Virus record (IMG/VR): IMGVR_UViG_3300020049_016424
Span: 32,001-96,000 of that record
From: a virus
Taxonomy: Duplodnaviria; Caudoviricetes
DNA length: 64,000 nt
Direction: 5' to 3' (one strand)
Both the position numbers and the translations under genes were made by a program. Numbering within the stretch: position 1 is the stretch's first letter; every line of letters starts with the position of its first letter. Of this stretch, positions 1 to 64,000 are shown one piece after another. A model generated the notes under the pieces. It ran no database searches and was not told where the DNA came from. It saw nothing but the letters and a program-made list of their open reading frames with translations.

Positions 1-1
1 C

Positions 2-3000
2 TCGGTGAACTCGGCGGGAGACCCCGCCGACATCTCGGCGACTGCGGCCTCGGGCGCAGTCCTGCGCGAGTCGGGCTCCGTGCTCGGCTTCGGCACCGTC
101 GCCACGGCAGGCCTCGCAGACGCCAACGTCACCTACGCGAAGATCCAGAACGGCGCGGCGCTCTCCGTAGCGGGTCGCAGCGCGAACTCTGCGGGCGTGA
201 TGGCGGACATCTCGGCAGCGGCCGCCTCGGGTGCGGTGCTTCGAGAGGCGTCGAACGTCCTCGGTTTCGGCACGGTTGCTACCGCGGGTCTCGCGAACGA
301 TGCCGTCGACAACACCAAGATCCGTAACTCGGGCGCGCTCAGCGTCATCGGACGCAGCGCGAATACCACGGGCGACCCTGCGGACATCTCCGCGGTCGCG
401 GCTTCGAACACGGTGCTCAAGGAGACGGGGTCGACGCTGGCCTTCGGGCTGGTCGCGACGGCGAACGTCACCACGAACGCCATCGACAACACGCTCATCC
501 GAGACTCTGGAGCTCTCTCGGTCATCGGACGCTCCGCGAACACGTCGGGCGACCCGGCTGACATCTCCGCCACCGCCGCTTCGGATGCGGTGCTCCGCGA
601 GTCGGGCTCCGTGCTCGGCTTCGGCACGGTCGCTACGGGCGGCATCGCGAACGACGCCATCGACAACACCAAGATCCGGAACTCGGGCGCGCTGAGCGTC
701 ATCGGGCGCTCGGTGAACTCCGCGGGCGACCCGGCAGATATCTCGGCCACGGCCTCGAGCGACCAAGTCCTGCGCGAGGCTGCGGGCGTTCTCGGCTTCG
801 GCACCGTCGCCACTGCGGGCCTCGCGAACGGCGTCGTCGAGGCGAAGCTCGCAGCAGCGTCTGCTGCGGTCGCGTTCAACAGCCAGCGCCTCACGCTGGT
901 GGCCGACCCTGTCGCCGCGCAGGACGTGGCTACCAAGGCCTACGTAGACGCCATCGCGCAGAACCTCGACATCAAGGACTCTGTCCGCGCCACCTCGACG
1001 ACGAACATCACGCTCTCGGGCCCTCAGGTCATCGACGGCGTCTCGATCATCGCCGGCGATTCCGTGCTCGTGCAGGGGCAGACGCTCGGGGAGAACAACG
1101 GCATCTACCTGGCAGCAGCGGGCGCTTGGACCCGCCGCAGCGACGCGGACACCTCCGCGAAGGTCACCTCTGGCATGTTCACCTTCGTCACCGAAGGTAC
1201 CGCCTTCGGAGACAACGGGTACGTCCTGACGACGCAGGACCCCATCGTGCTCGGCACGACTCCGCTCGTGTTCACGCAGTTCTCGGGCGCGGGCATGATC
1301 ATCGCGGGCGCCGGTCTCACGAAGACGGGGAATACCCTCGATGTCGTAGGGGCCAACTCTAGCATCCAGGTCAACGCCAACAGCATTCAGGTAGGTACCA
1401 ACTCGATCGGGAATACCCTGATTCGCCAGGGCACAGCGCTCACCGTCATCGGCCGTTCGGCGAACTCGACGGGGGACGTGGCCGACATCGCAGCGGGGGC
1501 CGCGTCGGGCGCCGTCCTGCGTGAGGCCTCGAACGTCATCGGCTTCGGCACCGTCGCGACGGCGGGTCTCGGCGATGACCAGGTCACGGACGCGAAGCTC
1601 CGCAACTCGAGCGCCCTCAGCGTCGTGGGCCGCTCCGCGAACACGTCGGGCGACCCAGCTGACATCTCGGCCACCGCCGCTTCGGATGCGGTGCTCCGCG
1701 AGTCGGGCTCCGTGCTCGGCTTCGGCACGGTCGCTACGGGCGGCATCGCCAACAACGCGGTGACGAACGCCAAGGCCGCGCAGATGGCTGCGCTCACGGT
1801 GAAGGCGAATGCGACCAACGCGCTTGCCAATGCTGCAGATCTCGCCGCGGTCGCGACCTCGGGCGCAGTGCTTCGAGAATCCGGCTCGACGCTCGCCTTC
1901 GGCACCGTGGCGACGGCGGGCCTCGGCGACGACCAGGTGACCAACGCGAAGCTCGCCAACATGGCGGCGCTGGCGGTCAAGGCGAACGCAACGAACGCAG
2001 CGGCGGACCCTGCTGATCTCGCAGCGGTGGCCGCGTCCGGCGCCGTGCTCCGTGAGTCCGGCTCGACGCTCGGCTTCGGCACGGTCGCTACGGCGGGCCT
2101 CGCGAACTCGGCGGTCACCTACGCCAAGATCCAGAATGGAGCTGCGCTCTCCGTGGCCGGACGCAGCGCGAACTCTGCGGGCGTGATGGCGGACATCACG
2201 GCCGTTGCAGCCTCTGCTGCGGTGCTTCGTGAGTCGGGCAGCACCATTGGCTTCGGCACCATCGCCACCAACGGCATCGCGAACGCCGCGGTCACCTACG
2301 CGAAGATTCAGAACGGCGGCGCGCTCAGCGTCGCAGGACGCTCGGCGAACTCGTCGGGCGCCATGGCCAACATCTCGGCCACCGCGGCCTCGGGCGCAGT
2401 GCTCCGTGAATCGGGCTCCGTGCTCGGCTTCGGTACGGTGGCCACCGCAGGCATCGCGAACGGCGCCGTCACTGAGGCCAAGGTCACGTACACCACGGCC
2501 ACCGTGGCGGGCGCCTCTGCGACGCTCACGGGCGCCAGCATGACGCGCATCACGTACGCGGCAGGCGTCTGCACGCTCACGCTGCCCGCCTCGCTCACCA
2601 CGTGGCCTATCGGCACGACGAATCGTCTCCAGAAGGAGAACGCATCGGCGTTCACCATCATCCTCACCCCGGACACGGGCAGCACGCTGCAGGGCGGCGC
2701 TGCGAACGCGCCCGTGACCTTGCCCGGCTCTGCGCTCCCGAGCTCGACCACGGTCGGGGACATGTGGTGGGACGTCACCCGCATCTCAGCGACGGTGTGG
2801 CGCTTCGACGGCGGCCATGCGCGGTACGTGACCAGCAGCGCGGGGGTAGGTCGCACCTACTACACCATCGTCGTCGGCAACGCGCTCGAGGGCGACACCC
2901 TCGATAGCTGCAACTACCTGGACCCGGGCGACTGCACGGGCCTCGATGCTGCGATCACCTTCGGGTACAACCTGAAGGCAACGATCTTCGTGCGCCGGGG

Positions 3001-4198
3001 TACGTACACGATGCCCGCAGCGCACGACCCGTGGGATCTCACGACGACCATGCACATCTTAGGCGAGGGACAGGGGCAGACGATCATCAGGGCACCTGTC
3101 GGAGACGCGTCGCACATGCCCTGGCGCATGTTCAAGCTTTCGGGAGCCTTCTGTGAGCTCAGCGACTTCGGCATTTTCGTGCCGGACCGCGCAGCGACTG
3201 TGGCTGCCTACGGCAGCACCCGCGGCATGATCGACGTCAGCGCCTTCGACTGCGCGGTACGGCGCGTTACCGTCATCACGGATTCGGACTTCACGGCGAC
3301 CGATAAGGCGCTCGGCGTCCTGAACTTCCCCGACGCGACGATCATCGGAGGCTTCGTCGCAGAAGATGTGACGCTGAACTGCCAGAACACGTCTCCCGTA
3401 GGGCACGCGACCAACCCCTACGGTATCGCGTTGGTGACCTCTGGAGAGATAGACGGCACAGCGCAGGTAGCGTCGGCGTACGGGTTCGGATTCGCGGAAC
3501 CTGTGTTCACGCGCATGCGCGTTCTCGGCGGCATGTGCGACGAGCTCGCAAACCCCTTCTACACTTGCGGGTTTTTGACGGGGCGTATGTCGCAGTACAT
3601 GCTCACGGACAGCGAGTTCCAGTTCTGTTCTCCCGCGATCGGGGGTATCTGGAGCAACCTCGCGGGCACCACGGTTTCGCGAGGCCCGCGCATCGACAAC
3701 GTGTCGATCATGGATCCGGATGGGCTTGCGGCAGGTTTCGCTACCTCGGTGACTCTGTCTATGGTCAATACGGGCACCGCCCTTGAGTTCACGCGATGCA
3801 ATCTTTCAAGGATTCGCATCGCCGGATGTCTCACAGGTGCGTACATTCCTGGCTACGTATGTACGTCTGACGCCACTGTGGTGCGCGACTTCAGCATCAC
3901 AGATTCGAGTGCAGTGTCTCGTGTCACCGCCTCCGAGCCCATGTGCCTCGTCAGCCTGGGCACCGGAGCGCGCGGCACACGCCTGCACGGCGTCGTTCTC
4001 GAGACCGCCACTGGAAGTGCAGCTCCGTGCGTTCTCACGCTGCAGGACGGCGCTCGGGGGCACATCATCGATTGCACCGCCGATACGATCGACATCACCG
4101 GCGCAGCCGATAAGACCATCGTGGCGCTCAACACCGCACGCACGGCCATCACCGACAGTGGCACGAACACCTCCATGACCGGGAACCAGATCGCATGA
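2..4198 (+). CDS. Long tail fibre/adhesin with 59-aa tandem repeats (5' truncated by window)
   Basis: At least 10 copies of a 59-aa Ala/Gly/Ser repeat (ALSVxGRSAN...VLRESGSVLGFGTVATAG), a phage tail-fibre-type domain (DIKDSVRATSTTNITLSGPQVIDGV...ENNGIY) and a beta-helix-like C-terminus. Confidence 0.8.
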   Translation, partial: SVNSAGDPADISATAASGAVLRESGSVLGFGTVATAGLADANVTYAKIQNGAALSVAGRSANSAGVMADISAAAASGAVLREASNVLGFGTVATAGLANDAVDNTKIRNSGALSVIGRSANTTGDPADISAVAASNTVLKETGSTLAFGLVATANVTTNAIDNTLIRDSGALSVIGRSANTSGDPADISATAASDAVLRESGSVLGFGTVATGGIANDAIDNTKIRNSGALSVIGRSVNSAGDPADISATASSDQVLREAAGVLGFGTVATAGLANGVVEAKLAAASAAVAFNSQRLTLVADPVAAQDVATKAYVDAIAQNLDIKDSVRATSTTNITLSGPQVIDGVSIIAGDSVLVQGQTLGENNGIYLAAAGAWTRRSDADTSAKVTSGMFTFVTEGTAFGDNGYVLTTQDPIVLGTTPLVFTQFSGAGMIIAGAGLTKTGNTLDVVGANSSIQVNANSIQVGTNSIGNTLIRQGTALTVIGRSANSTGDVADIAAGAASGAVLREASNVIGFGTVATAGLGDDQVTDAKLRNSSALSVVGRSANTSGDPADISATAASDAVLRESGSVLGFGTVATGGIANNAVTNAKAAQMAALTVKANATNALANAADLAAVATSGAVLRESGSTLAFGTVATAGLGDDQVTNAKLANMAALAVKANATNAAADPADLAAVAASGAVLRESGSTLGFGTVATAGLANSAVTYAKIQNGAALSVAGRSANSAGVMADITAVAASAAVLRESGSTIGFGTIATNGIANAAVTYAKIQNGGALSVAGRSANSSGAMANISATAASGAVLRESGSVLGFGTVATAGIANGAVTEAKVTYTTATVAGASATLTGASMTRITYAAGVCTLTLPASLTTWPIGTTNRLQKENASAFTIILTPDTGSTLQGGAANAPVTLPGSALPSSTTVGDMWWDVTRISATVWRFDGGHARYVTSSAGVGRTYYTIVVGNALEGDTLDSCNYLDPGDCTGLDAAITFGYNLKATIFVRRGTYTMPAAHDPWDLTTTMHILGEGQGQTIIRAPVGDASHMPWRMFKLSGAFCELSDFGIFVPDRAATVAAYGSTRGMIDVSAFDCAVRRVTVITDSDFTATDKALGVLNFPDATIIGGFVAEDVTLNCQNTSPVGHATNPYGIALVTSGEIDGTAQVASAYGFGFAEPVFTRMRVLGGMCDELANPFYTCGFLTGRMSQYMLTDSEFQFCSPAIGGIWSNLAGTTVSRGPRIDNVSIMDPDGLAAGFATSVTLSMVNTGTALEFTRCNLSRIRIAGCLTGAYIPGYVCTSDATVVRDFSITDSSAVSRVTASEPMCLVSLGTGARGTRLHGVVLETATGSAAPCVLTLQDGARGHIIDCTADTIDITGAADKTIVALNTARTAITDSGTNTSMTGNQIA

Positions 4199-4797
4199 CC
4201 GAGGTGTCCTTCACCATCACCGTGATGACCTGTCCGCAGCGGGCCGTGCGGGCTGCGCAGCTCGTGGCCGCCCTGAACGCCCTGGGCGGCGCCGCGGTCG
4301 CTACAGTGCTCGACGTAAGCCGGCTGGGGCCTCGAGCCTGCGCGGCGCGCGCTTGGGCAGGCGCAACGATCGGCACGACGCACCACATGGTGCTCCAGGA
4401 CGACGCGATCCTCTGTGAGGACTTCATCGAGTCCGTGCGCAGGGCGCTCGAAGCGGCGCCTGCGGACCTCATCAGCTTCTTCACCTCGAGTCCGTACGTA
4501 AACCTGGGCGCCGTGCCTCGGCTCCGGAAGCTCGCGGTGTTCGAAGGCGCGCTGGCACTCGCAGCGCCGAGCGCCCTGGCTCGTGACGTCGCAGGAGCTC
4601 TCGAACAGGCAACGTCGCAGGCCGACGACGCGGTCATCGGGACGTTTCTCCGATCTCGGAACCTGCAGTACCGCGTCGCGATCCCGAATCTCGTCGACCA
4701 TGCTCCGATACCGTCTACGGTGGGGCATCAGTACCAGCACTCGCGCACGTTCCTCGGAGCGCATGTGAGCGGCAAAGATCTTACGTGGGAGGTCTGA
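4195..4797 (+). CDS. Glycosyltransferase-like (GT-A fold) protein
   Basis: ITVMTCPQR start, HHMVLQDDA (DxD-like), PNLVDH; ATGA-coupled to the fibre gene. Confidence 0.55.
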   Translation: MTEVSFTITVMTCPQRAVRAAQLVAALNALGGAAVATVLDVSRLGPRACAARAWAGATIGTTHHMVLQDDAILCEDFIESVRRALEAAPADLISFFTSSPYVNLGAVPRLRKLAVFEGALALAAPSALARDVAGALEQATSQADDAVIGTFLRSRNLQYRVAIPNLVDHAPIPSTVGHQYQHSRTFLGAHVSGKDLTWEV

Positions 4798-5703
4798 GTG
4801 GCGAAGACAGGACGAATCCAGCATCCGCGTGACTGGCCTGCGATCACGTCGCTCGCGAACCTGCCGAACGTGTCCGGGTCGGCGACGCAGAGCGCATCGC
4901 TTGAGGTCGGGGATCTCTGCTTCAACACGGCAACCGAACTCCAGTACGTGTGTCGAACGGCCACGGTCGGGTCTGCGGTGTGGTACTGCCCACAGCTGCT
5001 CTGGGACCCGCTGGCGATCTTCCCGTCGTACGGGCACATCTACGGACCGTTCCAGGGCAACGGCTGCACTGACTTCCTGCATTCGTCCGGAGGTACTTAC
5101 CCATTTTCTACGGGTACGAACGGCGGCGCAGGGACTACGGTCCTGTCTACAGCGCCTCTAGCCGGGCGCTACGGCGTGTTGCAGCCACAAACAGGCACCA
5201 CCACCACGGGACAGGCGTACATCTCAGCTACCGGGGCCTCGATCGTACTGGGTAGCGGGCGTGTTCGCTGGCGGGGTGACGTGAATATCCCGACTGCGTC
5301 CGACGGCACCGAGACGTTCACCGTGTGGATGGGCATCAACGACGGCGCGGGCCTCGGCGCGGACTGCGCGTCGTTCCGCTACTCGCACACGGAGAACAGC
5401 GGCAACTGGACCGCGTTCTGCCGCTCGAACTCCGTCGAGACAGGTTCTGTGGTCAATACGGGTGTCGCGGCGGTGCACGCAACGAACTACGCCGCGCTCG
5501 AGATCGAAATCAACGCGGCGGGTACGAGCGCTGACTTCCGCATCAACGGAGCCAATGTGGCTACCATCACTACGAACATCCCGACAGGCACTGCGCGGGC
5601 TACCGGGGTCATCATGGCCATCGTGAAATCTGCTGGCATAACCAACCGCGTGTTCAATCTCGACCTCGCCGGCGTTCGCCCCGAACGCACCTCCCCGATC
5701 TGA
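4798..5703 (+). CDS. Putative virion protein, beta-sandwich/lectin-like
   Basis: Thr/Gly-rich ORF with typical codon usage, contiguous in operon. Confidence 0.55.
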   Translation: MAKTGRIQHPRDWPAITSLANLPNVSGSATQSASLEVGDLCFNTATELQYVCRTATVGSAVWYCPQLLWDPLAIFPSYGHIYGPFQGNGCTDFLHSSGGTYPFSTGTNGGAGTTVLSTAPLAGRYGVLQPQTGTTTTGQAYISATGASIVLGSGRVRWRGDVNIPTASDGTETFTVWMGINDGAGLGADCASFRYSHTENSGNWTAFCRSNSVETGSVVNTGVAAVHATNYAALEIEINAAGTSADFRINGANVATITTNIPTGTARATGVIMAIVKSAGITNRVFNLDLAGVRPERTSPI

Positions 5704-5726
5704 GCCCTTCGCGCTATGCTCCCAGC

Positions 5727-6041
5727 ATGCCCATCGGCAACCCCTACATGACCGCCCAGGAAGTCGCCGTGTCGAACACGGCGTTTCCGGCCCTCAGCAC
5801 TCCTTCGCTCACCAACGACCGCCCCGGCAGCGTCTCGGTGGCGCACCTCGGCACCGCAGGCGACCCTGTCGTCTACGTGAGCTTCGACGGCACGACCACC
5901 GCGATGATCTTGCGGGCAGGCCTGCCCACCGCGGCGCAGTCGACGGAGGGCAAGTCGTACCGGTACGTCTGGCTCCGTGTCGCAAGCGGCACCGTCAACG
6001 TCTACGTGAACTTCGAAGACGCGGAAGCGAGCGGAGTCTAA
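5727..6041 (+). CDS. Hypothetical phage protein
   Basis: GC3-biased ORF with TATGCT box 6 nt upstream. Confidence 0.65.
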   Translation: MPIGNPYMTAQEVAVSNTAFPALSTPSLTNDRPGSVSVAHLGTAGDPVVYVSFDGTTTAMILRAGLPTAAQSTEGKSYRYVWLRVASGTVNVYVNFEDAEASGV

Positions 6042-6044
6042 GCC

Positions 6045-6830
6045 GTGCGGTTCGGCGTCACAGCGAGCAGCCCGGGCCTTGGTGGCGGAGGGGGCGGCGG
6101 GCCTAGCCCTGCAGTGCCGGAGGAGATCGACTACCTGGTCTTCGACGACACCGACGGGACGCACTACTACGAAGCATCGTCTGCGGAGATGCGGGGTGGG
6201 AGCGACTTCGTGCTGGCGCTCATCTATCGCCCGTTGACGTGGGATCCGGGAACGATGATCGTGTCCGCGGGGAACCCCGACGCGGGCTCTCCGAACGGCT
6301 TCCACGTTCGGGAGTTCTACGGAAAGCTCGAGTTCAAGATCGCGCTCGGCGATACGACGACGTCCGATGTCGGGTACGCGGATGCGTTCTCCTGGTACGG
6401 GCTGCCGAAGTTCCGAGTGGAGCGCGACGCGCTCCACGTCTTCCGCGTCTACCAGAACGCGGCGGTCACCCGAATCGAAAGCTGGGTGAACGGCGCCCTG
6501 ACTCTTCGCTCGGACTCCGCATCCGGAGGATTCACGCCGGGTTCGAGTAACTTCCGCGTGGGCTCTCGCGGCTACTCGGTAGGGGGCGGTATCTCCGCGG
6601 TCGCATACAAGGCGGGCACCGTCACCGATGCAGAGATCGCGGCGTTCTTCGAGGCGGCGTATCGCGCGAAGAACCTCGTGGACAGTGGCATTGCGTGGGA
6701 CCACCGCTACACCATGGCAGACTCCCCTGCCAGCGCTGCGTGGGCGGACCTCGAGCCCAGCAGCCCGGTGAACCTCGCACGAGCGGGGGCACAAATGGCT
6801 ATCGAGACCCGTCTCGTACGGTGGGCCTGA
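6045..6830 (+). CDS. LamG/ConA-like virion protein
   Basis: IESWVNG, FRVGSRG, ISAVAYKAGTVTDAEIAAFF resemble the LamG C-terminal pattern. Confidence 0.55.
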   Translation: MRFGVTASSPGLGGGGGGGPSPAVPEEIDYLVFDDTDGTHYYEASSAEMRGGSDFVLALIYRPLTWDPGTMIVSAGNPDAGSPNGFHVREFYGKLEFKIALGDTTTSDVGYADAFSWYGLPKFRVERDALHVFRVYQNAAVTRIESWVNGALTLRSDSASGGFTPGSSNFRVGSRGYSVGGGISAVAYKAGTVTDAEIAAFFEAAYRAKNLVDSGIAWDHRYTMADSPASAAWADLEPSSPVNLARAGAQMAIETRLVRWA

Positions 6831-6858
6831 GCCCGCACGGTCGTGGTAGACTCGGTCG

Positions 6859-9800
6859 GTGATCAAGCCCCTATATTCCAATGACAAAGCCGTACCTGTT
6901 TCGTGGCTCGTGTACGTCAACGGGCTGCAGGTTCCAGCACAGGCTGTAAGCGTCTCGAGCGGCCTCGGGGCTATCCCGCAGGCCCAGATCTCGTTCGTCC
7001 CGGACCCCTCGCTGCAGCGCCTTGGCGCCGAGGACCGTGTGCAGGTTCAGATCTTTTACCTCGACGTGTGGGTCGGAGCTCCCGAGTACCGCCTGCTCTT
7101 CGACGGCGAGATCGTGGCCTGGGGCCACACCAGCACCACGGGCAGCCGTTCGCTCGTCCTGCACGCGGTCGACTACACCCAGATCTTGTCGCAGCTCTTC
7201 TTCTTCTTCATGTCGTCGTACGACGACCTCGCCATCGGGCTCTCGGGCCAGCAGCTCGGCGTGCAGGGGGCGACGGTGCAGACCGCAGGCTACGGCGCGC
7301 TCTACCCGTACTCGCTCTTCTCGCAGGGGCTCGCGTCCCCTGGAGACACCACGGCCTCGAATGCAGTCATCGAGCGCCCCATCGACTTCGCGTACAACAT
7401 CGTGCGCGCGCTCATCAAGGACCAGCACCCGAACAAGCCCATCCCCGCCGTGAACTTCTTCACGCCGTGGGTGAAGCGCACGAACTACCATCGACGCTGG
7501 GTGGCGCTGCCGTACCTCGACTCGGACCCCGGCGGCAATGTCAACGTCGGGGTCTTCCCCATCCTGCGCGCCGTGCAGAACGAGCAGGCTCTGAGCGCGG
7601 TCTCGCGCCTCGCGTCGAACGTCGGCTCCGGCGGGTCCATCTGGGCCATGCTCAACGAGATCCTCGGCACGATGATGATGGAAATCGCGATGATTCCGAC
7701 GCCTGCCTATGTGCGGACGGACTTCGCGAGTCTTCTGCCCAAAGCGCCGTCGAACGAGGCGAACGGCTTTCGTTTCCTCACCAACTACTTCATCAAGCCC
7801 CAGTTCTTCTTCGGGCTGCCCCCTGCGTGCAACGTCTTCTTCCCGTCTCAGATCGCGGCCTACCAGTACAACGAGAACTTCATCACGCAGCCGACGCGGA
7901 TGTACTTCAACGAAGAGGCCATCCTCGCGCACCTGAACGCGAACGGCGCGACGGCCGACGGGGGCCTCAACGCGATCTTCCAGGACACGCTCTGCACGGC
8001 GTACCCGGAAGAGGCAGACATCGCTGCACGCGACGCGGTGCAGAACCGCGGACAGAACGGCAAGAACCTGCTGGTCTACCCCGAGGAGTTCTTCAAGGGC
8101 CCCGTCATCGACCGCCGCGTGATGCCGCGCTGGTTCGTGTTCCTCGCCGATGCGCTCGCCACGGTGGGAGCTCCAGACAGCAACGCTGCGCCCGCGAACC
8201 TGCTCGTGGAAGACGACGAGGCGGGTCCTGGGTACCAGACGCGCCCCGTGACCCCGGCGGACAGTCTGAACGGGGCCGACGCGAGCCTCTACGGCGGCGC
8301 GCCGGGCAGCCCCAATGCCTACCGTGTGGGACAGTGCGTCGCGCCCCAACGCTGGATGCTCGGACAGGGCGTGGGCAGCGTCAAAGGCGGGCAGTACGGC
8401 CCCTTCCTGTGGGGACAGCCGCGCGGGCACAACGGGGAGCGCACGCACGACGGGCATGACGTTTCGGCCCCACTGGGATCGCCCGTCTACGCCACGGTGT
8501 CGGGCACCGTCTTCGTGAAGACCTGGAACGGGAACCGAGAAACACAGCCTGCGGGCAACTACGTGCGCATCCGCGATGGCGCGGAAGGCGAGCACTACTT
8601 CATGCACCTGCGTGAAGCGCCGCAGGAGCTCCAAGGGCGCCTCGTCGATGTCGGCGATCTCATCGGATACGTCGGCTCCACAGGGCGCTCCGACGGCCCG
8701 CACGTGCACTACGAGGTGCGGACGAACACGCAACACGCGCTCAACTACAGCACGCGGCTGCTCGCGCTGCGCTCGGGCAACCCGCCCGACTCCTCTCCGG
8801 TCACCTCAGCACAACCTGCGAACACGCCGCCTCCTGCAGCGCCGAGCCCGTCCGCGAACATGACGGACGCGACTTCGGTGCAGACGCCAGGCGCACCGTC
8901 GCGCGACACGTTGCGCAACCTCTTCTACACGTACGCGCAGTACGAGTACTACAAGGAGCGCTACGCGCGGCGTACGGGCGCGCTGTCGCTCGCGTTCAAT
9001 CCGTACCCCGTGCCGGGCTTCCCCTGCGCGACGTTCGATCGACGCTCGAGCGCATGCGACACCTTCGGGTACATCACCGGCGTCTCGCACTCGCTCACGT
9101 CCGGGTCCATGTCGACGGACGTGCAGTTTTCGCATGGCCGCACGTTCCAAGAGATGTTCGCGCTGATGCAGCGCGCGGCCGCGCTCACCAACGCACGTGT
9201 GGCGAACGACCGCGACGCTGTCGAGAGCGCGCTCGCGCGCCGCACGGCAGGCAGCACGGAGCAAGAGGCGCTCGAGCAGGTCTCGAGCCAGGCCCCCGCG
9301 GTGAATACGGGACATGACGACGTCACGATCGACACCGAGCTTAGCAGCTATGAGATCCCGCAAGGCGGCCTTGCCATGGCGCCGTCCGAACCCATCGCCG
9401 AAATCCGAGATGTCATCCAGACGTTCCGGCTCGCGCAGGAGTTTTACTCGGGGCTCTTCTACGGCGGCACCTCCGTAGGCGCAGACCGTCTGCGGCAAGA
9501 ACAGATGGCCGTGGAATCGTTCCCCGGCTCCGCGCGCCCTGTGGCAGTTTCCTATGCTCGCGCCGGCGAGCTCTACGCCGCGCAGGCCGTGGCAGGCTCC
9601 CAGGTGATCGGCACCGACGATCCTGCGCTCAGTGGCGCCCAGATCACGGAGTCGGTAGCGACGTTCAACGAGACGACGCGCACGGCGATCGAAGAAGCAA
9701 ACCGGCAGAGCGCGCAGGTGACGCAGTCGACCATTGCCTCCGCGGCCGTCGACTCGATTCCCACCAACGCGGTCTTCGACTACCGCGACATCATCGAGCT

Positions 9801-10854
9801 CGAGACCTTCGACGGCACCATCATCCCCGTCGAGATCGGGGGCCTCGACACGTCCACACGCACCCGCTTCCTGCAGATCGTGCGCGACGTGCGCCGCGGC
9901 GTGGCCTCGGAGACAGACTTGAACCTCCTGCGCGAGCGCCTGTCGGACACCACCATCAGCAACCCGGCTTCGGGCACCGCGGTGTCGGACTCGCTCAACT
10001 ACCTGCTCGTCGGGCTCGAGCGCGAACTCCGACTCACCGCGCCGTCCGTCACCGTTCGCGGCGACGTGTCGATCATCCCGCGTGCGTCGGCGAAACCGCT
10101 CTTCGAGAGCTTCGAAGCGGCCCAGAAGTACAACGCCCGCCCCATCGTCACGCTCGAGCAGTACATCGACTTCCTCGGGCCCGACGGGCTTCGAGAAGGC
10201 CCGCAGGAGGTCGCTGACGGCGTTCGGGATCGCAATCCTCAGGTGATGCCCGCGAAGTTCTACACGCGCATCCGCCGCTTCCGGCAGGGGCCTCCCGAGG
10301 TGCGGCCACAGTCGAACGTCACCGGCACCGCCGTCTCGACCGACGTGGCGGCAGGGCCGGGCGCTGCCGCTCCTACGCCCTCCACCGTGCGCGAGCTCCT
10401 CTCGCAGGCGCAGCTGACGGGGCTCGGCGAGCAGCTCGCAGGCGACGACTTCTCGGCGGCGCTCGCGCAGGCGCGTCAGAGTGCCGGGCTGCCGAACATC
10501 CCGATCGACCTCGAAGCCCGCACCGACCCCGTGACGTTGCGGGCTATCGTGAGAGACATCGATGCTGCGGCGGACATCGGAGCGATCGACCCTGCCACCG
10601 CACGGCGAGCACGAACAGCGCTCGAGAACGCAGCCCGCACCCTCGACGGCACCACCGCCGCGCCGTCGCCCTCTTCGGCACAGGGCGCAGGTAGTACGTC
10701 GAACACACAAAGCGCCCCTGCAGGTACCGACGGCGAATCCGTGTACGTCGTCGACGGAGTTCCTACCGATTTCCCTGAAACTCGTGCTAACTGGGATGCA
10801 GTGCTCGAGCGATACCGAGACATCGTGCTCAATCGCAAGGCGCCTCTCCCCTGA
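6859..10854 (+). CDS. Baseplate hub/tail-associated protein with internal M23 peptidase domain
   Basis: N-terminal hub-like region (VYVNGLQVP...LLFDGEI); M23 motifs HDGHD, GNYVRI, YFMHL, IGYVGSTGRSDGPHVHYEV at about 8440-8720. Confidence 0.8.
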   Translation: MIKPLYSNDKAVPVSWLVYVNGLQVPAQAVSVSSGLGAIPQAQISFVPDPSLQRLGAEDRVQVQIFYLDVWVGAPEYRLLFDGEIVAWGHTSTTGSRSLVLHAVDYTQILSQLFFFFMSSYDDLAIGLSGQQLGVQGATVQTAGYGALYPYSLFSQGLASPGDTTASNAVIERPIDFAYNIVRALIKDQHPNKPIPAVNFFTPWVKRTNYHRRWVALPYLDSDPGGNVNVGVFPILRAVQNEQALSAVSRLASNVGSGGSIWAMLNEILGTMMMEIAMIPTPAYVRTDFASLLPKAPSNEANGFRFLTNYFIKPQFFFGLPPACNVFFPSQIAAYQYNENFITQPTRMYFNEEAILAHLNANGATADGGLNAIFQDTLCTAYPEEADIAARDAVQNRGQNGKNLLVYPEEFFKGPVIDRRVMPRWFVFLADALATVGAPDSNAAPANLLVEDDEAGPGYQTRPVTPADSLNGADASLYGGAPGSPNAYRVGQCVAPQRWMLGQGVGSVKGGQYGPFLWGQPRGHNGERTHDGHDVSAPLGSPVYATVSGTVFVKTWNGNRETQPAGNYVRIRDGAEGEHYFMHLREAPQELQGRLVDVGDLIGYVGSTGRSDGPHVHYEVRTNTQHALNYSTRLLALRSGNPPDSSPVTSAQPANTPPPAAPSPSANMTDATSVQTPGAPSRDTLRNLFYTYAQYEYYKERYARRTGALSLAFNPYPVPGFPCATFDRRSSACDTFGYITGVSHSLTSGSMSTDVQFSHGRTFQEMFALMQRAAALTNARVANDRDAVESALARRTAGSTEQEALEQVSSQAPAVNTGHDDVTIDTELSSYEIPQGGLAMAPSEPIAEIRDVIQTFRLAQEFYSGLFYGGTSVGADRLRQEQMAVESFPGSARPVAVSYARAGELYAAQAVAGSQVIGTDDPALSGAQITESVATFNETTRTAIEEANRQSAQVTQSTIASAAVDSIPTNAVFDYRDIIELETFDGTIIPVEIGGLDTSTRTRFLQIVRDVRRGVASETDLNLLRERLSDTTISNPASGTAVSDSLNYLLVGLERELRLTAPSVTVRGDVSIIPRASAKPLFESFEAAQKYNARPIVTLEQYIDFLGPDGLREGPQEVADGVRDRNPQVMPAKFYTRIRRFRQGPPEVRPQSNVTGTAVSTDVAAGPGAAAPTPSTVRELLSQAQLTGLGEQLAGDDFSAALAQARQSAGLPNIPIDLEARTDPVTLRAIVRDIDAAADIGAIDPATARRARTALENAARTLDGTTAAPSPSSAQGAGSTSNTQSAPAGTDGESVYVVDGVPTDFPETRANWDAVLERYRDIVLNRKAPLP

Positions 10855-10885
10855 GAGTTCCACCAGACAGCGGAAGGGGTATGTC

Positions 10886-11245
10886 GTGAAAGCTCCATCC
10901 CTCGAAGAGATCGACCGGAATACGTTCTACGCCGTCAAAAGCGTAGACAGCCAGCGAGCGCGTCTCGCAGCCTACGACAGCGACAAGGACCGAGATCGCC
11001 GTCGGGTCTCGAATCTGTGCGCGGCTTGCTACTACTTCCGCATCGGCGGCGTAGGCGGCCGTGCGATGACCGATCGCGACTGCGAGTGCTGCGGATCGAC
11101 GGTGACGTATACGTCGACCAACACCATGCGATTCTGCAGCGTGTGCGCCGACGCGCTGCACGTTTGTCGGCTGTGCGGAGCGGACGCCGAGCTTGAATCG
11201 CGCATCTCGGTTGCAGGCGTCGACCTGCCCGTTCGCCGGCCCTGA
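10886..11245 (+). CDS. Cys-rich zinc-finger protein
   Basis: Four CxxC pairs (CAAC, CECC, CSVC, CRLC); GTG start after GGAAGGGG. Confidence 0.6.
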   Translation: MKAPSLEEIDRNTFYAVKSVDSQRARLAAYDSDKDRDRRRVSNLCAACYYFRIGGVGGRAMTDRDCECCGSTVTYTSTNTMRFCSVCADALHVCRLCGADAELESRISVAGVDLPVRRP

Positions 11246-11274
11246 CGTCACGAATCCGGAGTACACTGGCCAGC

Positions 11275-11958
11275 ATGAAGTCGGACGAGGATCTGTACAG
11301 CGCGTGGAAGCGGACGGGCATGCCGTCCGACCTCGAAGCGTTGGTGCGCAACCTGAACCCGCTCGTACAGGCTGAAGTGAACCGGCGTTCGGGCACGCTC
11401 GCGCGCGACCTTCTCGTCATCCAGGCGAAGAAGCTCACCGTTGACGCCATCAAGAGCTTCAACCCGAACGCGGGCGTCAAGATCAGTACGCACGTGACGA
11501 ACCAGCTGCAGAAGCTCTCGCGGGTGAACTACGCGCACCAGAACGCCGCGCGCATTCCCGAGCATCAGATGCTTCAGTTCCACACCGTGAACATCGCCAC
11601 CGAGGACTTCCGCGCGGATAACGGCCGAGATCCCTCCACCGAAGAGCTCGCCGACTCGCTGAAGTGGAGCCCGCGCAAGCTCGAGGATTTCCGCAAGCAG
11701 TTCGAACGTGGCGAGCTACTCGAGAGCATCGACACGCCCGCGGCGCTCTTCGTCTCAGAAGAGCACGACCCGCGCATCAACTACGTCTACTCGAGCCTGA
11801 CGCCGCGGCAGCAACAGATCTTCGAACTGACGACCGGCTTCCACGGCGTCAAGCGCATCCCCAACCCCCAGATCCAATCGAAGCTGGGCATCACGATCGG
11901 AGTGCTCTCGTATGAGAAAACCAAGATCAAAGAGGCCCTTCACAAGGTCTTGGGGTAG
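11275..11958 (+). CDS. Phage sigma-70-family RNA polymerase sigma factor
   Basis: Region 2 (DAIKSFNPNAGVKISTHV), ARIPEH, region 3 (GRDPSTEELADSL), region 4 (LTPRQQQIFELTTG). Confidence 0.8.
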   Translation: MKSDEDLYSAWKRTGMPSDLEALVRNLNPLVQAEVNRRSGTLARDLLVIQAKKLTVDAIKSFNPNAGVKISTHVTNQLQKLSRVNYAHQNAARIPEHQMLQFHTVNIATEDFRADNGRDPSTEELADSLKWSPRKLEDFRKQFERGELLESIDTPAALFVSEEHDPRINYVYSSLTPRQQQIFELTTGFHGVKRIPNPQIQSKLGITIGVLSYEKTKIKEALHKVLG

Positions 11959-11979
11959 CGCGCACGAAAGAGGTGAGCC

Positions 11980-12204
11980 ATGCAACGGCCCGTGTCCACT
12001 GTGCTCTTCACGTTCCGGCATCTCGCAGGGGGCGTCGTGTGCTTCTTCCTCGAGCACCAGGTCGTCAGCTATCGAACCGTCCGAGGGTACGACTTCTGCT
12101 GCCCTCGCTGCGGATCTCGAGATGCGAAGGTCGTGAACCTCGTTCGAAGCGCCTACCGCGCACATCCGCGAGGGCAGGAGACGGTCTGGGGAGACGATGA
12201 CTGA
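11980..12204 (+). CDS. Small zinc-ribbon protein
   Basis: CFFLEH...CPRCGS; GAGG upstream; overlaps the next start. Confidence 0.45.
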   Translation: MQRPVSTVLFTFRHLAGGVVCFFLEHQVVSYRTVRGYDFCCPRCGSRDAKVVNLVRSAYRAHPRGQETVWGDDD

Positions 12205-13648
12205 GACCACCTTCGGCGAGCAGGCTGTTGCGGCCAGCGACACGACCTTCACCCCCGACGAGCTCGCGAGCGTCGTCGCGGGAGGCTTCTCGCGCATCCT
12301 CGACGGACTCGAGGCTCAGACCGCGGTGCAGCGCAACCAGGCCGTGCCCGCGACGGCTGCGGCGACAGACCGATACGTGGCACGGACAGGGTTCGACTCG
12401 CTACTCCCGGGACGGGAGTTCCAGTACACCCGATCGACGATCGGACGCGGGTTCGCGCGCCCTTCGGAGGTCACACAGGCTGACCCCTCCCCCGTCGACC
12501 AAGTCGTGCTGCGCTCCTTCGGCTGGAGCATCGACCAGGCCGCGCTGCGCCTCGGTGCGCGAAGCATCCGGGTGGACTCGCTCGAGAGCGGACACAATCC
12601 GTACAAGATCTTCGCGCGCATTCAGGAAGCCACGCAGCAACCCCACCGCGCGCCCTCACACCTGATTTCACGTCGAGGAGACATCTACAGTCTCGTACCG
12701 TGGAACCGCGCTCCCGACTGCAACCTGAGCCAGGCAGCACGCAGCAAGCGCGTGGCTGACCGCGCCATCTCGATCGAGCTCGAGGCCTGGCACACAGGCT
12801 TCTACGTGCCGTACTCGAGCGCGACCGAGCGCACGTTCCGCATCACAGGCCTGATGCCCTACACCGACGCGCAGATGCAGGCGGTGGCTTTTCTGTTGCG
12901 CAAGCTCGGCGTCTGGTCGAACACCGACCCCACGACCTGCCTCGGGTTCACGATGAGTCAGATCGGGGCGCGACTCGGCAACGGCGGCAGCCACCAGGCG
13001 GGCACCGTGCTCGAGAGCGTCTTCAGCTCCCAGACACCGCAGAGCCCTGGAGGAGAGTGGCAGTTCCCCCCGGACTGGGTCCTCGGCGACCCCCTGCCCG
13101 GGCATCTGAGCGACCAGAGCGCAGCTTGGACGACGCGCTTGCAGACGTACTACACGGGACAGGGCGTCGCGGCAGGCACGGCCATCAGCCACTACAAGAC
13201 GATCAAGGACATCTACGACACGCTGCCCGTCTACGACATCGAGACGTCACTCTTCGAGGCGCAGAGCGCAGCCGCCGTCTACGTCGCGGACCCGGGGGCG
13301 CCCACGGCCTCGGCGCCGGCGAGCGCAGCGGCGGACGCGACGGGAGAGTCCTTCGCGCGCTCACAGCGTATGCAGGGCTCGCTCCGCAACCAGCTCTACG
13401 ACGCCATGTCCGTGGCGAACGAGGCAACCAGCACCGCGGTCGCACTACAGGCCATGCGCGCCAACGCGATGCGCACGGCCAAGATCTCGATTCCCGTCGT
13501 ACGCAACGCGCTCGCGTTCAACTTCGCAACAGGCGAGTGGAACATCATCGTGGGAACAACCACGCTGAACCCGAATCCTTCAGCGGTTGCTGACGCGCTC
13601 AAGGCTGCGGCTGCAGCGCAAGCGGCGCGCGGGCGCCCTGGCACCTAA
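12197..13648 (+). CDS. N-acetylmuramoyl-L-alanine amidase-like (Amidase_2 fold) virion protein
   Basis: SHLISRRGDIYSLVP, AISIELEA, YTDAQMQAVAFLL; canonical Zn-ligand His residues not evident. Confidence 0.6.
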   Translation: MTETTFGEQAVAASDTTFTPDELASVVAGGFSRILDGLEAQTAVQRNQAVPATAAATDRYVARTGFDSLLPGREFQYTRSTIGRGFARPSEVTQADPSPVDQVVLRSFGWSIDQAALRLGARSIRVDSLESGHNPYKIFARIQEATQQPHRAPSHLISRRGDIYSLVPWNRAPDCNLSQAARSKRVADRAISIELEAWHTGFYVPYSSATERTFRITGLMPYTDAQMQAVAFLLRKLGVWSNTDPTTCLGFTMSQIGARLGNGGSHQAGTVLESVFSSQTPQSPGGEWQFPPDWVLGDPLPGHLSDQSAAWTTRLQTYYTGQGVAAGTAISHYKTIKDIYDTLPVYDIETSLFEAQSAAAVYVADPGAPTASAPASAAADATGESFARSQRMQGSLRNQLYDAMSVANEATSTAVALQAMRANAMRTAKISIPVVRNALAFNFATGEWNIIVGTTTLNPNPSAVADALKAAAAAQAARGRPGT

Positions 13649-13659
13649 AAAGAGGACGT

Positions 13660-14112
13660 ATGGCCGACCGCTACGACATCCACTTCCAGTCGCTCACGCT
13701 CGAGGAAGCTCTCACCTCGAACAAGATCGCGACGTTCGGCTACGACCCTCCGATCGGTGTCCGCGGCATGCAGATGTGCATCAACCTGTGGCTCAAGATC
13801 TTGCTGACGCGACGTGGAAGCGACCCGACGAATCTCGCGCGCGGCACCGACTTCACGAACCTCATCGGCTCGAACGTCGACCTGAACATCGCAGAGGACG
13901 TGCTGCGCGTGGCGATCGACTCTGCGTCTTCGCAGCTGTCCGACATCCAGCGCAACGACACCACGCTCGCACCTAGAGAAAAGCTCGCCTCGGCCAAGCT
14001 CCTCGCGTTCATCGCGAACCCAGCAGCGCCGGGTTTCGATGCACGCGTGGAGATCTTGAACCAAGCCGGCGAGCGTCTTCTCGTGAACATCCCCGACTTC
14101 GCGCGGGGCTAG
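13660..14112 (+). CDS. gp25-like baseplate wedge protein
   Basis: KILLTRRGSDP...GTDFTNLIG, typical of the GPW/gp25 family; located among baseplate genes. Confidence 0.7.
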   Translation: MADRYDIHFQSLTLEEALTSNKIATFGYDPPIGVRGMQMCINLWLKILLTRRGSDPTNLARGTDFTNLIGSNVDLNIAEDVLRVAIDSASSQLSDIQRNDTTLAPREKLASAKLLAFIANPAAPGFDARVEILNQAGERLLVNIPDFARG

Positions 14113-14918
14113 GCGAACTGCGGCAGCTCGGACGTCGCTGCCATGGAGTCCACGATCTGCTGCGCGAGGTATTCTTCCACGGCGCCGAGCGCGTCAGAGA
14201 CATCTGCAGCGGTGTGCGAGGCTTTTCGAGCGCCTTCCGGGTCCTCGATAGCAGACACGGATTCTGCCGTCTGGATGAACTCGAATCGCACCGTGTCGAG
14301 GTAGTCGATGCGCTTCTGCCGTTCGTCGTCCTCGACGTAGCATGTGCGGTAGCATGCTTTGATGAGGGCGCGCAGCTTCACGCCGCAGAGGTCCGCATCG
14401 GTATGGAGCGTCGGGTGATCGTGCCCACCGTCCGCGCCGAACACCACGTGTTCGGTGGCCTCCTCGTCCACCAGGATGAGGATCCGAGAAGAGCCCGCTC
14501 CGAACAGGGCACCGATGCCCAGGACTCGTGCCCCTTCATAGGGTACGAGGACCGGGTACACCTCGCGGATGACCTGCATGATATGGGTCAAGATGCTGCG
14601 CTCGTGTTCGCGCACACGCGCCGCCTCTTGCTGCTTCTGTACCATCTCCGTGAGCCGCGCCTCGGTGTTCTCGAGCATCTTGATGCGGTAGATGAGCTCC
14701 GCCTTCGACGCCTTCTCGTGCGGCAGCGTCAGCTGCTTCACGAGCTTCTCGTGTTCGCGCGCGGTTGTGTGCCGCGCGAACGCCGCTGCCGCCGCGCCGC
14801 GAACGGCGTCCTTCATCGCACGGGTCCCGCGCGGCGGCTCCGCCCACACCGAACGCTCGGCAGCGGGCGGGAGCGGCGGAACAGGCGCGGCTTTCTTGGA
14901 AGAACCAGGACGTTTCAT
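14109..14918 (-). CDS. Hypothetical protein with coiled-coil N-terminus
   Basis: Start MKRPGSS ATGA-coupled to the upstream ORF; GC3-biased. Confidence 0.6.
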   Translation of the reverse strand: MKRPGSSKKAAPVPPLPPAAERSVWAEPPRGTRAMKDAVRGAAAAAFARHTTAREHEKLVKQLTLPHEKASKAELIYRIKMLENTEARLTEMVQKQQEAARVREHERSILTHIMQVIREVYPVLVPYEGARVLGIGALFGAGSSRILILVDEEATEHVVFGADGGHDHPTLHTDADLCGVKLRALIKACYRTCYVEDDERQKRIDYLDTVRFEFIQTAESVSAIEDPEGARKASHTAADVSDALGAVEEYLAQQIVDSMAATSELPQFA

Positions 14919-15343
14919 GGGGTCACCTCGGGGATAGGGCGGATCTCGCACAGGGGGAAGAAGAGCCAGGAATCGAGCGACGCCGCACTCACAGGCTTGA
15001 AGTAGCCCGGAGCATCGACGACGAAGACGTTCGTGATGCGGCCGTTGTCGAGCCACGTGCCGGTCCAGCACGTGGGCGCGGGGTACGGGCCCGGCGCCGG
15101 CTCGGCGAGGCAGGTGAGGAACACCTCCTGCAGCTCGGCGATGGTGACCGCGTTTGCGATCACTGCGCCGCGCGCGGTACACGCCGCTTCGGCTTCGGGG
15201 TAGGTCATCAGCGTGTCGATGCGGAAGAACGACGCCGGCGGCGGGTCGAGCGGCGCGACCGCTGCGTCCGGGACTTCCGGGGCCGGGATCGAGACATCGC
15301 ACGCGGTGAGAAGCACCGCGAGAAGAAGAATGGGAGTACGCAT
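14915..15343 (-). CDS. Lipoprotein with C-type-lectin-like domain
   Basis: Lipobox LLLAVLLTAC; MTYPEAEAACTARGAVIA...CWTG...FFPLCE. Confidence 0.55.
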   Translation of the reverse strand: MRTPILLLAVLLTACDVSIPAPEVPDAAVAPLDPPPASFFRIDTLMTYPEAEAACTARGAVIANAVTIAELQEVFLTCLAEPAPGPYPAPTCWTGTWLDNGRITNVFVVDAPGYFKPVSAASLDSWLFFPLCEIRPIPEVTP

Positions 15344-15441
15344 GGGGAACCTCTTTGGCTGGGGTAGAGGAGCTCTACACCTTCTTTTACCCGAGAATGT
15401 CCTTACTTTTGAACGACGCCCTCCATGGTACACTGCGGCCT

Positions 15442-17403
15442 ATGTCGATCGAGATCTCTGCTGCTGACGTACGTGATGCTGAAGACCTCCTTGCGAGCGT
15501 CCTCTCCGAGGAAGTCGAGAACGGACGGTTCACGGACGGCACCGCGCTACGCGATCTCGCGGTGAAGGCGCTCGCCGTTGTCTCGGCCCAGATGCGCAAA
15601 GAGAACCGGCAGGTCCAGTCGCTGCAGTCGCTGCTGCGCATCAAGCAGGTCGCCGCGAACACCGCAGAGGCGGACCTCGATCCTGCGGTCATCGACGGCA
15701 CCGATGCCATTCTCTCCAACTGGTTCTTGAAGCGAAAGGCGGGCGGTTACTCGCGCGGCATCGTCCAGATCCTCGTCAACCGCAAGCAGGACTACGTCAT
15801 CCGGCGCACGGACCGGTTCAACTACGACCGCAGCCGCGCGTACTACATCGACTCGCTCACGGACCTCGTCATCCCGAGCCAAGACGTTCGTCCGCTCACC
15901 GACGCTACGGGTGCCGTAGTCGCGTACGCCTTCACCGTACGGCTGATCGCAGCAAAGACAGGCGAGAACTTCGACGTGTCTCCTGGCACCTGGGCCGGTA
16001 ACGGCGGCTTCTCGCCATTCGTGCTGCGCGTCACGTCTTCGATCACGTTCTCGGGCGGCAAGTCCCGCGAGAGCACCACGGCCGTCATCAACCGCGCCGA
16101 GAACGCCATCGCGGTCCGCAACCTCATCAACCCTCGTTCGGTGCTCGCCACCCTCACCGAGACCTTCACCGACCTGTCGCGGCTCATCACCATCGGCATG
16201 GGCGATCTCGAGATGCAGCGCGACCGCGTGCCTTTCGCAGGGTCGCTCGGAGACCTGCACCTTGGAGGTTACTTCGACGTGTACATGGAGCTCCCGGTGA
16301 GCTCGACGCAGTTCGAGGGGCCGGTAGGCGGCGTGTACGCCCGGCCCGACGGCAAGGCGGTCGTCTTCAAGGACGCGGGGGTGCCGGATTGGACGACCTC
16401 GGGGGTGTACGTCGGCGACGTGATCCGCGTTGTCGCAGGCCTGCCGGCCGTGCCGCGGGACTTCGTGGTGCAGACCGTCGCGGCAGGCGAGCTCACCGTG
16501 AGTCCCCTGCAGGCGTTTCCCGAGGTCTCCCTCGCCGTCGAGTACTCGATCTACCGCCCGCTCTTCGGCCCCGACACCCAGATCTACCCGCTCACAGGTA
16601 CGTCGACCACGGGGCAGTGCCTAGCCACGACGCAGACGCCGAACATGGTGCTTCTGCCCCCCGAGCCGCACTACGACATCCTCGATGTCGCCGTCCTCAA
16701 CCCCTTCGGCGGCGACCCCTACGTCAACAGCCCTGACGGCTACGTGCACTTCACGCAGCGGGTGAACGCCTTGCCGGTGCTGCCCACGGACGCGGGCGCG
16801 AGCCTGCCGTTCCGTGTCGTGTCTCGCGCGCCCCTCGACGCACAGTCTTCGTTCGCCTTCGACCTCGTCGAGGTCCCCGAGGAGTACGACGGCTACCGCC
16901 TGCGTGTCACCTACCAGACCACGGTCGGTTTCGGCGCCATCGATTCGTTCGTGCGGGATCGATTCCAGCGCGTGCTCTGCGCCAACGCGCAGCCCAAGGC
17001 GTACCACCCGATCTACCTGACGATGACGATCCCCTATGAGCTGAAGCGCAACCCGACCGCGCTCGTGAACGAGCTCACGCTGCGACAGAACATCGTCGCG
17101 TTCATCAACAGCTTCGACCCGCGCGAAGTCATCGACGTCAGCGACATCATGCAGTACATCCGGAACGCAGACGGGAACATCGGATCGGTGCTGCCCTTCG
17201 AGATCACGTACACGTTGCTCGCCCCCGACGGGCGCGCCATCACCTTTCTCACGGACTCGACGGTGTCGATCGACCCGGCGAAGGTGGATACCGTCACCAC
17301 CGGCAGCGCGCCCTCGCTCGAAGAGCTCCTGGCCATGAGCGTGTCAGACCGCACCGTGCGGTATCTCACCCGCCTCGAACGCATCCAGGTCGAGCTCCGC
17401 TAG
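15442..17403 (+). CDS. Baseplate J-like wedge protein
   Basis: GTALRDLAVK, ILSNWFLKRKAG, FSGGKSRES...LINPRS; position in baseplate cluster; start set by TACACT box. Confidence 0.7.
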   Translation: MSIEISAADVRDAEDLLASVLSEEVENGRFTDGTALRDLAVKALAVVSAQMRKENRQVQSLQSLLRIKQVAANTAEADLDPAVIDGTDAILSNWFLKRKAGGYSRGIVQILVNRKQDYVIRRTDRFNYDRSRAYYIDSLTDLVIPSQDVRPLTDATGAVVAYAFTVRLIAAKTGENFDVSPGTWAGNGGFSPFVLRVTSSITFSGGKSRESTTAVINRAENAIAVRNLINPRSVLATLTETFTDLSRLITIGMGDLEMQRDRVPFAGSLGDLHLGGYFDVYMELPVSSTQFEGPVGGVYARPDGKAVVFKDAGVPDWTTSGVYVGDVIRVVAGLPAVPRDFVVQTVAAGELTVSPLQAFPEVSLAVEYSIYRPLFGPDTQIYPLTGTSTTGQCLATTQTPNMVLLPPEPHYDILDVAVLNPFGGDPYVNSPDGYVHFTQRVNALPVLPTDAGASLPFRVVSRAPLDAQSSFAFDLVEVPEEYDGYRLRVTYQTTVGFGAIDSFVRDRFQRVLCANAQPKAYHPIYLTMTIPYELKRNPTALVNELTLRQNIVAFINSFDPREVIDVSDIMQYIRNADGNIGSVLPFEITYTLLAPDGRAITFLTDSTVSIDPAKVDTVTTGSAPSLEELLAMSVSDRTVRYLTRLERIQVELR

Positions 17404-17443
17404 AACCCTCTTCGGGGAAAGCCGCGCGTGCTAGCCTAGCTGC

Positions 17444-20400
17444 GTGGCGAACTACTCCCCCAATGCGAAATCGCTCCTCTACACGCTGAGCGACTTCTGG
17501 ACGTTGTACTTCCGGGAAACGAGCGTTCTCGAGGGGCTGTACCGCGGCACGGAGATCGAAGTCGGCCAGGCGTACCTCGACCTGATGGCGCTGCTCCTGA
17601 ACAACAGCATTCAGGATACGACGCTCTTCGATACCGACTATTTCAAACTGATCCGGCTGCGAGAAGACATCGCCGCGTTCTCCTCGGACGCGAAGTACCA
17701 CCTCGCGCTCGACACGGACGTGGCGGGGTTGCAGTACTTGCACGACCGCATCTTCGAACCAACAGCCGCGCTCGAGCGCAACCTCGACTTCATCTTCGAT
17801 CCAGCAGCGCGCGACATCAGCCTCAGCTTCGACCCCCTCGCCGCCTACTTCGGTCACGGCTTCGGAGACGACAACAGCGCCTTCTTTGTCGAGCTCGTGG
17901 CCCCCGGCGCGCCCGTCAAGCCCGTCGAGCTCGTGCTCGTCGACGCCGCGGTTTCTAGCCCTGCGCTTCTGCGCACGGAGTCCGCGACGGTCGTCACCTT
18001 CACGCTCACGTACGCAGGCCCCAGCAATGGCGCGCTGCACACCACCGCGCAGCTCGTGTCGCTGCTCAACTCCGACCCCCAGGCGCGAGAGTTCCTCACC
18101 GCACGACTCGCGGGCCTCGCCACGGGCGCTGCCTCGCCTGTTGCCGGGACGCACACGCTCTCCCGGCAAGCGACGGCGCCCTTGCGCGGCTTCGCAACAC
18201 GCACCTTCGACGTTGCGTATGGCACCGCGTTCTACGACGGCCATGCCGGGGATTGGCTCGAGACCTTGGTGGAGAAGGGCGACGTGCTTCGGATCTTCCG
18301 CGGACCGCAGTACGGCGAGTCTCAGGAGTTTCCCGTCTCTCTCCTGCGCAGCGATGCTCTCTACCTGTACCCGCAGGTGGCACCTGCGAACCTGCCGGGC
18401 GGTCTCGAGTACGTGATCTTGCGCAGTCCTGCCGACGATCTGTCGCAGAACGAACCCGTACCCACCATCGGTACGGACGTCTTCGTCCCCGCAGGCGCCG
18501 CGGATGCTGGCACCATGACGTTCGTCAGCGTAGGCGCGAACTTCAACACGCTGCACCGCGGGCAGGTGCTCACGCTCGCCAGTCCGGTGAACATCGGCGA
18601 CTGGATCATCCTCGACGTACTCGACGCGAACACCGTCGTCCTCGGCGGCGCTGCCCTCGTCACCGAGGCGGGCATTCCTGCAGAGCTCCGACTCGTGCAC
18701 AGCTCCACGTTCCTCGACGGCGGCATCACGCCGAACGGTGACGGCACCGCTGAGTTCGCAAGCCCCTCGATGTCCGTCCCCGACGATCTCACAGGCACGG
18801 TGCTGCTTCTCGACCTCGCAGGCGTACAGTTGCGGCTCGAGGTGCTTGAACGTCTCACGTTCTCGTCCGTCTTGGTGCGTGCGCCGTCTGTCGTCGCGCC
18901 CGCGACGGGCCTTCGCTGGGCCTTCGGTATCCACAAGGCCGCCCCGTTCTACCCCGTTTTCAGCTCCCCGAACGCTGCGCTCCCGGTGCCGGGCACCATG
19001 ACGATTGCAGCGCGGCGCTTCCTCGACGGCGGCGCAGTTCTCGAAGGGCGGGACTTCGCCGTCGACTACGACCTCGGCCTCGTCACACCGCGCACGCTAT
19101 GGAATCCGGGCAGCAGCGCGACGCTCTCGTACCAGTACCGCGAGATCGTCTACCGTCCCCAGGACGGAGACCTGCGCAACGATGTCGACGGCGCGGTGCT
19201 CTCGGCCACCGAGCTCGCGAGCGTGGGCCTCGCATTCACGCAAGCGGACGTGGGCGCTCGACTCACCATCTTCAACTCGGGGACCGACAACGACGGCGAG
19301 TACGTCATCGCCGAAGTCTATGGCGCGACTGCAGTCCGCCTCGCGGGGCGCACGCTCACGGTGCCCGACCCGAACGACGGGTTCCTCGACGTGTCGGTCT
19401 ACCAGCGGGGCCGCGCCGTCACGCAGGACGTCGTCGAGACTGTGACTGAGATCGGAGCTTGGGCGCCGAATGCGCAGATCGACAAGTTCCACCTCTACTT
19501 CACCTACGGCTACCTCATCAACCGCGTGCAGGTGAGCTCGGAAGGCTACCGTGCACTCATCCGCGGCGTGTTCCAGCTCTTCATGCTCGGACCCACCCTC
19601 GAGCGCTTCGAAGCGGCCATCAACGCAGTCGCGGGGCTCGAGACCATCCGAGACGACGGCGAGCTCTTCCTGTACTACGACCCCCAGTCGGGCGTAGGCG
19701 GAAGCGGCGGCGTGTTCGATGGCAACGCCAACACGTTCACCGACGCAGGCGCGTCGTTCGCCCCCGTCGACATCTACAACCGGCTCTACGTCACGTCAGG
19801 ATTCAACGCGAATCGTCTGTTCACGATCGTCGAGGTGCTCAGCACCACTACGATCCGTGTCGCCGAGATTCCAGTCACCGACACCGGCGTCGTGTGGGAG
19901 CTCACCGCCTCGGGCGAGCACTCGATCACGACGTCGCGTGCTACCTACAGCTTCTCGCGCACGGTGCCGCTCAAGGAGAAGTTCCTCACGCCGTCGAACG
20001 AAGGCGTCCTGACGCTGCACGCGTTCGAAGTCATCACGAACGTCTTCACCGTCACCGACTACGTCGAGACGCCGAAGTGGTGGGAGTTCGCGCGCATCCC
20101 GCCGGAGCTCTGGCCTGGCGCAGACCCGCAGCGCCGGCAGAGCACTCCTGCGCTCTTCGAGAACGTCGCGGGTGCGAGCGATAACCCGCTCGCAGGAGAC
20201 CCCGGCCTTTACGCGGGCGCCAACGATCTCGGCGTGCCGCTAGAACACCCGATTCTGACGTTCGGAGGCGGCGGCACGTACTACCCCGACCCCGCGTACC
20301 CGGTGAGCACCTCCGAAGTGTTCTTCGATCACGCGCTGTTCGCGAGCCTCACCTTCAACCCCGTGGGCAATACCCTGCGCGTGGGCTTTCTGCCCCCGTA

Positions 20401-22102
20401 CAACGTCACGTACGAGTTTCGTATCGTGGAGCAGGTGGCGCCCACACGCCTGAAACTCGAGTCCTACGCTTCGTTCTCCGGCGATCCGCCTCCTGTTGCG
20501 GGCTGGCAGATTCTCACCGGCACCATCCCGATGCGGCACAATGCCGCGTACGCCGTGCTCGACCTGTACCTCAAGACCCACGTCTTCAGCGTCCGCTTCG
20601 ACACGTACCTGTTCAACACCCTCGCGACGGACGTCATCACGGACCTGCAGGAGCTCGTCTTCGTCGCCAAGCCTTCGTACACGTACCTGCTGCTCACACC
20701 CGCGTCGCTCTTCGACGAGGTCTTCCGCATCACGGACACGCTCGAGCACGCCGCGCGTTATCAGCTCGGGGGCACGGGCGGCGACACCATGGCCGCGAAC
20801 TTGAACCCACTGCGCGCCGGCGATGGCTGGCTCGCTGGTTCCTGGTTCCGCTACGTCGACTTCGCGGGGTCGTTTGCAACACCTGCAGCGACGCTGCCTG
20901 AGCCCCTCGACACGCCGCGCGTAGGTTACCAACGCCTCACACATCAGTTCTACGTCGACCCCCCGACGATGACCGAAAACGGCAGTCCGGTTCCTTTCGA
21001 TGACCGCAAGCTGCAGGTACTCGTCGTGGGCAGTGGCACCGTGACCGTGAACCCGAGCTACGTCGAGCTCACCGCGGCCGCACCGATTTTCGAGCCGGAC
21101 ATGACGCTGTTCACATTCGAGATCGCAGGCAGCGCGAGCAACGACGGGTTCTTCCTCATCGGTACCGTCATCAACAGCACCACGATCCAGTACCAGAACT
21201 CCACCGCAGCCTTCGAAGCGGGGGTGAACTTCGCAGTCATGGGTGCTGGTGGAAGTCTCGGAGTCGCGTCGCGTGACGCAGAGGGCGTGACGACCTTCAC
21301 GCGGTACCTCTCCGGCACGACGTTCACGGCTCCCGACGTCGGCACCTACATCCGTCGTCCGTTCGTCACCGCGAACTTCGAGCAATCCTACGAAGTGCTC
21401 GAAGTACTGTCGTCCGACAGCGTGCGCATCGGAACCAAGACGACGCCGTACACAGGCCTCGCAGTGAGCATCGCGAGCAACCAGCTCTCATTCGTGCCAG
21501 GAGAGTTCATCGTCTCAGGAGAGCAGTGCTACGTGCAGCGTGCCGCCATGGATCTCGCAACGTCGCGAGCCATCGTCTTCTACGCGTTGATCACGGCAGG
21601 TCCTGACGCTGGCGCGGTGCGGCGCTTCCACAGCTATGTGAGCTCGAACACCGTGCTGCTCGAGGGTTCTCCGTTGACGGACGACGCTGCGAGTACGGTC
21701 ACCGTGTACTTTGAGGAGCACGTGACGACCCCTGTCTTCGACCCTGGCGGAGAGTGGGAGCACCTCTTCTCGCGGGTGTACGTCGACAACTACTACGCCC
21801 CGGGGCCCGTGACGCTCGACGGCACCGAGGACGCCGGCACTGCGGACTTCCAGTCGTTCGGCGTCGAGATGCCGATCGACCCGGTGACCGCTACCTTCTC
21901 GGAGGCTTCGGGCGATAACTACCTCATCGCCGGAGGCATCGCTCCCGTGACCCGGCGTTTCCATCGGCGCACGTCTCGCGACATGGACCTCTTCGAGGCT
22001 CCGATCTCGGTGAGCCGCACTCCCACCGAGATGTTCGGTCTCATGGCTCCGGGCGGCGACGGCATCAACACTCCAGGGGGCGACGGCATCGTCGTGACCT
22101 GA
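17444..22102 (+). CDS. Large baseplate/tail structural protein
   Basis: 1552 aa; LSDFWTLYF start, repeated NDGxY/F beta motifs, AKPSYT motif as in baseplate wedge proteins. Confidence 0.65.
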   Translation: MANYSPNAKSLLYTLSDFWTLYFRETSVLEGLYRGTEIEVGQAYLDLMALLLNNSIQDTTLFDTDYFKLIRLREDIAAFSSDAKYHLALDTDVAGLQYLHDRIFEPTAALERNLDFIFDPAARDISLSFDPLAAYFGHGFGDDNSAFFVELVAPGAPVKPVELVLVDAAVSSPALLRTESATVVTFTLTYAGPSNGALHTTAQLVSLLNSDPQAREFLTARLAGLATGAASPVAGTHTLSRQATAPLRGFATRTFDVAYGTAFYDGHAGDWLETLVEKGDVLRIFRGPQYGESQEFPVSLLRSDALYLYPQVAPANLPGGLEYVILRSPADDLSQNEPVPTIGTDVFVPAGAADAGTMTFVSVGANFNTLHRGQVLTLASPVNIGDWIILDVLDANTVVLGGAALVTEAGIPAELRLVHSSTFLDGGITPNGDGTAEFASPSMSVPDDLTGTVLLLDLAGVQLRLEVLERLTFSSVLVRAPSVVAPATGLRWAFGIHKAAPFYPVFSSPNAALPVPGTMTIAARRFLDGGAVLEGRDFAVDYDLGLVTPRTLWNPGSSATLSYQYREIVYRPQDGDLRNDVDGAVLSATELASVGLAFTQADVGARLTIFNSGTDNDGEYVIAEVYGATAVRLAGRTLTVPDPNDGFLDVSVYQRGRAVTQDVVETVTEIGAWAPNAQIDKFHLYFTYGYLINRVQVSSEGYRALIRGVFQLFMLGPTLERFEAAINAVAGLETIRDDGELFLYYDPQSGVGGSGGVFDGNANTFTDAGASFAPVDIYNRLYVTSGFNANRLFTIVEVLSTTTIRVAEIPVTDTGVVWELTASGEHSITTSRATYSFSRTVPLKEKFLTPSNEGVLTLHAFEVITNVFTVTDYVETPKWWEFARIPPELWPGADPQRRQSTPALFENVAGASDNPLAGDPGLYAGANDLGVPLEHPILTFGGGGTYYPDPAYPVSTSEVFFDHALFASLTFNPVGNTLRVGFLPPYNVTYEFRIVEQVAPTRLKLESYASFSGDPPPVAGWQILTGTIPMRHNAAYAVLDLYLKTHVFSVRFDTYLFNTLATDVITDLQELVFVAKPSYTYLLLTPASLFDEVFRITDTLEHAARYQLGGTGGDTMAANLNPLRAGDGWLAGSWFRYVDFAGSFATPAATLPEPLDTPRVGYQRLTHQFYVDPPTMTENGSPVPFDDRKLQVLVVGSGTVTVNPSYVELTAAAPIFEPDMTLFTFEIAGSASNDGFFLIGTVINSTTIQYQNSTAAFEAGVNFAVMGAGGSLGVASRDAEGVTTFTRYLSGTTFTAPDVGTYIRRPFVTANFEQSYEVLEVLSSDSVRIGTKTTPYTGLAVSIASNQLSFVPGEFIVSGEQCYVQRAAMDLATSRAIVFYALITAGPDAGAVRRFHSYVSSNTVLLEGSPLTDDAASTVTVYFEEHVTTPVFDPGGEWEHLFSRVYVDNYYAPGPVTLDGTEDAGTADFQSFGVEMPIDPVTATFSEASGDNYLIAGGIAPVTRRFHRRTSRDMDLFEAPISVSRTPTEMFGLMAPGGDGINTPGGDGIVVT

Positions 22103-22158
22103 CCTTTCGGCTACCGAGGAAACCCCCTCGGGGAGATGTACGGGGGCTGCGCCTCGCG

Positions 22159-22164
22159 TATACT
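22159..22164 (+). promoter_or_regulatory. -10-like box of a leaderless promoter (representative)
   Basis: TATACT 6 nt before ATG; same geometry at 10 other + strand genes. Confidence 0.6.
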
Positions 22165-22170
22165 TAGCCC

Positions 22171-25017
22171 ATGCCCGACAAGATCTTTCCCACAGATTTC
22201 GCCTCGTACGTGCCCACGTCGGGGACGCCGGTAGTCTCGGCGGATCGCATCCTGCTCTACCGCAACAGCCTCACGGACATCGTCGCGATGGACCCCGTGG
22301 CCTGGTACAGCACGCTCAGCAAACCCGCGCCGGCGCGCATCATCGTCGGCAACGCTGCGAACGGCGACACGATCGCGCACTGCAACTACCTCGACACGGG
22401 CAACGGCGCGGGGGTGAAGGCTGCGGTGGACGCGGCGGTGCTCAGCGGCGTGCCCACCACAGTCTGGGTGCGCGAGGGCACGTACAGCTTCCTCGCAGCC
22501 AACATGTTCACGTGCTCGTCGCTCGTGAGCCTCCGCGGCGTGCACCGAGATCGCGTGCTCTTCAACTGCCCCACTGCGGGAGGCGCGCGGCAGACACTGG
22601 GCACCATGGCCCCGGGTACGTCGATTTCTGATCTCACGATCTCGCTGACGGCCAACCCAGCAGCGATCGCGGGCGGCCCCGATTTCATCGGGTCCTTCGC
22701 CCTCTACGTGCAGAACTCCACGACCCTGCAGCGTGTGAAGTTCATGGCCAACGGCGCCGCGGGCGCAGGCCCCGTCTTCGCCATGGTCGGACGGGAAGAG
22801 GCGGGGGCTCCGCAAGACATCACGATCGAAGACGTATCGTTCGAGTTCGTCGATGCGGGCAACGCCATCAACGGCATCGTCATCGGATCCACGGACGCAG
22901 GGCTCACGACCGCGCCCTACGCTCTGCGTGCGGCGCGAATCTCAGGCGTCGCTACCGGCACGCTGGGGCTCTCGGGCCTGGTCATCTCAGAAGGCCCGGT
23001 CCTCCTTCGTGACACCCAGCAGCGCGGCTTCGGGTACACGTACAGCTTCACGTCCACGTACACGGGCGCGGTCACCACGATTCCCCCGACCGTGGTCACG
23101 AACGTCAACGACGACGTCTCCGGACAGGCCTACCAGGGCTACAACGGCCTGACGATCACCGGCGCAGGAAACCCGGTCCTCGGCGCTGCGCGCATCAGCG
23201 GCGGAAGCTACAAGGCCAACAGCCCCGCCGGCGGCGGCTCGATCGACAGCCGCATGCTGCGCGTCGTCTTCGACACGGTATCCGTGCAGGGGTTCGCCGT
23301 CGAAGGTCTGTCGTTCTCGGGCTCCGGCGCTGCCACCGGCGGCGTCGAAATCCGGTGCGTGAACGCGGCTACCTTCGACAACACCTTGGTCTCCAACATC
23401 ACGACGAAGGGTCTCGTACGTCTCGCGACGGCGAACCCGAGCATCGGTCCTTGGACCAACACGGTGATCTCGGGCGTGACATGCGGCGACATGACGCCGC
23501 CCGAGTACTCGCAGAACCTGGCCATCACAGGCTGCTCCATCAGCGGCACGCTCTCCATCAGCAACGCGGCCACGAACACCTGGATCGGCGCGAGCGTGCG
23601 GTACGGCACCTACGTCGACAACGGCCAACACACACACATCGGCACGCACCACCACCAGGCCATCACGAGCCCTCTCGTTACGCACGATGCGAGCCTGGGC
23701 TATCAAATCGGAGATACCTGGACGAACACGGTCACGTCCACCTGGTTCGTCTGCTCGAGCAACTCCGTGGGTGCCGCCGTGTGGGCCGTCATCCTCACCA
23801 CGCCCACGACGACGCCAGGCGCGTTCAAGTCCTTCGGGACAAACAACGCGGGCGTCATCGGATTCTACGACCCCTCGTTGTTCGAGAGCACCGTCGCCAC
23901 CGTCTCCGGCGCGTCGGCAACCCTCGGGTCCGAGTACCTGACGCGAGTCACGTACGCGGCGGCGCTCTGCGCGCTCTCCGGCCCGGCGTCGACGACGACG
24001 TGGCCTGTCGGCGTGACGAAGCGCGTCACGAAGGAGAACACCGGCGCGTTCGGGATCACGTTCGCGCCCGACTCCGGCGGCACCGTGAACGGCGGCGCGG
24101 TGAACGCGGCGATGACGCTTCCAGGAAGCGACGCTCCGTCGTCGACGACGACCGCAGACCGGTCCTGGCTCATCACGCGCACGGCGACATCGACGTGGCG
24201 GGTCGCGACGTTCGGGCTTGCGGATGCGACGACGTCGCGGTCGGGGCTGATGAGCGCGGCGGACAAGACGCTGATCGACGCGATCACGTCGACGAGCGTC
24301 ACGAGCCCGCGCTTCCTCGGCTCCGCGAACAACACGGCAGCGGCGCCCACGTTCCTCGTCGAGCCGGCGGGGAATAGCGGCTTGTACTGGGATGCGACGA
24401 AGGGCGTCGTCACGAGTGTGGATGCGGTCGACCGCATCCTGGCCCGTGTAAACGGCACAGTGGAGCTGTCTACGGGCGCTGGCATCTCTGCTGGCGTCCC
24501 CGCCCTGCGGCTCGTTCGCGACACGGCGGACATTCAGGTCTTCATCACCGGAGGCTCACCGGAGGCGGCGATCACCGGACAGATCGGAGATCTCGACGTC
24601 GCTGTTACAGGAGGGTTCCTCTACATCAAGCGCTCCGGCGTCGGCAACACTGGCTGGGTCCTGATCGATCGCTGCGAGTCGGGGACGTACACCGCGACAT
24701 GCACCGGCATCACGAACATCGACTCAGTTTCGTTCGTCGCTGGCCGCTACATTCGCGTGGGCGATGTCGTGCATGGAGCCGTCCGAATCAACGTCGACCC
24801 GACCACGGCGAGCGTGTTGTCGCAGGTCGACATCTCGATCCCAGTCGCCTCGGCGTTCTCGACGAACGACCAGGCATCCGGCAACTCTGGCTCGACGAAC
24901 GCGAGCCTCACCGACGTGCGATCTGACGCAACGAACGACCGGCTATCGCTCACGTTCGTTCCGACGGTCAACTCTACATTCGGGATGAATGTCCTCTTCA
25001 CTTACGTGGTGCTCTGA
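22171..25017 (+). CDS. Tail fibre/spike with beta-helix domain
   Basis: WVREGTY beta-helix start, Thr/Gly-rich, C-terminal GTYTAT...RYIRVGDVV fibre-tip-like motif. Confidence 0.7.
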   Translation: MPDKIFPTDFASYVPTSGTPVVSADRILLYRNSLTDIVAMDPVAWYSTLSKPAPARIIVGNAANGDTIAHCNYLDTGNGAGVKAAVDAAVLSGVPTTVWVREGTYSFLAANMFTCSSLVSLRGVHRDRVLFNCPTAGGARQTLGTMAPGTSISDLTISLTANPAAIAGGPDFIGSFALYVQNSTTLQRVKFMANGAAGAGPVFAMVGREEAGAPQDITIEDVSFEFVDAGNAINGIVIGSTDAGLTTAPYALRAARISGVATGTLGLSGLVISEGPVLLRDTQQRGFGYTYSFTSTYTGAVTTIPPTVVTNVNDDVSGQAYQGYNGLTITGAGNPVLGAARISGGSYKANSPAGGGSIDSRMLRVVFDTVSVQGFAVEGLSFSGSGAATGGVEIRCVNAATFDNTLVSNITTKGLVRLATANPSIGPWTNTVISGVTCGDMTPPEYSQNLAITGCSISGTLSISNAATNTWIGASVRYGTYVDNGQHTHIGTHHHQAITSPLVTHDASLGYQIGDTWTNTVTSTWFVCSSNSVGAAVWAVILTTPTTTPGAFKSFGTNNAGVIGFYDPSLFESTVATVSGASATLGSEYLTRVTYAAALCALSGPASTTTWPVGVTKRVTKENTGAFGITFAPDSGGTVNGGAVNAAMTLPGSDAPSSTTTADRSWLITRTATSTWRVATFGLADATTSRSGLMSAADKTLIDAITSTSVTSPRFLGSANNTAAAPTFLVEPAGNSGLYWDATKGVVTSVDAVDRILARVNGTVELSTGAGISAGVPALRLVRDTADIQVFITGGSPEAAITGQIGDLDVAVTGGFLYIKRSGVGNTGWVLIDRCESGTYTATCTGITNIDSVSFVAGRYIRVGDVVHGAVRINVDPTTASVLSQVDISIPVASAFSTNDQASGNSGSTNASLTDVRSDATNDRLSLTFVPTVNSTFGMNVLFTYVVL

Positions 25018-25625
25018 TGCCGATCTCAATCCAGCAATCCGACTCGTTCGCGAAGTCCTGGTCTCCCGAGATCACGGCGTCGCCCACCGGCATTTCGCTC
25101 GCCGCTCTACCGGTCCGCTTCGGCGCCGACGAGTACACGGTCCCGGCCGTCACCGTCCCGTGCGTCTACGACGGCGAGCCGACGACGTATCGACTCGCGC
25201 TCTGCAAGCACGCGAGCGGTCCTGCCCTCGTACTCGTCGAGGACGACGCGGTCCCGAGCGGCTACGAGCAGATCGTCTACCTCGCCCGCTGGCGACTCGC
25301 ATCGGCGAGCGACACGTGCGCAACGGTGACGATCGAGGTGCCGCACCGCACGCTCGTTCCGCGAATGGACGACGACGGACAGCCTATTCCGCTCCCGCCT
25401 CCGACCGTGCACGCGGTCTCGGCGACGGTCGCGTTGCCGGCGCAGACGGCGGGACGGACGAGGGAGCGGAAGCTCCGCCAGCGCATCCGCACGCTCCGAC
25501 AGCAAGCGCGCGACATGAAGCAGGCCGGGAAGACCTACGCCGCGATGTCCCCCGAGGAACGTCTCGTCATCGGCGAACTCGTCGCGCTCGATCCCACCGG
25601 GGAAGTCCCGATGGAGATTCCGTGA
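25017..25625 (+). CDS. Hypothetical protein (possibly fibre-associated)
   Basis: TGATG coupling to the fibre gene. Confidence 0.6.
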   Translation: MPISIQQSDSFAKSWSPEITASPTGISLAALPVRFGADEYTVPAVTVPCVYDGEPTTYRLALCKHASGPALVLVEDDAVPSGYEQIVYLARWRLASASDTCATVTIEVPHRTLVPRMDDDGQPIPLPPPTVHAVSATVALPAQTAGRTRERKLRQRIRTLRQQARDMKQAGKTYAAMSPEERLVIGELVALDPTGEVPMEIP

Positions 25626-25735
25626 CCTACGCCGACGGCATCACACACGGCATGGCGCTCGGAGTCGTCGCGGTCCTCGTCACCGCGGCGATCGCGGCGT
25701 TGCTCGCGCGGGTGTTTTTCGGAGGTGAGCGGTGA
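25622..25735 (+). CDS. Small single-pass membrane protein
   Basis: GTGA-coupled at both ends; hydrophobic ALGVVAVLVTAAIAALLA. Confidence 0.45.
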   Translation: MTYADGITHGMALGVVAVLVTAAIAALLARVFFGGER

Positions 25736-26058
25736 TCGAGACCATCGGCACCATCCTCGGCGGCGGCGTGCAAGCGATTTCGGGTAGCACCACAGTCGGC
25801 GCGAACGTGACGTTCTGCCGCGTCACCGCGAACGCGAACATCACCTTGCCCGCACCCACCGAAGGTCGCCGCGTGCTCTTCAAGAAGGCCACTGTGTTGC
25901 TCTTGCCGAGCGTCGTACTGGTGCGTGCTGGAGGCGAGAACATCGAGAACGCCGCGAGCAACTATGCGGTGACCGTGTTCAACACCGCAAACCTCTGCGC
26001 GCTCCAGATGCGCGCTGACGGCACGAACTGGTGGATCGAGAGCCTCTCCCTCGCGTGA
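25732..26058 (+). CDS. Small virion/fibre-associated protein
   Basis: ITLPAPTEGRRV...DGTNWW motif common in fibre modules; GGAGG RBS. Confidence 0.6.
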   Translation: MIETIGTILGGGVQAISGSTTVGANVTFCRVTANANITLPAPTEGRRVLFKKATVLLLPSVVLVRAGGENIENAASNYAVTVFNTANLCALQMRADGTNWWIESLSLA

Positions 26059-26202
26059 GGTGCTACACCTCAGGATGCCCTACGACATCGACTACTGCTT
26101 CGTGTGCCCCATGCTCGTGCTCTCGGCGTCTCTCGTGACGCTAGCCTTCTCAAAGTCGCGGCCTCGAAGCTAAGAAAATCGGTTGCCCGAGATTCTTTCC
26201 GC

Positions 26203-26679
26203 TCACGCGGGGGTCACTGCGAAGTCCTGGAGCATGGGCTCGAGGACGTGCTTGATGTATTCCTGCGCGTTCGCCTGCATCCCGGCCTCGTCGGCGCCCG
26301 AGAAGACCGCGGCCATCAGCCCGCAGCCTGCACTCATTCCGAGCAGGCCCGTGTGGACGCGCGCATAGTCGCTCTTGCGAAACGTCTGTGCGAGGAGCTC
26401 GAACGCGGGCGCCATCTCGGCATAGGCTTCGCCGACCGCGTGCATTTCGTCCTCGATGTCGAGGAAGAAGAGCGCGCGGAGCTCGGGAGTCGCGGTGCCG
26501 AGACGGAGCGCCCAGCGCTCGGTCCACCCGCGCTTGGCGAGCGCGGCTTTGGCAGCACGCTGGTATGCGGCCCACGCGGCGTAGAGCACCGGGGTCTGCA
26601 GCGCGAGCAACGCGATCGCGTGCGCGCGGAGTTCACGATTCACAGACGCGAGAGTGGTGGCAGTCGGAGTGTTGTACAT
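26203..26679 (-). CDS. Hypothetical protein
   Basis: Isolated - strand ORF preceded by GGTAAAAG motif. Confidence 0.6.
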   Translation of the reverse strand: MYNTPTATTLASVNRELRAHAIALLALQTPVLYAAWAAYQRAAKAALAKRGWTERWALRLGTATPELRALFFLDIEDEMHAVGEAYAEMAPAFELLAQTFRKSDYARVHTGLLGMSAGCGLMAAVFSGADEAGMQANAQEYIKHVLEPMLQDFAVTPA

Positions 26680-26762
26680 GGTGAAGTCTTTCTGTTGGGG
26701 ATACATTCTTTTACCCTCACGGGAGGGGTTTTTCGGAAGACACCCCGTGCTACGCTCTGCCC

Positions 26763-27308
26763 ATGCCGCAGCTGCCGCAACCCCTCATCGACACCGCATT
26801 CCACATGCGCGGAGACCTTCGGATTCTTCGCCGAGACGCGCAGACGCTCGAGCTCCTCGACCTCTGGGAGAAGAAGAACGTCATCACCTTCGGTGCGGGC
26901 TTCAACGTCATGAAGCTCCTCGCTCCGAACCTCGCGTTCGGCGCGAGTGTCCAGGCGGAGAGCCAGATCTTGTCGATGCGGTTCGGCACCAGCAACGTCG
27001 TGCCGCAACGTTCCGACACCGATCTCGCCTCCGAAGCGACGGTCCTCGGCGTACCCATCCGCATCGCACTACCCGACGCGAACCGCATCGTGAATCCCTC
27101 GGGCACCGTCGAGTTCGTCGCGGTGCTCGACAGCGCCACAGGCAACGGCGTTACCTACCGTGAGGCGGGGCTGTTCACCCGCGGCACCTCGGCCGACCCG
27201 CTCGTGACGACAGGCAGTACGATGTTCTCGCGGCAGGTGTACCCCGACCAGCCCAAGACGTCGGCCGTCGAGCTCGAGTTCCGTTGGCGCCTGACCATGA
27301 CGACCTGA
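26763..27308 (+). CDS. Tail-collar/baseplate fibre-attachment-like protein
   Basis: KKNVITFGAG, MRFGTS, GNGVTYREAGLF, MFSR...KTSAVELEFRWRL. Confidence 0.65.
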   Translation: MPQLPQPLIDTAFHMRGDLRILRRDAQTLELLDLWEKKNVITFGAGFNVMKLLAPNLAFGASVQAESQILSMRFGTSNVVPQRSDTDLASEATVLGVPIRIALPDANRIVNPSGTVEFVAVLDSATGNGVTYREAGLFTRGTSADPLVTTGSTMFSRQVYPDQPKTSAVELEFRWRLTMTT

Positions 27309-27325
27309 TTTCTGCGAGAGAGACC

Positions 27326-27523
27326 ATGCACCACAAACGGGGCCGGGCGAAGAATCAGCGGGCCGGATGCTTGTTCTGCAAGCCGCACAAGGCCAACGGC
27401 TGCTCGCGCTGCACCCGGCAAGAGCTCCGCGCAGAGGACCCGGGCGCCGCGCTCGAGCAGCACTACACCGACCTCGACGACGATCTTTTCGAGCGATACG
27501 AACGCGACACGCCTCTGAGCTAA
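27326..27523 (+). CDS. Small Cys/His-containing protein
   Basis: GCLFCKPHKANGC; GAGAG upstream. Confidence 0.5.
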   Translation: MHHKRGRAKNQRAGCLFCKPHKANGCSRCTRQELRAEDPGAALEQHYTDLDDDLFERYERDTPLS

Positions 27524-27524
27524 A

Positions 27525-27545
27525 AACGCGGGGTCTCCGCGTCCT
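27525..27545 (-). terminator. Intrinsic terminator
   Basis: ACGCGG-loop-CCGCGT hairpin followed by TTTTAG on the - strand, between convergent genes. Confidence 0.45.
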
Positions 27546-27548
27546 CGC

Positions 27549-28079
27549 TCACCGTCGCGGTGACGGCTTCTTCTTGAGCGCCTTTCTGGCGGCGGCCTTC
27601 TTCTTCGCGGCCTTTGATTCGTGCGCCACGTGCGCTGCGATCTCGTGCTGGATGAGCTTCCCGATCTCTGCTTGGCGCAGAAGAAACGCGTCCTCCACCG
27701 CAGTGTGGATGTTCTTGGTGATGAGTTGATGCATGGCCGCGTGGATCGCGTGCTGGATTCCGCCGTGCCGGTCCTTCGACGCCACCGCGCGTTGCACTTC
27801 GGCCTGCGCCCGCGCTGAGATCTGCGCCTGGATATCCGGAACCAACAGCGCCGCAGCGATGGCAGTCGTGGCGAGTTCCTTCAGCTCGGGGATGTGGTAG
27901 TAGTCGACCTTGGCGCGCTCTGCGATGACGCCCACGAGTGCCCGGTCCAGGAGCTCGAGCTCCGTCGCCGGAAGCGTTCGCGCCGCGTAGCCCTTCAGCC
28001 TCTCGACGAGGAGCTTCTGGTTGAGGTCGATGACTTCCTGGGGCGCGTAGTGCAGTTGGGTGAACGGGTTCGGGTACAT
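27549..28079 (-). CDS. Hypothetical protein with basic C-terminal tail
   Basis: AGGAG RBS, GGTAAAAG upstream, KAAKKKAAARK tail. Confidence 0.65.
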   Translation of the reverse strand: MYPNPFTQLHYAPQEVIDLNQKLLVERLKGYAARTLPATELELLDRALVGVIAERAKVDYYHIPELKELATTAIAAALLVPDIQAQISARAQAEVQRAVASKDRHGGIQHAIHAAMHQLITKNIHTAVEDAFLLRQAEIGKLIQHEIAAHVAHESKAAKKKAAARKALKKKPSPRR

Positions 28080-28200
28080 GGGTATCTCCTGGCTGATAGG
28101 GGGTGCACCTTCTTTTACCCGCTACGCAGCCCGTTTTCGGGTCCGACCCTGCGCATGCAACCCTCTCCCCTCGCAGCCCTCGGTCTGCTAGTATCGCCCT

Positions 28201-31200
28201 ATGTCTCTGCCCCAGAAGACCTACGTCGATTACAAGCAAGCTGGTTTCGGAGATCTCGGCACGGACGACTCTGCGTCGGTCCAGCCCATCCTCGACGGGC
28301 AGCCTCTCAACGGAGCCAACCTCTCGCGCGGCGGAGAGAATCTTCGAGGGCGCACGGAGATCGCACGCGATCTGACCGAGGACCTGCTCTACTACCGCGA
28401 CCACCAGCAGTACGTGCTGGGCACCGCAGGCACCCTGGCCTGGGGCGGCACGGCCGCGCTAGGAGGCACGGGCGTCGTCAACAACACCGCCACGCTGACG
28501 ATCACGCCGCTCGCAACCCCGTTCGCCAACCGCAAGGGGTTCTTGCGCATCGGCACCGCGGCGAGCAACGCGCTCACGTATACGGTGCAGGCCACGGCCT
28601 ATGGCTCGGACGGCCTGAACGCGGTGTTCGTCGAGCATCGCAACACCGGAGCTGTATCGCCGTCGTGTGTGATCACGGCGGGGCCGGTTTACCGCATCGT
28701 CGTCCTCTTCGACGCCGGCAACAGCGCCCATGACGCGCCCACCATCGCGCCGCTCGTTCAGGCGCAGCTTGCGGGCGTACCTGCGTTGTCCGGCAAGGTC
28801 GTCTGCGCGAGCAATGGCTCCGCCAGCAACGTCATCGCGGCGCAGGCCGAAATCGCGATCAGCGCACGCACGCATCCGGCGGGCACTGCAGGCAACGGCA
28901 CCCTCGACGTCGAACAGCACACGCTCGCCGCGGGCGCGCTCGGCACGTTCACCGCGTCGAACACGCTCGTCGAGGGCGCGGTCGTGGCCATCCGCTACGA
29001 CTACGTCGTCGAACCGCTCGGCGGAGACCCCGACGACCCGAAGGCGGGCGCCGCGGGTGGCCGTGCAGAGAGCATCCTCGGCCGCGGCAACACCGACGTC
29101 TCGGCGAACCTCTTCCTGCTCGACGCGTTTCCGCAGTTCGCGCCCGGCGCGATCCCGCTGTGCAAGGTCGTCAACAACGTCTTGCGCTGGATCGACGGCA
29201 CGTCGATCGAAGTGGGCACGTCCGTCGCTCCTGGCAGCGCGCTCGGCACCACCATCTCTGCGGCCGGCTTCGCAGGTCCCCCGACGCTGGTCGTCGGTGG
29301 CGGCCTGCTCACGACCGACACGACGCCCAACGCAGCGCTTCTGACGACCAACACACGCCTGGGGCAGCTCCGGCGCGAGACCTGGACAGTCACGGACGGC
29401 ACGAACTCGACCGGCGGCCACTACACCAGCGTCACGGGCGTCACGAGTGCTTCCGCGTCGGCAGCTGCGAATGGCGGTGAGATCTACATCCGCGCGGGTG
29501 CGTACACTACGCTCGCGGCCGGCGGCCCGTATGGCTGCACGCTCATCGGCGAGAGCCAGAACCGTGTGGCTTTCACGCTGCCCGCCAGCGCGACCGTCGG
29601 AGGTTCGAACTGGGAGCTCCACAACGCGTCCGTGGATCGGGGCGCCGACTACCTGCTGGTGCTCGGGCTTAGGCGCATGTCGAACGTCACGGTCTCCGCG
29701 GGTACCTTGCGAGTCGCAGGGACGCTCACCGCGTCTGAGCTCACCGCATGCACGGTGTCGACGTCAGGCACCGCCAGCACGCAGACCTACGGCGTGAGCT
29801 TCTCTGTGCCTCGCGTCACCGCGCGCGACTGCGCGTTCAACGGCCCGGCTGCGGGCACCGTAGGCGGCAGCGTCGTGCAGCTCGAGGACAACGTGCAGCA
29901 CGCTCTCTTCGAGAACTGCTCGTTCGCGTCCGTGGGGTCCGCGACGCCGGTGTCTCTCGTCAACAGCGGCGTCGCGTTCACCTCTCCGCGGGTCATCAAG
30001 TTCGTCAACTGCATCTTCACGAACACCGCAGCCGCGTACACGTTCGACATCGGCGCGACGACCAGCACCGTGCCCGTCTCCATCCTCTTCGAGAACTGCA
30101 CGTTCACGAACTCGACGAATGGTCAGATCATCCGCACGGCGCAAGCCGCGCTGGTGCGTGTCGCGTTCACCGACTGCGTCTTCCGTCAGAACAACACCAG
30201 CACCGCAGACGTCACGCGCGTTCGTGCTACCCCGATCGCAGGCGGCGAGACGGTGTTCACGCGCTGCCGCACGTACGTCGCGCAGACGACCAGCACGGGT
30301 TCGCCTGCCAACGCGATCATCGAGCTCGGCGGCACCGGTGGCACGGGCGCTGCGGGGCGCGTGTCCGCATACGGCTTCGACGTGGTCTACGAGGGCACGG
30401 CGAGCGCGCTGATGGCGGGCGACAACGTGCGGCTGTACCAGTCGACGACCGCAACCGTGGAAAACTACTTCACGGACGTCGATGTGAACTGCGGCGGACT
30501 CACGATCACGGCGACAGGCGGACACATCGTACGTTCGACGAGCACGGGCTCGCTTGCGCCGCTCGCGATGGGACGTCTCCAGGTGCACAACACCCCGGCG
30601 GCGGGCACGGGCGGCGTCGTGCGCCTCGAGTACACGCACCTCGGGCGTCTCGACATCCAGGCCAGCAACACGGCGAGCCAGTACACCACTTCTGCCATCC
30701 AGGTGGATAACTCCCGCGTTCTCAGCGGCGCGGTTCCGTTCCTGCGCAGTAGCCAGGGCATCGGGGGCTTCTTGTCGATTACAGGAAGCCCGACTGCGCG
30801 CGGGTACGTATCGAATCTCCACGTCAACGGAACGCCGAGCACCGCAGCCGTGACGTACTCGGTGTTCTTGTCTCAGGCGACGATGGCCAACTGCGATCTC
30901 AGCACCTCGAACACCACATCGCCGAGCGTCATCGAGATCCAGGTGAACAGCGTGTTGTCCGCGAACACGCTGCGGTACCAGCACACGGGCGCTACCGTGA
31001 TTCAGCTGACCACCGGCAGCGCGATGGGCTGCCGCATCGTAGACAACCAGATCCTCTTCAACAACGCGACGGGCACGGCGGCCATCAGCGTCACCTCGGA
31101 GGCCACATTCACTGGCGGCGTCGTCGTCGGCAACACCGTTGCGAACGCGAACGCAACCGTGCCGTCTCTCGCAGCGCCACCGGCGACGTCGGTCGTCGCC

Positions 31201-31233
31201 AACAACGCCTTCATCGGCGGCTACTCCTTCTGA
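28201..31233 (+). CDS. Tail spike/virion protein with right-handed beta-helix
   Basis: IYIRAGAY...LIGES followed by FENCSF/FVNCIF/FENCTF/FTDCVF repeats. Confidence 0.7.
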   Translation: MSLPQKTYVDYKQAGFGDLGTDDSASVQPILDGQPLNGANLSRGGENLRGRTEIARDLTEDLLYYRDHQQYVLGTAGTLAWGGTAALGGTGVVNNTATLTITPLATPFANRKGFLRIGTAASNALTYTVQATAYGSDGLNAVFVEHRNTGAVSPSCVITAGPVYRIVVLFDAGNSAHDAPTIAPLVQAQLAGVPALSGKVVCASNGSASNVIAAQAEIAISARTHPAGTAGNGTLDVEQHTLAAGALGTFTASNTLVEGAVVAIRYDYVVEPLGGDPDDPKAGAAGGRAESILGRGNTDVSANLFLLDAFPQFAPGAIPLCKVVNNVLRWIDGTSIEVGTSVAPGSALGTTISAAGFAGPPTLVVGGGLLTTDTTPNAALLTTNTRLGQLRRETWTVTDGTNSTGGHYTSVTGVTSASASAAANGGEIYIRAGAYTTLAAGGPYGCTLIGESQNRVAFTLPASATVGGSNWELHNASVDRGADYLLVLGLRRMSNVTVSAGTLRVAGTLTASELTACTVSTSGTASTQTYGVSFSVPRVTARDCAFNGPAAGTVGGSVVQLEDNVQHALFENCSFASVGSATPVSLVNSGVAFTSPRVIKFVNCIFTNTAAAYTFDIGATTSTVPVSILFENCTFTNSTNGQIIRTAQAALVRVAFTDCVFRQNNTSTADVTRVRATPIAGGETVFTRCRTYVAQTTSTGSPANAIIELGGTGGTGAAGRVSAYGFDVVYEGTASALMAGDNVRLYQSTTATVENYFTDVDVNCGGLTITATGGHIVRSTSTGSLAPLAMGRLQVHNTPAAGTGGVVRLEYTHLGRLDIQASNTASQYTTSAIQVDNSRVLSGAVPFLRSSQGIGGFLSITGSPTARGYVSNLHVNGTPSTAAVTYSVFLSQATMANCDLSTSNTTSPSVIEIQVNSVLSANTLRYQHTGATVIQLTTGSAMGCRIVDNQILFNNATGTAAISVTSEATFTGGVVVGNTVANANATVPSLAAPPATSVVANNAFIGGYSF

Positions 31234-31239
31234 GGTCCC

Positions 31240-31635
31240 ATGTCCTGGATCCGCGTCAAAGCCTGGCTCAAGCACTGGTGGAAGGCCCTCGCCGGCGCGG
31301 GTACCGCGCTCGCGGGCATCGCGCTCTTCCTCGTGCTGCGGCCGCGCACGCGGCCTCCGACATACAACGACCCGCTCGAGCTCAAGCAGAAAGAGCTCCG
31401 GGAAGCTGAAGCGCTCGGCGCCGCGAAGGCCGAGGTCGAGCGCATCTCCGCCGAGATCGAGGAGATCGAAGCGCGGCGCACGGCCATCACCGATCGACAG
31501 GTTGGCCGGATTCAAAAGATCGACGCCGCGGAGAGCCTCGACGATCTCGCGAGGTTGCGCGACGAACAGAACGCCGCGCTTCGCGAGGCACAGAACGATG
31601 TGCCGCACGCGACATCGAAGAAAGAAGGCCCATGA
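31240..31635 (+). CDS. Membrane-anchored coiled-coil protein (i-spanin-like)
   Basis: N-terminal TM segment then coiled coil; coupled to the next membrane protein. Confidence 0.5.
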   Translation: MSWIRVKAWLKHWWKALAGAGTALAGIALFLVLRPRTRPPTYNDPLELKQKELREAEALGAAKAEVERISAEIEEIEARRTAITDRQVGRIQKIDAAESLDDLARLRDEQNAALREAQNDVPHATSKKEGP

Positions 31636-32186
31636 TGCGCCGTCTCCTTCTCTCCTTCCGCGCGCTGCGCTCCTTCCGCGCGCTGCGCTCCTTCCGCGCG
31701 CTGCTCTCCTTCCGCGCGCTGCTCTCCTTCCGCGCTCTTCCCGCGCTCCTGCTGTCCTGTTTGCTCGCCTGCCTGCTCCTCTTCCCGTGCATCGCCGGCG
31801 CGCAGGACCTGTCGTTTCCGACGTGGACGACCTGCGCGCCTGACACCGCGTGCTTCACGACGGCGCAGACCCGGCAGCTCGTGCGCATCCATGCAGAAGC
31901 CCTTCGAAGCACTGAGATCCAGGCGCTGTACGACGAGCTCCGGACGCAGCACGCTGCCTTCGAGGCCGCGCAGCTCGAGGTCCAGCACCGGCTCGAGAAC
32001 CTGCTCGAGGTCTCGCGCCAGAGCTACTCTCTGCTCTCCCAGGAGCTCTCCGAGTCCCGAGCTGCGTACGCGCGCCTCGAGCGGCAGTTCCACCGGCGGC
32101 GCTGGGTGCCGTGGCTCACCCTCTCCCTCGGCGCCGTTGTCGGCTCCGTCACCACGTGGGCTGTGAACGAAAGGATCGCTCGATGA
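31632..32186 (+). CDS. Secreted/membrane coiled-coil protein (spanin-like candidate)
   Basis: Signal-like N-terminus, coiled coil, C-terminal TM segment. Confidence 0.5.
   Translation: MMRRLLLSFRALRSFRALRSFRALLSFRALLSFRALPALLLSCLLACLLLFPCIAGAQDLSFPTWTTCAPDTACFTTAQTRQLVRIHAEALRSTEIQALYDELRTQHAAFEAAQLEVQHRLENLLEVSRQSYSLLSQELSESRAAYARLERQFHRRRWVPWLTLSLGAVVGSVTTWAVNERIAR
31652..31738 (+). repeat. 18-bp tandem repeat, about 5 copies
   Basis: CTCCTTCCGCGCGCTGC(G/T) encoding SFRAL(R/L). Confidence 0.85.
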
Positions 32187-32614
32187 GTCTGCACCGAGAC
32201 CGTGGGGTGCGCGCCGCCCTCGCCATGTTCAAGCTCGCGGCGCTGCCTCCGGGCATGAGCCCCGCTGCATTCAAAGCGGCGCTCCGGGGCGGGCAAGGCG
32301 TCGCTCAAGAGGCCGCGGGCGCCATCGCCCACAACCCGTTCAAGCCGCTGCCGAAGGGCGCCGTACCTGTCGCAGGCAAGGTCGACCGCAGCGCCTTCGA
32401 ACGGGGCTTCGCCCGCACCCCGCCCCCTGGCGCGGACCCCGCGGCGTTCACCGCCGGACAGTTCGAATGGCTCGGTAAGGGCCAGCTACCGCCGCAAGCG
32501 GTCGCCACAGGCGCACTGAAGGGCGGCGCTCCTGTCGCAGCACAGACCGCCGCAGAGCTCCCCATGTCTCCGGTGGCGCAGCGGCTCCAGGCGCTCCGGC
32601 CTACTCGGGCCTGA
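32183..32614 (+). CDS. Hypothetical Ala/Pro-rich protein
   Basis: ATGA-coupled; GVRAALAMFKLAA. Confidence 0.55.
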   Translation: MSLHRDRGVRAALAMFKLAALPPGMSPAAFKAALRGGQGVAQEAAGAIAHNPFKPLPKGAVPVAGKVDRSAFERGFARTPPPGADPAAFTAGQFEWLGKGQLPPQAVATGALKGGAPVAAQTAAELPMSPVAQRLQALRPTRA

Positions 32615-32644
32615 AGCCGGGCGCGGGGCTTCGCCCAGAACGAG

Positions 32645-32670
32645 AAAAGGCCGCTGCGAAGCGGCCTTCG
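32645..32670. terminator. Hairpin terminator between convergent genes
   Basis: AAGGCCGCT-GCGA-AGCGGCCTT. Confidence 0.7.
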
Positions 32671-32692
32671 TCGTTCATGCGCACCGCGAGCG

Positions 32693-33067
32693 TCAGTGCA
32701 GCTTCTTGTTCTTCGCCGGGGGCTTCTTGGCTGCCTTCTTGGGGGCCTTCTTGGTGGCCTTCTTCGGCGCTGCTGCCTTCTTCTTGGGCGCCTTCTTGGG
32801 CGCCGTCTTCGCCGGCTTCTTCGTGGCCTTCTTCGGAGCCGCCTTCTTCTTCGGCGCCTTCTTCGCGGGCTTCTTGGGCGCCTTCTTGGCTGGAGCCGCC
32901 GGCCGCGACTCAGGGATCGCGCTCACAGGCTCGGCCGCCTGCGCCGCGGGCGCCTTCCAGAAGGACTCCTCTTCGTCGTCGAAGTAGTCGTCGGCGACCG
33001 AGCGCTGCCGCGGGAAAACCGAGGCGCTCTCGAGGGGCTTGGGAGTGGGTGCAGTCGTCGGGGTCAT
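32693..33067 (-). CDS. Histone H1-like basic DNA-binding protein
   Basis: Repeated PAKKAPKK/KKAAPKK after an acidic patch. Confidence 0.7.
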   Translation of the reverse strand: MTPTTAPTPKPLESASVFPRQRSVADDYFDDEEESFWKAPAAQAAEPVSAIPESRPAAPAKKAPKKPAKKAPKKKAAPKKATKKPAKTAPKKAPKKKAAAPKKATKKAPKKAAKKPPAKNKKLH

Positions 33068-33077
33068 GGGATTCTCA

Positions 33078-33638
33078 TCAGATGGAGTGTTTGTTTCGTA
33101 GTGCCGCTCGGCGTACCGTTTTCTTTTCGCCGAGCGTGGACTTCCGGATGGTAGCAAGGACCTCGAGCTGCGGTCTAGTGCAGTCCGCCGGATTCGCGAA
33201 GGCATACGCCACCTGTGCGAGAGCGAACGCGTCCGCGAGGTTATCATCGGTGGTGTCGAAGCCCCAGCGGCTGCGCACGGCCTGGCACATGTCGCCCTTC
33301 TCGGCGCGTGCGTCGCTCGCAGCGAACTTCTTCAGCGCAGAGGGCGCGCACTCGATGTAGGTCTGAGATCTCACGTACATGGCCACGGTGGCGAGGCCTC
33401 CGACTTCGCCGAGCAGGAACGCACGGTGCGTGCTTCCGTGCGAGTAGGCCTCTCGAGCGGAAACGCAGAATCGCCCGTTGCCCAAGATAGTTTCGAGCGT
33501 ATTCCGGATGAAGAGAAGGCGCGCAGGGCCTGTGCACGCAGCCTCCGGAATCACTGTCCGGCACCACGCGAGGCTCCCCGAAGGATGCAGAACAACGACC
33601 CCTGTGTGATTTGCTGAGGTGTCGACGCCGAGAAACAT
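33078..33638 (-). CDS. ruvC: RuvC-like Holliday junction resolvase
   Basis: FLGVDTS, AREAY, LGEVGG, PSALKKFA, DDNLADAFALA. Confidence 0.8.
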   Translation of the reverse strand: MFLGVDTSANHTGVVVLHPSGSLAWCRTVIPEAACTGPARLLFIRNTLETILGNGRFCVSAREAYSHGSTHRAFLLGEVGGLATVAMYVRSQTYIECAPSALKKFAASDARAEKGDMCQAVRSRWGFDTTDDNLADAFALAQVAYAFANPADCTRPQLEVLATIRKSTLGEKKTVRRAALRNKHSI

Positions 33639-33706
33639 CGTGTCTCCTTGTAAAAACGGTTCGTCCATTCTATCTTGAATACTCCTCCCTCGACAAGGAC
33701 ACGATC

Positions 33707-34165
33707 ATGGGCATCAAAACGGTTCTGTGCTGCGACGGCTGCAATCGGGAAATCGCCGCCGCAGCCGGTGACGGCGACCTCGCCACGGTGAACTTGCCGT
33801 GGTTCCACTTCACGTATGTCGACCCCCAGAGTCTCTCGGCGCACGCATACCGAACGGCGACCATCGAGCCCCTCTTGGTGTGCGGGGAGTGCGCGGGCAC
33901 TTCCGCCCTCGACGCGTTCCGCAAGGCCGCAGCGGCGGCAGAAGCGCAGCGGCGCGGGATGCCGCTGCTCGGATCGCCGGTCGGAGGACTGACACAAGCT
34001 GCCCGCGGCGTCCTGGGGAATCCGGGCGCGTATCTGGGCTACCCGGGACTCCCCGCTTCGGGGACTGGGGTGCCCGCCACGAACGTAGGCGCTATCAGCA
34101 CCCCCGCACCGGGCAACGTCTTGGTGTACAAGACCGCAACCTCAGACAGCAGCGGGAACCCCTGA
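33707..34165 (+). CDS. Zinc-binding hypothetical protein
   Basis: CDGC...CGEC; AAGGA RBS. Confidence 0.55.
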   Translation: MGIKTVLCCDGCNREIAAAAGDGDLATVNLPWFHFTYVDPQSLSAHAYRTATIEPLLVCGECAGTSALDAFRKAAAAAEAQRRGMPLLGSPVGGLTQAARGVLGNPGAYLGYPGLPASGTGVPATNVGAISTPAPGNVLVYKTATSDSSGNP

Positions 34166-34250
34166 GTCCCGCGGCGCGCCTGAGCCCTGCGGCGCTCCTG
34201 AGTCCATCCGGTCCTCGCACTGAGCAGCCATCCCCGGTATCATCTGCCCC

Positions 34251-34922
34251 ATGACGGCGTCCTACGTATCGGTCCGCTTCGAGAAGACCGACCTGAGTGC
34301 CACGATCGGCAAACAGCGGTGCATCGTGCGCACTCGGAACGACGGACCGATCCCGCCGCTCCCGAGCCTCGGGTACTACCCGACCGCCCCGAACGAGCTC
34401 ATGGCGCCGCTCGTCTGCGAGTACATCGACGACGTACTTGGGGAGCGGATGTCGCGCGTCGCGACGCTCGCAGACCTCACGGGACTCCCGATCTCGACCC
34501 TCACACTCTTCGAGGATCTCACCGTCGATTTCGTGGCCGCAGGCGTAGCCCCTGGAGACGTGCTCGAAGTGGTCTCAGTCGTCTCGAGCGAGTGGAGCTC
34601 CGAAGAGTACCCGGGCACTTCGTTCCAGTTCGCGGTCGCAGGCGTTCTCTCTCCGACCCAGCTATCCGTCTCCAAGGCCTTCCCGAGCTTCAAGGCGAAC
34701 ATGTCCTGGGAGATCGCAGCGATCGGCCTTGCGGGCAACGGCGGCGTCACACGCCGCGCAGGCGCTCCCGCGACGTTCCTCGAGACCCGCTTCAACGCGC
34801 TCTTCAACAGCGTGCCCGAGCTCGACGCTTTCGTCGAAGCCACGAAAGCAGGTCTCGACGCGCTCGGGACCACCTCCACCAGCTCGACCCTCACGTCCGA
34901 GAACTATACCTCCCAGGTCTGA
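34251..34922 (+). CDS. Hypothetical (likely virion) protein
   Basis: TATCAT box 7 nt upstream; GC3 bias. Confidence 0.65.
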   Translation: MTASYVSVRFEKTDLSATIGKQRCIVRTRNDGPIPPLPSLGYYPTAPNELMAPLVCEYIDDVLGERMSRVATLADLTGLPISTLTLFEDLTVDFVAAGVAPGDVLEVVSVVSSEWSSEEYPGTSFQFAVAGVLSPTQLSVSKAFPSFKANMSWEIAAIGLAGNGGVTRRAGAPATFLETRFNALFNSVPELDAFVEATKAGLDALGTTSTSSTLTSENYTSQV

Positions 34923-34958
34923 CGCCCCCGCCCCCTCCTCTTCCCCCTGAGCTCCACC

Positions 34959-35327
34959 ATGGCCGTCTCCATCACCTACGAAGTCACGTCCACGGCGCCC
35001 GGCCCCGGGACGTACTGCGTCGAGTTCCGTGTGCAGGCGGCTGTGGACATCGATCCTGCGATCTTCGTATTCGACACGGAGTACGGCGCCTTCACGGGCG
35101 TTGCGACGCCGTATGACCTGCAGACGTGGCCGGTCGGGCAGGCTGCGGCGCAAGTCGCGCAGGTCGCCTACTTTCGGTCCACGGGGGTTCTCCGGAACCT
35201 GCCCACGGTCGACAAGGCGCAGTACTTCGAGTCGTACACACAGAGCCGGATCTTGCGACTGCAGACGAACTGGCAGGGCGTCGTCGACGGCTTCGTCGGC
35301 ACCGAGACGGTCACCGTCCCCGAGTAA
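34959..35327 (+). CDS. Hypothetical protein
   Basis: IFVFD...FTGVATPYDL resembles the N-terminus of the next ORF (IFLFE...FTRVVTPADF). Confidence 0.65.
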   Translation: MAVSITYEVTSTAPGPGTYCVEFRVQAAVDIDPAIFVFDTEYGAFTGVATPYDLQTWPVGQAAAQVAQVAYFRSTGVLRNLPTVDKAQYFESYTQSRILRLQTNWQGVVDGFVGTETVTVPE

Positions 35328-35351
35328 CCCCTTCTCTGAAAGAAGACCCCG

Positions 35352-36344
35352 ATGGCTGGCACGCAGGTACGTCAGATCCGAGAACCCGTGTCGACCGACA
35401 CCGGGACGCAGTATCAGGTCACCGCGCAGGCTATCGTCGCCGGCACGCTGCCGGACGTCTTCATCTTCCTCTTCGAAGTCATCCAGGACGAAGACCCGAA
35501 GAGCGACGCCTTCACGCGTGTCGTGACGCCGGCGGACTTCGACGACTACGGCACCGACCGCGACGCGTCGATCACAGCGAACACGCGCTTCTACCGCGCC
35601 GCGCAAGTCGTGCTCCTCTACGACGGCATCACCGACGCGAACAGTGCGTATCTCGAGCTCACGAGCCGGATCTCAGACCTCGTCACGGGCTACGACGCCT
35701 ACATCGACTCGTTCGTGACCCTGCCTGCGGGCGAGGTCGTCACCTACCCGACGGCGGATGAGAGCGAAAAGGCCGCGCTGATCGCGCAGTACGAAGCCGC
35801 AGCGGCTGCTGTGACCGTCGCAGAAGAAGTGCGCGACGAAGAGGTCGCGAGCTGCGACGTGCACAAGGCCGAGTACGCCTCGTTGCAGGAGCGCCTGGTC
35901 GAGGCGCAGTCCGACTACACGAACATGCAGAACGTCGTGAACGTCGTCACCGCGGTGCCCGCGGTCTACGCGGCCAACTCGGCGCTCGCGAACAACGCGG
36001 TGACTGCCACCGCGAGCACTGTGGCGTCATCCTCCGCGTCTGCCGCAGACAAAACCGCCGTCGCCAGCTATTCGAACAATGCCTTCGCCGCCCTGAGTGC
36101 GATCGATCGCGCCAACGCAGATTTCGCCACCGGCGTCACCGGTCCGGTCCTCGTACTCGTCGGCACGCTGCAGCTTCGTGTGAACACGCTCTCGAGCGAG
36201 GTGCTCGCGATGCAGCAGACGGTGAACGACTGCCAGCTCGAGCTCGCGACCATGCAGGGTGCGGTCGACGCTGCGCGGGCAACTCGCGACGCTGCGCTCG
36301 CAGCTGTCCGCGCCGTGTGCCCTGACTACGTTCCGGGGGCGTGA
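35352..36344 (+). CDS. Hypothetical coiled-coil protein
   Basis: GC3-biased ORF with Ala-rich helical C-terminal half. Confidence 0.65.
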   Translation: MAGTQVRQIREPVSTDTGTQYQVTAQAIVAGTLPDVFIFLFEVIQDEDPKSDAFTRVVTPADFDDYGTDRDASITANTRFYRAAQVVLLYDGITDANSAYLELTSRISDLVTGYDAYIDSFVTLPAGEVVTYPTADESEKAALIAQYEAAAAAVTVAEEVRDEEVASCDVHKAEYASLQERLVEAQSDYTNMQNVVNVVTAVPAVYAANSALANNAVTATASTVASSSASAADKTAVASYSNNAFAALSAIDRANADFATGVTGPVLVLVGTLQLRVNTLSSEVLAMQQTVNDCQLELATMQGAVDAARATRDAALAAVRAVCPDYVPGA

Positions 36345-36364
36345 CTCGAGGACCTCAGACCTAA

Positions 36365-36392
36365 AGAAAACCCTTTGCAGGGAGGGTTTTCT
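36365..36392. terminator. Bidirectional intrinsic terminator
   Basis: AGAAAACCCT-8 nt-AGGGTTTTCT between convergent ORFs. Confidence 0.75.
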
Positions 36393-36396
36393 GTCT

Positions 36397-37944
36397 CTAT
36401 TTGAGACTAGGCTCTTGGGCTTGAAGAACCTTGAGATAGTGCGGCACACGCGCACTGCGCGGCGGTAGTGGCGGAAGCACCTGGTGCGGCAGGCTTAGGT
36501 AGGCGCTCCCAACGTGAGTTCCGTGTACCCACTCGAGGTACTCGACTGCCGTAGTAGCCGCCGTGAATACTTTGTGCTCTGAGTAGCTGTCCTCGTACGT
36601 GACGTAGGCGTAGCGCGGCGTGAGACTGTAGCCTTCGCTCAGGGAGTAGCAGAGCCGCGCGTACCGTAGTTTGCGCTCGTGTCCCCATCCCGAACGTCCT
36701 CCGATGAGGCGCTGCGCCGTCACCGCATACGCTCGCTCGAGCCAGGCGGGGCGCGGCGCAGGGAGCGGAGCGCGTAGCCGCTCGGAGAAATCGTCGTCGC
36801 ACACGGCCTCTCGGAAGTCCTCGAACGAATAGAACACCTCGGCCTCTTGCAAGTCTCCTGCAGCTCGCCAGCAGTGGTACCCCACCAGAGAGCGCCCCCC
36901 CGACGGCATGAACTGTCCGAGTACGTAGCGCCGTGCGCGGCCGGTGCCTGGGTCACGCAGCCGCACCTCGGCACCTGCCAGCCACCGGAGCTGCCACACC
37001 TGCTCCTCCGTGAAGCCTCCTTGCGCGATCGCAACGCCGGCGGGGTCCTTCCACGCCAGCGCGCCCAAGAAGTCCTCAGCGTGGTCGGCCGTCTTCGGAG
37101 CTGCGCAGGTCGCACGCGCATGGGGAGCCTCACAGGAAAACACGCAGGTGGGGCACCAGTGAGTCTTCACGCGGCGCGCCGTGACGCCGAGCTGCGCCGT
37201 CTGCCGTGCGGTCCCCCGGGTGTGTGTGAGCTCCTCGTCGTCTGCAGCGTCCTTGAGCGGATAGGCCCCGTAGGCAGGCGCGAACGGGTCGGCGAAGGCG
37301 AGCCGCGGAGACACGTGAGGCACCCCCTGAACCGTTCTTGTGTGCGGCAGCGCTTTGTCGTACATCGCGCGGTACCAAGATCTCTCCGCCTGCAACGCCT
37401 CCCACCGTGCAACAACATCGGAGGCACTCTGAGGCCCCGAAATGACACGAGACATCGGCAGATGGCGTTGTTCACACTCGGATAGCTTCGCGCTCGCCAG
37501 ACGATTCACAGAAGGACGCACTGAAAGCGAGCACGGCTGCGACAGATACGCAGAGTTCGCAGGGCAGAGCCCAACGGTGAGCTCCGCACACACCGCAGAC
37601 GCCAGGGGATAGTCGAGGCAGACCACCGTTTCTTGTTCGGTGTGCATGTCTGCGACCATGTAGAGCTTGAGCCAGAGACTTTCCCGAAGAAGCCGAGGCT
37701 CCCACGTCATAGCCCATGCAACGCTCTTGCCCCGCTGCACGGACCCGTACATGAGCATCAGCGAACACGGGGGGTCATCGAAGTAAGCGCGGAAGAAATC
37801 CAAGGCACCCGCCACGGTCGTCGTGACGCTTGTGTCGACGTACACAAGCGCAGGAAGGCGCCCCCAAGAGAGGTTGAGTTTGTGCTCGTACCTGCCTCCG
37901 CCCCTAGAGGTGGTATGAAACTGTGAGGATGTGTAGTATCGCAT
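36397..37944 (-). CDS. Hypothetical protein with Cys cluster (start uncertain)
   Basis: Long ORF; HWCPTCVFSC...C; probable start MRYYTS. Confidence 0.55.
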   Translation of the reverse strand: MRYYTSSQFHTTSRGGGRYEHKLNLSWGRLPALVYVDTSVTTTVAGALDFFRAYFDDPPCSLMLMYGSVQRGKSVAWAMTWEPRLLRESLWLKLYMVADMHTEQETVVCLDYPLASAVCAELTVGLCPANSAYLSQPCSLSVRPSVNRLASAKLSECEQRHLPMSRVISGPQSASDVVARWEALQAERSWYRAMYDKALPHTRTVQGVPHVSPRLAFADPFAPAYGAYPLKDAADDEELTHTRGTARQTAQLGVTARRVKTHWCPTCVFSCEAPHARATCAAPKTADHAEDFLGALAWKDPAGVAIAQGGFTEEQVWQLRWLAGAEVRLRDPGTGRARRYVLGQFMPSGGRSLVGYHCWRAAGDLQEAEVFYSFEDFREAVCDDDFSERLRAPLPAPRPAWLERAYAVTAQRLIGGRSGWGHERKLRYARLCYSLSEGYSLTPRYAYVTYEDSYSEHKVFTAATTAVEYLEWVHGTHVGSAYLSLPHQVLPPLPPRSARVPHYLKVLQAQEPSLK

Positions 37945-37989
37945 ATGACCTTTTGGGGGTTCGCGCAGAGCCGCAGCGGAGGCTGCGAG

Positions 37990-38560
37990 CTCGTGCAGAA
38001 AACTGGTTGGTTTGGTTGAGGCAGCCTCGGCGAGACTGGTAAACCGGAGAATCGCGCGAAGTAGACCACGACCTCGTAAAAGAAAAGCAAGACACGTAGC
38101 GCTAACCAGATTACCGAGAGCTTCCCGCAAGGTCTCCAAGCCCGTGAACCCGTACCAAACCCGTTGGTTAGCCAAAAGCCCTGGTTAGGCCCTCGGTAAT
38201 CGCGTTTTCCCCTTGAAAACAAGGCGATTCTCCGAGGCTAACCGGACTTACCGAATTTCACCGAACACAGGGGTGTATAGGAGCAGGGGGGAGAGAATGG
38301 GAGAGTGGGAGGAGGGGATGTAGGTGGAGTATCCTACCTGTGAGAAAAAGTAAGGGTGTATAGGAGAGAGGGGACAGGGGGAGTACAGGGGTGTGGGAGG
38401 AGTAGTGGGGGTTGCGTGTGAAGGTGTTTGGTTAGACCGGTTGAGTGGTTATATATATGAGTGTTTCTCTGAAAACACACATATATATAGGGGCCTTTTC
38501 GGTCGGAAGCGCTTACCAAATCCCTAACCAGACCCCTAACCAAACTCCTCCCGCAACCAC
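37990..38560. other. Non-coding iteron/hairpin region (candidate replication origin or RT-associated ncRNA locus)
   Basis: Repeated CTAACC/TTACC motifs in both orientations, G-rich purine tract 38270-38420, AT-rich inverted repeat 38450-38489. Confidence 0.5.
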
Positions 38561-38671
38561 TTCGGTTGTCGGAGCTTTCGAGCCGCCCTGGCTGCGGCAG
38601 CCCACACTCCTGCCAGTGGGGTTCCAGGGGCGATTCGGGCGCCCTGCAGCCCCCAGGCGCCTCGGGGCGTC

Positions 38672-39610
38672 TCAGACGCTCCCGAGCTGCGCCCGGAGCC
38701 GTGCAGCCCGTCCTGGCGCCGTCTGGGCCAGCCAGGCGATGCGCCCGAGCAGGTGCTCCCGGAACGCCTCGGCGCTGGCGTACCCCTGCAGGCGCCCCAA
38801 GGCCTCGAGCTGCCCGGGTGCGGCGCAGGAGTGCACGATCGCGCGCAGGGCCCTGTAGTCCCGGCGAGGGACGTTGGGGTGGGCGTTGACCGTGAGCCCG
38901 AGCACCCGCTGCGCTTCGCCCCGGCCGGCGACGCGGACCTTGTCGTAGTTGACCCGGTAGCCGCTCTGGCGGACCGCTGCGAAGACCTCCTCGAACACGT
39001 CCGAGAGCGCCGCCTTGGGCAGGCGGGCCGCGCGGCTGAGCACGAGGTCGTCGGCGTAGCGGGAGTACGTCAGGCCGTGCTTGTGGGCGACGGCGCGCAT
39101 CTGCGGGTCGAGCCGCAGCCCCGCGACGAGGTTCGTCACCGCTCCGCTCGTGGGAGCCCCCTGCGGGACACGCCAGGTGCGGGCACCCTGCATGGGCACG
39201 GTGACGAGGCTTGCGAGGAGCTCGGCGAGGTCTCGCGGGACCCTGAAGGTCGCCTCGAGCGCGTCCCGCACCCAGGCCCTGCGGGTGCTTCCGAAGAAGT
39301 CCTGCAGGTCCACGGTGAAGAGCACGGCGGGGCGAGCATGCGCGGCCACGGTGGTGAGTAGCGAACGCCCCGGGACGTACGCGGCGACTTCCGGACCGAA
39401 GGGCGCGCCGTGGAGCATGCGCCGGAGCAAGCGCCGCTGCACCGTAGCGAGCGCGGGCTCGGGGATGTGCAGGACGCGTATCTTCCCGGATTTCTTACGT
39501 ATTTCGTGGCGACGATAGCTCGCAGCTCCGCGCATTGCGTAGTACGAGATCGTGGAGGACGCGATCTGAAGTTGCGCAGCGAGCGTTTCAAGATCGGCAG
39601 GGTGGAGCAT
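38672..39610 (-). CDS. Reverse transcriptase, retron-like
   Basis: IRKKSGKIRVLHIP, AYVPGRS, VAAH, DLQDFFGS, PQGAPTSG, YSRYADDL, VNYDKV, VLGLTVN; ATG overlaps upstream TGA. Confidence 0.92.
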   Translation of the reverse strand: MLHPADLETLAAQLQIASSTISYYAMRGAASYRRHEIRKKSGKIRVLHIPEPALATVQRRLLRRMLHGAPFGPEVAAYVPGRSLLTTVAAHARPAVLFTVDLQDFFGSTRRAWVRDALEATFRVPRDLAELLASLVTVPMQGARTWRVPQGAPTSGAVTNLVAGLRLDPQMRAVAHKHGLTYSRYADDLVLSRAARLPKAALSDVFEEVFAAVRQSGYRVNYDKVRVAGRGEAQRVLGLTVNAHPNVPRRDYRALRAIVHSCAAPGQLEALGRLQGYASAEAFREHLLGRIAWLAQTAPGRAARLRAQLGSV

Positions 39611-40188
39611 CAGCACATCTCCTGGCGCGCTACGAGGTACCGGGAGCTGCATGTGGAGGTCCCCGGACGGCAGGGCTTGAACATCCGGAGCAATACGTGG
39701 GGGCACCCCGCGCATACGTGCTCGACCACGCCTTCGGCGGGTGCGATGAGCGTGCGCAGCGGGGGGTATACGCGTTCGTGCGCGACGATCACCGCTAGGT
39801 AGTGGCGCTCGGCCCGCTCTCCATATGCCCCGTACTCCCGAAGCGCATCCGTGAGCGTCCGCGCGCGCGCGAGGGCGTGGTCACCATTTGCCTCGAGCGG
39901 GAATCCGAGATACGCGTTATCGAGCGGGATGTAGAGCCAAGGCGCCTGCAGGTGTGTGAATGCCTCGATGCCGCGCAGGAGCTGCGGCAAGGGGATGAGC
40001 AAGCACGGACCGAACTGGGCATAGGGGTCCGTGCGTACCGAGAAATCTTGCACGTACGCTCGCCCGTTCCAGGTTTTGATCTTCCACGCCTGGTGGTTCG
40101 GCAAGTAGCCGTACCTGACATGCAGTGAGGAGTTGCCGAGCCCTTTAGTGTTCGTGTCGAGGACGGCCAGGGACGGCAGTTCCGTCAC
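39610..40188 (-). CDS. Hypothetical protein with C-terminal Cys cluster, coupled between VWA and RT
   Basis: GTGA overlap upstream, TGATG overlap downstream; CAGC...C...C. Confidence 0.65.
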   Translation of the reverse strand: MTELPSLAVLDTNTKGLGNSSLHVRYGYLPNHQAWKIKTWNGRAYVQDFSVRTDPYAQFGPCLLIPLPQLLRGIEAFTHLQAPWLYIPLDNAYLGFPLEANGDHALARARTLTDALREYGAYGERAERHYLAVIVAHERVYPPLRTLIAPAEGVVEHVCAGCPHVLLRMFKPCRPGTSTCSSRYLVARQEMC

Positions 40189-41252
40189 GCTGCCTCGCGG
40201 TGTTCTCCGAGATCGTACGGGCGCATGAAGATCGTCATGTTGCCCGCAGCCGTCGTCACCGGCCGTTCGTTACGGCCCGGCGTGATGAGCCAAAGCGTCG
40301 GCACATCGATTCGGGTGGTGGGCGCGGTGCACTCGCCGTCGGTGGCGTAGACGACCATGTCGACGCCGAAGCCTTCCTTCTGCTTCTCGACGATGTACGC
40401 GAGCGCCGGGTCGAAGTCCGTACCTCCACGGCCCTTCATGTTGAAATCGATGTCGGTCTCGGCCCTGATCTCTTGCCAAGACTGCACGGCGGCGTCTGCG
40501 TAGATCAGGTAGACCTCGAGCCCGGGGCACTTGCGCAGCAGCTGCTGCAGCTCGCTCATCGCGGCCTGCAGGTCGGCCGTGCCCATGGACCCCGAAGTGT
40601 CGACGACCCACGCGATGCGGTAGCAGAACACCTTCGTGATGCCCGGGAAGAGCGGCACACGGGAGCCGAGGTGGCGCTGCCCTCGCATCGTCAGATGCTT
40701 GGCCATGGCCGCGCGCTGGTTGCTGATGCGGGAATAGCCGCGCTGCCGCTTGGCGTCGACGTAGCGCGCCACCATGGACGCGAAGATCTCGGTCCAGTCG
40801 ACCGTCGCCGGGCGCAGGATGTTCTCGATGAGCTCCATGACGTTCGAGGGCGCGTAGCCGCGATACTTGCTGCCCATGGTCTTCGCCGCGGTCTTGAGGA
40901 CCTTCTTCGCGTGCTGCTCGAGCGCGAGCGCCTGCATCTCGAGGTCTTGCAGCTGCTTGTCGTCGTCTTCCTCCTGGGTGCCGGAGTTGCTCGGACCGGA
41001 CTCCCCCGCGAGCTTCTCGTAGAGGTGGTGCCGCAGGACCTGAACGACCTGCGACAGGAGCGTCTGTTCGACCGTCGACAGCGCCTTGACGTCGGCGTCG
41101 ATGGCTTCGCGCGAGTCGGCACCCGGGTCGAGCTTCAGCACGGCGGCGACGAGCGCTTCGGGGCTGTCGCAGTTCTCGAGATTGGCGAGCCCGAGGATCT
41201 CCATGGGGGAGGCCTGGGTATTGGCGGCGGTATCGTCTTGGATATTGCTCAT
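40185..41252 (-). CDS. VWA-domain protein (DUF2201 C-terminal type)
   Basis: MIDAS VVDTSGSM, GRGGTDF, VYATDG, upstream TVDW motif. Confidence 0.88.
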   Translation of the reverse strand: MSNIQDDTAANTQASPMEILGLANLENCDSPEALVAAVLKLDPGADSREAIDADVKALSTVEQTLLSQVVQVLRHHLYEKLAGESGPSNSGTQEEDDDKQLQDLEMQALALEQHAKKVLKTAAKTMGSKYRGYAPSNVMELIENILRPATVDWTEIFASMVARYVDAKRQRGYSRISNQRAAMAKHLTMRGQRHLGSRVPLFPGITKVFCYRIAWVVDTSGSMGTADLQAAMSELQQLLRKCPGLEVYLIYADAAVQSWQEIRAETDIDFNMKGRGGTDFDPALAYIVEKQKEGFGVDMVVYATDGECTAPTTRIDVPTLWLITPGRNERPVTTAAGNMTIFMRPYDLGEHREAA

Positions 41253-41485
41253 GGAGTAGACTTTCTAGGTAGGGGAGAGGGTAGGTTCTTGTGTTCTTGT
41301 ACCGCGAGAAGTCGCTGTCTTCGGGCAGCGTATGCGGACACGGAGAAGAGCGCGTTGTCCTGTGCAGTGAGTTCTGGCGAAGGCAGAGCTTCGTACTGTG
41401 CGCCAAGAGCGGTGTTCCGTATCCGGAACGGAATACCCGAAAGGGAGCGAATGTAGCGCCAGCGCTGGACGAAGAGGTGCTTCAT
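41249..41485 (-). CDS. MKH-family small protein
   Basis: MKHLFVQRW. Confidence 0.7.
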   Translation of the reverse strand: MKHLFVQRWRYIRSLSGIPFRIRNTALGAQYEALPSPELTAQDNALFSVSAYAARRQRLLAVQEHKNLPSPLPRKSTP

Positions 41486-41694
41486 CGCTGTCTCGTGTGT
41501 TTGTACGCGACTAGCCGGCCCCAGAGGTCTTGCGCGTGTCTCGCACGGTAAGCGGCGTCAAGACCTCGATCGAAGCGCCGGCTTCTAGTGCGGAGTTCTT
41601 GCACGTTCACGAAATCTCCGCATTGTCGCCGTCGATAACGATTCGTAGGGGAGAATGAGTGCGCTTCCCGGGGAGACGTGAACACGTGCTTCAT
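41482..41694 (-). CDS. MKH-family small protein
   Basis: MKHVFTSP. Confidence 0.7.
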   Translation of the reverse strand: MKHVFTSPREAHSFSPTNRYRRRQCGDFVNVQELRTRSRRFDRGLDAAYRARHAQDLWGRLVAYKHTRQR

Positions 41695-41903
41695 TGCGAG
41701 CCCTGCTTGTGCGACTCGAGGCGTGCGAGCAGTTGCGGGCGAAACCCGCTAACGTACAGCGGGCAGCCTTGTAAGTACCGCCGCGCGCGTGTTTCTATCT
41801 CACGTGTCTCAATGATGCGGCCGCACCTGCGCGCTTTGTGCGGATAAATGGAGACCCCTCGCAGCCCGTGGTAGTGCCAGAGCATGGTGAAGGCGTGCTT
41901 CAT
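41691..41903 (-). CDS. MKH-family small protein
   Basis: MKHAFTMLW. Confidence 0.7.
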   Translation of the reverse strand: MKHAFTMLWHYHGLRGVSIYPHKARRCGRIIETREIETRARRYLQGCPLYVSGFRPQLLARLESHKQGSQ

Positions 41904-42106
41904 CGGCGCAAGGCTTGCTTGTACAGGGAGAGGCGGCACAGTAGATCGAGCTGTAGATCGATGTCCAAGGACAAGCCTTTCCGAAGTCGACGGGCCCGCG
42001 GGTAGATCTCTTGTAAGTCGGGGTTTGGCCCGCTCATCCTACGGCGATGCGGGAGGTTGCAACTTCGCAGGGAGTAGGTCCAGCTAGACGCTAGCGCGTG
42101 TTTCAC
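41900..42106 (-). CDS. MKH-family small protein
   Basis: GTG start, KHALASSW. Confidence 0.65.
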   Translation of the reverse strand: MKHALASSWTYSLRSCNLPHRRRMSGPNPDLQEIYPRARRLRKGLSLDIDLQLDLLCRLSLYKQALRR

Positions 42107-42321
42107 GTAGGCGTTCCGTATTTCGAGATCTTGTACTGTTCGAGACGCACGGTGAGCCTGCTTCGCGCAATGATTTGTAGTACGAACGCGTCCTGTGCCG
42201 TGCGTTCCCGTGACATGACCGGATCGTACTGAACGGCGCCACGATGCCCCACCAGGCGCTCGCGCCACGGGTGAGGGGCGTCCAGGGCGTATACCCATGT
42301 GGACACGAAGATGTGCTTCAT
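42103..42321 (-). CDS. MKH-family small protein
   Basis: MKHIFVSTW. Confidence 0.7.
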   Translation of the reverse strand: MKHIFVSTWVYALDAPHPWRERLVGHRGAVQYDPVMSRERTAQDAFVLQIIARSRLTVRLEQYKISKYGTPT

Positions 42322-42524
42322 GAGTTCCTCGCGCTCTTGTAGTCCTGAAGCCGCGTGCGGAGCTCTCTGCGTGCGATACGCCGGGCAATGGCCGCGTTCC
42401 GGTCTCTACGAGCTCGCGTCAAGATGTTTTCTTGCACAAGAAGCTCGGCGACGCGTCGTTCACGAGCAGGAAGCGACGTCTGCCACCCTGTGCGCCACCA
42501 GCGTGAGCAGAATACGTGTTTCAC
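42318..42524 (-). CDS. MKH-family small protein
   Basis: GTG start, KHVFCSRWW. Confidence 0.7.
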   Translation of the reverse strand: MKHVFCSRWWRTGWQTSLPARERRVAELLVQENILTRARRDRNAAIARRIARRELRTRLQDYKSARNS

Positions 42525-42733
42525 GGTGCCGCCTTCTTGGCTAACTGCCAACGGTACAGACGGTGACATAGCGCTTGCTGCGCCGAGTAGACCTGGTGAT
42601 CCCGCGCGCGGTCGCGCTGAGCTCGCGTAGGGATCTCTTCATGCAAGGTGTGCTGGCCCTCGACTCTCCAGCGGTATGGGTCGCCGCGGAGCCAGGTTCT
42701 TCGCATCCACGCGGACGTGAGGATGTGCTTCAT
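42521..42733 (-). CDS. MKH-family small protein
   Basis: MKHILTSAW. Confidence 0.7.
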   Translation of the reverse strand: MKHILTSAWMRRTWLRGDPYRWRVEGQHTLHEEIPTRAQRDRARDHQVYSAQQALCHRLYRWQLAKKAAP

Positions 42734-42960
42734 GGGGGCTCCCGGTGTTCTCGAAGCTGGCGCCGTGCGGCCTTGAAGGTCCACGCCCGCCGTTGGAGGG
42801 CGCAGCGTAGATTGTACTGAAGCCGCGCGGCGCGGGCCTCTCGAGTTTGGAACGTGAGGATGTCGTTGAAGTCGTAGAACGCGCCCACTTGCCGTTGGCG
42901 GAATAGCAACCCGTCTTCCGTGACGTGCCGTGTCCAAGTGGTTACGAAGAGATGCTTCAT
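42730..42960 (-). CDS. MKH-family small protein
   Basis: MKHLFVTTW. Confidence 0.7.
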   Translation of the reverse strand: MKHLFVTTWTRHVTEDGLLFRQRQVGAFYDFNDILTFQTREARAARLQYNLRCALQRRAWTFKAARRQLREHREPP

Positions 42961-43011
42961 GGGGACCTCGAGTTTGTGGGTACGCGGAGGACCGCCTGTG
43001 CGGGAAGCCGT

Positions 43012-43236
43012 TCACTGTCCGGTAACGATACGACGCCATCGCCGCTCTCGTTTTCGGGTCTGAGACCGGGCCTGTAGGTCTCGTCGGCCCGCCAGGGCGA
43101 GCTGGTCGTTGTTCTGGGCTCGGTGCGCCCGTGTGAGGACGTATTCGACGCGAAGCACGCCGCCTTCGGTGCGGTAGAGGAACGGCCCCAGGCTGCCGAC
43201 ACTCCGCACCCAGCGAGTCACAAAGAGATGTTTCAT
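43012..43236 (-). CDS. MKH-family small protein
   Basis: MKHLFVTRW. Confidence 0.7.
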   Translation of the reverse strand: MKHLFVTRWVRSVGSLGPFLYRTEGGVLRVEYVLTRAHRAQNNDQLALAGRRDLQARSQTRKRERRWRRIVTGQ

Positions 43237-43454
43237 CGCAACAACCCTGTGACCCTTGCCTCCCGCCACGCTGTCTTCCGTGCACGGAGGTCACGTCGTG
43301 CGCGTGACGCCGCTATCTCCGCGTCGAACCACTTTTGCGTGCGTGTGGGCACGGTTCGATACGTCACCTGATTCGCCCCGTTGAGGCGATAGGTGTAGCG
43401 CACGCCCGTGTCTGCGTGGCCGCGCTTCCACGGCGAGACGAAGACGTGTTTCAT
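43233..43454 (-). CDS. MKH-family small protein
   Basis: MKHVFVSPW. Confidence 0.7.
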   Translation of the reverse strand: MKHVFVSPWKRGHADTGVRYTYRLNGANQVTYRTVPTRTQKWFDAEIAASRARRDLRARKTAWREARVTGLLR

Positions 43455-43597
43455 GGCGGCGTCTTCTTCTTCTTCTTCAAAAAAAGACCCATGGTGCGCC
43501 ACGCTTCAGGGTAGCTCAGGTACCGATCGTAGGTTCCTTCCCAGCGCTGCCATCCGTACAAGGACTTGCGCCAGGGCGAGACGAAGACATGCTTCAT
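43451..43597 (-). CDS. MKH-family small protein (short, 48 aa)
   Basis: MKHVFVSPW; ends in T7/(GAA)n run. Confidence 0.6.
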   Translation of the reverse strand: MKHVFVSPWRKSLYGWQRWEGTYDRYLSYPEAWRTMGLFLKKKKKTPP

Positions 43598-43809
43598 TTG
43601 GCGGCTGAGTACTGCGCCAGGCGCTGTTGGGCGACCGTGTCCCAGCGCGCAGAGCGAAGCGACGCACATGTCCGCGCGAGATCTTCGAGTCGCCAGGCGC
43701 GGGTAAGAACCGCTTGTGTGCAAATGTATCGCCCTTCGTGGCGCTTTCGGTGATAACGCCCTTCGCGTAGGGAGAATCGTACCCATCGAGAGGTGAAGAT
43801 GTGCTTCAT
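43594..43809 (-). CDS. MKH-family small protein
   Basis: MKHIFTSRW. Confidence 0.7.
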   Translation of the reverse strand: MKHIFTSRWVRFSLREGRYHRKRHEGRYICTQAVLTRAWRLEDLARTCASLRSARWDTVAQQRLAQYSAAK

Positions 43810-44009
43810 GTGCGGCCCCGTTTGAAGAAGACAACGCGATACGCGAGGGCTTTGCGGGCATGGCATGCGTCGCGTATAGCGAGATAGGCGCGGCCCGCAG
43901 AATCTTGAACGATGCGGCGTTCGTAGATAGCGAAACATCGTCGCGTACGACCCCGCACTGTGCTCGTGAACTGCGTGCGCGTCCAGGCCCCTACCATAAC
44001 GTGCTTCAT
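43806..44009 (-). CDS. MKH-family small protein
   Basis: MKHVMVGAW. Confidence 0.7.
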   Translation of the reverse strand: MKHVMVGAWTRTQFTSTVRGRTRRCFAIYERRIVQDSAGRAYLAIRDACHARKALAYRVVFFKRGRT

Positions 44010-44170
44010 CGACGCGCCAGTTTGTATCTTAGAAGGCGGGTGCGTAGTTGGACGCGCGCAGTCACACGCGCGTTCTCTTGCGCAAGAAGCTCGGCGAAAC
44101 GTCGTTCACGAAAAGGGAACTGCGCCCACTGCTCTGCGCGCCACTCGCGTGTGCAGAATACGTGTTTCAT
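44006..44170 (-). CDS. MKH-family small protein (54 aa, below ORF-track cutoff)
   Basis: MKHVFCTREW...RERRFAELLAQEN; close paralog of 42318-42524. Confidence 0.65.
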   Translation of the reverse strand: MKHVFCTREWRAEQWAQFPFRERRFAELLAQENARVTARVQLRTRLLRYKLARR

Positions 44171-44361
44171 GTGCCCCTCCGTTCGTGAAGCCTGTTCAAG
44201 ATCCCACTACGGGAGCCGTACTCCCCTAGGTACTTACGCGACGCTCGCGTATCCACCCAGGTGAACTCCATGTGAATATCGATGACGTACCGGCGACGGT
44301 ATCGCCGTCCGTTCGCCACAACGTACGCGAACTCCCACAGAGATACGAATACGTGCATCAT
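44167..44361 (-). CDS. MKH-family small protein
   Basis: MMHVFVSLW. Confidence 0.7.
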   Translation of the reverse strand: MMHVFVSLWEFAYVVANGRRYRRRYVIDIHMEFTWVDTRASRKYLGEYGSRSGILNRLHERRGT

Positions 44362-44561
44362 GGACCGCGTCCCACAGCAAGGCGGTCACGCAGGTGTTCG
44401 AGGAGCACCGCCCGCGTGCTTTGTGCGTAAAACTCGCGCCCCTCTTTGTTCATGACGTGCCGCCAGGACAGGGCGAACTTCCCGGCATACCGAAGACGTA
44501 CCGTGATCTGGGCGTCGGTAATGTACTGTATCTTCCACGGCGTCACAAAGGTGTGTTTCAT
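44358..44561 (-). CDS. MKH-family small protein
   Basis: MKHTFVTPW. Confidence 0.7.
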   Translation of the reverse strand: MKHTFVTPWKIQYITDAQITVRLRYAGKFALSWRHVMNKEGREFYAQSTRAVLLEHLRDRLAVGRGP

Positions 44562-44794
44562 GATCCTCGCCTTTCCCGGCGACGCCGCTCTGCCAGAGTT
44601 CGGTAACGGATCTGCTGCTGGCGGGCCAGGCAGCCGTCGTTGAACTCACGCCCCGCGCGGTTGAGGATCCTATCGACCTCAACCCAGGTGGTGCCCCCGC
44701 GCTGGCCGGTGCCAGCCACGTGTCGCGTTCGATGGAAGACGCCGCCTTCACAGCGATTCCGAGTCTGCCACGCGCTCACAAAGACGTGTTTCAC
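44558..44794 (-). CDS. MKH-family small protein
   Basis: GTG start, KHVFVSAW. Confidence 0.7.
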   Translation of the reverse strand: MKHVFVSAWQTRNRCEGGVFHRTRHVAGTGQRGGTTWVEVDRILNRAGREFNDGCLARQQQIRYRTLAERRRRERRGS

Positions 44795-45021
44795 GGCCCT
44801 TGCCTCCGGATGGCGCGGCGCCAGTCTAGGTTTTTGTTTCGCGCGTCCTGCGCGAGCTCTTCGTTGTTTAGGTCGCGCCCCGCAAGGTCCAGCACCCGCA
44901 CGCATTCAGTGTACCTGCCCGAGAAAATATCATACCCCCAGGACACTTCTCGAATGCGGTCTCGAGTCCCTGAAGACGGGTTGAACTCTTCGCGCCAGGA
45001 CGTAGCGAGGGCGTGTTTCAC
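44791..45021 (-). CDS. MKH-family small protein
   Basis: GTG start, KHALATSW. Confidence 0.7.
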   Translation of the reverse strand: MKHALATSWREEFNPSSGTRDRIREVSWGYDIFSGRYTECVRVLDLAGRDLNNEELAQDARNKNLDWRRAIRRQGP

Positions 45022-45251
45022 AGCTCCTTATCCAGAAAGGAGTCGCGCCGCAGCAGTAACAGCAGGCGATAGTCCTGCTGCTGGTTGTGCGCGAGCCTGT
45101 CGAGAGCGTCCTTCTGCCCCGCACGATCGAGCACGTATTCCGCTTCGCGGTACCCGCGGGCCTTGTAGTGGAGCGTACGTACACGTTCTCGAAAGCCCTG
45201 TCCGCGCGGATGATCTTGAATCCGCCACGAGCTGACAAATACGTGGATCAT
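45018..45251 (-). CDS. MKH-family small protein
   Basis: MIHVFVSSW. Confidence 0.7.
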   Translation of the reverse strand: MIHVFVSSWRIQDHPRGQGFRERVRTLHYKARGYREAEYVLDRAGQKDALDRLAHNQQQDYRLLLLLRRDSFLDKEL

Positions 45252-45490
45252 GGTGGAAGTCTTTCTCTAGGGAGTTGTTGCTTTTTTCGATCAAGAAGCC
45301 GGGCCACAAGTCGCCGATGTTGGCGCCTTTCTTCTTCTCGACGAGATCGAGCACGGCCTGCGGCGTTGGGCACGATGTACATATCGTGCCAGGGCCGCCC
45401 GTCTTCTGCCCAGCACGATACGCTGCGCACGTGCTTGAAGATATCGTTGAACTGTACCCGCTCCCAAGGCTCTGTGAACACGTGCTTCAT
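45248..45490 (-). CDS. MKH-family small protein
   Basis: MKHVFTEPW. Confidence 0.7.
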   Translation of the reverse strand: MKHVFTEPWERVQFNDIFKHVRSVSCWAEDGRPWHDMYIVPNAAGRARSRREEERRQHRRLVARLLDRKKQQLPRERLPP

Positions 45491-45663
45491 GGCAACCTGT
45501 GTGTTCTCCGTGCGAACGCCTGCTCGCGCAGAGCGCACCGCGCCATGTACTCTGCGCGCCGTTGGTGAAGCTCCCGCCCGGCAACATCCAGTACGCTGCG
45601 GGTGGCAGCATCATAGGCGTTTTCGGGAACGCGCACCCAACGAGTCACAAAGACGTGCTGCAT
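45487..45663 (-). CDS. MKH-family small protein (58 aa, below ORF-track cutoff)
   Basis: MQHVFVTRW...VLDVAGRE. Confidence 0.65.
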   Translation of the reverse strand: MQHVFVTRWVRVPENAYDAATRSVLDVAGRELHQRRAEYMARCALREQAFARRTHRLP

Positions 45664-45866
45664 CGGTCCCGCACTTTTTTGAGCTGTTGGAGACGCCCCT
45701 CGCGCTCCCAGCGAATTATCTCGCGGGTATGCCGCGCGTGAATGGCGCGCCCTACGGCGTCTGTGACCACGCGATACTGGTACCTGCTATGTGCGAATCG
45801 TACCTGCCGCCGCACGCCTGTGATCTCAGAATTTCGGACCCAAGCATTTACAAACGCATGCTTCAT
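45645..45866 (-). CDS. MKH-family small protein
   Basis: MKHAFVNAW. Confidence 0.7.
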   Translation of the reverse strand: MKHAFVNAWVRNSEITGVRRQVRFAHSRYQYRVVTDAVGRAIHARHTREIIRWEREGRLQQLKKVRDRCSTSL

Positions 45867-46066
45867 AGTGGCACGCCTCGTCGAGCGCGCGCGGCGCGCT
45901 GCCGCGCGTCAAGCTGCGCATCTCCGACAAGCAGAGTTTCCCACTCTCGTCCGGCCCGGTTCCGTACAAGGCGGTAGGTCAGGGTTCCATTCTCATAGCG
46001 GCGGTCGTGCTGCACATCCTGTAGGAAGGGGCAGCGGCGCCAAACAGTAGCGAACACATGTTTCAT
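45863..46066 (-). CDS. MKH-family small protein
   Basis: MKHVFATVW. Confidence 0.7.
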   Translation of the reverse strand: MKHVFATVWRRCPFLQDVQHDRRYENGTLTYRLVRNRAGREWETLLVGDAQLDARQRAARARRGVPL

Positions 46067-46278
46067 GAATACCGCTCCCATACGTAAGCCGTGTGGCGTC
46101 GTTGCAGCGCGTTGAGCAGGTCTTCGTACTCCCAGTGTCGCAACACGGCACGTCCCGCTGTAGTTCTGCGAAGACGGATGGTTCGCTGCCGCCCCTCCGT
46201 GCGCGCCTCTTGCACCAACAGGCCGTGCGGGGTGTGCGAGACCCAAGAGGCCCATGGAGACGTCAGGACATGCTTCAT
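46063..46278 (-). CDS. MKH-family small protein
   Basis: MKHVLTSPW. Confidence 0.7.
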   Translation of the reverse strand: MKHVLTSPWASWVSHTPHGLLVQEARTEGRQRTIRLRRTTAGRAVLRHWEYEDLLNALQRRHTAYVWERYS

Positions 46279-46478
46279 ACGACCTCTCGTCGGTGCCGCT
46301 GCAGGCGTAGACAAAGCATGATGCGATATCGGACGGGGTCCAGGACGAGAAGCGTCTCTAAGGTTCGCCGCGGCGAGCCGCCCTGTGGGAAGAGCTCGTC
46401 CCACTCTCCTGCCTTTCGCAGGCGCGTGTCTCCGGGCGATGTAGACATAGCCCACAAGGACACGAAGACATGTTTCAT
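46275..46478 (-). CDS. MKH-family small protein
   Basis: MKHVFVSLW. Confidence 0.7.
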   Translation of the reverse strand: MKHVFVSLWAMSTSPGDTRLRKAGEWDELFPQGGSPRRTLETLLVLDPVRYRIMLCLRLQRHRREVV

Positions 46479-46759
46479 GGCGGGTCTCGCAGCAGCCACA
46501 GGGTCAGCCGTCGCTGTAGGGCCTTACGTGCATTGAAAGTATGGAGGGTGGCGGTGCTGGAGGTTCGTATTTCCACGGGCTCAGGGGCTCTCCGCATAGA
46601 AACAGAGAGTGCCTCCATATGCCAGAGTTTGCGTCCCCAGGCGTCCACGTACAGGTAACGACTTTGGAAGTAAAAGCGGCAGTGGCGGAACTCCCGGGCG
46701 AACTCGCCACTACCCACCGCCATCGCCGTCTCCCATTTCCCCATCAGCGCATGTTTCAT
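46475..46759 (-). CDS. MKH-family small protein
   Basis: MKHALMGKW. Confidence 0.7.
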   Translation of the reverse strand: MKHALMGKWETAMAVGSGEFAREFRHCRFYFQSRYLYVDAWGRKLWHMEALSVSMRRAPEPVEIRTSSTATLHTFNARKALQRRLTLWLLRDPP

Positions 46760-47055
46760 GGCAGAGCCCTTTTCCGCGTGGAGCAGGCGTTGGTGTGGCG
46801 GCGAAGAAGCGCACCCTGCGCTTCTATGCGATGAATGACCATCACATCTCGGTCGCAGGCGACTCGGGACAGGGGAGTGCCCCATACCGCGCCTTGCCAA
46901 GGGAGTTCCCACCTCCAAGTAACGTCTCCTTGAGGTCCTCGAAGCAGGTGTTGCGTCTCCGTGTGCCCTTTGCGTAGCACGCGGTAGCGGCAGCTACGGG
47001 TTCCCAGGATCATATTCGGGGGAAAGGCCCAGGGCCCTACGAAGGTGTGCTTCAT
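46756..47055 (-). CDS. MKH-family small protein
   Basis: MKHTFVGPW. Confidence 0.7.
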   Translation of the reverse strand: MKHTFVGPWAFPPNMILGTRSCRYRVLRKGHTETQHLLRGPQGDVTWRWELPWQGAVWGTPLSRVACDRDVMVIHRIEAQGALLRRHTNACSTRKRALP

Positions 47056-47345
47056 GTTGGCACCTTAGGCTTTCGTGTGGGAGAGGCAAAAAGACGTGCT
47101 CGAAGTGCCTGACGAGCTTCTGCAATGCGCTGTCTGTGTAAGTACTCCGAGGATGGAGGTTTATCCGCGTAGGGAACGGGGATGTTGCGTAGAATCGTAG
47201 GATCTTCCGCGGTCCAGCACACGACACCGTGAATGTCTGCGTAGAACCATCGGTATTCCCACCAGAAGGTGCCCGTCGGGCGCCGCCGCGTGCAAACCCC
47301 CCAAAAAAGATGACGCTCCCAAGGGCCTACAAACGCGTGTTTCAT
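47052..47345 (-). CDS. MKH-family small protein
   Basis: MKHAFVGPW. Confidence 0.7.
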   Translation of the reverse strand: MKHAFVGPWERHLFWGVCTRRRPTGTFWWEYRWFYADIHGVVCWTAEDPTILRNIPVPYADKPPSSEYLHRQRIAEARQALRARLFASPTRKPKVPT

Positions 47346-47635
47346 GTTTTCCACTTCCAGCGGCGGAGTCGGGCCCTCCGCGTGAGCTCCTGGCGCGCTT
47401 TTACTGCGTAGTAGTCTAGAACTATGGTGTCGTGAGGAGGATGCTTCGAGACGCGTTCACCCAGAAACCGCAAGGGCGTATCTGCGTTCCGAATCCACAC
47501 CACGTCCCCCTGTCTTGTGCGCTGCAAGCAGCGAGCTTCTACCGCGTATCCCGCCCCACGCGACTGTCGACCCATCACGCCGAGGTAGCTGCCTGGCGGG
47601 TGCGTGTACCACCTGGCAACGAAGACGTGTTTCAT
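47342..47635 (-). CDS. MKH-family small protein
   Basis: MKHVFVARW. Confidence 0.7.
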   Translation of the reverse strand: MKHVFVARWYTHPPGSYLGVMGRQSRGAGYAVEARCLQRTRQGDVVWIRNADTPLRFLGERVSKHPPHDTIVLDYYAVKARQELTRRARLRRWKWKT

Positions 47636-47934
47636 AGGCGTCTCCGCGCCTCCTTTCGGCGATCAAACATGCGGTGGAAGAGCCGCGTCTGCGCGCGGTA
47701 CGCGTACTGTCGCTCCACGACTTCGTCATGGGACCACGCGGCTGCGGCCCGTAGGTTCAGAAAGGAGCGCGGCAGATCCTCCCTGCGCTGCCATTCGAAA
47801 TACCCGTACGGGGTACGGACCAGGCAGCGATTCTCGAAGGAGCCCCCTGAAAGGTTGCTGCGCTCTTGCACAGAAAGAACGCCCGTGCGCTCGAAGCGGT
47901 CCTTCCGCCACCCCGTTGTGAACGCGTGTTTCAT
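47632..47934 (-). CDS. MKH-family small protein
   Basis: MKHAFTTGW; ATG overlaps the metallopeptidase TGA. Confidence 0.7.
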   Translation of the reverse strand: MKHAFTTGWRKDRFERTGVLSVQERSNLSGGSFENRCLVRTPYGYFEWQRREDLPRSFLNLRAAAAWSHDEVVERQYAYRAQTRLFHRMFDRRKEARRRL

Positions 47935-48665
47935 GCTTGCGCGAGCGCGTCCTCCTGGACCTCCTCGATCTCGGCTGCGGCGGCGAGACGGCTCTCCTCT
48001 TTCTTCGCTGCGATCGCGGCTTCGTGCTCGGACACAGCCTCGGACATTTCGTGGATCTCTTGGCGCAGGATGCGCAGGGCGAGCGTGTAGAGCGCCTTCG
48101 GATCCTTGAGGTGCGCGCCGCCGTCGTCCATGGCGCGCGTCAGGTAGTTCTCGTAGCTCAGATCTCGGGGCTGCGGAGGCATGAGCCGGTCGGAGAGGAC
48201 CCAGTACCCGAGGGGCTGCGCGGGGTCTTCGACCCCCGGATGGTTGCGCCGCAGCTTCTCGTTCGCGGCGGCGTCGGCCATGAGGTTGTCGAAGAGCCCG
48301 AAGAGGAACTTGTCCCGGGAGGTGAGGAGCGTTTTTCGCATCCGGCGGCTGCGCGGGATGTGTCCGAGGACGACGTGCAGCACTTCGTGCTCCATCGAGG
48401 CTGTGAGCTCTTCGAGCGACATCTTCTCGGCGTCGGGGTTGATGTAGAGCACGTACCGGTTGCCGTAGGGCCCGATGGCGAACGTGTGCACCGCGCGCGT
48501 GTAGATCTGTTCGAGCGCGTTGAAGATGTGCGCGTAGTACGCGCCGTTCGCCGTGCACAGGCAGCTGATGGCTTCGCGGATCGACAGGCGCAGCGCAACG
48601 GAAGCCGGCGCAGACGCAGGACGGCGGATCTGGGGCTTGTTCTTGGACGTGGCGATGTTCGACAT
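47931..48665 (-). CDS. Putative metallopeptidase (DUF2201 N-terminal type)
   Basis: LYINPD, MEHEVLHVVLGH (HExxH), NLMADAAAN, LSYENY. Confidence 0.82.
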   Translation of the reverse strand: MSNIATSKNKPQIRRPASAPASVALRLSIREAISCLCTANGAYYAHIFNALEQIYTRAVHTFAIGPYGNRYVLYINPDAEKMSLEELTASMEHEVLHVVLGHIPRSRRMRKTLLTSRDKFLFGLFDNLMADAAANEKLRRNHPGVEDPAQPLGYWVLSDRLMPPQPRDLSYENYLTRAMDDGGAHLKDPKALYTLALRILRQEIHEMSEAVSEHEAAIAAKKEESRLAAAAEIEEVQEDALAQA

Positions 48666-48715
48666 GGGTAGTTTCCTTCGGATAGTCCGCGGGATAGATC
48701 GCGGAGGGGACCTCT

Positions 48716-48723
48716 CTTTTACC
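48716..48723 (-). promoter_or_regulatory. GGTAAAAG motif heading the peptidase-array1-VWA-RT unit
   Basis: Same 8-mer upstream of - strand genes at 15384, 26708, 28112, 50216, 52326. Confidence 0.6.
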
Positions 48724-48792
48724 GGCGCGGGACGTATTTTTCGGGCGAAGCCCCCTGTGGAATCGCGCGGGCTTTCGGGGTATCCTGCCCGC

Positions 48793-49800
48793 ATGACGAT
48801 CGTCGATGCCTACCACGGAGACCCGCGGCACACCCAGCTGCTCAGCCTGCTCGAACAGGCCCCGACCGCGCTGCCGCTCCTGAAAACGGCTTCCTTCGTG
48901 GAAGAGGCCATCGCGGACCTGCCGAACACCGCCTTCGCATGGGAAGACGCCCGGCGCTACCCGGTGCACACGCGAGAGGACGCGCTCGCTAGCCTCCTCT
49001 ACCGCTCGAAGTGCGCGGGGGCGGTGCCGAAGGACGTCGACGTGAAGCTCGCGACAGCAGCGCGCGCGTGGGACCTTGTTCCGGTCGTCGCCGAGCTCGC
49101 GCAGGCGCTGCAGTCCACGAAGACTGCCGCAGCCGCAGACCCCGAGTACGCCATCCCTTCGATGCGGCGCCTGCCGCTCGAGAGCCCGGAGCAGGTCAAG
49201 GTTGCTACCGAGGTGCTCGAGCGCGATCACCGCAAGCTCGCGTTCGACACGGCGCTCGAAGGCTTCGTCCGCCTCGCCAAGGCGGCGCAGAAGCATGGCG
49301 TGCCCCTCACGGCCAAGGTCGCTGCGCACGCGGGCCTCTGCGCCTGCGACACGGTCACGCTCGGCAATGAGATCGGGGAGCGCGCGGCGGTCACGAAGGT
49401 GGCGGCAGCCGAACAGGCATACAGCACCCTCGAGACGCTCGTGAACCAGCTCCCGTCGCGAGTCTACGATCGCGCGGTGCTCACGAAGATCGCGTCGAGT
49501 CTCCACACCCTCGACCAGCTCGGGCAGGTCGAGAACCACTACGGCAAGCGCCTACGCGATCCGCTCGAGGCGGTCTTCAACGCCGCGAGCATCAAGGTGG
49601 CGGCGCAGGGGGAGCTCTGTGACGTGGGCGGCATGCAGGTGCCGCTGCAGACGTTGATGACGCTGCCGCCCCAGATCTGGGAGCAGCTCGACGTGCCCGA
49701 GCTCGGGGAGATCGCGCAGAGCGGCGACGCAGCCCAGTTCCAGCAGGTGTTCGATACCCTGCCCCGAGACCTCAAGCTCATCCTCGCGAAGCAGCTCTGA
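48793..49800 (+). CDS. Hypothetical (probable head-associated) protein with repeated KxA motifs
   Basis: FAWEDARRYPVH / YAIPSMRRLPL internal repeat; KTAS, KTAA, KVAA, KIAS; TATCCT box upstream. Confidence 0.65.
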   Translation: MTIVDAYHGDPRHTQLLSLLEQAPTALPLLKTASFVEEAIADLPNTAFAWEDARRYPVHTREDALASLLYRSKCAGAVPKDVDVKLATAARAWDLVPVVAELAQALQSTKTAAAADPEYAIPSMRRLPLESPEQVKVATEVLERDHRKLAFDTALEGFVRLAKAAQKHGVPLTAKVAAHAGLCACDTVTLGNEIGERAAVTKVAAAEQAYSTLETLVNQLPSRVYDRAVLTKIASSLHTLDQLGQVENHYGKRLRDPLEAVFNAASIKVAAQGELCDVGGMQVPLQTLMTLPPQIWEQLDVPELGEIAQSGDAAQFQQVFDTLPRDLKLILAKQL

Positions 49801-49918
49801 TCGTTGTGCCCCTCGGAAGCCCGCAAGAGAGCCCTGGAGACACGCCGTGACGCATTCGACGCTCTCTGCCGCTGAGGCACGCAACTAAAGAACACATGAC
49901 GTTCCCGCAAAACGCGCG

Positions 49919-50197
49919 TCAGGCGTAGCCTGCAGCGCGTTGAAACGGCGTCATCCATTCTTCAATGCTGTCCACCTCGTGTTCGATCGCTTGCGCCAGG
50001 CGCGCAAAAGGCACGCCCCAGCCCAGACGGGCCGTGTACGCACGCCGCCTTGCGCGCCGCTCTAGCTCGCTGAGCGCGGTGACGTAGCGCGTCACTTCCT
50101 CTGCGCGCACGCCTGTGAGCATGCGCGGAGCGGCACAGCCGAACAGGCGCCGATAGACTCGGCGGCCACGTGCACTGGTCTTCATGTGTTTGGTCAT
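49919..50197 (-). CDS. Small Arg-rich hypothetical protein
   Basis: GGAGG RBS and GGTAAAAG upstream. Confidence 0.5.
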   Translation of the reverse strand: MTKHMKTSARGRRVYRRLFGCAAPRMLTGVRAEEVTRYVTALSELERRARRRAYTARLGWGVPFARLAQAIEHEVDSIEEWMTPFQRAAGYA

Positions 50198-50240
50198 GTA
50201 GAGTACCTCCAAGTACTTTTACCAAAAATGTGGTGCCGTT

Positions 50241-50936
50241 TTGGACGCTCCAAGCAAGCTCTTGTCAGACGATGAAACCGTCGCCTCCGTGGTCTGCAAA
50301 GCAGCACACACGCTGCTCGGCGACGGCTGGCTTTTGTGGGAGCCCGAGAGCATCTGGAAGGAGCTCGAGCATCAGCACATCGACATCTCAGAGGGCAACC
50401 GTCAGCAGCTCATGGCGGGGCGCAACCTCCTCACCACCGGGCGTTTCTTTTACGATGCGCTCGTGTTCGACGCGACCTGCGCAGCGTTCGGCAATGAGGT
50501 TCTCAGTCTCGAAATGCCGGAGAGCTCGCATGTCGCACACCTGGCCTGGGGCGTCGATGAGGCCGAGGTCATCTGCCGTGAGCACGAAGACCCGATGCTC
50601 GAGTTCGACCGTGAAGCCGTAGAGTTCACGGCCCACCAGCTGCAGCAGGAGGGTTTCGTTGTAGCCCCGAAGGAGCTCGCCTACGCCCAGGAGGCGCTCA
50701 ACCGCCGCTACCCCCGCACCGAGGAGCTCGAGGTCTTGCGTGCGGCCGTCTCGAAGGCCTACCACGAGCTCGGGCGCATCGTGACGACCGAGGGTGTGAA
50801 GACGGCTGCGGCGGCGCCGTACCCCGAGACAGCGCGGGGGGTGCAGCTCGCGCGCCTAGCGGCCGTCGAGGTCTTCCTCCAGGACCGCCGCGCTGCTCGC
50901 GCCGCGGACCTAAAGAAGAGGGCGCCACGGACCTAA
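50241..50936 (+). CDS. Hypothetical phage protein
   Basis: WLLWEPESIW, HLAWGV; GC3 bias. Confidence 0.65.
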   Translation: MDAPSKLLSDDETVASVVCKAAHTLLGDGWLLWEPESIWKELEHQHIDISEGNRQQLMAGRNLLTTGRFFYDALVFDATCAAFGNEVLSLEMPESSHVAHLAWGVDEAEVICREHEDPMLEFDREAVEFTAHQLQQEGFVVAPKELAYAQEALNRRYPRTEELEVLRAAVSKAYHELGRIVTTEGVKTAAAAPYPETARGVQLARLAAVEVFLQDRRAARAADLKKRAPRT

Positions 50937-51018
50937 AGAAGAGGGAAGACCTGCGTCCTCTCCCCTTCTTCCTAGATGGCGCCTCTTCTCAGGCGTCTCC
51001 TCTTTTCTTAGAAGCCCC

Positions 51019-52281
51019 CTACGCGGTGGCGGGCTTCTCCTTCGCCGCGCGCGCGTTCGCCGCGATCGTCCGGTTCACCATCTTCTGGTACTCCGGCACC
51101 GCGATGCGCATCGCACGCGTGAACGTGCTCAACCACGCCTGCCCCGCCGGCGTCAGCTTCTGGCCGATCTCGTGGAAGCATCCGTGGGCGTACGCGTTGT
51201 AGGTCTCGTCGCCGAGATCGCAGCAGTACCGCGCGAAGTTGCCCGGCACCTCGCTTTCCGGGGACGGCTGGTCGTTGATGAGGATGTTCGCGATGCTCTC
51301 GTTGAGCACCGCGATCACGTCACTGCGCACGTGCCCGGTGAGGCGGTGCGTGACCTTGCCCGTGTCGTCGAGCGTGGCGTTGAGCAGCCGCAGGACGCGG
51401 CCCCGCGCCTTGTCGTGGTAGGCCTCGAGCACGTCCTTCGGTTCGACGAGGACCTCGCGGTTCTTGGCGAACTCGAGGAACTTATCGGACGCGACGCTCC
51501 CGATCTGACCGGAGAGGAGCGCACCCACCGCCGGGTTCTCGTAGCATGCGGGGTTGCCGAGCAGCTGCTCGGCGCTGGTGATCACCTGGCTCACCTTCTC
51601 CCAGTTCGAGGGGCACGGGAAGCACTTACCCGCGTCGCGCGCTCCCTGGTCGTAGAAGAACGGCGCTGCGGCCGAGACGAAGTCGATGACGTCCGGATGG
51701 AAGCTCGACTTGCGCGCATGCTGGACCCAGCCGAGCAGGTCGTGCGTGACGTACGCGAAGTTGAGGCGCTTGCGGATCGCGTGATCTCGCTCGGCTTCGT
51801 TCACGAGGTAGGCGCCGCTCGAGGGGTTCATCGCGGCGACCACGATGACGTTCGGATGCAGTGCCCGGCCGTGCAGCGTGCGGTCGTCGGTGAGGCCGAA
51901 GAGCGCGTTGACGAGGGCCTTGCTGCCCCGGTTCCACTCGTCCATGAAGAGGACCGCGCAGCCGGTCTTCTCGGCCTGCTCGTTCACATCGATGAACCAG
52001 CGCGCCTGGACGAAGTCGTACGCGCTGCCGTCCTCGTTGAACATCGCGAGTGCGATCTGTTCCTCGGTCATCTGGCCGAATGGCAGGACCTGCACGTAGC
52101 CGTTCTTCGAGGCGGCCCACTGGTGCACGATCGGCGTTTTGCCGATGCCCGTCTCACCGACGAGGCACACCGCCAGGCGCTTCTTCATGCCCCACACGAC
52201 GTCGAGCATGGAAGGAACCGCCGAGAGCGCGACGGGCATGATTCCGAGCTTTTCCCAGGGGTTCGTGAGAGTTTCCGTCAT
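51019..52281 (-). CDS. MoxR-type AAA+ ATPase
   Basis: Walker A GETGIGKT, Walker B LFMDEWNR, sensor I AAMN, RKRL, PCPSNWE. Confidence 0.88.
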   Translation of the reverse strand: MTETLTNPWEKLGIMPVALSAVPSMLDVVWGMKKRLAVCLVGETGIGKTPIVHQWAASKNGYVQVLPFGQMTEEQIALAMFNEDGSAYDFVQARWFIDVNEQAEKTGCAVLFMDEWNRGSKALVNALFGLTDDRTLHGRALHPNVIVVAAMNPSSGAYLVNEAERDHAIRKRLNFAYVTHDLLGWVQHARKSSFHPDVIDFVSAAAPFFYDQGARDAGKCFPCPSNWEKVSQVITSAEQLLGNPACYENPAVGALLSGQIGSVASDKFLEFAKNREVLVEPKDVLEAYHDKARGRVLRLLNATLDDTGKVTHRLTGHVRSDVIAVLNESIANILINDQPSPESEVPGNFARYCCDLGDETYNAYAHGCFHEIGQKLTPAGQAWLSTFTRAMRIAVPEYQKMVNRTIAANARAAKEKPATA

Positions 52282-52356
52282 GAATACCTTCTTTCATTGG
52301 CGACTAGAGCGCGGGTTTACGTCTGCTTTTACCGCGAGAATGCGTATTTTTTGAAT

Positions 52357-52581
52357 CTACGGCGGCTCCGAAAGATAGCGGCCATACCGGTTGTAGTAGC
52401 GCATACCCAGGGAGGGCGGAGTCTGATCTTCGATAAGAACGAACCCAGCTACTGCACCGTGGCTGTAGCGATGTTCTAGCCGCTGAAACGCGTCCCCGCG
52501 GCGTTTGCGCGCTTCTACACGAATAGAAGGTGTGAGGCCCCACAGCACGTACCAGCGGCCTTCGACAAATGTGTGCTTCAT
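52357..52581 (-). CDS. MKH-family small protein
   Basis: MKHTFVEGRW. Confidence 0.7.
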   Translation of the reverse strand: MKHTFVEGRWYVLWGLTPSIRVEARKRRGDAFQRLEHRYSHGAVAGFVLIEDQTPPSLGMRYYNRYGRYLSEPP

Positions 52582-52679
52582 CAGAGCGCTCCTGATTTGC
52601 GGGGGATATCCCGCCGATAGTGCGTGAAGTAGCGGCCACGGAGTGTGAGCGGCGGAGCGGTTACGACGGTGTGTTTCAT
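52581..52679 (-). pseudogene. Internally deleted MKH unit (32 aa)
   Basis: MKHTVV joined directly to the C-terminal PPLTLRGRY motif. Confidence 0.5.
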
Positions 52680-52909
52680 AGGGGACAGCGCAGGCGGCGG
52701 CCATACCATGCGTGGTACCGCGCGGCGAGGCTTAGTGGTGGCTTTTCGGGCAGATCGTCGAGCAGGGGCCACGAGCCTGCGTAGCCCACTACGTGGAATC
52801 GCCACTCTGCGGAGGGTGGCGTGGTGCGCAGCCAGCGATAGTCTTCCCGCAGCGTCTCAGACAGTTGCGGGCCGTGGCGCCACGAGCCCTTAGCAAATGT
52901 GTGTTTCAT
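52676..52909 (-). CDS. MKH-family small protein
   Basis: MKHTFAKGSW. Confidence 0.7.
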   Translation of the reverse strand: MKHTFAKGSWRHGPQLSETLREDYRWLRTTPPSAEWRFHVVGYAGSWPLLDDLPEKPPLSLAARYHAWYGRRLRCPL

Positions 52910-53130
52910 AGGCACCACTTGCGGTTGAGCCGCTTGGAGTAGTGCAGGTAATACCGTGCTCGAAGCGGCGGCGGCTCTGCTGTGTCTGCATTGAAATACC
53001 CCGACCAAAACGGCCCGCAATATCGCCATTCGCGGCCCAGTGACGTGTTGAGATCGCGATACTCTTCCCGGATGCCCTCGGAGTCCTCGACAGAGTTGCC
53101 CCACGCCCCCACTACGAACACATGCTTCAT
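52906..53130 (-). CDS. MKH-family small protein
   Basis: MKHVFVVGAW. Confidence 0.7.
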   Translation of the reverse strand: MKHVFVVGAWGNSVEDSEGIREEYRDLNTSLGREWRYCGPFWSGYFNADTAEPPPLRARYYLHYSKRLNRKWCL

Positions 53131-53351
53131 AGGTTACCCCGAAACGTAAGGTGCCGCTGGTAGCGACGGTAAAAGCGCGTTCGAAGCGGAGGAGGCATAG
53201 ATTCACCTGGGCGGAAGTATCCCGCCCAACCCGATAGCGTGTACCGCCATTCACGGCGCGTTTGATTGCCCTGAAAGCACCGCTCTTCTCGTATTGTGTC
53301 AGAGCTTTCCACCACAGGGTGCCACGGGCCTGCCGCGAATACATGCTTCAT
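53127..53351 (-). CDS. MKH-family small protein
   Basis: MKHVFAAGPW. Confidence 0.7.
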   Translation of the reverse strand: MKHVFAAGPWHPVVESSDTIREERCFQGNQTRREWRYTLSGWAGYFRPGESMPPPLRTRFYRRYQRHLTFRGNL

Positions 53352-53581
53352 GTTATCTCCTGTGCCCGGAGTCTTGGGCTGCGGCGGTAGTGCAGGTGGA
53401 AACGGGTTCTCAGGGAGGCAGGGGCCTCTCGAAAACGCGGATAGTACCCTGAGATACCCGCCATACCGTAGCGGCGTTCGTCTTCACAGTGTACGGTTCG
53501 TAGATAACGATACTCTCCCCACACGATACCCGCGGAGCCCCCCGTACGGCGCCAGGGTCCCGACACAAACACGTGTTTCAT
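53348..53581 (-). CDS. MKH-family small protein
   Basis: MKHVFVSGPW. Confidence 0.7.
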   Translation of the reverse strand: MKHVFVSGPWRRTGGSAGIVWGEYRYLRTVHCEDERRYGMAGISGYYPRFREAPASLRTRFHLHYRRSPRLRAQEIT

Positions 53582-53593
53582 GGCGGACCTTGG

Positions 53594-53830
53594 CTAGAAG
53601 AATACAGGGCAATATCGGCCGTACTTCTCGTAGTACCGATCAGGAAGTGTTGTTGGCATTTCATCCGCGGTGGACTCGTAATAATAGCCCGAGATCCCGG
53701 AAACTCGATAGCGACGTTCGGACCAACGCCGCAACGTGCGCCCACGCAAGTTGCGCACTTCTACGTAGCGCGGATACACTTCTTTTCCGCGCATCCGCCA
53801 ACCTTTATCCATAGGATATATGTGCTTCAT
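53594..53830 (-). CDS. MKH-family small protein
   Basis: MKHIYPMDKGW...SGISGYY. Confidence 0.7.
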   Translation of the reverse strand: MKHIYPMDKGWRMRGKEVYPRYVEVRNLRGRTLRRWSERRYRVSGISGYYYESTADEMPTTLPDRYYEKYGRYCPVFF

Positions 53831-54012
53831 CGTTTCCCTAGGAGTGTGGGGTTCAGGGCTAGCGCACGGAATGCCAACTCCGTGGCGTTCCAGCGCAAGT
53901 ACGCCAGGCTCGGGGAACGCCGATACGCTGCGTAGTAGCGTTGATGCAGGTCCCACAGGTAGTCCCATTCTGGAGGGTCTGGACGCGGGTCGCGCCGGAT
54001 TACGTGCATCAT
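53827..54012 (-). CDS. MKH-family small protein
   Basis: MMHVIRR. Confidence 0.65.
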   Translation of the reverse strand: MMHVIRRDPRPDPPEWDYLWDLHQRYYAAYRRSPSLAYLRWNATELAFRALALNPTLLGKR

Positions 54013-54209
54013 GGGGGCGGCCTCGGCGCCTGAAAGACACCCGTTTTAGCCGCAGCACGCGCATAGGCGTGTGCGCGGCCTCGGAGCCACGTCACCCAGA
54101 GATCTCGGCCGTAGCGTTCCTTGTAGCGGACGACGATGGAGATGTGGCCAGGAGCGTACCCGCCCGGTGTGCGGTGAGGGCGCCACGGCTTGCACATAAC
54201 ATGTTTCAT
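54009..54209 (-). CDS. MKH-family small protein
   Basis: MKHVMCKPW. Confidence 0.7.
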   Translation of the reverse strand: MKHVMCKPWRPHRTPGGYAPGHISIVVRYKERYGRDLWVTWLRGRAHAYARAAAKTGVFQAPRPPP

Positions 54210-54460
54210 GGAAGCCTCCTAGGAGAGCGAAAGACGCTCGCGATAGCCGCGACTTGGGCGCTGTTCCTTGCGCGGCAGATGGCGTGAGCAAGGCGCGTAT
54301 CCCGCGCGTGGTGCTTTAGGTACCGGCGCCGTAGTTCTGACGCCGCTGCGTGCTCTCCCAAAGGCCGCACGTGCCGCCATTCACGCGTGCCACCCACGAG
54401 CTCTCGCCGTTGATGGTCTCCGACAGGGTACCAGGGGCTCTCGAGCATGACGTGCTTCAC
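54206..54460 (-). CDS. MKH-family small protein
   Basis: GTG start, KHVMLESPW. Confidence 0.7.
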   Translation of the reverse strand: MKHVMLESPWYPVGDHQRRELVGGTREWRHVRPLGEHAAASELRRRYLKHHARDTRLAHAICRARNSAQVAAIASVFRSPRRLP

Positions 54461-54711
54461 TGTCGCCCCTCCGGGCGGCGGAACACGCCCTGCGTGGCTG
54501 CGAGAGCTGCCACGAACGCAGCCTGCTCCCGCATGTACGAGAGGTACAGACCTCGGTTGAAATGTTCTTCGAACCGCGCTGCGATAGTCATGCGCTCCAC
54601 ATACGGACCCTCCTTGAGAGGGGTGTAGCCTCGGCAACCTTCTCCTTCTTCGCGTTGTCGAGATAGCACGTAACGTAGCCGTGACCACGGACCGCACAGC
54701 ACGTGTTTCAT
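54457..54711 (-). CDS. MKH-family small protein
   Basis: MKHVLCGPW. Confidence 0.7.
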   Translation of the reverse strand: MKHVLCGPWSRLRYVLSRQREEGEGCRGYTPLKEGPYVERMTIAARFEEHFNRGLYLSYMREQAAFVAALAATQGVFRRPEGRQ

Positions 54712-54899
54712 GGTTTCTGCTCCGGGTGTCTCTTCCGGAGCTCTTTCTGGGCGAAATACCACTCCCAGCGTGCGAGGCGCGAGGACGGATACAGTCGTGG
54801 AGATTCCGTGAGGTAGCGATATTCCCATTCCTTGTTGACGCGCCGCTTTCGACTGTCGCCCCATGAGACCCAGCGATCGTGAATGAATATGTGCTTCAT
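54708..54899 (-). CDS. MKH-family small protein
   Basis: MKHIFIHDRW. Confidence 0.7.
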   Translation of the reverse strand: MKHIFIHDRWVSWGDSRKRRVNKEWEYRYLTESPRLYPSSRLARWEWYFAQKELRKRHPEQKP

Positions 54900-54926
54900 A
54901 GTGACCTCAGAGGGTTGCTGCGTGGT

Positions 54927-55172
54927 TCAGAAGGACCGCAAAGGGCTGCGGAAGGAGCCTAGCTGCCCTGCCTCCGTTGCCCGCAGCTGGGCGCGAAGAC
55001 GCATCCTGCGATCTTCGTTAGCCCGCCCGTAGCGCAAGTAGAATCGCATAGAGAGATCTTGGGCGTCGCGATCCCTGGCCTGCCCCCGGCACTCTTCGAT
55101 TCCGGAGCTCAGCCTTCGTGTACAGTAGGTGCTGTAACGCACCCACGCCCGCGCGCACATCACGTGCTTCAT
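54927..55172 (-). CDS. MKH-family small protein
   Basis: MKHVMCARAW. Confidence 0.7.
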   Translation of the reverse strand: MKHVMCARAWVRYSTYCTRRLSSGIEECRGQARDRDAQDLSMRFYLRYGRANEDRRMRLRAQLRATEAGQLGSFRSPLRSF

Positions 55173-55438
55173 GGCTTCCGGGTCCTCTGGCGCTTGCGCG
55201 GAGGCTGTGACGTGAAGATGCCCCGCGCCGCAGCCTCCGAGACATGGTACTGGGCAATACGCCGTGCGTACAGCAGGGGACAGACGCGGCCGTAGCGTGC
55301 CTGGAAACGAGAGCTCAAGTCGGGACACGTCCAGAAGTAGCATTTCGATTTCCATTCATGGCCACCGCCGCGGCGCTCGAACCTTCGCATGTTGTTGAGG
55401 TTCACGACCGGCTGCCCCATGCGCCAAACGTGCTTCAC
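55169..55438 (-). CDS. MKH-family small protein
   Basis: GTG start, KHVWRMG. Confidence 0.65.
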   Translation of the reverse strand: MKHVWRMGQPVVNLNNMRRFERRGGGHEWKSKCYFWTCPDLSSRFQARYGRVCPLLYARRIAQYHVSEAAARGIFTSQPPRKRQRTRKP

Positions 55439-55698
55439 GAGCGCCTCACGGGGAGCCAGAAGACGTAGTCGCGCCGCGCGGCCTGTACATGCGTCTGCGC
55501 GGCGATGAGGGCGTTCATGAGTCGCAGCGGGCGTTGGTAGCGCTTCTGGAATCGCTCGCCGAGCGCGCCCGGCTCGCCGAGCGCGCCCGGCCCGTCGAGC
55601 GTGGGGTTGTACGCCCATTCGCCGAGGCCGTTGCTGAGAGAGCGACGGCGGTGGCCGCAGTACTGCACCCACGGTTCAGAACACCAAACGTGTTTCAT
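55435..55698 (-). CDS. MKH-family small protein
   Basis: MKHVWCSEPW. Confidence 0.7.
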   Translation of the reverse strand: MKHVWCSEPWVQYCGHRRRSLSNGLGEWAYNPTLDGPGALGEPGALGERFQKRYQRPLRLMNALIAAQTHVQAARRDYVFWLPVRRS

Positions 55699-55717
55699 GG
55701 AAGCTCCTTGGGGTGCA

Positions 55718-55951
55718 TCATGGGGCCCGCTGCCGGCGTCTGAAGGTCTCCACGCGGTCTCCGCAGGGTGGTTCTGCTTGTGTGCGTGCGGCACGGGAGC
55801 TGTAGTACCCGCCCCAGCCCTGGAAGGAGGGGTAGCGCCACTGCTGCACCCACACGGTGCTACGGTACTCGGGGCCGGGGTATATCCCGTACTCGGGGCT
55901 GGAGTATACCCCCTGGAGGCGAATCCAAGGCGTCTTGACAAATACGTGCAT
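55718..55951 (-). CDS. MKH-family small protein
   Basis: MHVFVKTPW. Confidence 0.7.
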   Translation of the reverse strand: MHVFVKTPWIRLQGVYSSPEYGIYPGPEYRSTVWVQQWRYPSFQGWGGYYSSRAARTQAEPPCGDRVETFRRRQRAP

Positions 55952-56166
55952 CAAAGAATGCCTGCTTTCTTGAGGCGGTAGCCCGCCAGGCGTAGGTACA
56001 AAGGAACTTCCGTGTACGCACGGTCTCGTGCGGAGGTGTAGTACCTAGAAAAGCCTTGGGCAGACGGGGACCAATACTGCGGCCATCTCCAGGTTCCTTG
56101 TCGCAGTTGATAGTTCGCGCCCTCCTCTGGACAATGCCACTTTCCGAGAACAAAGACGTGCATCAT
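55951..56166 (-). CDS. MKH-family small protein
   Basis: MMHVFVLGKW. Confidence 0.7.
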   Translation of the reverse strand: MMHVFVLGKWHCPEEGANYQLRQGTWRWPQYWSPSAQGFSRYYTSARDRAYTEVPLYLRLAGYRLKKAGIL

Positions 56167-56375
56167 GTGCCCCTCGGCTGCCCTCTGAAGATCACTACAC
56201 GGTCTCCGATGGGGGGTTCTGCAATCTGGCGCGAGAAGGAACTCGAATAGTACCCGCCTAGTCCCAGAGAGGACGCGTACCGCACTTGCGCCCACCCCCA
56301 GGTACAGGCCCGGGTTTGGCGTCCGTGGCGTGTCAGGGACTTGTGCCATGTCCCACGAAGAAATACGTGCATCAT
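56163..56375 (-). CDS. MKH-family small protein
   Basis: MMHVFLRGTW. Confidence 0.7.
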   Translation of the reverse strand: MMHVFLRGTWHKSLTRHGRQTRACTWGWAQVRYASSLGLGGYYSSSFSRQIAEPPIGDRVVIFRGQPRGT

Positions 56376-56395
56376 GACTACATGTCTCTGACATA

Positions 56396-56584
56396 CTACC
56401 ACAGGTAGTAGCGTTGGAGAAGCGGAGGCTCTGCGACTAGGCGTAGGCGATACTCTGCGTAGTACCCCGCGCGGCCGTCACTCGAGAGATACCGGTACTG
56501 ATTCACACCTGTAACAGGATGCCGGACCTCGGAGCCGAGGAAGATCTGACGCTGCCAGGACCCCCGAACAAACACATGCATCAT
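56396..56584 (-). CDS. MKH-family small protein
   Basis: MMHVFVRGSW. Confidence 0.7.
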   Translation of the reverse strand: MMHVFVRGSWQRQIFLGSEVRHPVTGVNQYRYLSSDGRAGYYAEYRLRLVAEPPLLQRYYLW

Positions 56585-56814
56585 GGCGACTCCTGCCTCT
56601 GCTGATGTCGGCGGCGTGCAAGACGCATGTGGATCGAGTACTCCAGGTCATGGCGCACCCAGAAATCTAAATAATACCCCGAGTACCCCCAAGTGGAGCG
56701 GTACCGGTACTGCGCAAGGCTGTAGTGCCCGTCTCCCATTTGTCGCAAATACCGCAGCTCGGTTCCTGCCAGCAGGCTCTTCTCCCACGAGCCCCGCACA
56801 AATGCGTGCATCAT
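56581..56814 (-). CDS. MKH-family small protein
   Basis: MMHAFVRGSW. Confidence 0.7.
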   Translation of the reverse strand: MMHAFVRGSWEKSLLAGTELRYLRQMGDGHYSLAQYRYRSTWGYSGYYLDFWVRHDLEYSIHMRLARRRHQQRQESP

Positions 56815-57011
56815 AGGCGCCCCCTCCAAGCCGCTAGTCGTTGCCGCAACGCGGGTTCGGCGAGGCGACGGTCCGTAGTGCGTGTGTAATACCCCGCGTA
56901 CCCCTCAAAAGACAAGTACCGCCACTGGAGGTCCCAGTCGGCCGTGGCGCGGTACTCGCAATGCGCGTCAAGCGCTAGGTTCCATGTCCCCGGGACGAAT
57001 ACGTGCATCAT
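56811..57011 (-). CDS. MKH-family small protein
   Basis: MMHVFVPGTW. Confidence 0.7.
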   Translation of the reverse strand: MMHVFVPGTWNLALDAHCEYRATADWDLQWRYLSFEGYAGYYTRTTDRRLAEPALRQRLAAWRGRL

Positions 57012-57226
57012 CGGGCCTCTGTAGATTCTGTGCGGGATAGCGCCCACCACAGCCGTATGCCGACAGTAGGCTCCTCGCGCCTGCGCACGGCTATGTCCAG
57101 GTAATACCCTGCAAAGCGTTCGTAGGACAGAAAACGCCGTTGGGCTGCGGACCAGGTCGTTACGCGAAACTGCTCGAAAGCCAGCGGGTCGTCCTGCCAG
57201 GGCCCGCGAAGGAAGGTGTGGATCAT
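57008..57226 (-). CDS. MKH-family small protein
   Basis: MIHTFLRGPW. Confidence 0.7.
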   Translation of the reverse strand: MIHTFLRGPWQDDPLAFEQFRVTTWSAAQRRFLSYERFAGYYLDIAVRRREEPTVGIRLWWALSRTESTEAR

Positions 57227-57438
57227 CGGGCATGCTTCTGAAATCGAAAGTGGATCATCTTTCGAAACAAAAGTGAAGGCTCCGCCTGGTTGCGTAGGGA
57301 GTACTCGGAATAGAACCCCGACAACCCGTGATCGGATAAAACGCGCATTTGCAACCCCCACGCGATTGTGTGCCGGCAATCACAACACGAAAGTCCGGGC
57401 ACACGCTTCCAGGACCCCTCAACGAATGTGTGCATCAT
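57223..57438 (-). CDS. MKH-family small protein
   Basis: MMHTFVEGSW. Confidence 0.7.
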   Translation of the reverse strand: MMHTFVEGSWKRVPGLSCCDCRHTIAWGLQMRVLSDHGLSGFYSEYSLRNQAEPSLLFRKMIHFRFQKHAR

Positions 57439-57647
57439 TACTTCCTCCTGGCTCTGTACCGAATATGGCGTTCTTGGAAAGAGGGTTCTGCTCTATTTCG
57501 AGCGTCATATGTGGGGTAGTACCCCGCGTAGTTGTTGCGGGACTTGACACGATACATGAGCGTCGCCCACACGCTACGGCGCACCTCATGTGCATCTCCA
57601 ATATTGCCTTTACTCCGCCAGGGCCCTCGAATGAATACGTGCATCAT
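57438..57647 (-). CDS. MKH-family small protein
   Basis: MMHVFIRGPW. Confidence 0.7.
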   Translation of the reverse strand: MMHVFIRGPWRSKGNIGDAHEVRRSVWATLMYRVKSRNNYAGYYPTYDARNRAEPSFQERHIRYRARRK

Positions 57648-57856
57648 TGGTATTTTCCCATGCGGTACCGATAGTGCCGGGCAACGAGGGAAGGCTCTGC
57701 GTCCCGACGCGCATTGTACGTAGGGTAGTACCCGCTGCGGCCCTGAAAAGACGGATAGCGCCTCTGAGGGCTGCTCCAGCGCGTGTTCCGCCATGCGGCT
57801 GCCCCGGACGGATATGAAACCTGCGCCCAAGGTCCTTGTAGAAACGTGTGGATCAT
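57644..57856 (-). CDS. MKH-family small protein
   Basis: MIHTFLQGPW. Confidence 0.7.
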   Translation of the reverse strand: MIHTFLQGPWAQVSYPSGAAAWRNTRWSSPQRRYPSFQGRSGYYPTYNARRDAEPSLVARHYRYRMGKYQ

Positions 57857-58044
57857 GGGGTCCTTCGCCTTCGGCGTTCGAGATCTGGTTCTGCGGCCAG
57901 GCGCGCTGCGAGGGTCCTGTAGTACCCGCTGCGGGCCTCCCCGGACCGGAGGCGGTATTGCCGCCCCCACACGGTGAGGCGCCAGTCCACGATCGTGCGA
58001 ACGCCAGGAGAGGACCAACCAGAGCGCAAGAACGTATGAATCAT
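57853..58044 (-). CDS. MKH-family small protein
   Basis: MIHTFLRSGW. Confidence 0.7.
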   Translation of the reverse strand: MIHTFLRSGWSSPGVRTIVDWRLTVWGRQYRLRSGEARSGYYRTLAARLAAEPDLERRRRRTP

Positions 58045-58244
58045 TCCTTGCCTCGGTATATGAACAAACGGGTACGCAAAGAGGGCTCTGCGGTGTTCCG
58101 ATCTATGAGGGTGTGGTAGTACCCGCTGAGGCCTTGAGGAGACGCGTACCGCCGCGCGTAGCCCCGCGCGGTCCAGCGATGTTCGATGCCCCGTAGGACC
58201 GAGTCCGCGCGTCTCCAAGACTCTTTGACAAACGCGTGTTTCAT
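58041..58244 (-). CDS. MKH-family small protein
   Basis: MKHAFVKESW. Confidence 0.7.
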   Translation of the reverse strand: MKHAFVKESWRRADSVLRGIEHRWTARGYARRYASPQGLSGYYHTLIDRNTAEPSLRTRLFIYRGKE

Positions 58245-58510
58245 GGCGCCTTCCCCTTGCGCTGCTTGTACGCAAGCAAACGGCCGAACAGCGCCGAGTT
58301 CACCTGGAGAGGCTGGGTGTGCCATACGACGTCCGGCGCCCCTACCCCGTTCATCTGGATATTGATCGTGATGTAATTATGGATCTGGGCCCCTAGAGAC
58401 ATCGAAGTCTTCCTGTACCCACTCCAGTTACCCGATGTGGGCGCGTGCTTGTGCTCGATGATTCCCAAGAACGGATGCTTCCAAGGCTGCATGATAAACG
58501 CATGTTTCAT
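58241..58510 (-). CDS. MKH-family small protein
   Basis: MKHAFIMQPW. Confidence 0.7.
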   Translation of the reverse strand: MKHAFIMQPWKHPFLGIIEHKHAPTSGNWSGYRKTSMSLGAQIHNYITINIQMNGVGAPDVVWHTQPLQVNSALFGRLLAYKQRKGKAP

Positions 58511-58755
58511 GGTAGCTTCTTTCTGGTGCCGAGGAGGGCTCGCCATTCGCGAGCAGAGATCGAGGATTCGATGGCTAGGGCACGACGCCGCGCCGCAGCG
58601 AAGTCCCACGCCAGCTTCACGGGGGATACTTGGCGTCGCAGGGCTCCGCGAGCCAAAAAGTCTCGACGGGCAGCAATCACCTCCTGGCTTCGTACGTACA
58701 CGGCAGATTCATGCACGAAGAGGACGCTTCGCGGAAAGAGGTGTCTCATCGTCAT
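58507..58755 (-). CDS. MKH-related small protein (MRHLFPR variant)
   Basis: MTMRHLFPR. Confidence 0.65.
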   Translation of the reverse strand: MTMRHLFPRSVLFVHESAVYVRSQEVIAARRDFLARGALRRQVSPVKLAWDFAAARRRALAIESSISAREWRALLGTRKKLP

Positions 58756-58952
58756 CTCCGAATGCGCCAGGAGATATACCGAAGGCGTAAGACGGGCTCG
58801 GCGTTATCCCGAGCTCGGAGGGTCAGGTAATACCCAGACAAGCCTTGGCGGGATGCGTAGCGATTCTCAGTGGAGAAGCGCGTGTCTCGCAATAACCGAA
58901 AACTCGACGCCGTCCCGTTCTTCCACGTCCCTTGTGTGAAGGTGTGCTTCAT
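58752..58952 (-). CDS. MKH-family small protein
   Basis: MKHTFTQGTW. Confidence 0.7.
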   Translation of the reverse strand: MKHTFTQGTWKNGTASSFRLLRDTRFSTENRYASRQGLSGYYLTLRARDNAEPVLRLRYISWRIRR

Positions 58953-59245
58953 CAGGGTCTCCTAGGGCGCTTGCCGAGGACGCCTTGTCGCGCAGCAGCG
59001 TGGGCTGCCGTGTCGGCATTGCGACGCAATACCCACAAGGATATGTGCTTACCGGTATGGTTCCCGTAACGTGTGTGCAGTAGGACTTCGTCTGCGGACC
59101 GCGCGGCGCTGGTCGGGTAGCTGCCTGCGCGACCCTCCCAGGACAGGTAGCGTATCCAGATACGAGGACTGTCCCGCTGGCATCGGGTTTCTTCGTAAGC
59201 CCCCTGGGGGCGAACCCACAGCCCCGTAACGAATGCATGCATCAT
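58952..59245 (-). CDS. MKH-family small protein
   Basis: MMHAFVTGLW. Confidence 0.7.
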   Translation of the reverse strand: MMHAFVTGLWVRPQGAYEETRCQRDSPRIWIRYLSWEGRAGSYPTSAARSADEVLLHTRYGNHTGKHISLWVLRRNADTAAHAAARQGVLGKRPRRP

Positions 59246-59550
59246 ACGGGCCTCTTCCGGGCCGGCCTCTCGCCGAAGACGCCTTGTTGCGCCGCAACGT
59301 GCGCGAGACGGTCTCCCTCGCGCAGCATCCGGCTGAGCTCGGGCTCGCGCCCCGTGTACCGCCAAAACCGCAGATAGAGCGATGGTTCCGCAGCAGTGCG
59401 CGCCTCCGTGTCCACGTAAACGCCAGTTGTTGCCCCGGTGGAGGACAGGTACCGCACGGCATCGCGGGTACGTGGCGGGCGATGCTGTCGGCGTTCTACA
59501 GCAACCCCCCCGAGACGCCGCCAGGGCCCATCGTAGAAGGCATGGATCAT
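59242..59550 (-). CDS. MKH-family small protein
   Basis: MIHAFYDGPW. Confidence 0.7.
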   Translation of the reverse strand: MIHAFYDGPWRRLGGVAVERRQHRPPRTRDAVRYLSSTGATTGVYVDTEARTAAEPSLYLRFWRYTGREPELSRMLREGDRLAHVAAQQGVFGERPARKRPV

Positions 59551-59849
59551 GGTGCTCTCCGTGCGAGGGGTGGGATACCGAGTGCCCCCTCCGCGGCGGC
59601 ACGGACGGCCCTTTCGTGGGCGCGCCACTGCAAGATCGTCAGAGAGACGACGCGGTCAAACCGCTCTGCGTACCGCATGTCTAGCGAGGGCTCTGCGCGC
59701 ATCCAAGCCTCCCACGAAGAATAGCGCCCGCCTCGGCCCCACCAAGAGCGGTACCGAATCCAGCAGTAGGTGTCCCGTTGCCGCAATGCACGGATCTCCC
59801 CGGGGAGGCCTGTGGACACCCAACGCCCTTCCACGAATGCGTGGACCAT
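59547..59849 (-). CDS. MKH-family small protein
   Basis: MVHAFVEGRW. Confidence 0.7.
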   Translation of the reverse strand: MVHAFVEGRWVSTGLPGEIRALRQRDTYCWIRYRSWWGRGGRYSSWEAWMRAEPSLDMRYAERFDRVVSLTILQWRAHERAVRAAAEGALGIPPLARRAP

Positions 59850-60097
59850 CAGCGGGGCCGCCGTGCGCGGTGCGCAGGGATCACGCCGAAGAGTCGGCGC
59901 TGCTCCTCGAGAGGAAGCGTGTGAAGCGCCGCCGCCGCGGCTAGCGTGCGCTTGGTGAGGTATTGCCCGATTTCGTACAAAGGCCGGTTCAGGGCCTTGG
60001 CGTAGCGGGCCAGGCGGGCTCGGACGTGTGCCAGGTGCGCTTCTGCAAACGCCATGCGGGCGCTCGTCGGGGGCTCTCTGGGGAATAGATGTCTCAT
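59849..60097 (-). CDS. MKH-related small protein (MRHLFPR variant), first gene of array 2
   Basis: MRHLFPRE with strong AGGAGGA RBS. Confidence 0.65.
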   Translation of the reverse strand: MRHLFPREPPTSARMAFAEAHLAHVRARLARYAKALNRPLYEIGQYLTKRTLAAAAALHTLPLEEQRRLFGVIPAHRARRPR

Positions 60098-60129
60098 GCG
60101 CAATCCTCCTCTCGTGATAGTCTTCTACC

Positions 60130-61770
60130 GTGCCTCAAGTCCATATTACGGGCTCCCAGTGGGTCCAATCCCATATCTACCTTGGAGGCAAGCCGTTTTC
60201 CCTCGACGACTTCCCGTTCTACACGGACATCTACGATCAGGTGCATCAGGCGATGGTTCTGATGACCTGTCGACAGGTCGCCAAGTCGACGACGATCACG
60301 AATCTCATCACGCAGAACTCGTGCTTGCGGCCGCACTGGCGCAGTCTGTTTGTGGCGCCCACGCAGGAGCAGACAGCGCGTTTCAGCCAGACCCGTCTCA
60401 GCAAGGCACTGCATCTCAGCCCGCGCTTGCAGGGGCGCTGGGTGACGCCCGATCTCTCGAGCCGTGTTTTCCTCAAGATGTTCAAGAACGGCTCCGAAGT
60501 GGCGCTCTCGTACGCCTCTGACGACCCGGACCGTATCCGCGGCATCTCAGCCGACGAGGTTTTCTACGATGAGGTGCAGGACATCGTCTACGACGAGGTC
60601 ATCCCGGTCGTCAACGAGGTGCTCTCACAGAGCGACTACAAGTTCGAGCGCTACTGCGGCACCCCCAAGACGATGGAGGCGTCGCTCGAGAAGCTCTGGC
60701 AGTGGAGCACGCAGACCGAGTGGATGATCCGGTGCCCCGGTTGCAGCAAGTTCTCCGCCCTCATCGACGACAAGTGCATTGGCAAGAACGGCCCGATCTG
60801 TGTCGCGTGCGGCGCCTACCTCGACGTCCGGGCCGGCATCTGGATCGATCACCAGGCCTATGGCCCGAGCCACCAAGGCAAGCAGCTCAAGGGCTACCAC
60901 ATCAGCCAGATGATGCTGCCGAAGAACGTGCCGATCTCGATGCCGGGGGACTCGCGGAGCCAGGAGCTCGCGCAGCGACGTTGGAAGAGCCTCCTCGACA
61001 AGTACGTGACGTACCCGCCGAGCAAGTTCAAGAACGAGGTCATCGGCCGCAGTGACTCGAAGGGCGCGCGGCTGCTCACGCGAGAAGAGCTCGAGGCCTT
61101 CTGCACCGACCGTGTGATCTCGGAGTACCCAGACCCCGGGCACACGTACGACTACCTCGTGGCAGGCGTCGACTGGTCTGGAGGCGGCGGTGAAGGTAAC
61201 TCGCTCACGGCGCTTTGGATCTGGGGCGTACGGCGCGCGGGCGGGCTGCACCGCATCGTCCTCGACACCGTGTACTCCAAGATCTACTCCGAGAACAACC
61301 CCATCTCCGGACAGATCATCGAGGACATCATCACCAAACTGACACACTTCAACGTTGACCTGGTGATTGGTGACGCCGGCGGGGGCGCCCTCGCCAACGA
61401 CTACCTGCAGGAGGCGTTGGGCAGGAACAAGGCTCGGCAGGTGCAGTACCGCCAGACCGCGAATGCCAGCGCCGGACGCCCTCCGTTCTACTGGAACAAG
61501 CTCGACCGGTACATGGCCGAGAAGACGACCATGATCGACCATTTCTTCGTTTACGTGAAGAACGGGGGCGTGCGGTACGCGAACGTGCCGCAGATGAGCG
61601 AAGCGTTCTCGCACATGCTTTCGGTCTACGAGGACCAGTCGAACAACGGGCAAAAGATCTGGAAGCGTACCACTGGCGAGCCCGACGACGCGCTGCACGC
61701 TCAGGTGTTCGGATGGATCGCGGCGAACGTAATCGTGGGTAACGGGATGTTCACCGAGGAGATCGGCTAG
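60130..61770 (+). CDS. terL: Terminase large subunit (lambda GpA-like)
   Basis: Walker A CRQVAKST, Walker B VFYDEVQD, GTP coupling motif, CPGC/CVAC Zn site, nuclease AGVDWSG and PDDALHA. Confidence 0.88.
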   Translation: MPQVHITGSQWVQSHIYLGGKPFSLDDFPFYTDIYDQVHQAMVLMTCRQVAKSTTITNLITQNSCLRPHWRSLFVAPTQEQTARFSQTRLSKALHLSPRLQGRWVTPDLSSRVFLKMFKNGSEVALSYASDDPDRIRGISADEVFYDEVQDIVYDEVIPVVNEVLSQSDYKFERYCGTPKTMEASLEKLWQWSTQTEWMIRCPGCSKFSALIDDKCIGKNGPICVACGAYLDVRAGIWIDHQAYGPSHQGKQLKGYHISQMMLPKNVPISMPGDSRSQELAQRRWKSLLDKYVTYPPSKFKNEVIGRSDSKGARLLTREELEAFCTDRVISEYPDPGHTYDYLVAGVDWSGGGGEGNSLTALWIWGVRRAGGLHRIVLDTVYSKIYSENNPISGQIIEDIITKLTHFNVDLVIGDAGGGALANDYLQEALGRNKARQVQYRQTANASAGRPPFYWNKLDRYMAEKTTMIDHFFVYVKNGGVRYANVPQMSEAFSHMLSVYEDQSNNGQKIWKRTTGEPDDALHAQVFGWIAANVIVGNGMFTEEIG

Positions 61771-62386
61771 TCCGTTTTCCCTGATTACCCGGAGTAGATA
61801 CTGCGGCTGCCAACGGCCATCCTGCGCGCAACCGCCATTTCAATGTAGTGACGCTGATTCCGACATCTCGCGCCCATTCGGTAGCAGGCTTTGTTGTATT
61901 TTCATGCGTGATTTGCAGCACATCTCTGCGGTTTTGCAGGTTCTCTTTTTGCGTAACCCAGCGGCAGTTTTCTTTGCAGTAGTTGCCATTTGTGTCGACC
62001 CGGTCAAGCTGGTATTTTGGAGGGCAGGGGCCCATGTCCGCCAGGAATGTGTGGATGTCGCCCCACTCCGGACACACGCAAATACCACGACCGCCGTAGT
62101 TGGCGTATCCCGTTGCGGCAGGGTTCGTACAGCGCCGATGCATATCTTTCCACTGCTGATATACGCGAGTGTTGCTCTTTCCGTGCACGTACCTGCGCGG
62201 TTTCGTCCGACGAGAACACGCGGAGCACATGTCGTTCCGTTCTAGATTGGATTTGGATTGCAACTTTTCGGTTCCGCATCCGGGACACGCTGCGCGAAAC
62301 AGCGCTACGCCTCGTAGTGTGCGGTGTCCGGAGAAAACAGGATTTATCCAAGCTGTGGCAAAGGGCTCGGCCGTATTATTGCGCAT
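61751..62386 (-). CDS. HNH homing-endonuclease-like protein
   Basis: WKDMHRRC, NYGGRGICVCPEW, LDRVDTNGNYCKENCRWVT, C-terminal HTH; lower GC. Confidence 0.85.
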   Translation of the reverse strand: MRNNTAEPFATAWINPVFSGHRTLRGVALFRAACPGCGTEKLQSKSNLERNDMCSACSRRTKPRRYVHGKSNTRVYQQWKDMHRRCTNPAATGYANYGGRGICVCPEWGDIHTFLADMGPCPPKYQLDRVDTNGNYCKENCRWVTQKENLQNRRDVLQITHENTTKPATEWARDVGISVTTLKWRLRAGWPLAAAVSTPGNQGKRTSRSPR

Positions 62387-62454
62387 AGTTATTACCTCCT
62401 AGGGTCTTTGAAGACGTGCTTCATGCGCGCCGAGCCCGCAGTACAGGGCATCCC

Positions 62455-62781
62455 TTAGGCACTTCGCGGGCACCAGGCATGGCGTGCCTCCCGGAGCTCG
62501 TCGCGGCGCTCAGACACCACCTCCAACAGTTCACCACCAAACACTGCGCCGGAGTACGGCACACCGGCGGATGCAAACGCTGTTGGGCGCAGAAAACGGC
62601 CGGAGGTAGTGCTCGGACTCTGCGCAAACTCCGCGTGCTCTATCGCGAGATCAAGGCAGGTGCGTCCGAACGTGTCGTATACCCAGCCCCGAGTTTCGAC
62701 GTAGTCCGTGTGGAGCACAGAACGAAGCTGGACATGGGGCGACGTACTGATCCGCCATGCAGTTACGAAAGCGTGCTTCAT
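62455..62781 (-). CDS. MKH-family small protein
   Basis: MKHAFVTAW. Confidence 0.7.
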   Translation of the reverse strand: MKHAFVTAWRISTSPHVQLRSVLHTDYVETRGWVYDTFGRTCLDLAIEHAEFAQSPSTTSGRFLRPTAFASAGVPYSGAVFGGELLEVVSERRDELREARHAWCPRSA

Positions 62782-62784
62782 TTT

Positions 62785-63093
62785 CTAGCCTCGCTCTTTT
62801 CGGTGGGCCAAGCGCCAGTGCACAGGAAAGACCCGCTTGCCTCCAAAGCAAGTCCCATGGATCTCAGGAGCGGCCAGGGAGTACGCGGAAGCGCTGGGCT
62901 TGTGTCGTCCCCGAGAGATCCACCGCAGGGGCGTGCCCAAGAGGCAGTTGTAGCGCGTGTGCAGTTCCGGACGGCCATGTACATCCCATTGCCACTCTCG
63001 GAGCTCTACGCGCCCATTACGCAGCCCCATGAGGCGCAGCTCCCCGGTGGAGGTTTTCACACGGCGCCAGGGGCCTATAAAGACATGCTTCAT
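62785..63093 (-). CDS. MKH-family small protein
   Basis: MKHVFIGPW. Confidence 0.7.
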   Translation of the reverse strand: MKHVFIGPWRRVKTSTGELRLMGLRNGRVELREWQWDVHGRPELHTRYNCLLGTPLRWISRGRHKPSASAYSLAAPEIHGTCFGGKRVFPVHWRLAHRKERG

Positions 63094-63416
63094 CGGACCG
63101 GTTGCGGTAGCGCTGCGCGCCGGCGTTGCAACTTCTCCCTAGGTGTCTGGTGCCCTACGCCGTCGAACTCCAGCCCTGGAGGGGCACTTCTGTGCGCGAA
63201 TGCGGCGGGCCGTATTGCGTGCCCTGCGAGCCGTGCCCGCGTGTGGGCCGTCACGTACTGGCCTAAACGAAGGGAGGCTCGTCCGAACTCGTCGTACCCC
63301 CAGTACCGCGTTTCCGCGACACCTGCGTGCTTGCGACCCGGGGGTGTGTTGCAGAGTCGATTCTCTGTATGCGTGAGCAGCCCCCGCCCCCAAGCCTGTA
63401 CAAATGCGTGTTTCAT
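63090..63416 (-). CDS. MKH-family small protein
   Basis: MKHAFVQAW. Confidence 0.7.
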   Translation of the reverse strand: MKHAFVQAWGRGLLTHTENRLCNTPPGRKHAGVAETRYWGYDEFGRASLRLGQYVTAHTRARLAGHAIRPAAFAHRSAPPGLEFDGVGHQTPREKLQRRRAALPQPVR

Positions 63417-63736
63417 GGAGAGTCCTCCTTGAAGGCCGCGCGGCGCAGAAGCTGCGTTGTCTTGGGTGGCGTGCAGGATATTCCGCCAAAGTCCATCCCG
63501 TATTTAGGCACCCCGGGTTTTGCGTAACTGGCTTTGCGCTTCGCGCGCCCAGGGCTGGAAAACGCGCATCCCGTGAAAAGCCAGTGGGTGATCAGTTCGG
63601 CCCGCCCAAAGACATCCCACTCCCAGTACCGTACTTCACCAAGAGGAGGGTTGACGGACCCCCTTCCAAGTAACACTCGGATCTCGTCGGCGGGGCTGGC
63701 GCCGCGCCGCCACGGCCCCACGAAGGCGTGTTTCAC
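63413..63736 (-). CDS. MKH-family small protein
   Basis: GTG start, KHAFVGPW. Confidence 0.7.
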   Translation of the reverse strand: MKHAFVGPWRRGASPADEIRVLLGRGSVNPPLGEVRYWEWDVFGRAELITHWLFTGCAFSSPGRAKRKASYAKPGVPKYGMDFGGISCTPPKTTQLLRRAAFKEDSP

Positions 63737-64000
63737 TTCTCACCTCGCCGGAGTTTGTGGCTGCTGAGCCGCACAGTAAGCGGCGGAAGATAGCAATGTC
63801 CAAAGATGGACCCTGCGGGGGACGGACCACTTGCAGTATAGGATGAGCCGGGACGGGTCGGCACCGCAGGGCCCCCGGTGTGTCGCACGGAAGTTTCTTC
63901 AAAACGGAGCTGTTGACGTCCGAACATATCAAAGCACCATATTCGGGATTCTCGCCGTGCGTGCGTGTGCACAAAAAACCGCTCTTGTTCTACGCTCAAG
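63733..64000 (-). CDS. MKH-family small protein (start outside window)
   Basis: WCFDMFGRQQL matches the array-3 motif; GTGA overlap with the next unit. Confidence 0.6.
   Translation of the reverse strand, partial: LSVEQERFFVHTHARRESRIWCFDMFGRQQLRFEETSVRHTGGPAVPTRPGSSYTASGPSPAGSIFGHCYLPPLTVRLSSHKLRRGEK

What the first reader, a model, noticed from the sequence alone, without database searches (positions are those of the whole stretch)
38672..52281. Candidate system: AAA+ ATPase, split metallopeptidase/VWA pair, 30-gene MKH array and reverse transcriptase
Seen: one almost gap-free - strand unit runs GGTAAAAG motif (48716) > HExxH peptidase (47931-48665) > 30 MKH ORFs > VWA (40185-41252) > Cys-cluster ORF > RT, joined by stop/start overlaps. 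A MoxR-type AAA+ ATPase lies 2.4 kb upstream, directly after array 2. Established: MoxR AAA+ ATPases partner VWA proteins, and DUF2201-type proteins usually carry the N-terminal metallopeptidase and C-terminal VWA in one polypeptide. Here those halves are separated by exactly the array, with ATGA at both junctions (GCA-TGA/ATG-AAA and CCA-TGA/ATG-AGC), as if cassettes accumulated at one ATGA site. Inference: the AAA/VWA/peptidase machine may recognise or cleave the MKH tag, and the RT may generate or diversify the cassettes.
Basis: partly seen in the sequence, partly recalled or inferred. Interest (0 to 1): 0.9.

Follow-up and report, generated by a model that had tools for sequence, protein, structure and literature searches.

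The report
Micro-gene array inside a split phage gene
A 183-kb phage carries about 80 fast-evolving, very basic mini-protein genes. One 30-gene array of them sits exactly between the two halves of a split chaperone-peptidase gene, but related phages keep that ATPase/peptidase-VWA/reverse-transcriptase block without any such array, so the array is most likely a lodger rather than part of the machine.

Summary
On the minus strand, a promoter-like GGTAAAAG motif is followed by a DUF2201_N HExxH peptidase ORF, 30 tiled MKH ORFs, a DUF2201 VWA ORF, a 4-Cys ORF and a retron-type RT. Of 33 junctions, 31 are 4-nt RTGA overlaps. An AAA_5 (MoxR-like) ATPase lies 2.35 kb upstream.

The system interpretation is mostly not supported. 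Six related large phages carry the same block (AAA, two opposite genes, DUF2201, about 200-aa CxxC protein, RT) with no MKH genes in the parts read. In four the DUF2201 is fused; in two it is split into adjacent ORFs. The AAA-to-RT block therefore exists without MKH in these relatives; whether the split came before the array rests on parsimony.

MKH genes (about 80, 11% of the genome, five or six arrays) are real proteins:
- Codon third positions vary in the start motif.
- AF2 gives pLDDT 93 for a three-strand-plus-helix fold with no known relative.
- Median pI is 10.8.

They are orphans in all databases searched and evolve fast (dN/dS about 1, GC3 0.67 against about 0.87). A near-identical strain differs by three cassettes.

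No DGR signature, integrase or RT link was found. Other first-stage notes on this same genome flag the same arrays.

The parts
51019..52281 (-). AAA_5 (MoxR/midasin-type) AAA+ ATPase, 420 aa. Walker A GETGIGKT, Walker B VLFMDE. Its own promoter-like motif lies at 52326-52333.
   Evidence: Pfam AAA_5 3.5e-9. phrog_1297 ATPase 4.4e-38. Closest solved chain is the midasin AAA ring. Motifs; promoter motif. An orthologue sits at the same position in relatives.
48793..50936 (+). Two opposite-strand genes of unknown function (about 335 aa at 48793-49800 and about 231 aa at 50241-50936). They separate the AAA gene from DUF2201 in every relative examined.
   Evidence: Gene calls in near-identical contig L005 (238 and 335 aa) and in L001, L003, L010, L020, L021 and the P0007 contig. 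No Pfam or PHROG match.
48716..48745 (-). Promoter-like element: CGAAAAA, about 14 nt, then GGTAAAAGA, just upstream of the peptidase ORF. It probably starts the peptidase - MKH array - VWA - Cys - RT transcription unit (inferred).
   Evidence: GGTAAAAG occurs 14 times on the minus strand and once on the plus strand. About 12 of the 14 have the upstream A-rich box (usually CGAAAA or CAAAA).
47931..48665 (-). N-terminal half of a split DUF2201 protein: zincin-like metallopeptidase, 244 aa, with HEVLH...H.
   Evidence: Pfam DUF2201_N 6.9e-6, profile 43-135 of 271. phrog_1314 profile 14-127. 30-38% identical to the peptidase ORFs of L001 and L003 and to the N-terminus of the fused L010 protein; H93, E94 and H97 are invariant in 20 sequences.
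41249..47934 (-). Array A: 30 head-to-tail MKH micro-genes of 48-100 codons. Each starts M-K-H-x-F-x-x-x-W. 28 of the 29 internal junctions are 4-nt RTGA overlaps, and an SD-like GGAGG lies at -10 to -6.
   Evidence: AF2 model at pLDDT 93.2 for member 43236-43454. pI and composition. GC3 of 0.67. dN/dS of about 1.
40185..41252 (-). C-terminal half of the split DUF2201 protein, 355 aa: the last third of the DUF2201_N model plus a VWA domain with MIDAS DTSGS...TDG.
   Evidence: Pfam DUF2201 1.8e-14 and DUF2201_N profile 188-257. phrog_1314 profile 153-381 at 2e-31. 143 homologues, the more distant ones being fused proteins of 480-590 aa. 3 non-synonymous against 8 synonymous changes between strains.
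39610..40188 (-). 192-aa protein with an invariant C-terminal CxxC-x10-C-x6-C cluster. It is found between DUF2201 and the RT in all relatives.
   Evidence: Alignment of six orthologues with C159, C162, C173 and C180 invariant. Weak pairwise match to L002. No family match. The AF2 model was unusable, pLDDT 40.
38672..39610 (-). Retron-type reverse transcriptase, 312 aa, YADD at residue 185. Its start overlaps the Cys ORF stop (TGATG).
   Evidence: Pfam RVT_1 1.3e-16. PADLOC RT_other 5.6e-67 and RT_outgroup 6.9e-66. NCBIfam retron models at 1e-45 to 1e-51 but below their cut-offs. The 14 best solved matches are all retron RTs; a group II intron RT follows at 3.3e-5. Sequence.
38176..38671 (-). 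Non-coding stretch after the RT. It holds GGTTAG/CTAACC repeats, a strong AT-armed hairpin (TATATATATGTGTG...CACTCATATATATA) and a pyrimidine-rich tract of about 150 nt with two CTCCTATACACCC copies. Function unknown.
   Evidence: Sequence; repeats. The fold of 38420-38560 gives -52.1 kcal/mol, z = -4.45. L001 has a similar gap of about 600 nt with TATATAT-armed repeats after its RT. No Rfam match.
52357..59550 (-). Further MKH arrays lying between the terminase gene and the AAA gene: 52357-53581, 54009-55172 and 55721-59550. They include a deletion scar at 55695-55721.
   Evidence: Three-cassette difference against strain contig L022.
62455..64000 (-). MKH array D, which continues past the window end to genome position 96685. 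Members are 101-108 aa.

Best explanation
Two separate things are superimposed here.

(1) A conserved core block of a clade of large phages. Its order is: MoxR-type AAA+ ATPase, two opposite-strand genes, a DUF2201 zincin-peptidase/VWA co-chaperone, a 4-Cys protein of about 200 aa, and a retron-type RT. It lies beside the terminase, PolA, RuvC and RNR genes. DUF2201 is one polypeptide with a low-complexity linker in the more distant relatives. In the nearer relatives it is split at that linker into two translationally coupled ORFs.

(2) A lineage-specific, fast-evolving family of about 80 small, very basic proteins: the MKH family, a three-stranded sheet plus a long Arg-rich helix. I infer that it expanded by tandem duplication. 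Its cassettes are lost by short-homology recombination at cassette borders. One array landed in the ATGA(A) stop/start junction between the two DUF2201 halves. The cassettes are themselves bounded by ATGA(A/G), so reading frames and translational coupling of the downstream VWA, Cys and RT genes are kept, and the array is now co-transcribed with them.

Shown: the anatomy, the split-gene homology, conservation of the block without MKH genes, the protein-coding nature and fold of MKH, its orphan status, rapid evolution, and a cassette-level difference between strains.

Inferred: the order of events (split first, array later); the recombination mechanism of insertion; and the function. I take MKH proteins to be nucleic-acid-binding host-takeover or counter-defence proteins made early or in the middle of infection. 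I take the MoxR/DUF2201 pair to act as an assembly or maturation chaperone-peptidase independent of MKH.
For: Split gene of a single lineage:
- The Pfam DUF2201_N profile is divided between the two ORFs.
- phrog_1314 is divided 14-127 and 153-381.
- Both halves are most similar to the same relatives.
- Fused 482-587-aa forms exist, with an acidic/Gly/Gln linker at the split point.

Block without MKH:
- L001/L002 and L003 have adjacent split halves, then the Cys protein and RT, with the AAA gene upstream.
- L010, L020, L021 and the P0007 contig have the fused form in the same order.
- No MKH ORFs and no HMM hits were found in L001, L003 or L010.
- In L003 the junction between the halves is itself an ATGAAG overlap.

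MKH genes are real and independent of the block:
- About 80 copies in five or six arrays, only one of them inside the block.
- Third-codon positions are free within the conserved start motif, and an SD-like motif precedes it.
- AF2 pLDDT 93.2.
- Median pI 10.8, Arg 16%.
- The only hits among 5.8 billion and 1.84 billion proteins, and in DNA scans of viral and metagenome contigs, are this phage's own lineage.

Fast turnover:
- dN/dS about 1.0 against 0.33-0.37 for the Cys and RT genes.
- GC3 0.66-0.69 against 0.81-0.92.
- Neighbouring cassettes are the most alike.
- A 99.8%-identical strain carries three extra cassettes where the window has an 8-codon scar, MMHPKELP, with CAC microhomology, and coupling is preserved.

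No RT signature:
- Retron-type RT, no repeat pair, a substitution spectrum dominated by ordinary transitions, and no integrase.

The same promoter-like motif precedes the AAA gene and the peptidase operon.
Against: - Only 14-21 kb of each relative's contig could be read, so MKH-like genes elsewhere in those genomes are not excluded. L001 has two small overlapping ORFs starting MP[IV]V...W that I could not relate to MKH.
- The order 'split first, array second' rests on parsimony. The reverse order would also leave an ATGA-joined split like that of L003: an array insertion creates the split, and the array is later lost in L001 and L003.
- Placing 6.7 kb of cassettes inside an operon of conserved genes, under the same promoter class as the AAA gene, fits a functional tie as well as it fits hitch-hiking.
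- The function of MKH proteins is inferred only from size, charge and fold. No structural or sequence relative was found.
- dN/dS of about 1 and low GC3 could also mean weak or no selection.
Confidence: 0.6

Rival explanations
1. The MoxR ATPase with the split peptidase/VWA pair recognises or cleaves the shared MKH N-terminal tag, and the RT creates or diversifies cassettes that pile up at one ATGA site.
For: Array A lies exactly between the two halves and upstream of the RT in one translationally coupled unit. Another array ends directly in front of the AAA gene, and both operons carry the same promoter-like motif. The tag is invariant at M1 and H3 and nearly so at W9. Cassettes do come and go as units.
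Against: - The block is conserved in six related contigs with no MKH genes in the parts read.
- Most MKH genes lie in arrays remote from the peptidase and RT.
- The model places the tag residues in the first strand of the fold (strand 10-13 plus a bridge at residue 6) rather than as a free leader.
- The RT is retron-type, no template/variable repeat pair exists, and strain differences have no A bias and look like recombination patches.
- The one documented cassette change is a microhomology deletion, not a cDNA insertion.
Confidence: 0.07
2. MKH proteins are virion internal or ejected proteins, like the T4 IP proteins. The shared N-terminus would be a capsid-targeting tag. The MoxR/DUF2201 chaperone-peptidase would act in virion maturation, so the two would be linked only through head assembly.
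For: - MKH proteins are small and very basic, with a shared N-terminus of about 9 aa and a variable remainder, and they sit in tandem next to the terminase gene.
- From my own knowledge, T4 IPI-III are small basic proteins with a conserved 10-aa capsid targeting sequence in a hyperplastic locus. The papers listed were not opened.
- Iyer et al. 2021 propose a virion-assembly and proteolysis role for the jumbo-phage MoxR-vWA(peptidase) pair (PMC7824862).
Against: There is no sequence or structural similarity to any PHROG or PDB entry. The N-terminus is modelled as part of the fold. The arrays are on the opposite strand from the structural genes. Eighty different cargo proteins is far beyond any known case.
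Confidence: 0.15
3. The arrays are decaying or selfish filler. They would be duplicated ORFs under little or no selection, kept open only because a stop or frameshift would break the translational coupling needed by downstream genes.
For: dN/dS is about 1.0 between strains. GC3 is 0.67, close to GC1, unlike every ordinary gene of the phage. Amino-acid composition is partly like that of random GC-rich sequence. Three cassettes are dispensable in the window strain.
Against: All of about 80 ORFs are intact, with start motif and SD-like site. Fold-determining positions are conserved across paralogues that share only 20-40% identity, and these give a pLDDT 93 model. Subfamily-specific motifs such as GYSGYY...AEP are kept. 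About 20 kb (11%) of a packaged genome is costly filler.
Confidence: 0.1

Closest known systems
MoxR AAA+ / vWA co-chaperone pair with an N-terminal zincin peptidase on the vWA protein (Pfam DUF2201_N + DUF2201), described in group 2.2 jumbo phages (Iyer et al. 2021, PMC7824862)
   Same: AAA_5 ATPase with Walker A and B motifs; an HExxH zincin domain; a VWA domain with a MIDAS motif; a phage setting. The ATPase lies near the vWA gene, and that arrangement is conserved across relatives.
   Different: Here and in two relatives the peptidase and VWA parts are separate ORFs. In this phage they lie 6.7 kb apart with 30 unrelated micro-genes between them. The pair is followed by a 4-Cys protein and a retron-type RT, a linkage I found in no paper.
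Retron reverse transcriptases (Ec86, Ec67, Ec78/St85)
   Same: These are the best sequence matches of the RT: the 14 best PDB hits are all retron RTs, followed by a group II intron RT at 3.3e-5, and PADLOC retron-clade models match as well. YADD is present and the size is about 310 aa.
   Different: The RT is encoded by a phage as a syntenic core gene. There is no intergenic space upstream for an msr-msd, no Rfam match, and no known retron effector next to it. The VTG position reads VLG; the first-stage note reads the NAxxH position as VAAH. Scores lie below NCBIfam family cut-offs.
T4-type internal proteins and their capsid targeting sequence, in hyperplastic IP loci
   Same: Small basic proteins in tandem that share only a short N-terminal motif while the rest varies.
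   Different: No homology. There are about 80 copies instead of a handful. The motif is predicted to be part of the fold. No protease site or virion evidence exists.
Integron cassette arrays
   Same: One-directional, promoter-less cassettes downstream of one promoter, inserted at a defined junction, with cassette-level presence or absence between strains.
   Different: There is no tyrosine recombinase in the genome and no attC sites. Cassette borders are the coding start motif and the ATGA overlap. All cassettes are paralogues of one family.
Diversity-generating retroelements
   Same: An RT lies next to hypervariable protein genes in a phage.
   Different: The RT is not of the DGR clade. No template/variable repeat pair is present, strain differences show no adenine-specific changes, and no Avd-like gene was recognised.

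Membership tests
MoxR-vWA (DUF2201) chaperone pair | AAA+ ATPase of the AAA_5/MoxR group with Walker A and B motifs | tested here: met
   Pfam AAA_5 3.5e-9. phrog_1297 4.4e-38. GETGIGKT and VLFMDE. Closest solved chain is midasin.
MoxR-vWA (DUF2201) chaperone pair | Zincin-like DUF2201_N domain with HExxH | tested here: met
   DUF2201_N 6.9e-6. HEVLH, with H93, E94 and H97 invariant in 20 relatives.
MoxR-vWA (DUF2201) chaperone pair | VWA-like DUF2201 domain with a MIDAS motif | tested here: met
   PF09967 1.8e-14. DTSGS and ATDG are present.
MoxR-vWA (DUF2201) chaperone pair | Peptidase and VWA in one polypeptide | tested here: not met
   There are two ORFs 6.7 kb apart. They are also split, but adjacent, in L001 and L003, and fused in L010, L020, L021 and the P0007 contig.
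Retron | RT of the retron clade | tested here: met
   PADLOC RT_other and RT_outgroup at 1e-66 to 1e-67. The 14 best PDB matches are all retron RTs. NCBIfam retron models score below their cut-offs.
Retron | Adjacent msr-msd non-coding RNA with flanking inverted repeats | tested here: inconclusive
   There is no space upstream, because the RT start overlaps the Cys ORF. No Rfam match. A structured region lies downstream, but nothing identifies it as msr-msd.
Retron | Known effector partner | tested here: not met
   The neighbouring proteins have no PADLOC match.
Diversity-generating retroelement | Template/variable repeat pair and adenine-specific variation | tested here: not met
   No repeat longer than 39 nt in 35000-42000. 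Strain substitutions: G>A 23, A>G 22, C>T 16, T>C 16, with no A bias.
Integron | Tyrosine recombinase (IntI) | tested here: not met
   PF00589 has no match in the 182,833-bp genome, while the controls were positive.
T4-type internal proteins | Presence in the virion and removal of the N-terminal tag by the prohead protease | not testable with these tools
   This needs virion proteomics. There is no sequence or fold similarity.

The most novel reading that the evidence does not exclude
The MKH N-terminus is a recognition tag for the MoxR/DUF2201 peptidase-VWA machine, which would process, load or unfold these proteins. Insertion of the cassette array is itself what split DUF2201 in this clade, and the neighbouring retron-type RT contributes to cassette birth. 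This would make it a phage system that generates and matures a hypervariable micro-protein repertoire.
Probability: 0.07. Interest if true: 0.85.

Novelty: new variant of a known kind. Interest (0 to 1): 0.55.

Why it matters
- It gives a clean natural series for a phage co-chaperone gene: fused, then split, then split with a 30-gene insertion. This shows that ATGA stop/start junctions can take up whole cassette arrays without breaking an operon.
- It defines an orphan family of about 80 micro-proteins with a confidently predicted fold that has no known relative, cassette-level turnover between strains, and 11% of a phage genome devoted to it. Such rapidly diversifying small basic proteins are candidates for host takeover or counter-defence.
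- It shows that a retron-type RT with a 4-Cys partner is a syntenic core gene of a clade of large phages, next to the MoxR/DUF2201 pair. I found no description of this linkage.
- For this finding specifically, it removes most of the case for a single AAA/VWA/peptidase/MKH/RT machine.

Tried and rejected
- Co-folding the peptidase half (20-row alignment) with an MKH protein (60-row alignment) gave no verdict, score 0.01. I do not use it either way.
- The AF2 model of the Cys protein from 6 sequences had pLDDT 40 and was unusable.
- Fold searches with the MKH model gave nothing above noise. Foldseek against PDB and BFVD, VIA-align wide and the ESM Atlas all failed (best Z 3.7). Chromo/COMM/Pur-alpha-like and WGR rows are only weak look-alikes.
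- Family scans of MKH proteins gave no consistent match: Pfam and PHROGs on all 60 members, NCBIfam and PADLOC on two or three members, and a PDB profile search.
- Megablast of the region against GenBank phages found no match.
- The search for related loci with each DUF2201 half in IMG/VR found no relatives.
- DNA pattern scans for MKH starts found only chance hits (L015, L016, L019) and this phage's own variants.
- The relatives' full records could not be searched because they are not held.
- DGR and integron readings were rejected.
- The idea that the start motif is an RNA or DNA element rather than protein was rejected, because third codon positions vary freely.

Full report
**Setting.** The window is positions 32001-96000 of a single-contig viral record of 182,833 bp with 64.7% GC, rated complete by CheckV. 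It encodes a large terminase and structural proteins. GenBank phages hold no close relative: megablast finds nothing, and the best terminase match is 29% identical.

**Observation.**
- The AAA gene (51019-52281) matches Pfam AAA_5 and phrog_1297 and has Walker A and B motifs.
- The ORF at 47931-48665 matches DUF2201_N profile positions 43-135 and carries HEVLH.
- The ORF at 40185-41252 matches DUF2201_N positions 188-257 and the DUF2201 VWA domain, with a MIDAS motif.
- PHROG family 1314 is divided the same way: profile 14-127 in the first ORF and 153-381 in the second.
- Between the two ORFs lie exactly 30 ORFs starting M-K-H-x-F-x-x-x-W.
- The RT is 312 aa, starts at 39610 through a TGATG overlap with the Cys ORF, and has YADD.
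- GGTAAAAG at 48716-48723 is one of 14 exact minus-strand copies, against one on the plus strand. About 12 of the 14 have an A-rich box (usually CGAAAA or CAAAA) about 14-15 nt upstream. Another such site sits before the AAA gene. I read these as a phage promoter class; that is an inference.

**What the relatives show.** The VWA half has 143 homologues.
- A 98%-identical protein lies on contigs L005-L009. These are 98-99% identical to the window and carry the same 30 cassettes.
- The next relatives are short, VWA-only proteins. On L001/L002 (45% identity) and L003 (38%), a separate peptidase ORF lies directly in front of the VWA ORF. The gap is 38 nt in L001, and in L003 there is an ATGAAG overlap. 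A Cys protein of about 190-216 aa and an RT follow, and the AAA gene and two opposite-strand genes lie upstream.
- More distant relatives on contigs of 86-190 kb (L010, L020, L021 and the P0007 contig) have a fused DUF2201 of 482-587 aa in the same gene order, flanked by PolA, the terminase, RuvC and RNR. The fused L010 protein has an acidic, Gly/Gln-rich linker exactly where the others are split.
- No MKH ORF and no hit with an MKH profile occurs in the parts of L001, L003 or L010 that I could read.

So the AAA, DUF2201, Cys-protein and RT block is a conserved core block of a phage clade that exists without MKH genes. The split into two ORFs is also seen without any array.

**The MKH genes.** The genome holds about 80 of them, all on the minus strand, in five or six arrays totalling about 20.4 kb, or 11% of the genome. 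Only array A is inside the block.

They are protein-coding:
- In the start motif, codon positions 1 and 2 are conserved while third positions vary freely (for example C 57 against T 23 at the His codon, and all four bases at the next two codons).
- A GGAGG-like site lies at -10 to -6.
- With 60 paralogues as the alignment, AlphaFold2 gives a pLDDT 93.2 model. It has an N-terminal strand (residues 10-13, with a bridge at residue 6), two further strands and a 32-residue helix. The shared 'tag' therefore looks like the first strand of the fold rather than a detachable leader.

The proteins are small (median 77 aa) and very basic: median pI is 10.8, 78 of 80 have pI above 9, and Arg makes up 16%. 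No fold or sequence relative was found in PDB, BFVD, the ESM Atlas, Pfam or PHROGs.

The family is an orphan. A word-based search of 5.8 billion proteins, an exhaustive profile search of 1.84 billion representatives, and DNA scans of IMG/VR and JGI metagenome contigs returned only this phage's own lineage.

**Evolutionary behaviour.**
- Paralogues are 20-50% identical, and neighbours are the most alike.
- GC3 is 0.66-0.69, against 0.81-0.92 in ordinary genes of this phage.
- Between strains, differences cluster in patches at 41043-42453 and 39803-39960. In the MKH patch dN/dS is about 1.0 (45.5 non-synonymous against 14.5 synonymous changes, with no new stops). The Cys and RT genes give 0.33-0.37, and the VWA gene has 3 non-synonymous against 8 synonymous changes.
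- The only indels in the unit are in frame.
- Contig L022, 99.8% identical over 9.8 kb, carries three extra cassettes. At that place the window has an 8-codon remnant, MMHPKELP. The breakpoints share CAC, and ATGA coupling is preserved on both sides.

Cassettes therefore turn over as units by short-homology recombination.

**The RT.** By PADLOC, NCBIfam and PDB matches it belongs to the retron clade.
- No repeat pair is present near it, and the genome has no tyrosine recombinase.
- Strain substitutions are ordinary transitions without adenine bias.
- It has no upstream space for an msr-msd, and Rfam finds nothing.
- A non-coding stretch of about 500 nt after it contains a strong hairpin (z = -4.45) and a pyrimidine-rich repeat tract. 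L001 has a comparable gap after its RT. What the RT copies remains unknown.

**Most likely explanation (confidence 0.6).** A lineage-specific family of fast-evolving, basic micro-proteins expanded by tandem duplication. One array settled into the ATGA(A) junction of an already split DUF2201 gene. Because the cassettes are bounded by the same ATGA(A/G) signal, coupling to the VWA, Cys and RT genes was kept. The MoxR/DUF2201 pair probably works as the chaperone-peptidase proposed for jumbo phages (PMC7824862), independently of MKH.

The function of MKH proteins is inferred only. I favour nucleic-acid binding in host takeover or counter-defence. The Met-Lys-His N-terminus also fits the X-X-His copper/nickel-binding pattern; this comes from my own knowledge and is untested.

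**Rivals.**
- A T4-IP-like packaged cargo (0.15).
- Weakly selected filler (0.10).
- An alternative order of events cannot be excluded: the array insertion created the split, and the array was later lost in L001 and L003.

**Limits.**
- Only parts of the relatives' contigs could be read.
- Expression data could not be obtained.
- The co-fold of peptidase and MKH gave no verdict.
- Other first-stage notes on overlapping windows of this same genome describe the same arrays and the RT. They are not independent evidence.

Noticed in passing
window 38176-38671 (minus strand): Non-coding stretch of about 500 nt after the RT. It holds GGTTAG/CTAACC repeats, an AT-armed hairpin inside a fold with z = -4.45, and a pyrimidine-rich tract with two CTCCTATACACCC copies. 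Relative L001 has a similar gap of about 600 nt with TATATAT-armed repeats after its RT (L001:12496-13091). It could be the RT's template RNA, an origin or a regulatory region.
   Followed up: partly
genome-wide; in the window at 7060, 15391, 26715, 28119, 48723, 50223, 52333 (5' end, minus strand): GGTAAAAG occurs 14 times on the minus strand and once on the plus strand. About 12 of the 14 have an A-rich box (usually CGAAAA or CAAAA) about 14-15 nt upstream. This looks like a phage-specific promoter class.
   Followed up: partly
window 55695-55721 (minus strand), against L022:9792-10614: An 8-codon ORF, MMHPKELP, is the scar of a three-cassette deletion relative to a 99.8%-identical strain. 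The breakpoints share CAC, and ATGA coupling is kept.
   Followed up: yes
window 39803-39960 (Cys ORF) and 41043-42453: Strain differences are concentrated in two patches: 25 substitutions within 158 bp of the Cys ORF, and about 72 in the last six MKH cassettes plus the first 210 nt of the VWA gene. The rest of the 11-kb unit differs by about 0.1%. This looks like mosaic recombination with a more divergent lineage.
   Followed up: partly
window 49883-50337: Variant contig L005 has about 80 bp where the window has about 454 bp. The segment lies between the two opposite-strand genes and includes a promoter-like motif at 50223 and a small minus-strand ORF starting MTKHMKTS.
   Followed up: no
phrog_1314; GenBank records of phages AR9, PBS1 and XC38: The DUF2201 peptidase-VWA family is labelled 'HNH endonuclease' in PHROGs and in several RefSeq phage records. 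This looks like a propagated misannotation.
   Followed up: no
contig of P0007 (no DNA held): In one relative, the gap between the AAA gene and the two opposite-strand genes holds seven small genes, including an Acb5-family (PF26761) protein. This suggests the block's gaps are accessory-gene hot spots.
   Followed up: no
L001:111-633: Two small overlapping ORFs beside the terminase start MPIVDRAVW and MPVVETVWY. They might be a distant or analogous tagged micro-gene pair, but the MKH profile does not detect them.
   Followed up: partly

Follow-up and report, generated by a model that had tools for sequence, protein, structure and literature searches.

Phages G and 121Q each carry tandem arrays of more than 30 similar small genes, and tandem duplication has been proposed as a way in which jumbo-phage genomes expand (Hua et al. 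2017, PMC5646251). In poxviruses, the 'genomic accordion' provides adaptive gene amplification through changes in tandem copy number (PMC3953438). Phage T4 encodes diverse internal proteins (IPI, IPII and IPIII) that counter defences and have a capsid targeting sequence in common (PMC3012670).

The genes described here belong to an uncultured phage whose record is 182,833 bp long; the window, that is, the whole stretch of DNA analysed, comprises 64,000 nucleotides (bases 32001-96000 of the record). In the genome as a whole we find 87 small units (median 77 aa), which lie head to tail in five arrays on the minus strand (Table 1) and total 21.8 kb, or 11.9% of the genome. The original prediction was of about 70 units in three arrays; the family stands but is larger. 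Like those of phages G and 121Q, these arrays are long head-to-tail runs of small related genes in a large phage. They differ in that the family is unrelated and has no sequence relatives outside its own lineage, in the number of copies and arrays and the share of the genome that these occupy, and in that one array splits a conserved gene. Moreover, the copies in phages G and 121Q are 'very similar' whereas here the identity between copies, over most of the length of a unit, does not exceed about 52%. This is a real, new protein family and an extreme case of tiny-gene arrays in large phages.

Minus-strand units with a start of the form M-[K/M/I/R/Q]-H-[V/A/T/I/L]-[F/L/M] lie at the predicted sites. 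The genome holds 77 instances of this strict motif with a start codon, all on the minus strand within the arrays, and none outside them on either strand. An MKH-type start had been predicted at these sites along with a Trp at position 9 or 10, and the latter is present in 77 of 81 units. Array A contains exactly the 30 units expected. Array B was correctly located but its count rises from 34 to about 35: the strict motif is found in 31 units and four more occupy its apparent gaps. Its subfamilies include a GYY/AEP type and a longer type with a C-terminal QGVFG.RP helix, and two members are divergent (MRHLFPR...). Array C, for which six or more units were foreseen, has seven; four complete units and one crossing the window end lie within the window.

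Table 1. Arrays, individual array elements and neighbouring genes (window positions, except for arrays D/E)
Feature	Position	Strand	Remarks
Retron-type reverse transcriptase (RT)	38672..39610	-	Last chained gene after array A
192-aa ORF	39610..40188	-	Chained between VWA part and RT
Zincin-VWA gene, C-terminal part	40185..41252	-	DUF2201_N profile positions 188-257 and DUF2201 VWA-like domain
Array A	41249..47934	-	30 chained units, 48-100 aa
Zincin-like (HExxH) peptidase, N-terminal part	47931..48794	-	DUF2201_N profile positions 43-135
AAA_5 (MoxR-like) ATPase	51019..52281	-	Directly downstream of array B
Array B	52357..60097	-	About 35 units in positional subfamilies, with in-frame remnants
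Array B 32-aa unit	52581..52679	-	Internal in-frame deletion; still chained to neighbours
Array B gap unit	53594-53830	-	MKHIY start
Array B gap unit	55169-55438	-	
Array B gap unit	55435-55698	-	MKHVW start
Array B mini-ORF MMHPKELP	55695..55721	-	8 codons; ATGA overlaps at both ends
Array B gap unit	59547-59849	-	MVHAF start
Large terminase gene (GpA_ATPase)	60130..61770	+	Between arrays B and C
HNH endonuclease	61751..62386	-	Directly after array C remnant
Array C remnant	62392-62424	-	10 codons; adjoins HNH gene
Array C	62392..64000, on to window-equivalent 64685	-	7 units, about 105 aa each
Arrays D/E (fourth region)	genome 168969-175132	-	14 units

No in-frame stop occurs in the 7185 codons of the units, compared with about 175 expected from the off-frame rate. 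Conserved columns mix CGN with AGR, TCN with AGC and CTN with TTR codons, and the motif itself is spelled in several ways (AAG 35/AAA 27, CAC 58/CAT 23, TTC 39/TTT 27). This absence of stops and the variety of synonymous codons at conserved residues show that the units code for protein; 74 of 81 are linked by BLASTP. Every unit in the 81-unit alignment has M1 and H3, and almost all have W9, R20 and a C-terminal Arg. Together with the codon spread this implies selection on the peptide, as had been argued from synonymous changes in the motif.

The junctions agree with the predicted translational overlaps and ribosome binding sites. Four-nucleotide NTGA overlaps are present at 64 junctions (55 ATGA, 8 GTGA and 1 TTGA) and 1-nt overlaps at 4. 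Of the 87 starts, 45 (52%) have a GGAG/GAGG/AGGA core 4-16 nt upstream, versus 9.5% for random array positions. From this anatomy, each array would be read as a chain: a ribosome ending at an NTGA overlap would restart on the next unit, probably aided by the Shine-Dalgarno core in the last codons of the previous one.

As predicted, these are diversified basic mini-proteins (median pI 10.8, net charge +8), and Arg makes up 14.9% of their residues versus 6.3% in reference genes. The body of each protein had been described as highly divergent; this diversity is confirmed, but hypervariability is not the whole picture, since several conserved positions also occur past the N-terminus. The common N-terminal pattern (MKHxFxxxW, then ExR, then ExR) covers about 40-55 residues and is predicted to form a beta-sheet followed by a helix; in the models the C-terminal helices vary among subfamilies. 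Array B has in addition the subfamily motif RYxSxxGxxGYY...AEPxL..R. AlphaFold, using the 81-sequence alignment, gives block-mean pLDDT values of 80-93 for residues 1-50 and models the first 56 residues as one confident beta-sheet unit. Because the pattern runs so far and is predicted to form sheet and helix, the N-terminus is not a detachable leader, and the earlier proposal of a constant leader on an unrelated body is not supported. A RiPP precursor array was also rejected, since conservation continues beyond any leader and no RiPP enzyme family occurs among the neighbouring genes, which encode an AAA ATPase, zincin-VWA, an RT, an HNH endonuclease and a terminase.

The family had not been recognised in the original prediction, and searches agree: the units match no family in Pfam, PHROGs, NCBIfam or PADLOC, representative units match no defence or anti-defence profile in PADLOC, PHROGs or NCBIfam, and a profile search of 1.84 billion proteins gave no relative outside this phage lineage. 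Foldseek gave no fold match for the units. The best structural rows are small beta-sheet nucleic-acid binders with weak scores (Z 3.9-5.0, rmsd 4.4-5.9 A), all PC4/Pur-alpha-type rows falling below the Z 8 that the search tool itself gives as its noise guide: PC4 (6ycs_A, Z 5.0, rmsd 5.0, 60 aligned), a bacterial PC4 homolog (5a4n_A, Z 4.7), Pur-alpha (3nm7_A, Z 4.6) and the T5 PC4-like protein (Z 3.9). ESM Atlas likewise gives PC4 and PUR rows (TM 0.35-0.44), so that these families head two independent structure searches, yet with these low scores. The units resemble PC4/Sub1/Pur-alpha proteins (including the T5 PC4-like protein, PDB 4bg7) in size, in a predicted antiparallel sheet followed by a helix and, in the models, in basic and aromatic residues on the strands. 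Unlike them, none of 81 units matches Pfam PC4 or PurA at E up to 10, and the array B model matches only other small folds, at Z 2.8 or less. The modelled resemblance is thus weak.

The neighbouring genes include an AAA ATPase and a zincin-VWA module like those of Bacillus phage AR9 (g028/g029), with DUF2201_N and DUF2201 domains. AR9 encodes its zincin-VWA as a single 474-aa protein, next to the ATPase. Here, two ORFs map to successive parts of this single protein, the N-terminal part to g029 residues 92-156 and the C-terminal VWA part to residues 255-463. Array A splits the gene into two chained ORFs: the cut, between the positions matching residues 156 and 255, is occupied by a 6.7-kb array of 30 genes. 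ATGA overlaps join the array to both halves: its first unit to the stop of the zincin part, its last to the start of the VWA part. An array thus lies inside a conserved gene, yet the translation chain would be unbroken. A further difference from AR9 is the presence of two opposite-strand genes between the zincin-VWA and the ATPase. The AR9 pair carries an early-promoter annotation. A DNA polymerase A gene lies upstream of array C, and a primase-like gene and a DUF927 helicase gene lie downstream of array D. The HNH and large terminase genes converge and overlap at the 3' end of the latter. This context (DNA polymerase, primase/helicase, AAA and zincin-VWA) fits non-structural genes better than capsid cargo, and the arrays lie in the non-structural block, together with replication and early-type genes.

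We give an even chance to the following reading: the units are a lineage-restricted tandem-duplication family, located among replication genes, whose basic products probably bind nucleic acid and serve as a repertoire against host or defence targets. On the predicted strands, conserved His/Phe/Trp and Glu/Arg residues follow an i, i+2 spacing, which together with the strongly positive charge points to a single conserved face of the sheet that may bind nucleic acid or another acidic partner. The variable remainder would be the part directed against host or defence targets. In diversified binders it is usually the binding surface that varies; the combination proposed here, a constant face and a variable rest, is not the usual one, and this counts against our reading. 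If that reading is correct, the arrays would offer a wealth of new small effectors.

The nearest paralogs mostly lie close by and unit content differs between close strains, as in tandem multigene arrays. Of the 87 units, 58 have their best paralog within three ranks and 79 have it in the same array. Such a pattern suggests growth by local tandem duplication followed by deep divergence. With no best-paralog pair above about 52% identity in alignments covering most of a unit, there is no sign of active 'accordion' amplification; the only changes observed are losses and replacements of units. The comparison of unit content between related phages that had been proposed reveals three extra units (794 bp) at one junction in strains L006 and L007, which are otherwise 98.9-99.8% identical to this genome. 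In this genome the three units have been deleted in frame at a CAC microhomology; the mini-ORF MMHPKELP is the scar of this deletion relative to L006/L007. Whole-unit differences between near-identical strains recall the poxvirus accordion, although there the copies are recent, near identical and under acute selection whereas here all are old and diverged. The family appears to be still changing through deletion of whole units, insertion, and the exchange of single units for divergent alleles. One new family, with members that are old, far diverged and weakly constrained, makes up about an eighth of the genome.

This weak constraint is seen in pN/pS (0.73 for units, 0.26 for pooled neighbouring genes and 0.06 for the large terminase gene). 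Polymorphisms show no third-position excess (40/44/36), and GC3 is 0.67 in all arrays, flat along the whole unit, compared with 0.83-0.92 in other genes except the HNH gene (0.57). Products of little importance could likewise give a pN/pS near 1 and flat codon usage, and the alternative that draws on these data is that the units are translated filler. Duplicated DNA would fill a headful-packaged capsid, while open, chained ORFs would spare the downstream genes (the VWA part, the RT and the AAA ATPase) from polarity by keeping them translated. The decayed units of 8, 32 and 48 aa, all three still in frame and chained, are as expected in this case, and tandem duplication is a proposed route of jumbo-phage genome expansion (Hua et al. 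2017, PMC5646251). We nevertheless consider filler unlikely. The invariant and nearly invariant residues with their synonymous codons point to selection on the peptide, as does the motif-versus-body comparison suggested in the original prediction, which gives a lower pN/pS for the first 10 codons (0.43) than for the remaining codons (0.78). The family alignment also yields a confident AlphaFold fold, and arrays C and D, unlike array A, have no tightly chained essential downstream genes. Units that were mostly filler would instead illustrate the growth of phage genomes and the way in which reading frames under weak constraint can give rise to new proteins; either outcome would bear on the function of the many other phage small-gene arrays.

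Three other readings have a low probability. In the first, the common N-terminus would be a capsid-targeting tag and the units would be packaged and injected to act against host defences. Its conservation on an otherwise diverse and basic remainder is reminiscent of the T4 internal proteins, which are diverse, counter defences and share only a capsid targeting sequence (PMC3012670). Both sets combine a short common N-terminus with otherwise diverse small basic phage proteins. The T4-type tag ends in a conserved prohead-protease cleavage site; in alignments A1-A5 no conserved cleavage-type residue follows the motif of the units, conservation extends into the body and, in one model, the N-terminus belongs to the fold. 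The T4 proteins are few, while the 87 members here would be an unprecedented number of cargo species, and they lie with replication and early-type genes, not head genes. Such cargo is quite improbable.

In the second, for which the likelihood is similarly small, the MKHxF..W end would be a docking or processing signal for the products of the AAA ATPase and zincin-VWA genes that adjoin arrays A and B. A gap of 76 nt separates the end of array B from the AAA gene, and array A is chained between the two zincin-VWA halves. Neighbourhood alone, however, is weak evidence: no such array is annotated alongside the AAA and fused zincin-VWA pair of AR9, other genes flank arrays C and D, and a position within a split gene resembles an insertion accident more than a designed linkage.

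The third, to which we also attach little weight, is a library of about 87 variants in which the conserved face (His3, Phe5, Trp9 and the Glu/Arg pairs) would be read by the AAA/zincin-VWA machine or by nucleic acid, and the remainder would address many host or defence targets. In a narrower version of this reading, the invariant Met-Xaa-His start would be an ATCUN-type (amino-terminal Cu/Ni) site, and the units would be metal-bearing nucleic-acid binders served by a MoxR/VWA-type chaperone. An ATCUN motif has His at position 3 of the mature chain and a free N-terminus. All 87 units have His3, which the search definition requires, and 86 of them carry K, M, I, R, Q or L as residue 2, residues that should block removal of Met.

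Finally, it is extremely unlikely that the RT creates or mutates units by copying their RNA with errors and reinserting it: it is the final gene of the array A chain and strain divergence is concentrated in single units, but it scores as retron-type and not as a diversity-generating-retroelement type, the most-changed unit shows mostly ordinary transitions at all four bases, there are no recent paralogs and the other arrays have no adjacent RT. Diversity-generating retroelement targets were rejected on the same grounds (RT type and substitutions that are not adenine-specific). Between strains, substitutions are concentrated in a few units; the highest polymorphism of the region, 43.5 per kb, is found in the 192-aa ORF.

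Units were scanned for on both strands of the window as a start codon followed by any codon, a His codon and an open frame. On the minus strand this gave 68 candidates, of which 64 are within arrays; the plus strand gave 3. The arrays lie in the minus-strand half of the window; the plus-strand half contains very large genes, one of them with an M23 peptidase domain. The arrays of small genes described in the original prediction were confirmed, with the unit numbers listed in the table. The four units found in the apparent gaps of array B depart from the motif in having Tyr or Trp as the fifth residue or Val as the second. Over the whole genome there are 87 units, which occupy 21,816 bp (11.9%). 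There are 77 occurrences of the strict motif with its Trp, every one on the minus strand and within the arrays, and the motif is found nowhere else in the genome on either strand. The virus record itself (182,833 bp, 64.7% G+C), of which the window covers bases 32001-96000, is rated complete by CheckV. The closest cultured phage by large terminase is Salmonella phage Arash, at only 28.6% identity, and the present phage therefore represents a distant, uncultured lineage.

Arrays and other features of the region (window coordinates unless marked genome)
Feature	Coordinates	Strand	Remarks
Array A	41249-47934	minus	exactly 30 units
Array B	52357-60097	minus	31 strict units, 4 in apparent gaps and an 8-codon remnant
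Array C	from 62392, extending beyond window end	minus	7 units in total
Arrays D/E	genome 168969-175132	minus	14 units; sole other region in the genome
Zincin (HExxH) part	47931-48794	minus	aligns to residues 92-156 of AR9 g029
VWA part	40185-41252	minus	aligns to residues 255-463 of AR9 g029
192-aa ORF	39610-40188	minus	between VWA part and RT
231-aa gene	50241-50936
HNH endonuclease gene region	61751-62424	minus	directly after a 10-codon unit remnant
Non-coding stretch (~500 nt)	38161-38659	minus	just downstream of the retron-type RT
Inverted copy of this stretch	genome 163260-163767 (locus L020, 3261-3768)		~93 kb away, 95.7% identity
Perfect 12-bp hairpin	36365-36392		T-rich flanks; just beyond the block's final minus-strand gene
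Six-base in-frame indel	43462-43467		between strains, within the KKKKK codons of the 48-aa unit
Segment variable between strains	49883-50337		about 455 bp

The units are protein-coding. There is no in-frame stop in 7185 codons, whereas about 175 would be predicted from the off-frame rate, and a single BLASTP cluster takes in 74 of 81 units. As had been proposed from the sequence alone, selection acts on the peptide, since the conserved columns are spelled by many synonymous codons: Arg by CGA, CGC, CGG and CGT in arrays A and B and also by AGA and AGG in array A, Ser by TCN and AGC, and Leu by CTN and TTR. This spread rules out a repeat conserved purely at the nucleotide level or an RNA element. 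An Rfam scan of the whole window detected no family. Codon bias is almost absent from the units. In each of the four array groups GC3 is 0.67, compared with 0.83-0.92 in the other genes tested, the HNH gene (0.57) excepted. It is also flat along the entire unit, and we therefore rejected the idea of a GC3 reduction confined to starts and ends that would leave the mRNA unstructured.

The units are tightly packed: 64 of the 86 junctions are four-base NTGA overlaps and another 4 are one-base overlaps. A GGAG, GAGG or AGGA core precedes 52% of the starts compared with 9.5% of random array positions. Within the arrays, neither sigma-70 promoters nor intrinsic terminators are in excess over shuffled sequences.

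The original prediction regarded the N-terminus as a constant leader or docking tag on a diversified set of proteins. A detachable leader was not upheld, as conservation runs well past the N-terminus. Common to the subfamily alignments are M1, H3, F5 and a Trp at position 9 or 10, an ExR about ten residues further on and then a second ExR. Each subfamily adds motifs of its own: RYxSxxGxxGYY...R..AEPxL..R in array B (in which longer members have a C-terminal helix that ends in QGVFG.RP), ExRxWxYDxFGR in array C, and ExR followed five residues later by R-x-A-R in array D. In the internal proteins of T4, which counter host restriction, the capsid targeting sequence is the sole shared part (PMC3012670). 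That the units are virion cargo with a targeting sequence of the T4 kind is possible but is not the reading we favour.

From an 81-sequence alignment, AlphaFold predicts three long strands followed by two helices with a disordered stretch between them; the blocks that make up the first 50 residues have mean pLDDT values of 80-93. The model for array B differs in having a hairpin and two helices (pLDDT 78.7). It leaves residues 1-10 unplaced, so that assignment of the N-terminus to a strand of the sheet is likely but not settled. Because the conserved residues (H3, F5, W9; E-x-R) are spaced at i, i+2, we infer that all of them lie on the same side of the sheet. The proteins are strongly basic (median pI 10.8, median net charge +8) and contain 14.9% Arg and 3.3% Trp, compared with 6.3% and 1.1% respectively in the other genes of the phage.

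The units constitute a new family. Representative units gave no consistent match with Pfam, PHROGs, PADLOC or NCBIfam, nor did all 81 units with Pfam at E-values up to 10, and a profile search of PDB sequences gave no match. An exhaustive HMM search with the array B profile, covering 1.84 billion representative proteins, yielded 22 matches; those that were inspected and traced belong to this genome or to strains nearly identical to it, with the exception of one unrelated repeat protein. The A, B and C/D profiles, searched by word index against 5.8 billion clusters, revealed no relative beyond the phage lineage: few proteins were returned, and those traced belong to this genome or its strains. 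At the structural level, Foldseek found no match at E <= 0.001 in PDB or BFVD, and an ESM Atlas feature search gave no usable match, the Atlas's own model of a unit being poor. The top rows from an exhaustive structural aligner include PC4, a bacterial PC4 homolog, Pur-alpha, MoSub1 and the phage T5 PC4-like protein, and the Atlas rows for the unit model also include PC4 and PUR clusters. These matches (Z <= 5.0, TM <= 0.44) fall short of the level at which the tool's guide regards a match as meaningful, and the array B model reaches at best Z <= 2.8. A likeness to small beta-sheet nucleic-acid binders, with which the basic, Arg/Trp-rich composition fits, is a lead and not a finding.

Along the minus strand come, in this order, DNA polymerase A, array C, the HNH gene, the terminase (opposite strand), array B, an AAA_5 ATPase, two opposite-strand genes, the zincin N-part, array A, the VWA part, the 192-aa ORF and the retron-type RT. 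A primase-like gene and a DUF927 helicase lie downstream of array D. In Bacillus phage AR9, a single 474-aa 'zincin-like protease fused to vWA domain' (g029) comes after an AAA ATPase, the pair being annotated behind an early promoter. Here, in contrast, the zincin and VWA proteins are two ORFs separated by the 6.7 kb of array A. Since they map to separate parts of the AR9 protein and of one Pfam model, array A lies within a gene that is single elsewhere. It is joined to both by ATGA overlaps, and every junction from the zincin part through the RT is an overlap. The gene context, including the analogy with the AR9 early promoter, suggests that the units are non-structural and are probably expressed early or in the middle of infection. 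A role as RiPP precursors was rejected, there being no modifying enzymes nearby.

The one locus found with the AAA protein (IMGVR_UViG_3300033148_009492), a 4-kb low-GC phage fragment, encodes an AAA ATPase 42% identical to that described here and, after it in convergent orientation, a homolog of the 231-aa gene. As both are present, this pair is conserved far beyond the phage lineage. The unit start motif is absent from this 4-kb record, and no related loci were found using the VWA protein.

The best-matching paralog is no more than three ranks away for 58 of the 87 units and in the same array for 79, with an identity of at most about 52% across most of a unit. Paralogs so close in position and so divergent point to arrays that would have arisen through local duplication long ago. 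The exact protein of one unit was found in 26 assembly blocks, and loci were fetched from about ten samples. These are 98.4-100% identical to this genome over the aligned stretches, apart from one replaced unit (about 90%). Among these strains, pN/pS in the units is 0.73 (0.43 for codons 1-10 and 0.78 beyond) compared with 0.26 for the pooled neighbouring genes and 0.06 for the terminase. The changes are clustered: individual units of about 220 bp have 17-19 and most units have none, which suggests replacement of single units by divergent alleles. In the most changed unit, substitutions are mostly transitions without adenine specificity; given this spectrum and an RT of the retron type, DGR diversification was rejected. 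Tandem arrays of more than 30 similar small genes each were described by Hua et al. 2017 (PMC5646251) in the jumbo phages G and 121Q, with tandem duplication proposed as a way in which such genomes expand. The present family stands out by how many copies it has, how much of the genome they take up, how old and weakly constrained they are, and the gene that is split.

At one junction, the near-identical strains L006 and L007 have three extra units (70, 97 and 107 aa). The corresponding deletion in this genome lies between two CAC triplets and leaves an ORF of 8 codons, still joined to its neighbour on either side by an ATGA overlap. Two other units, of 32 and 48 aa, are also in-frame remnants. 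Maintenance of an open chain seems important, but proof would need more than these three cases.

The most polymorphic gene of the region among strains is the 192-aa ORF (25 variant sites, 43.5 per kb, pN/pS 0.31). Across the variable 455-bp segment, one fetched locus (L009) aligns on both sides only and has 80 bp instead; a 92-aa gene called there in another (L008) is missing from the genes listed for L009. The HNH gene is convergent with the terminase gene, whose 3' end it overlaps by 20 nt. Array C seems to have been cut short by later insertion of the HNH gene. The 12-bp hairpin is likely to be a two-way terminator closing the array A operon. Within the non-coding stretch beside the RT there are a perfect AU-rich hairpin and a long tract rich in C/U. 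The stretch has a better fold than shuffled sequences do (z of -2.8), and could be the non-coding RNA of the RT or a small mobile element.
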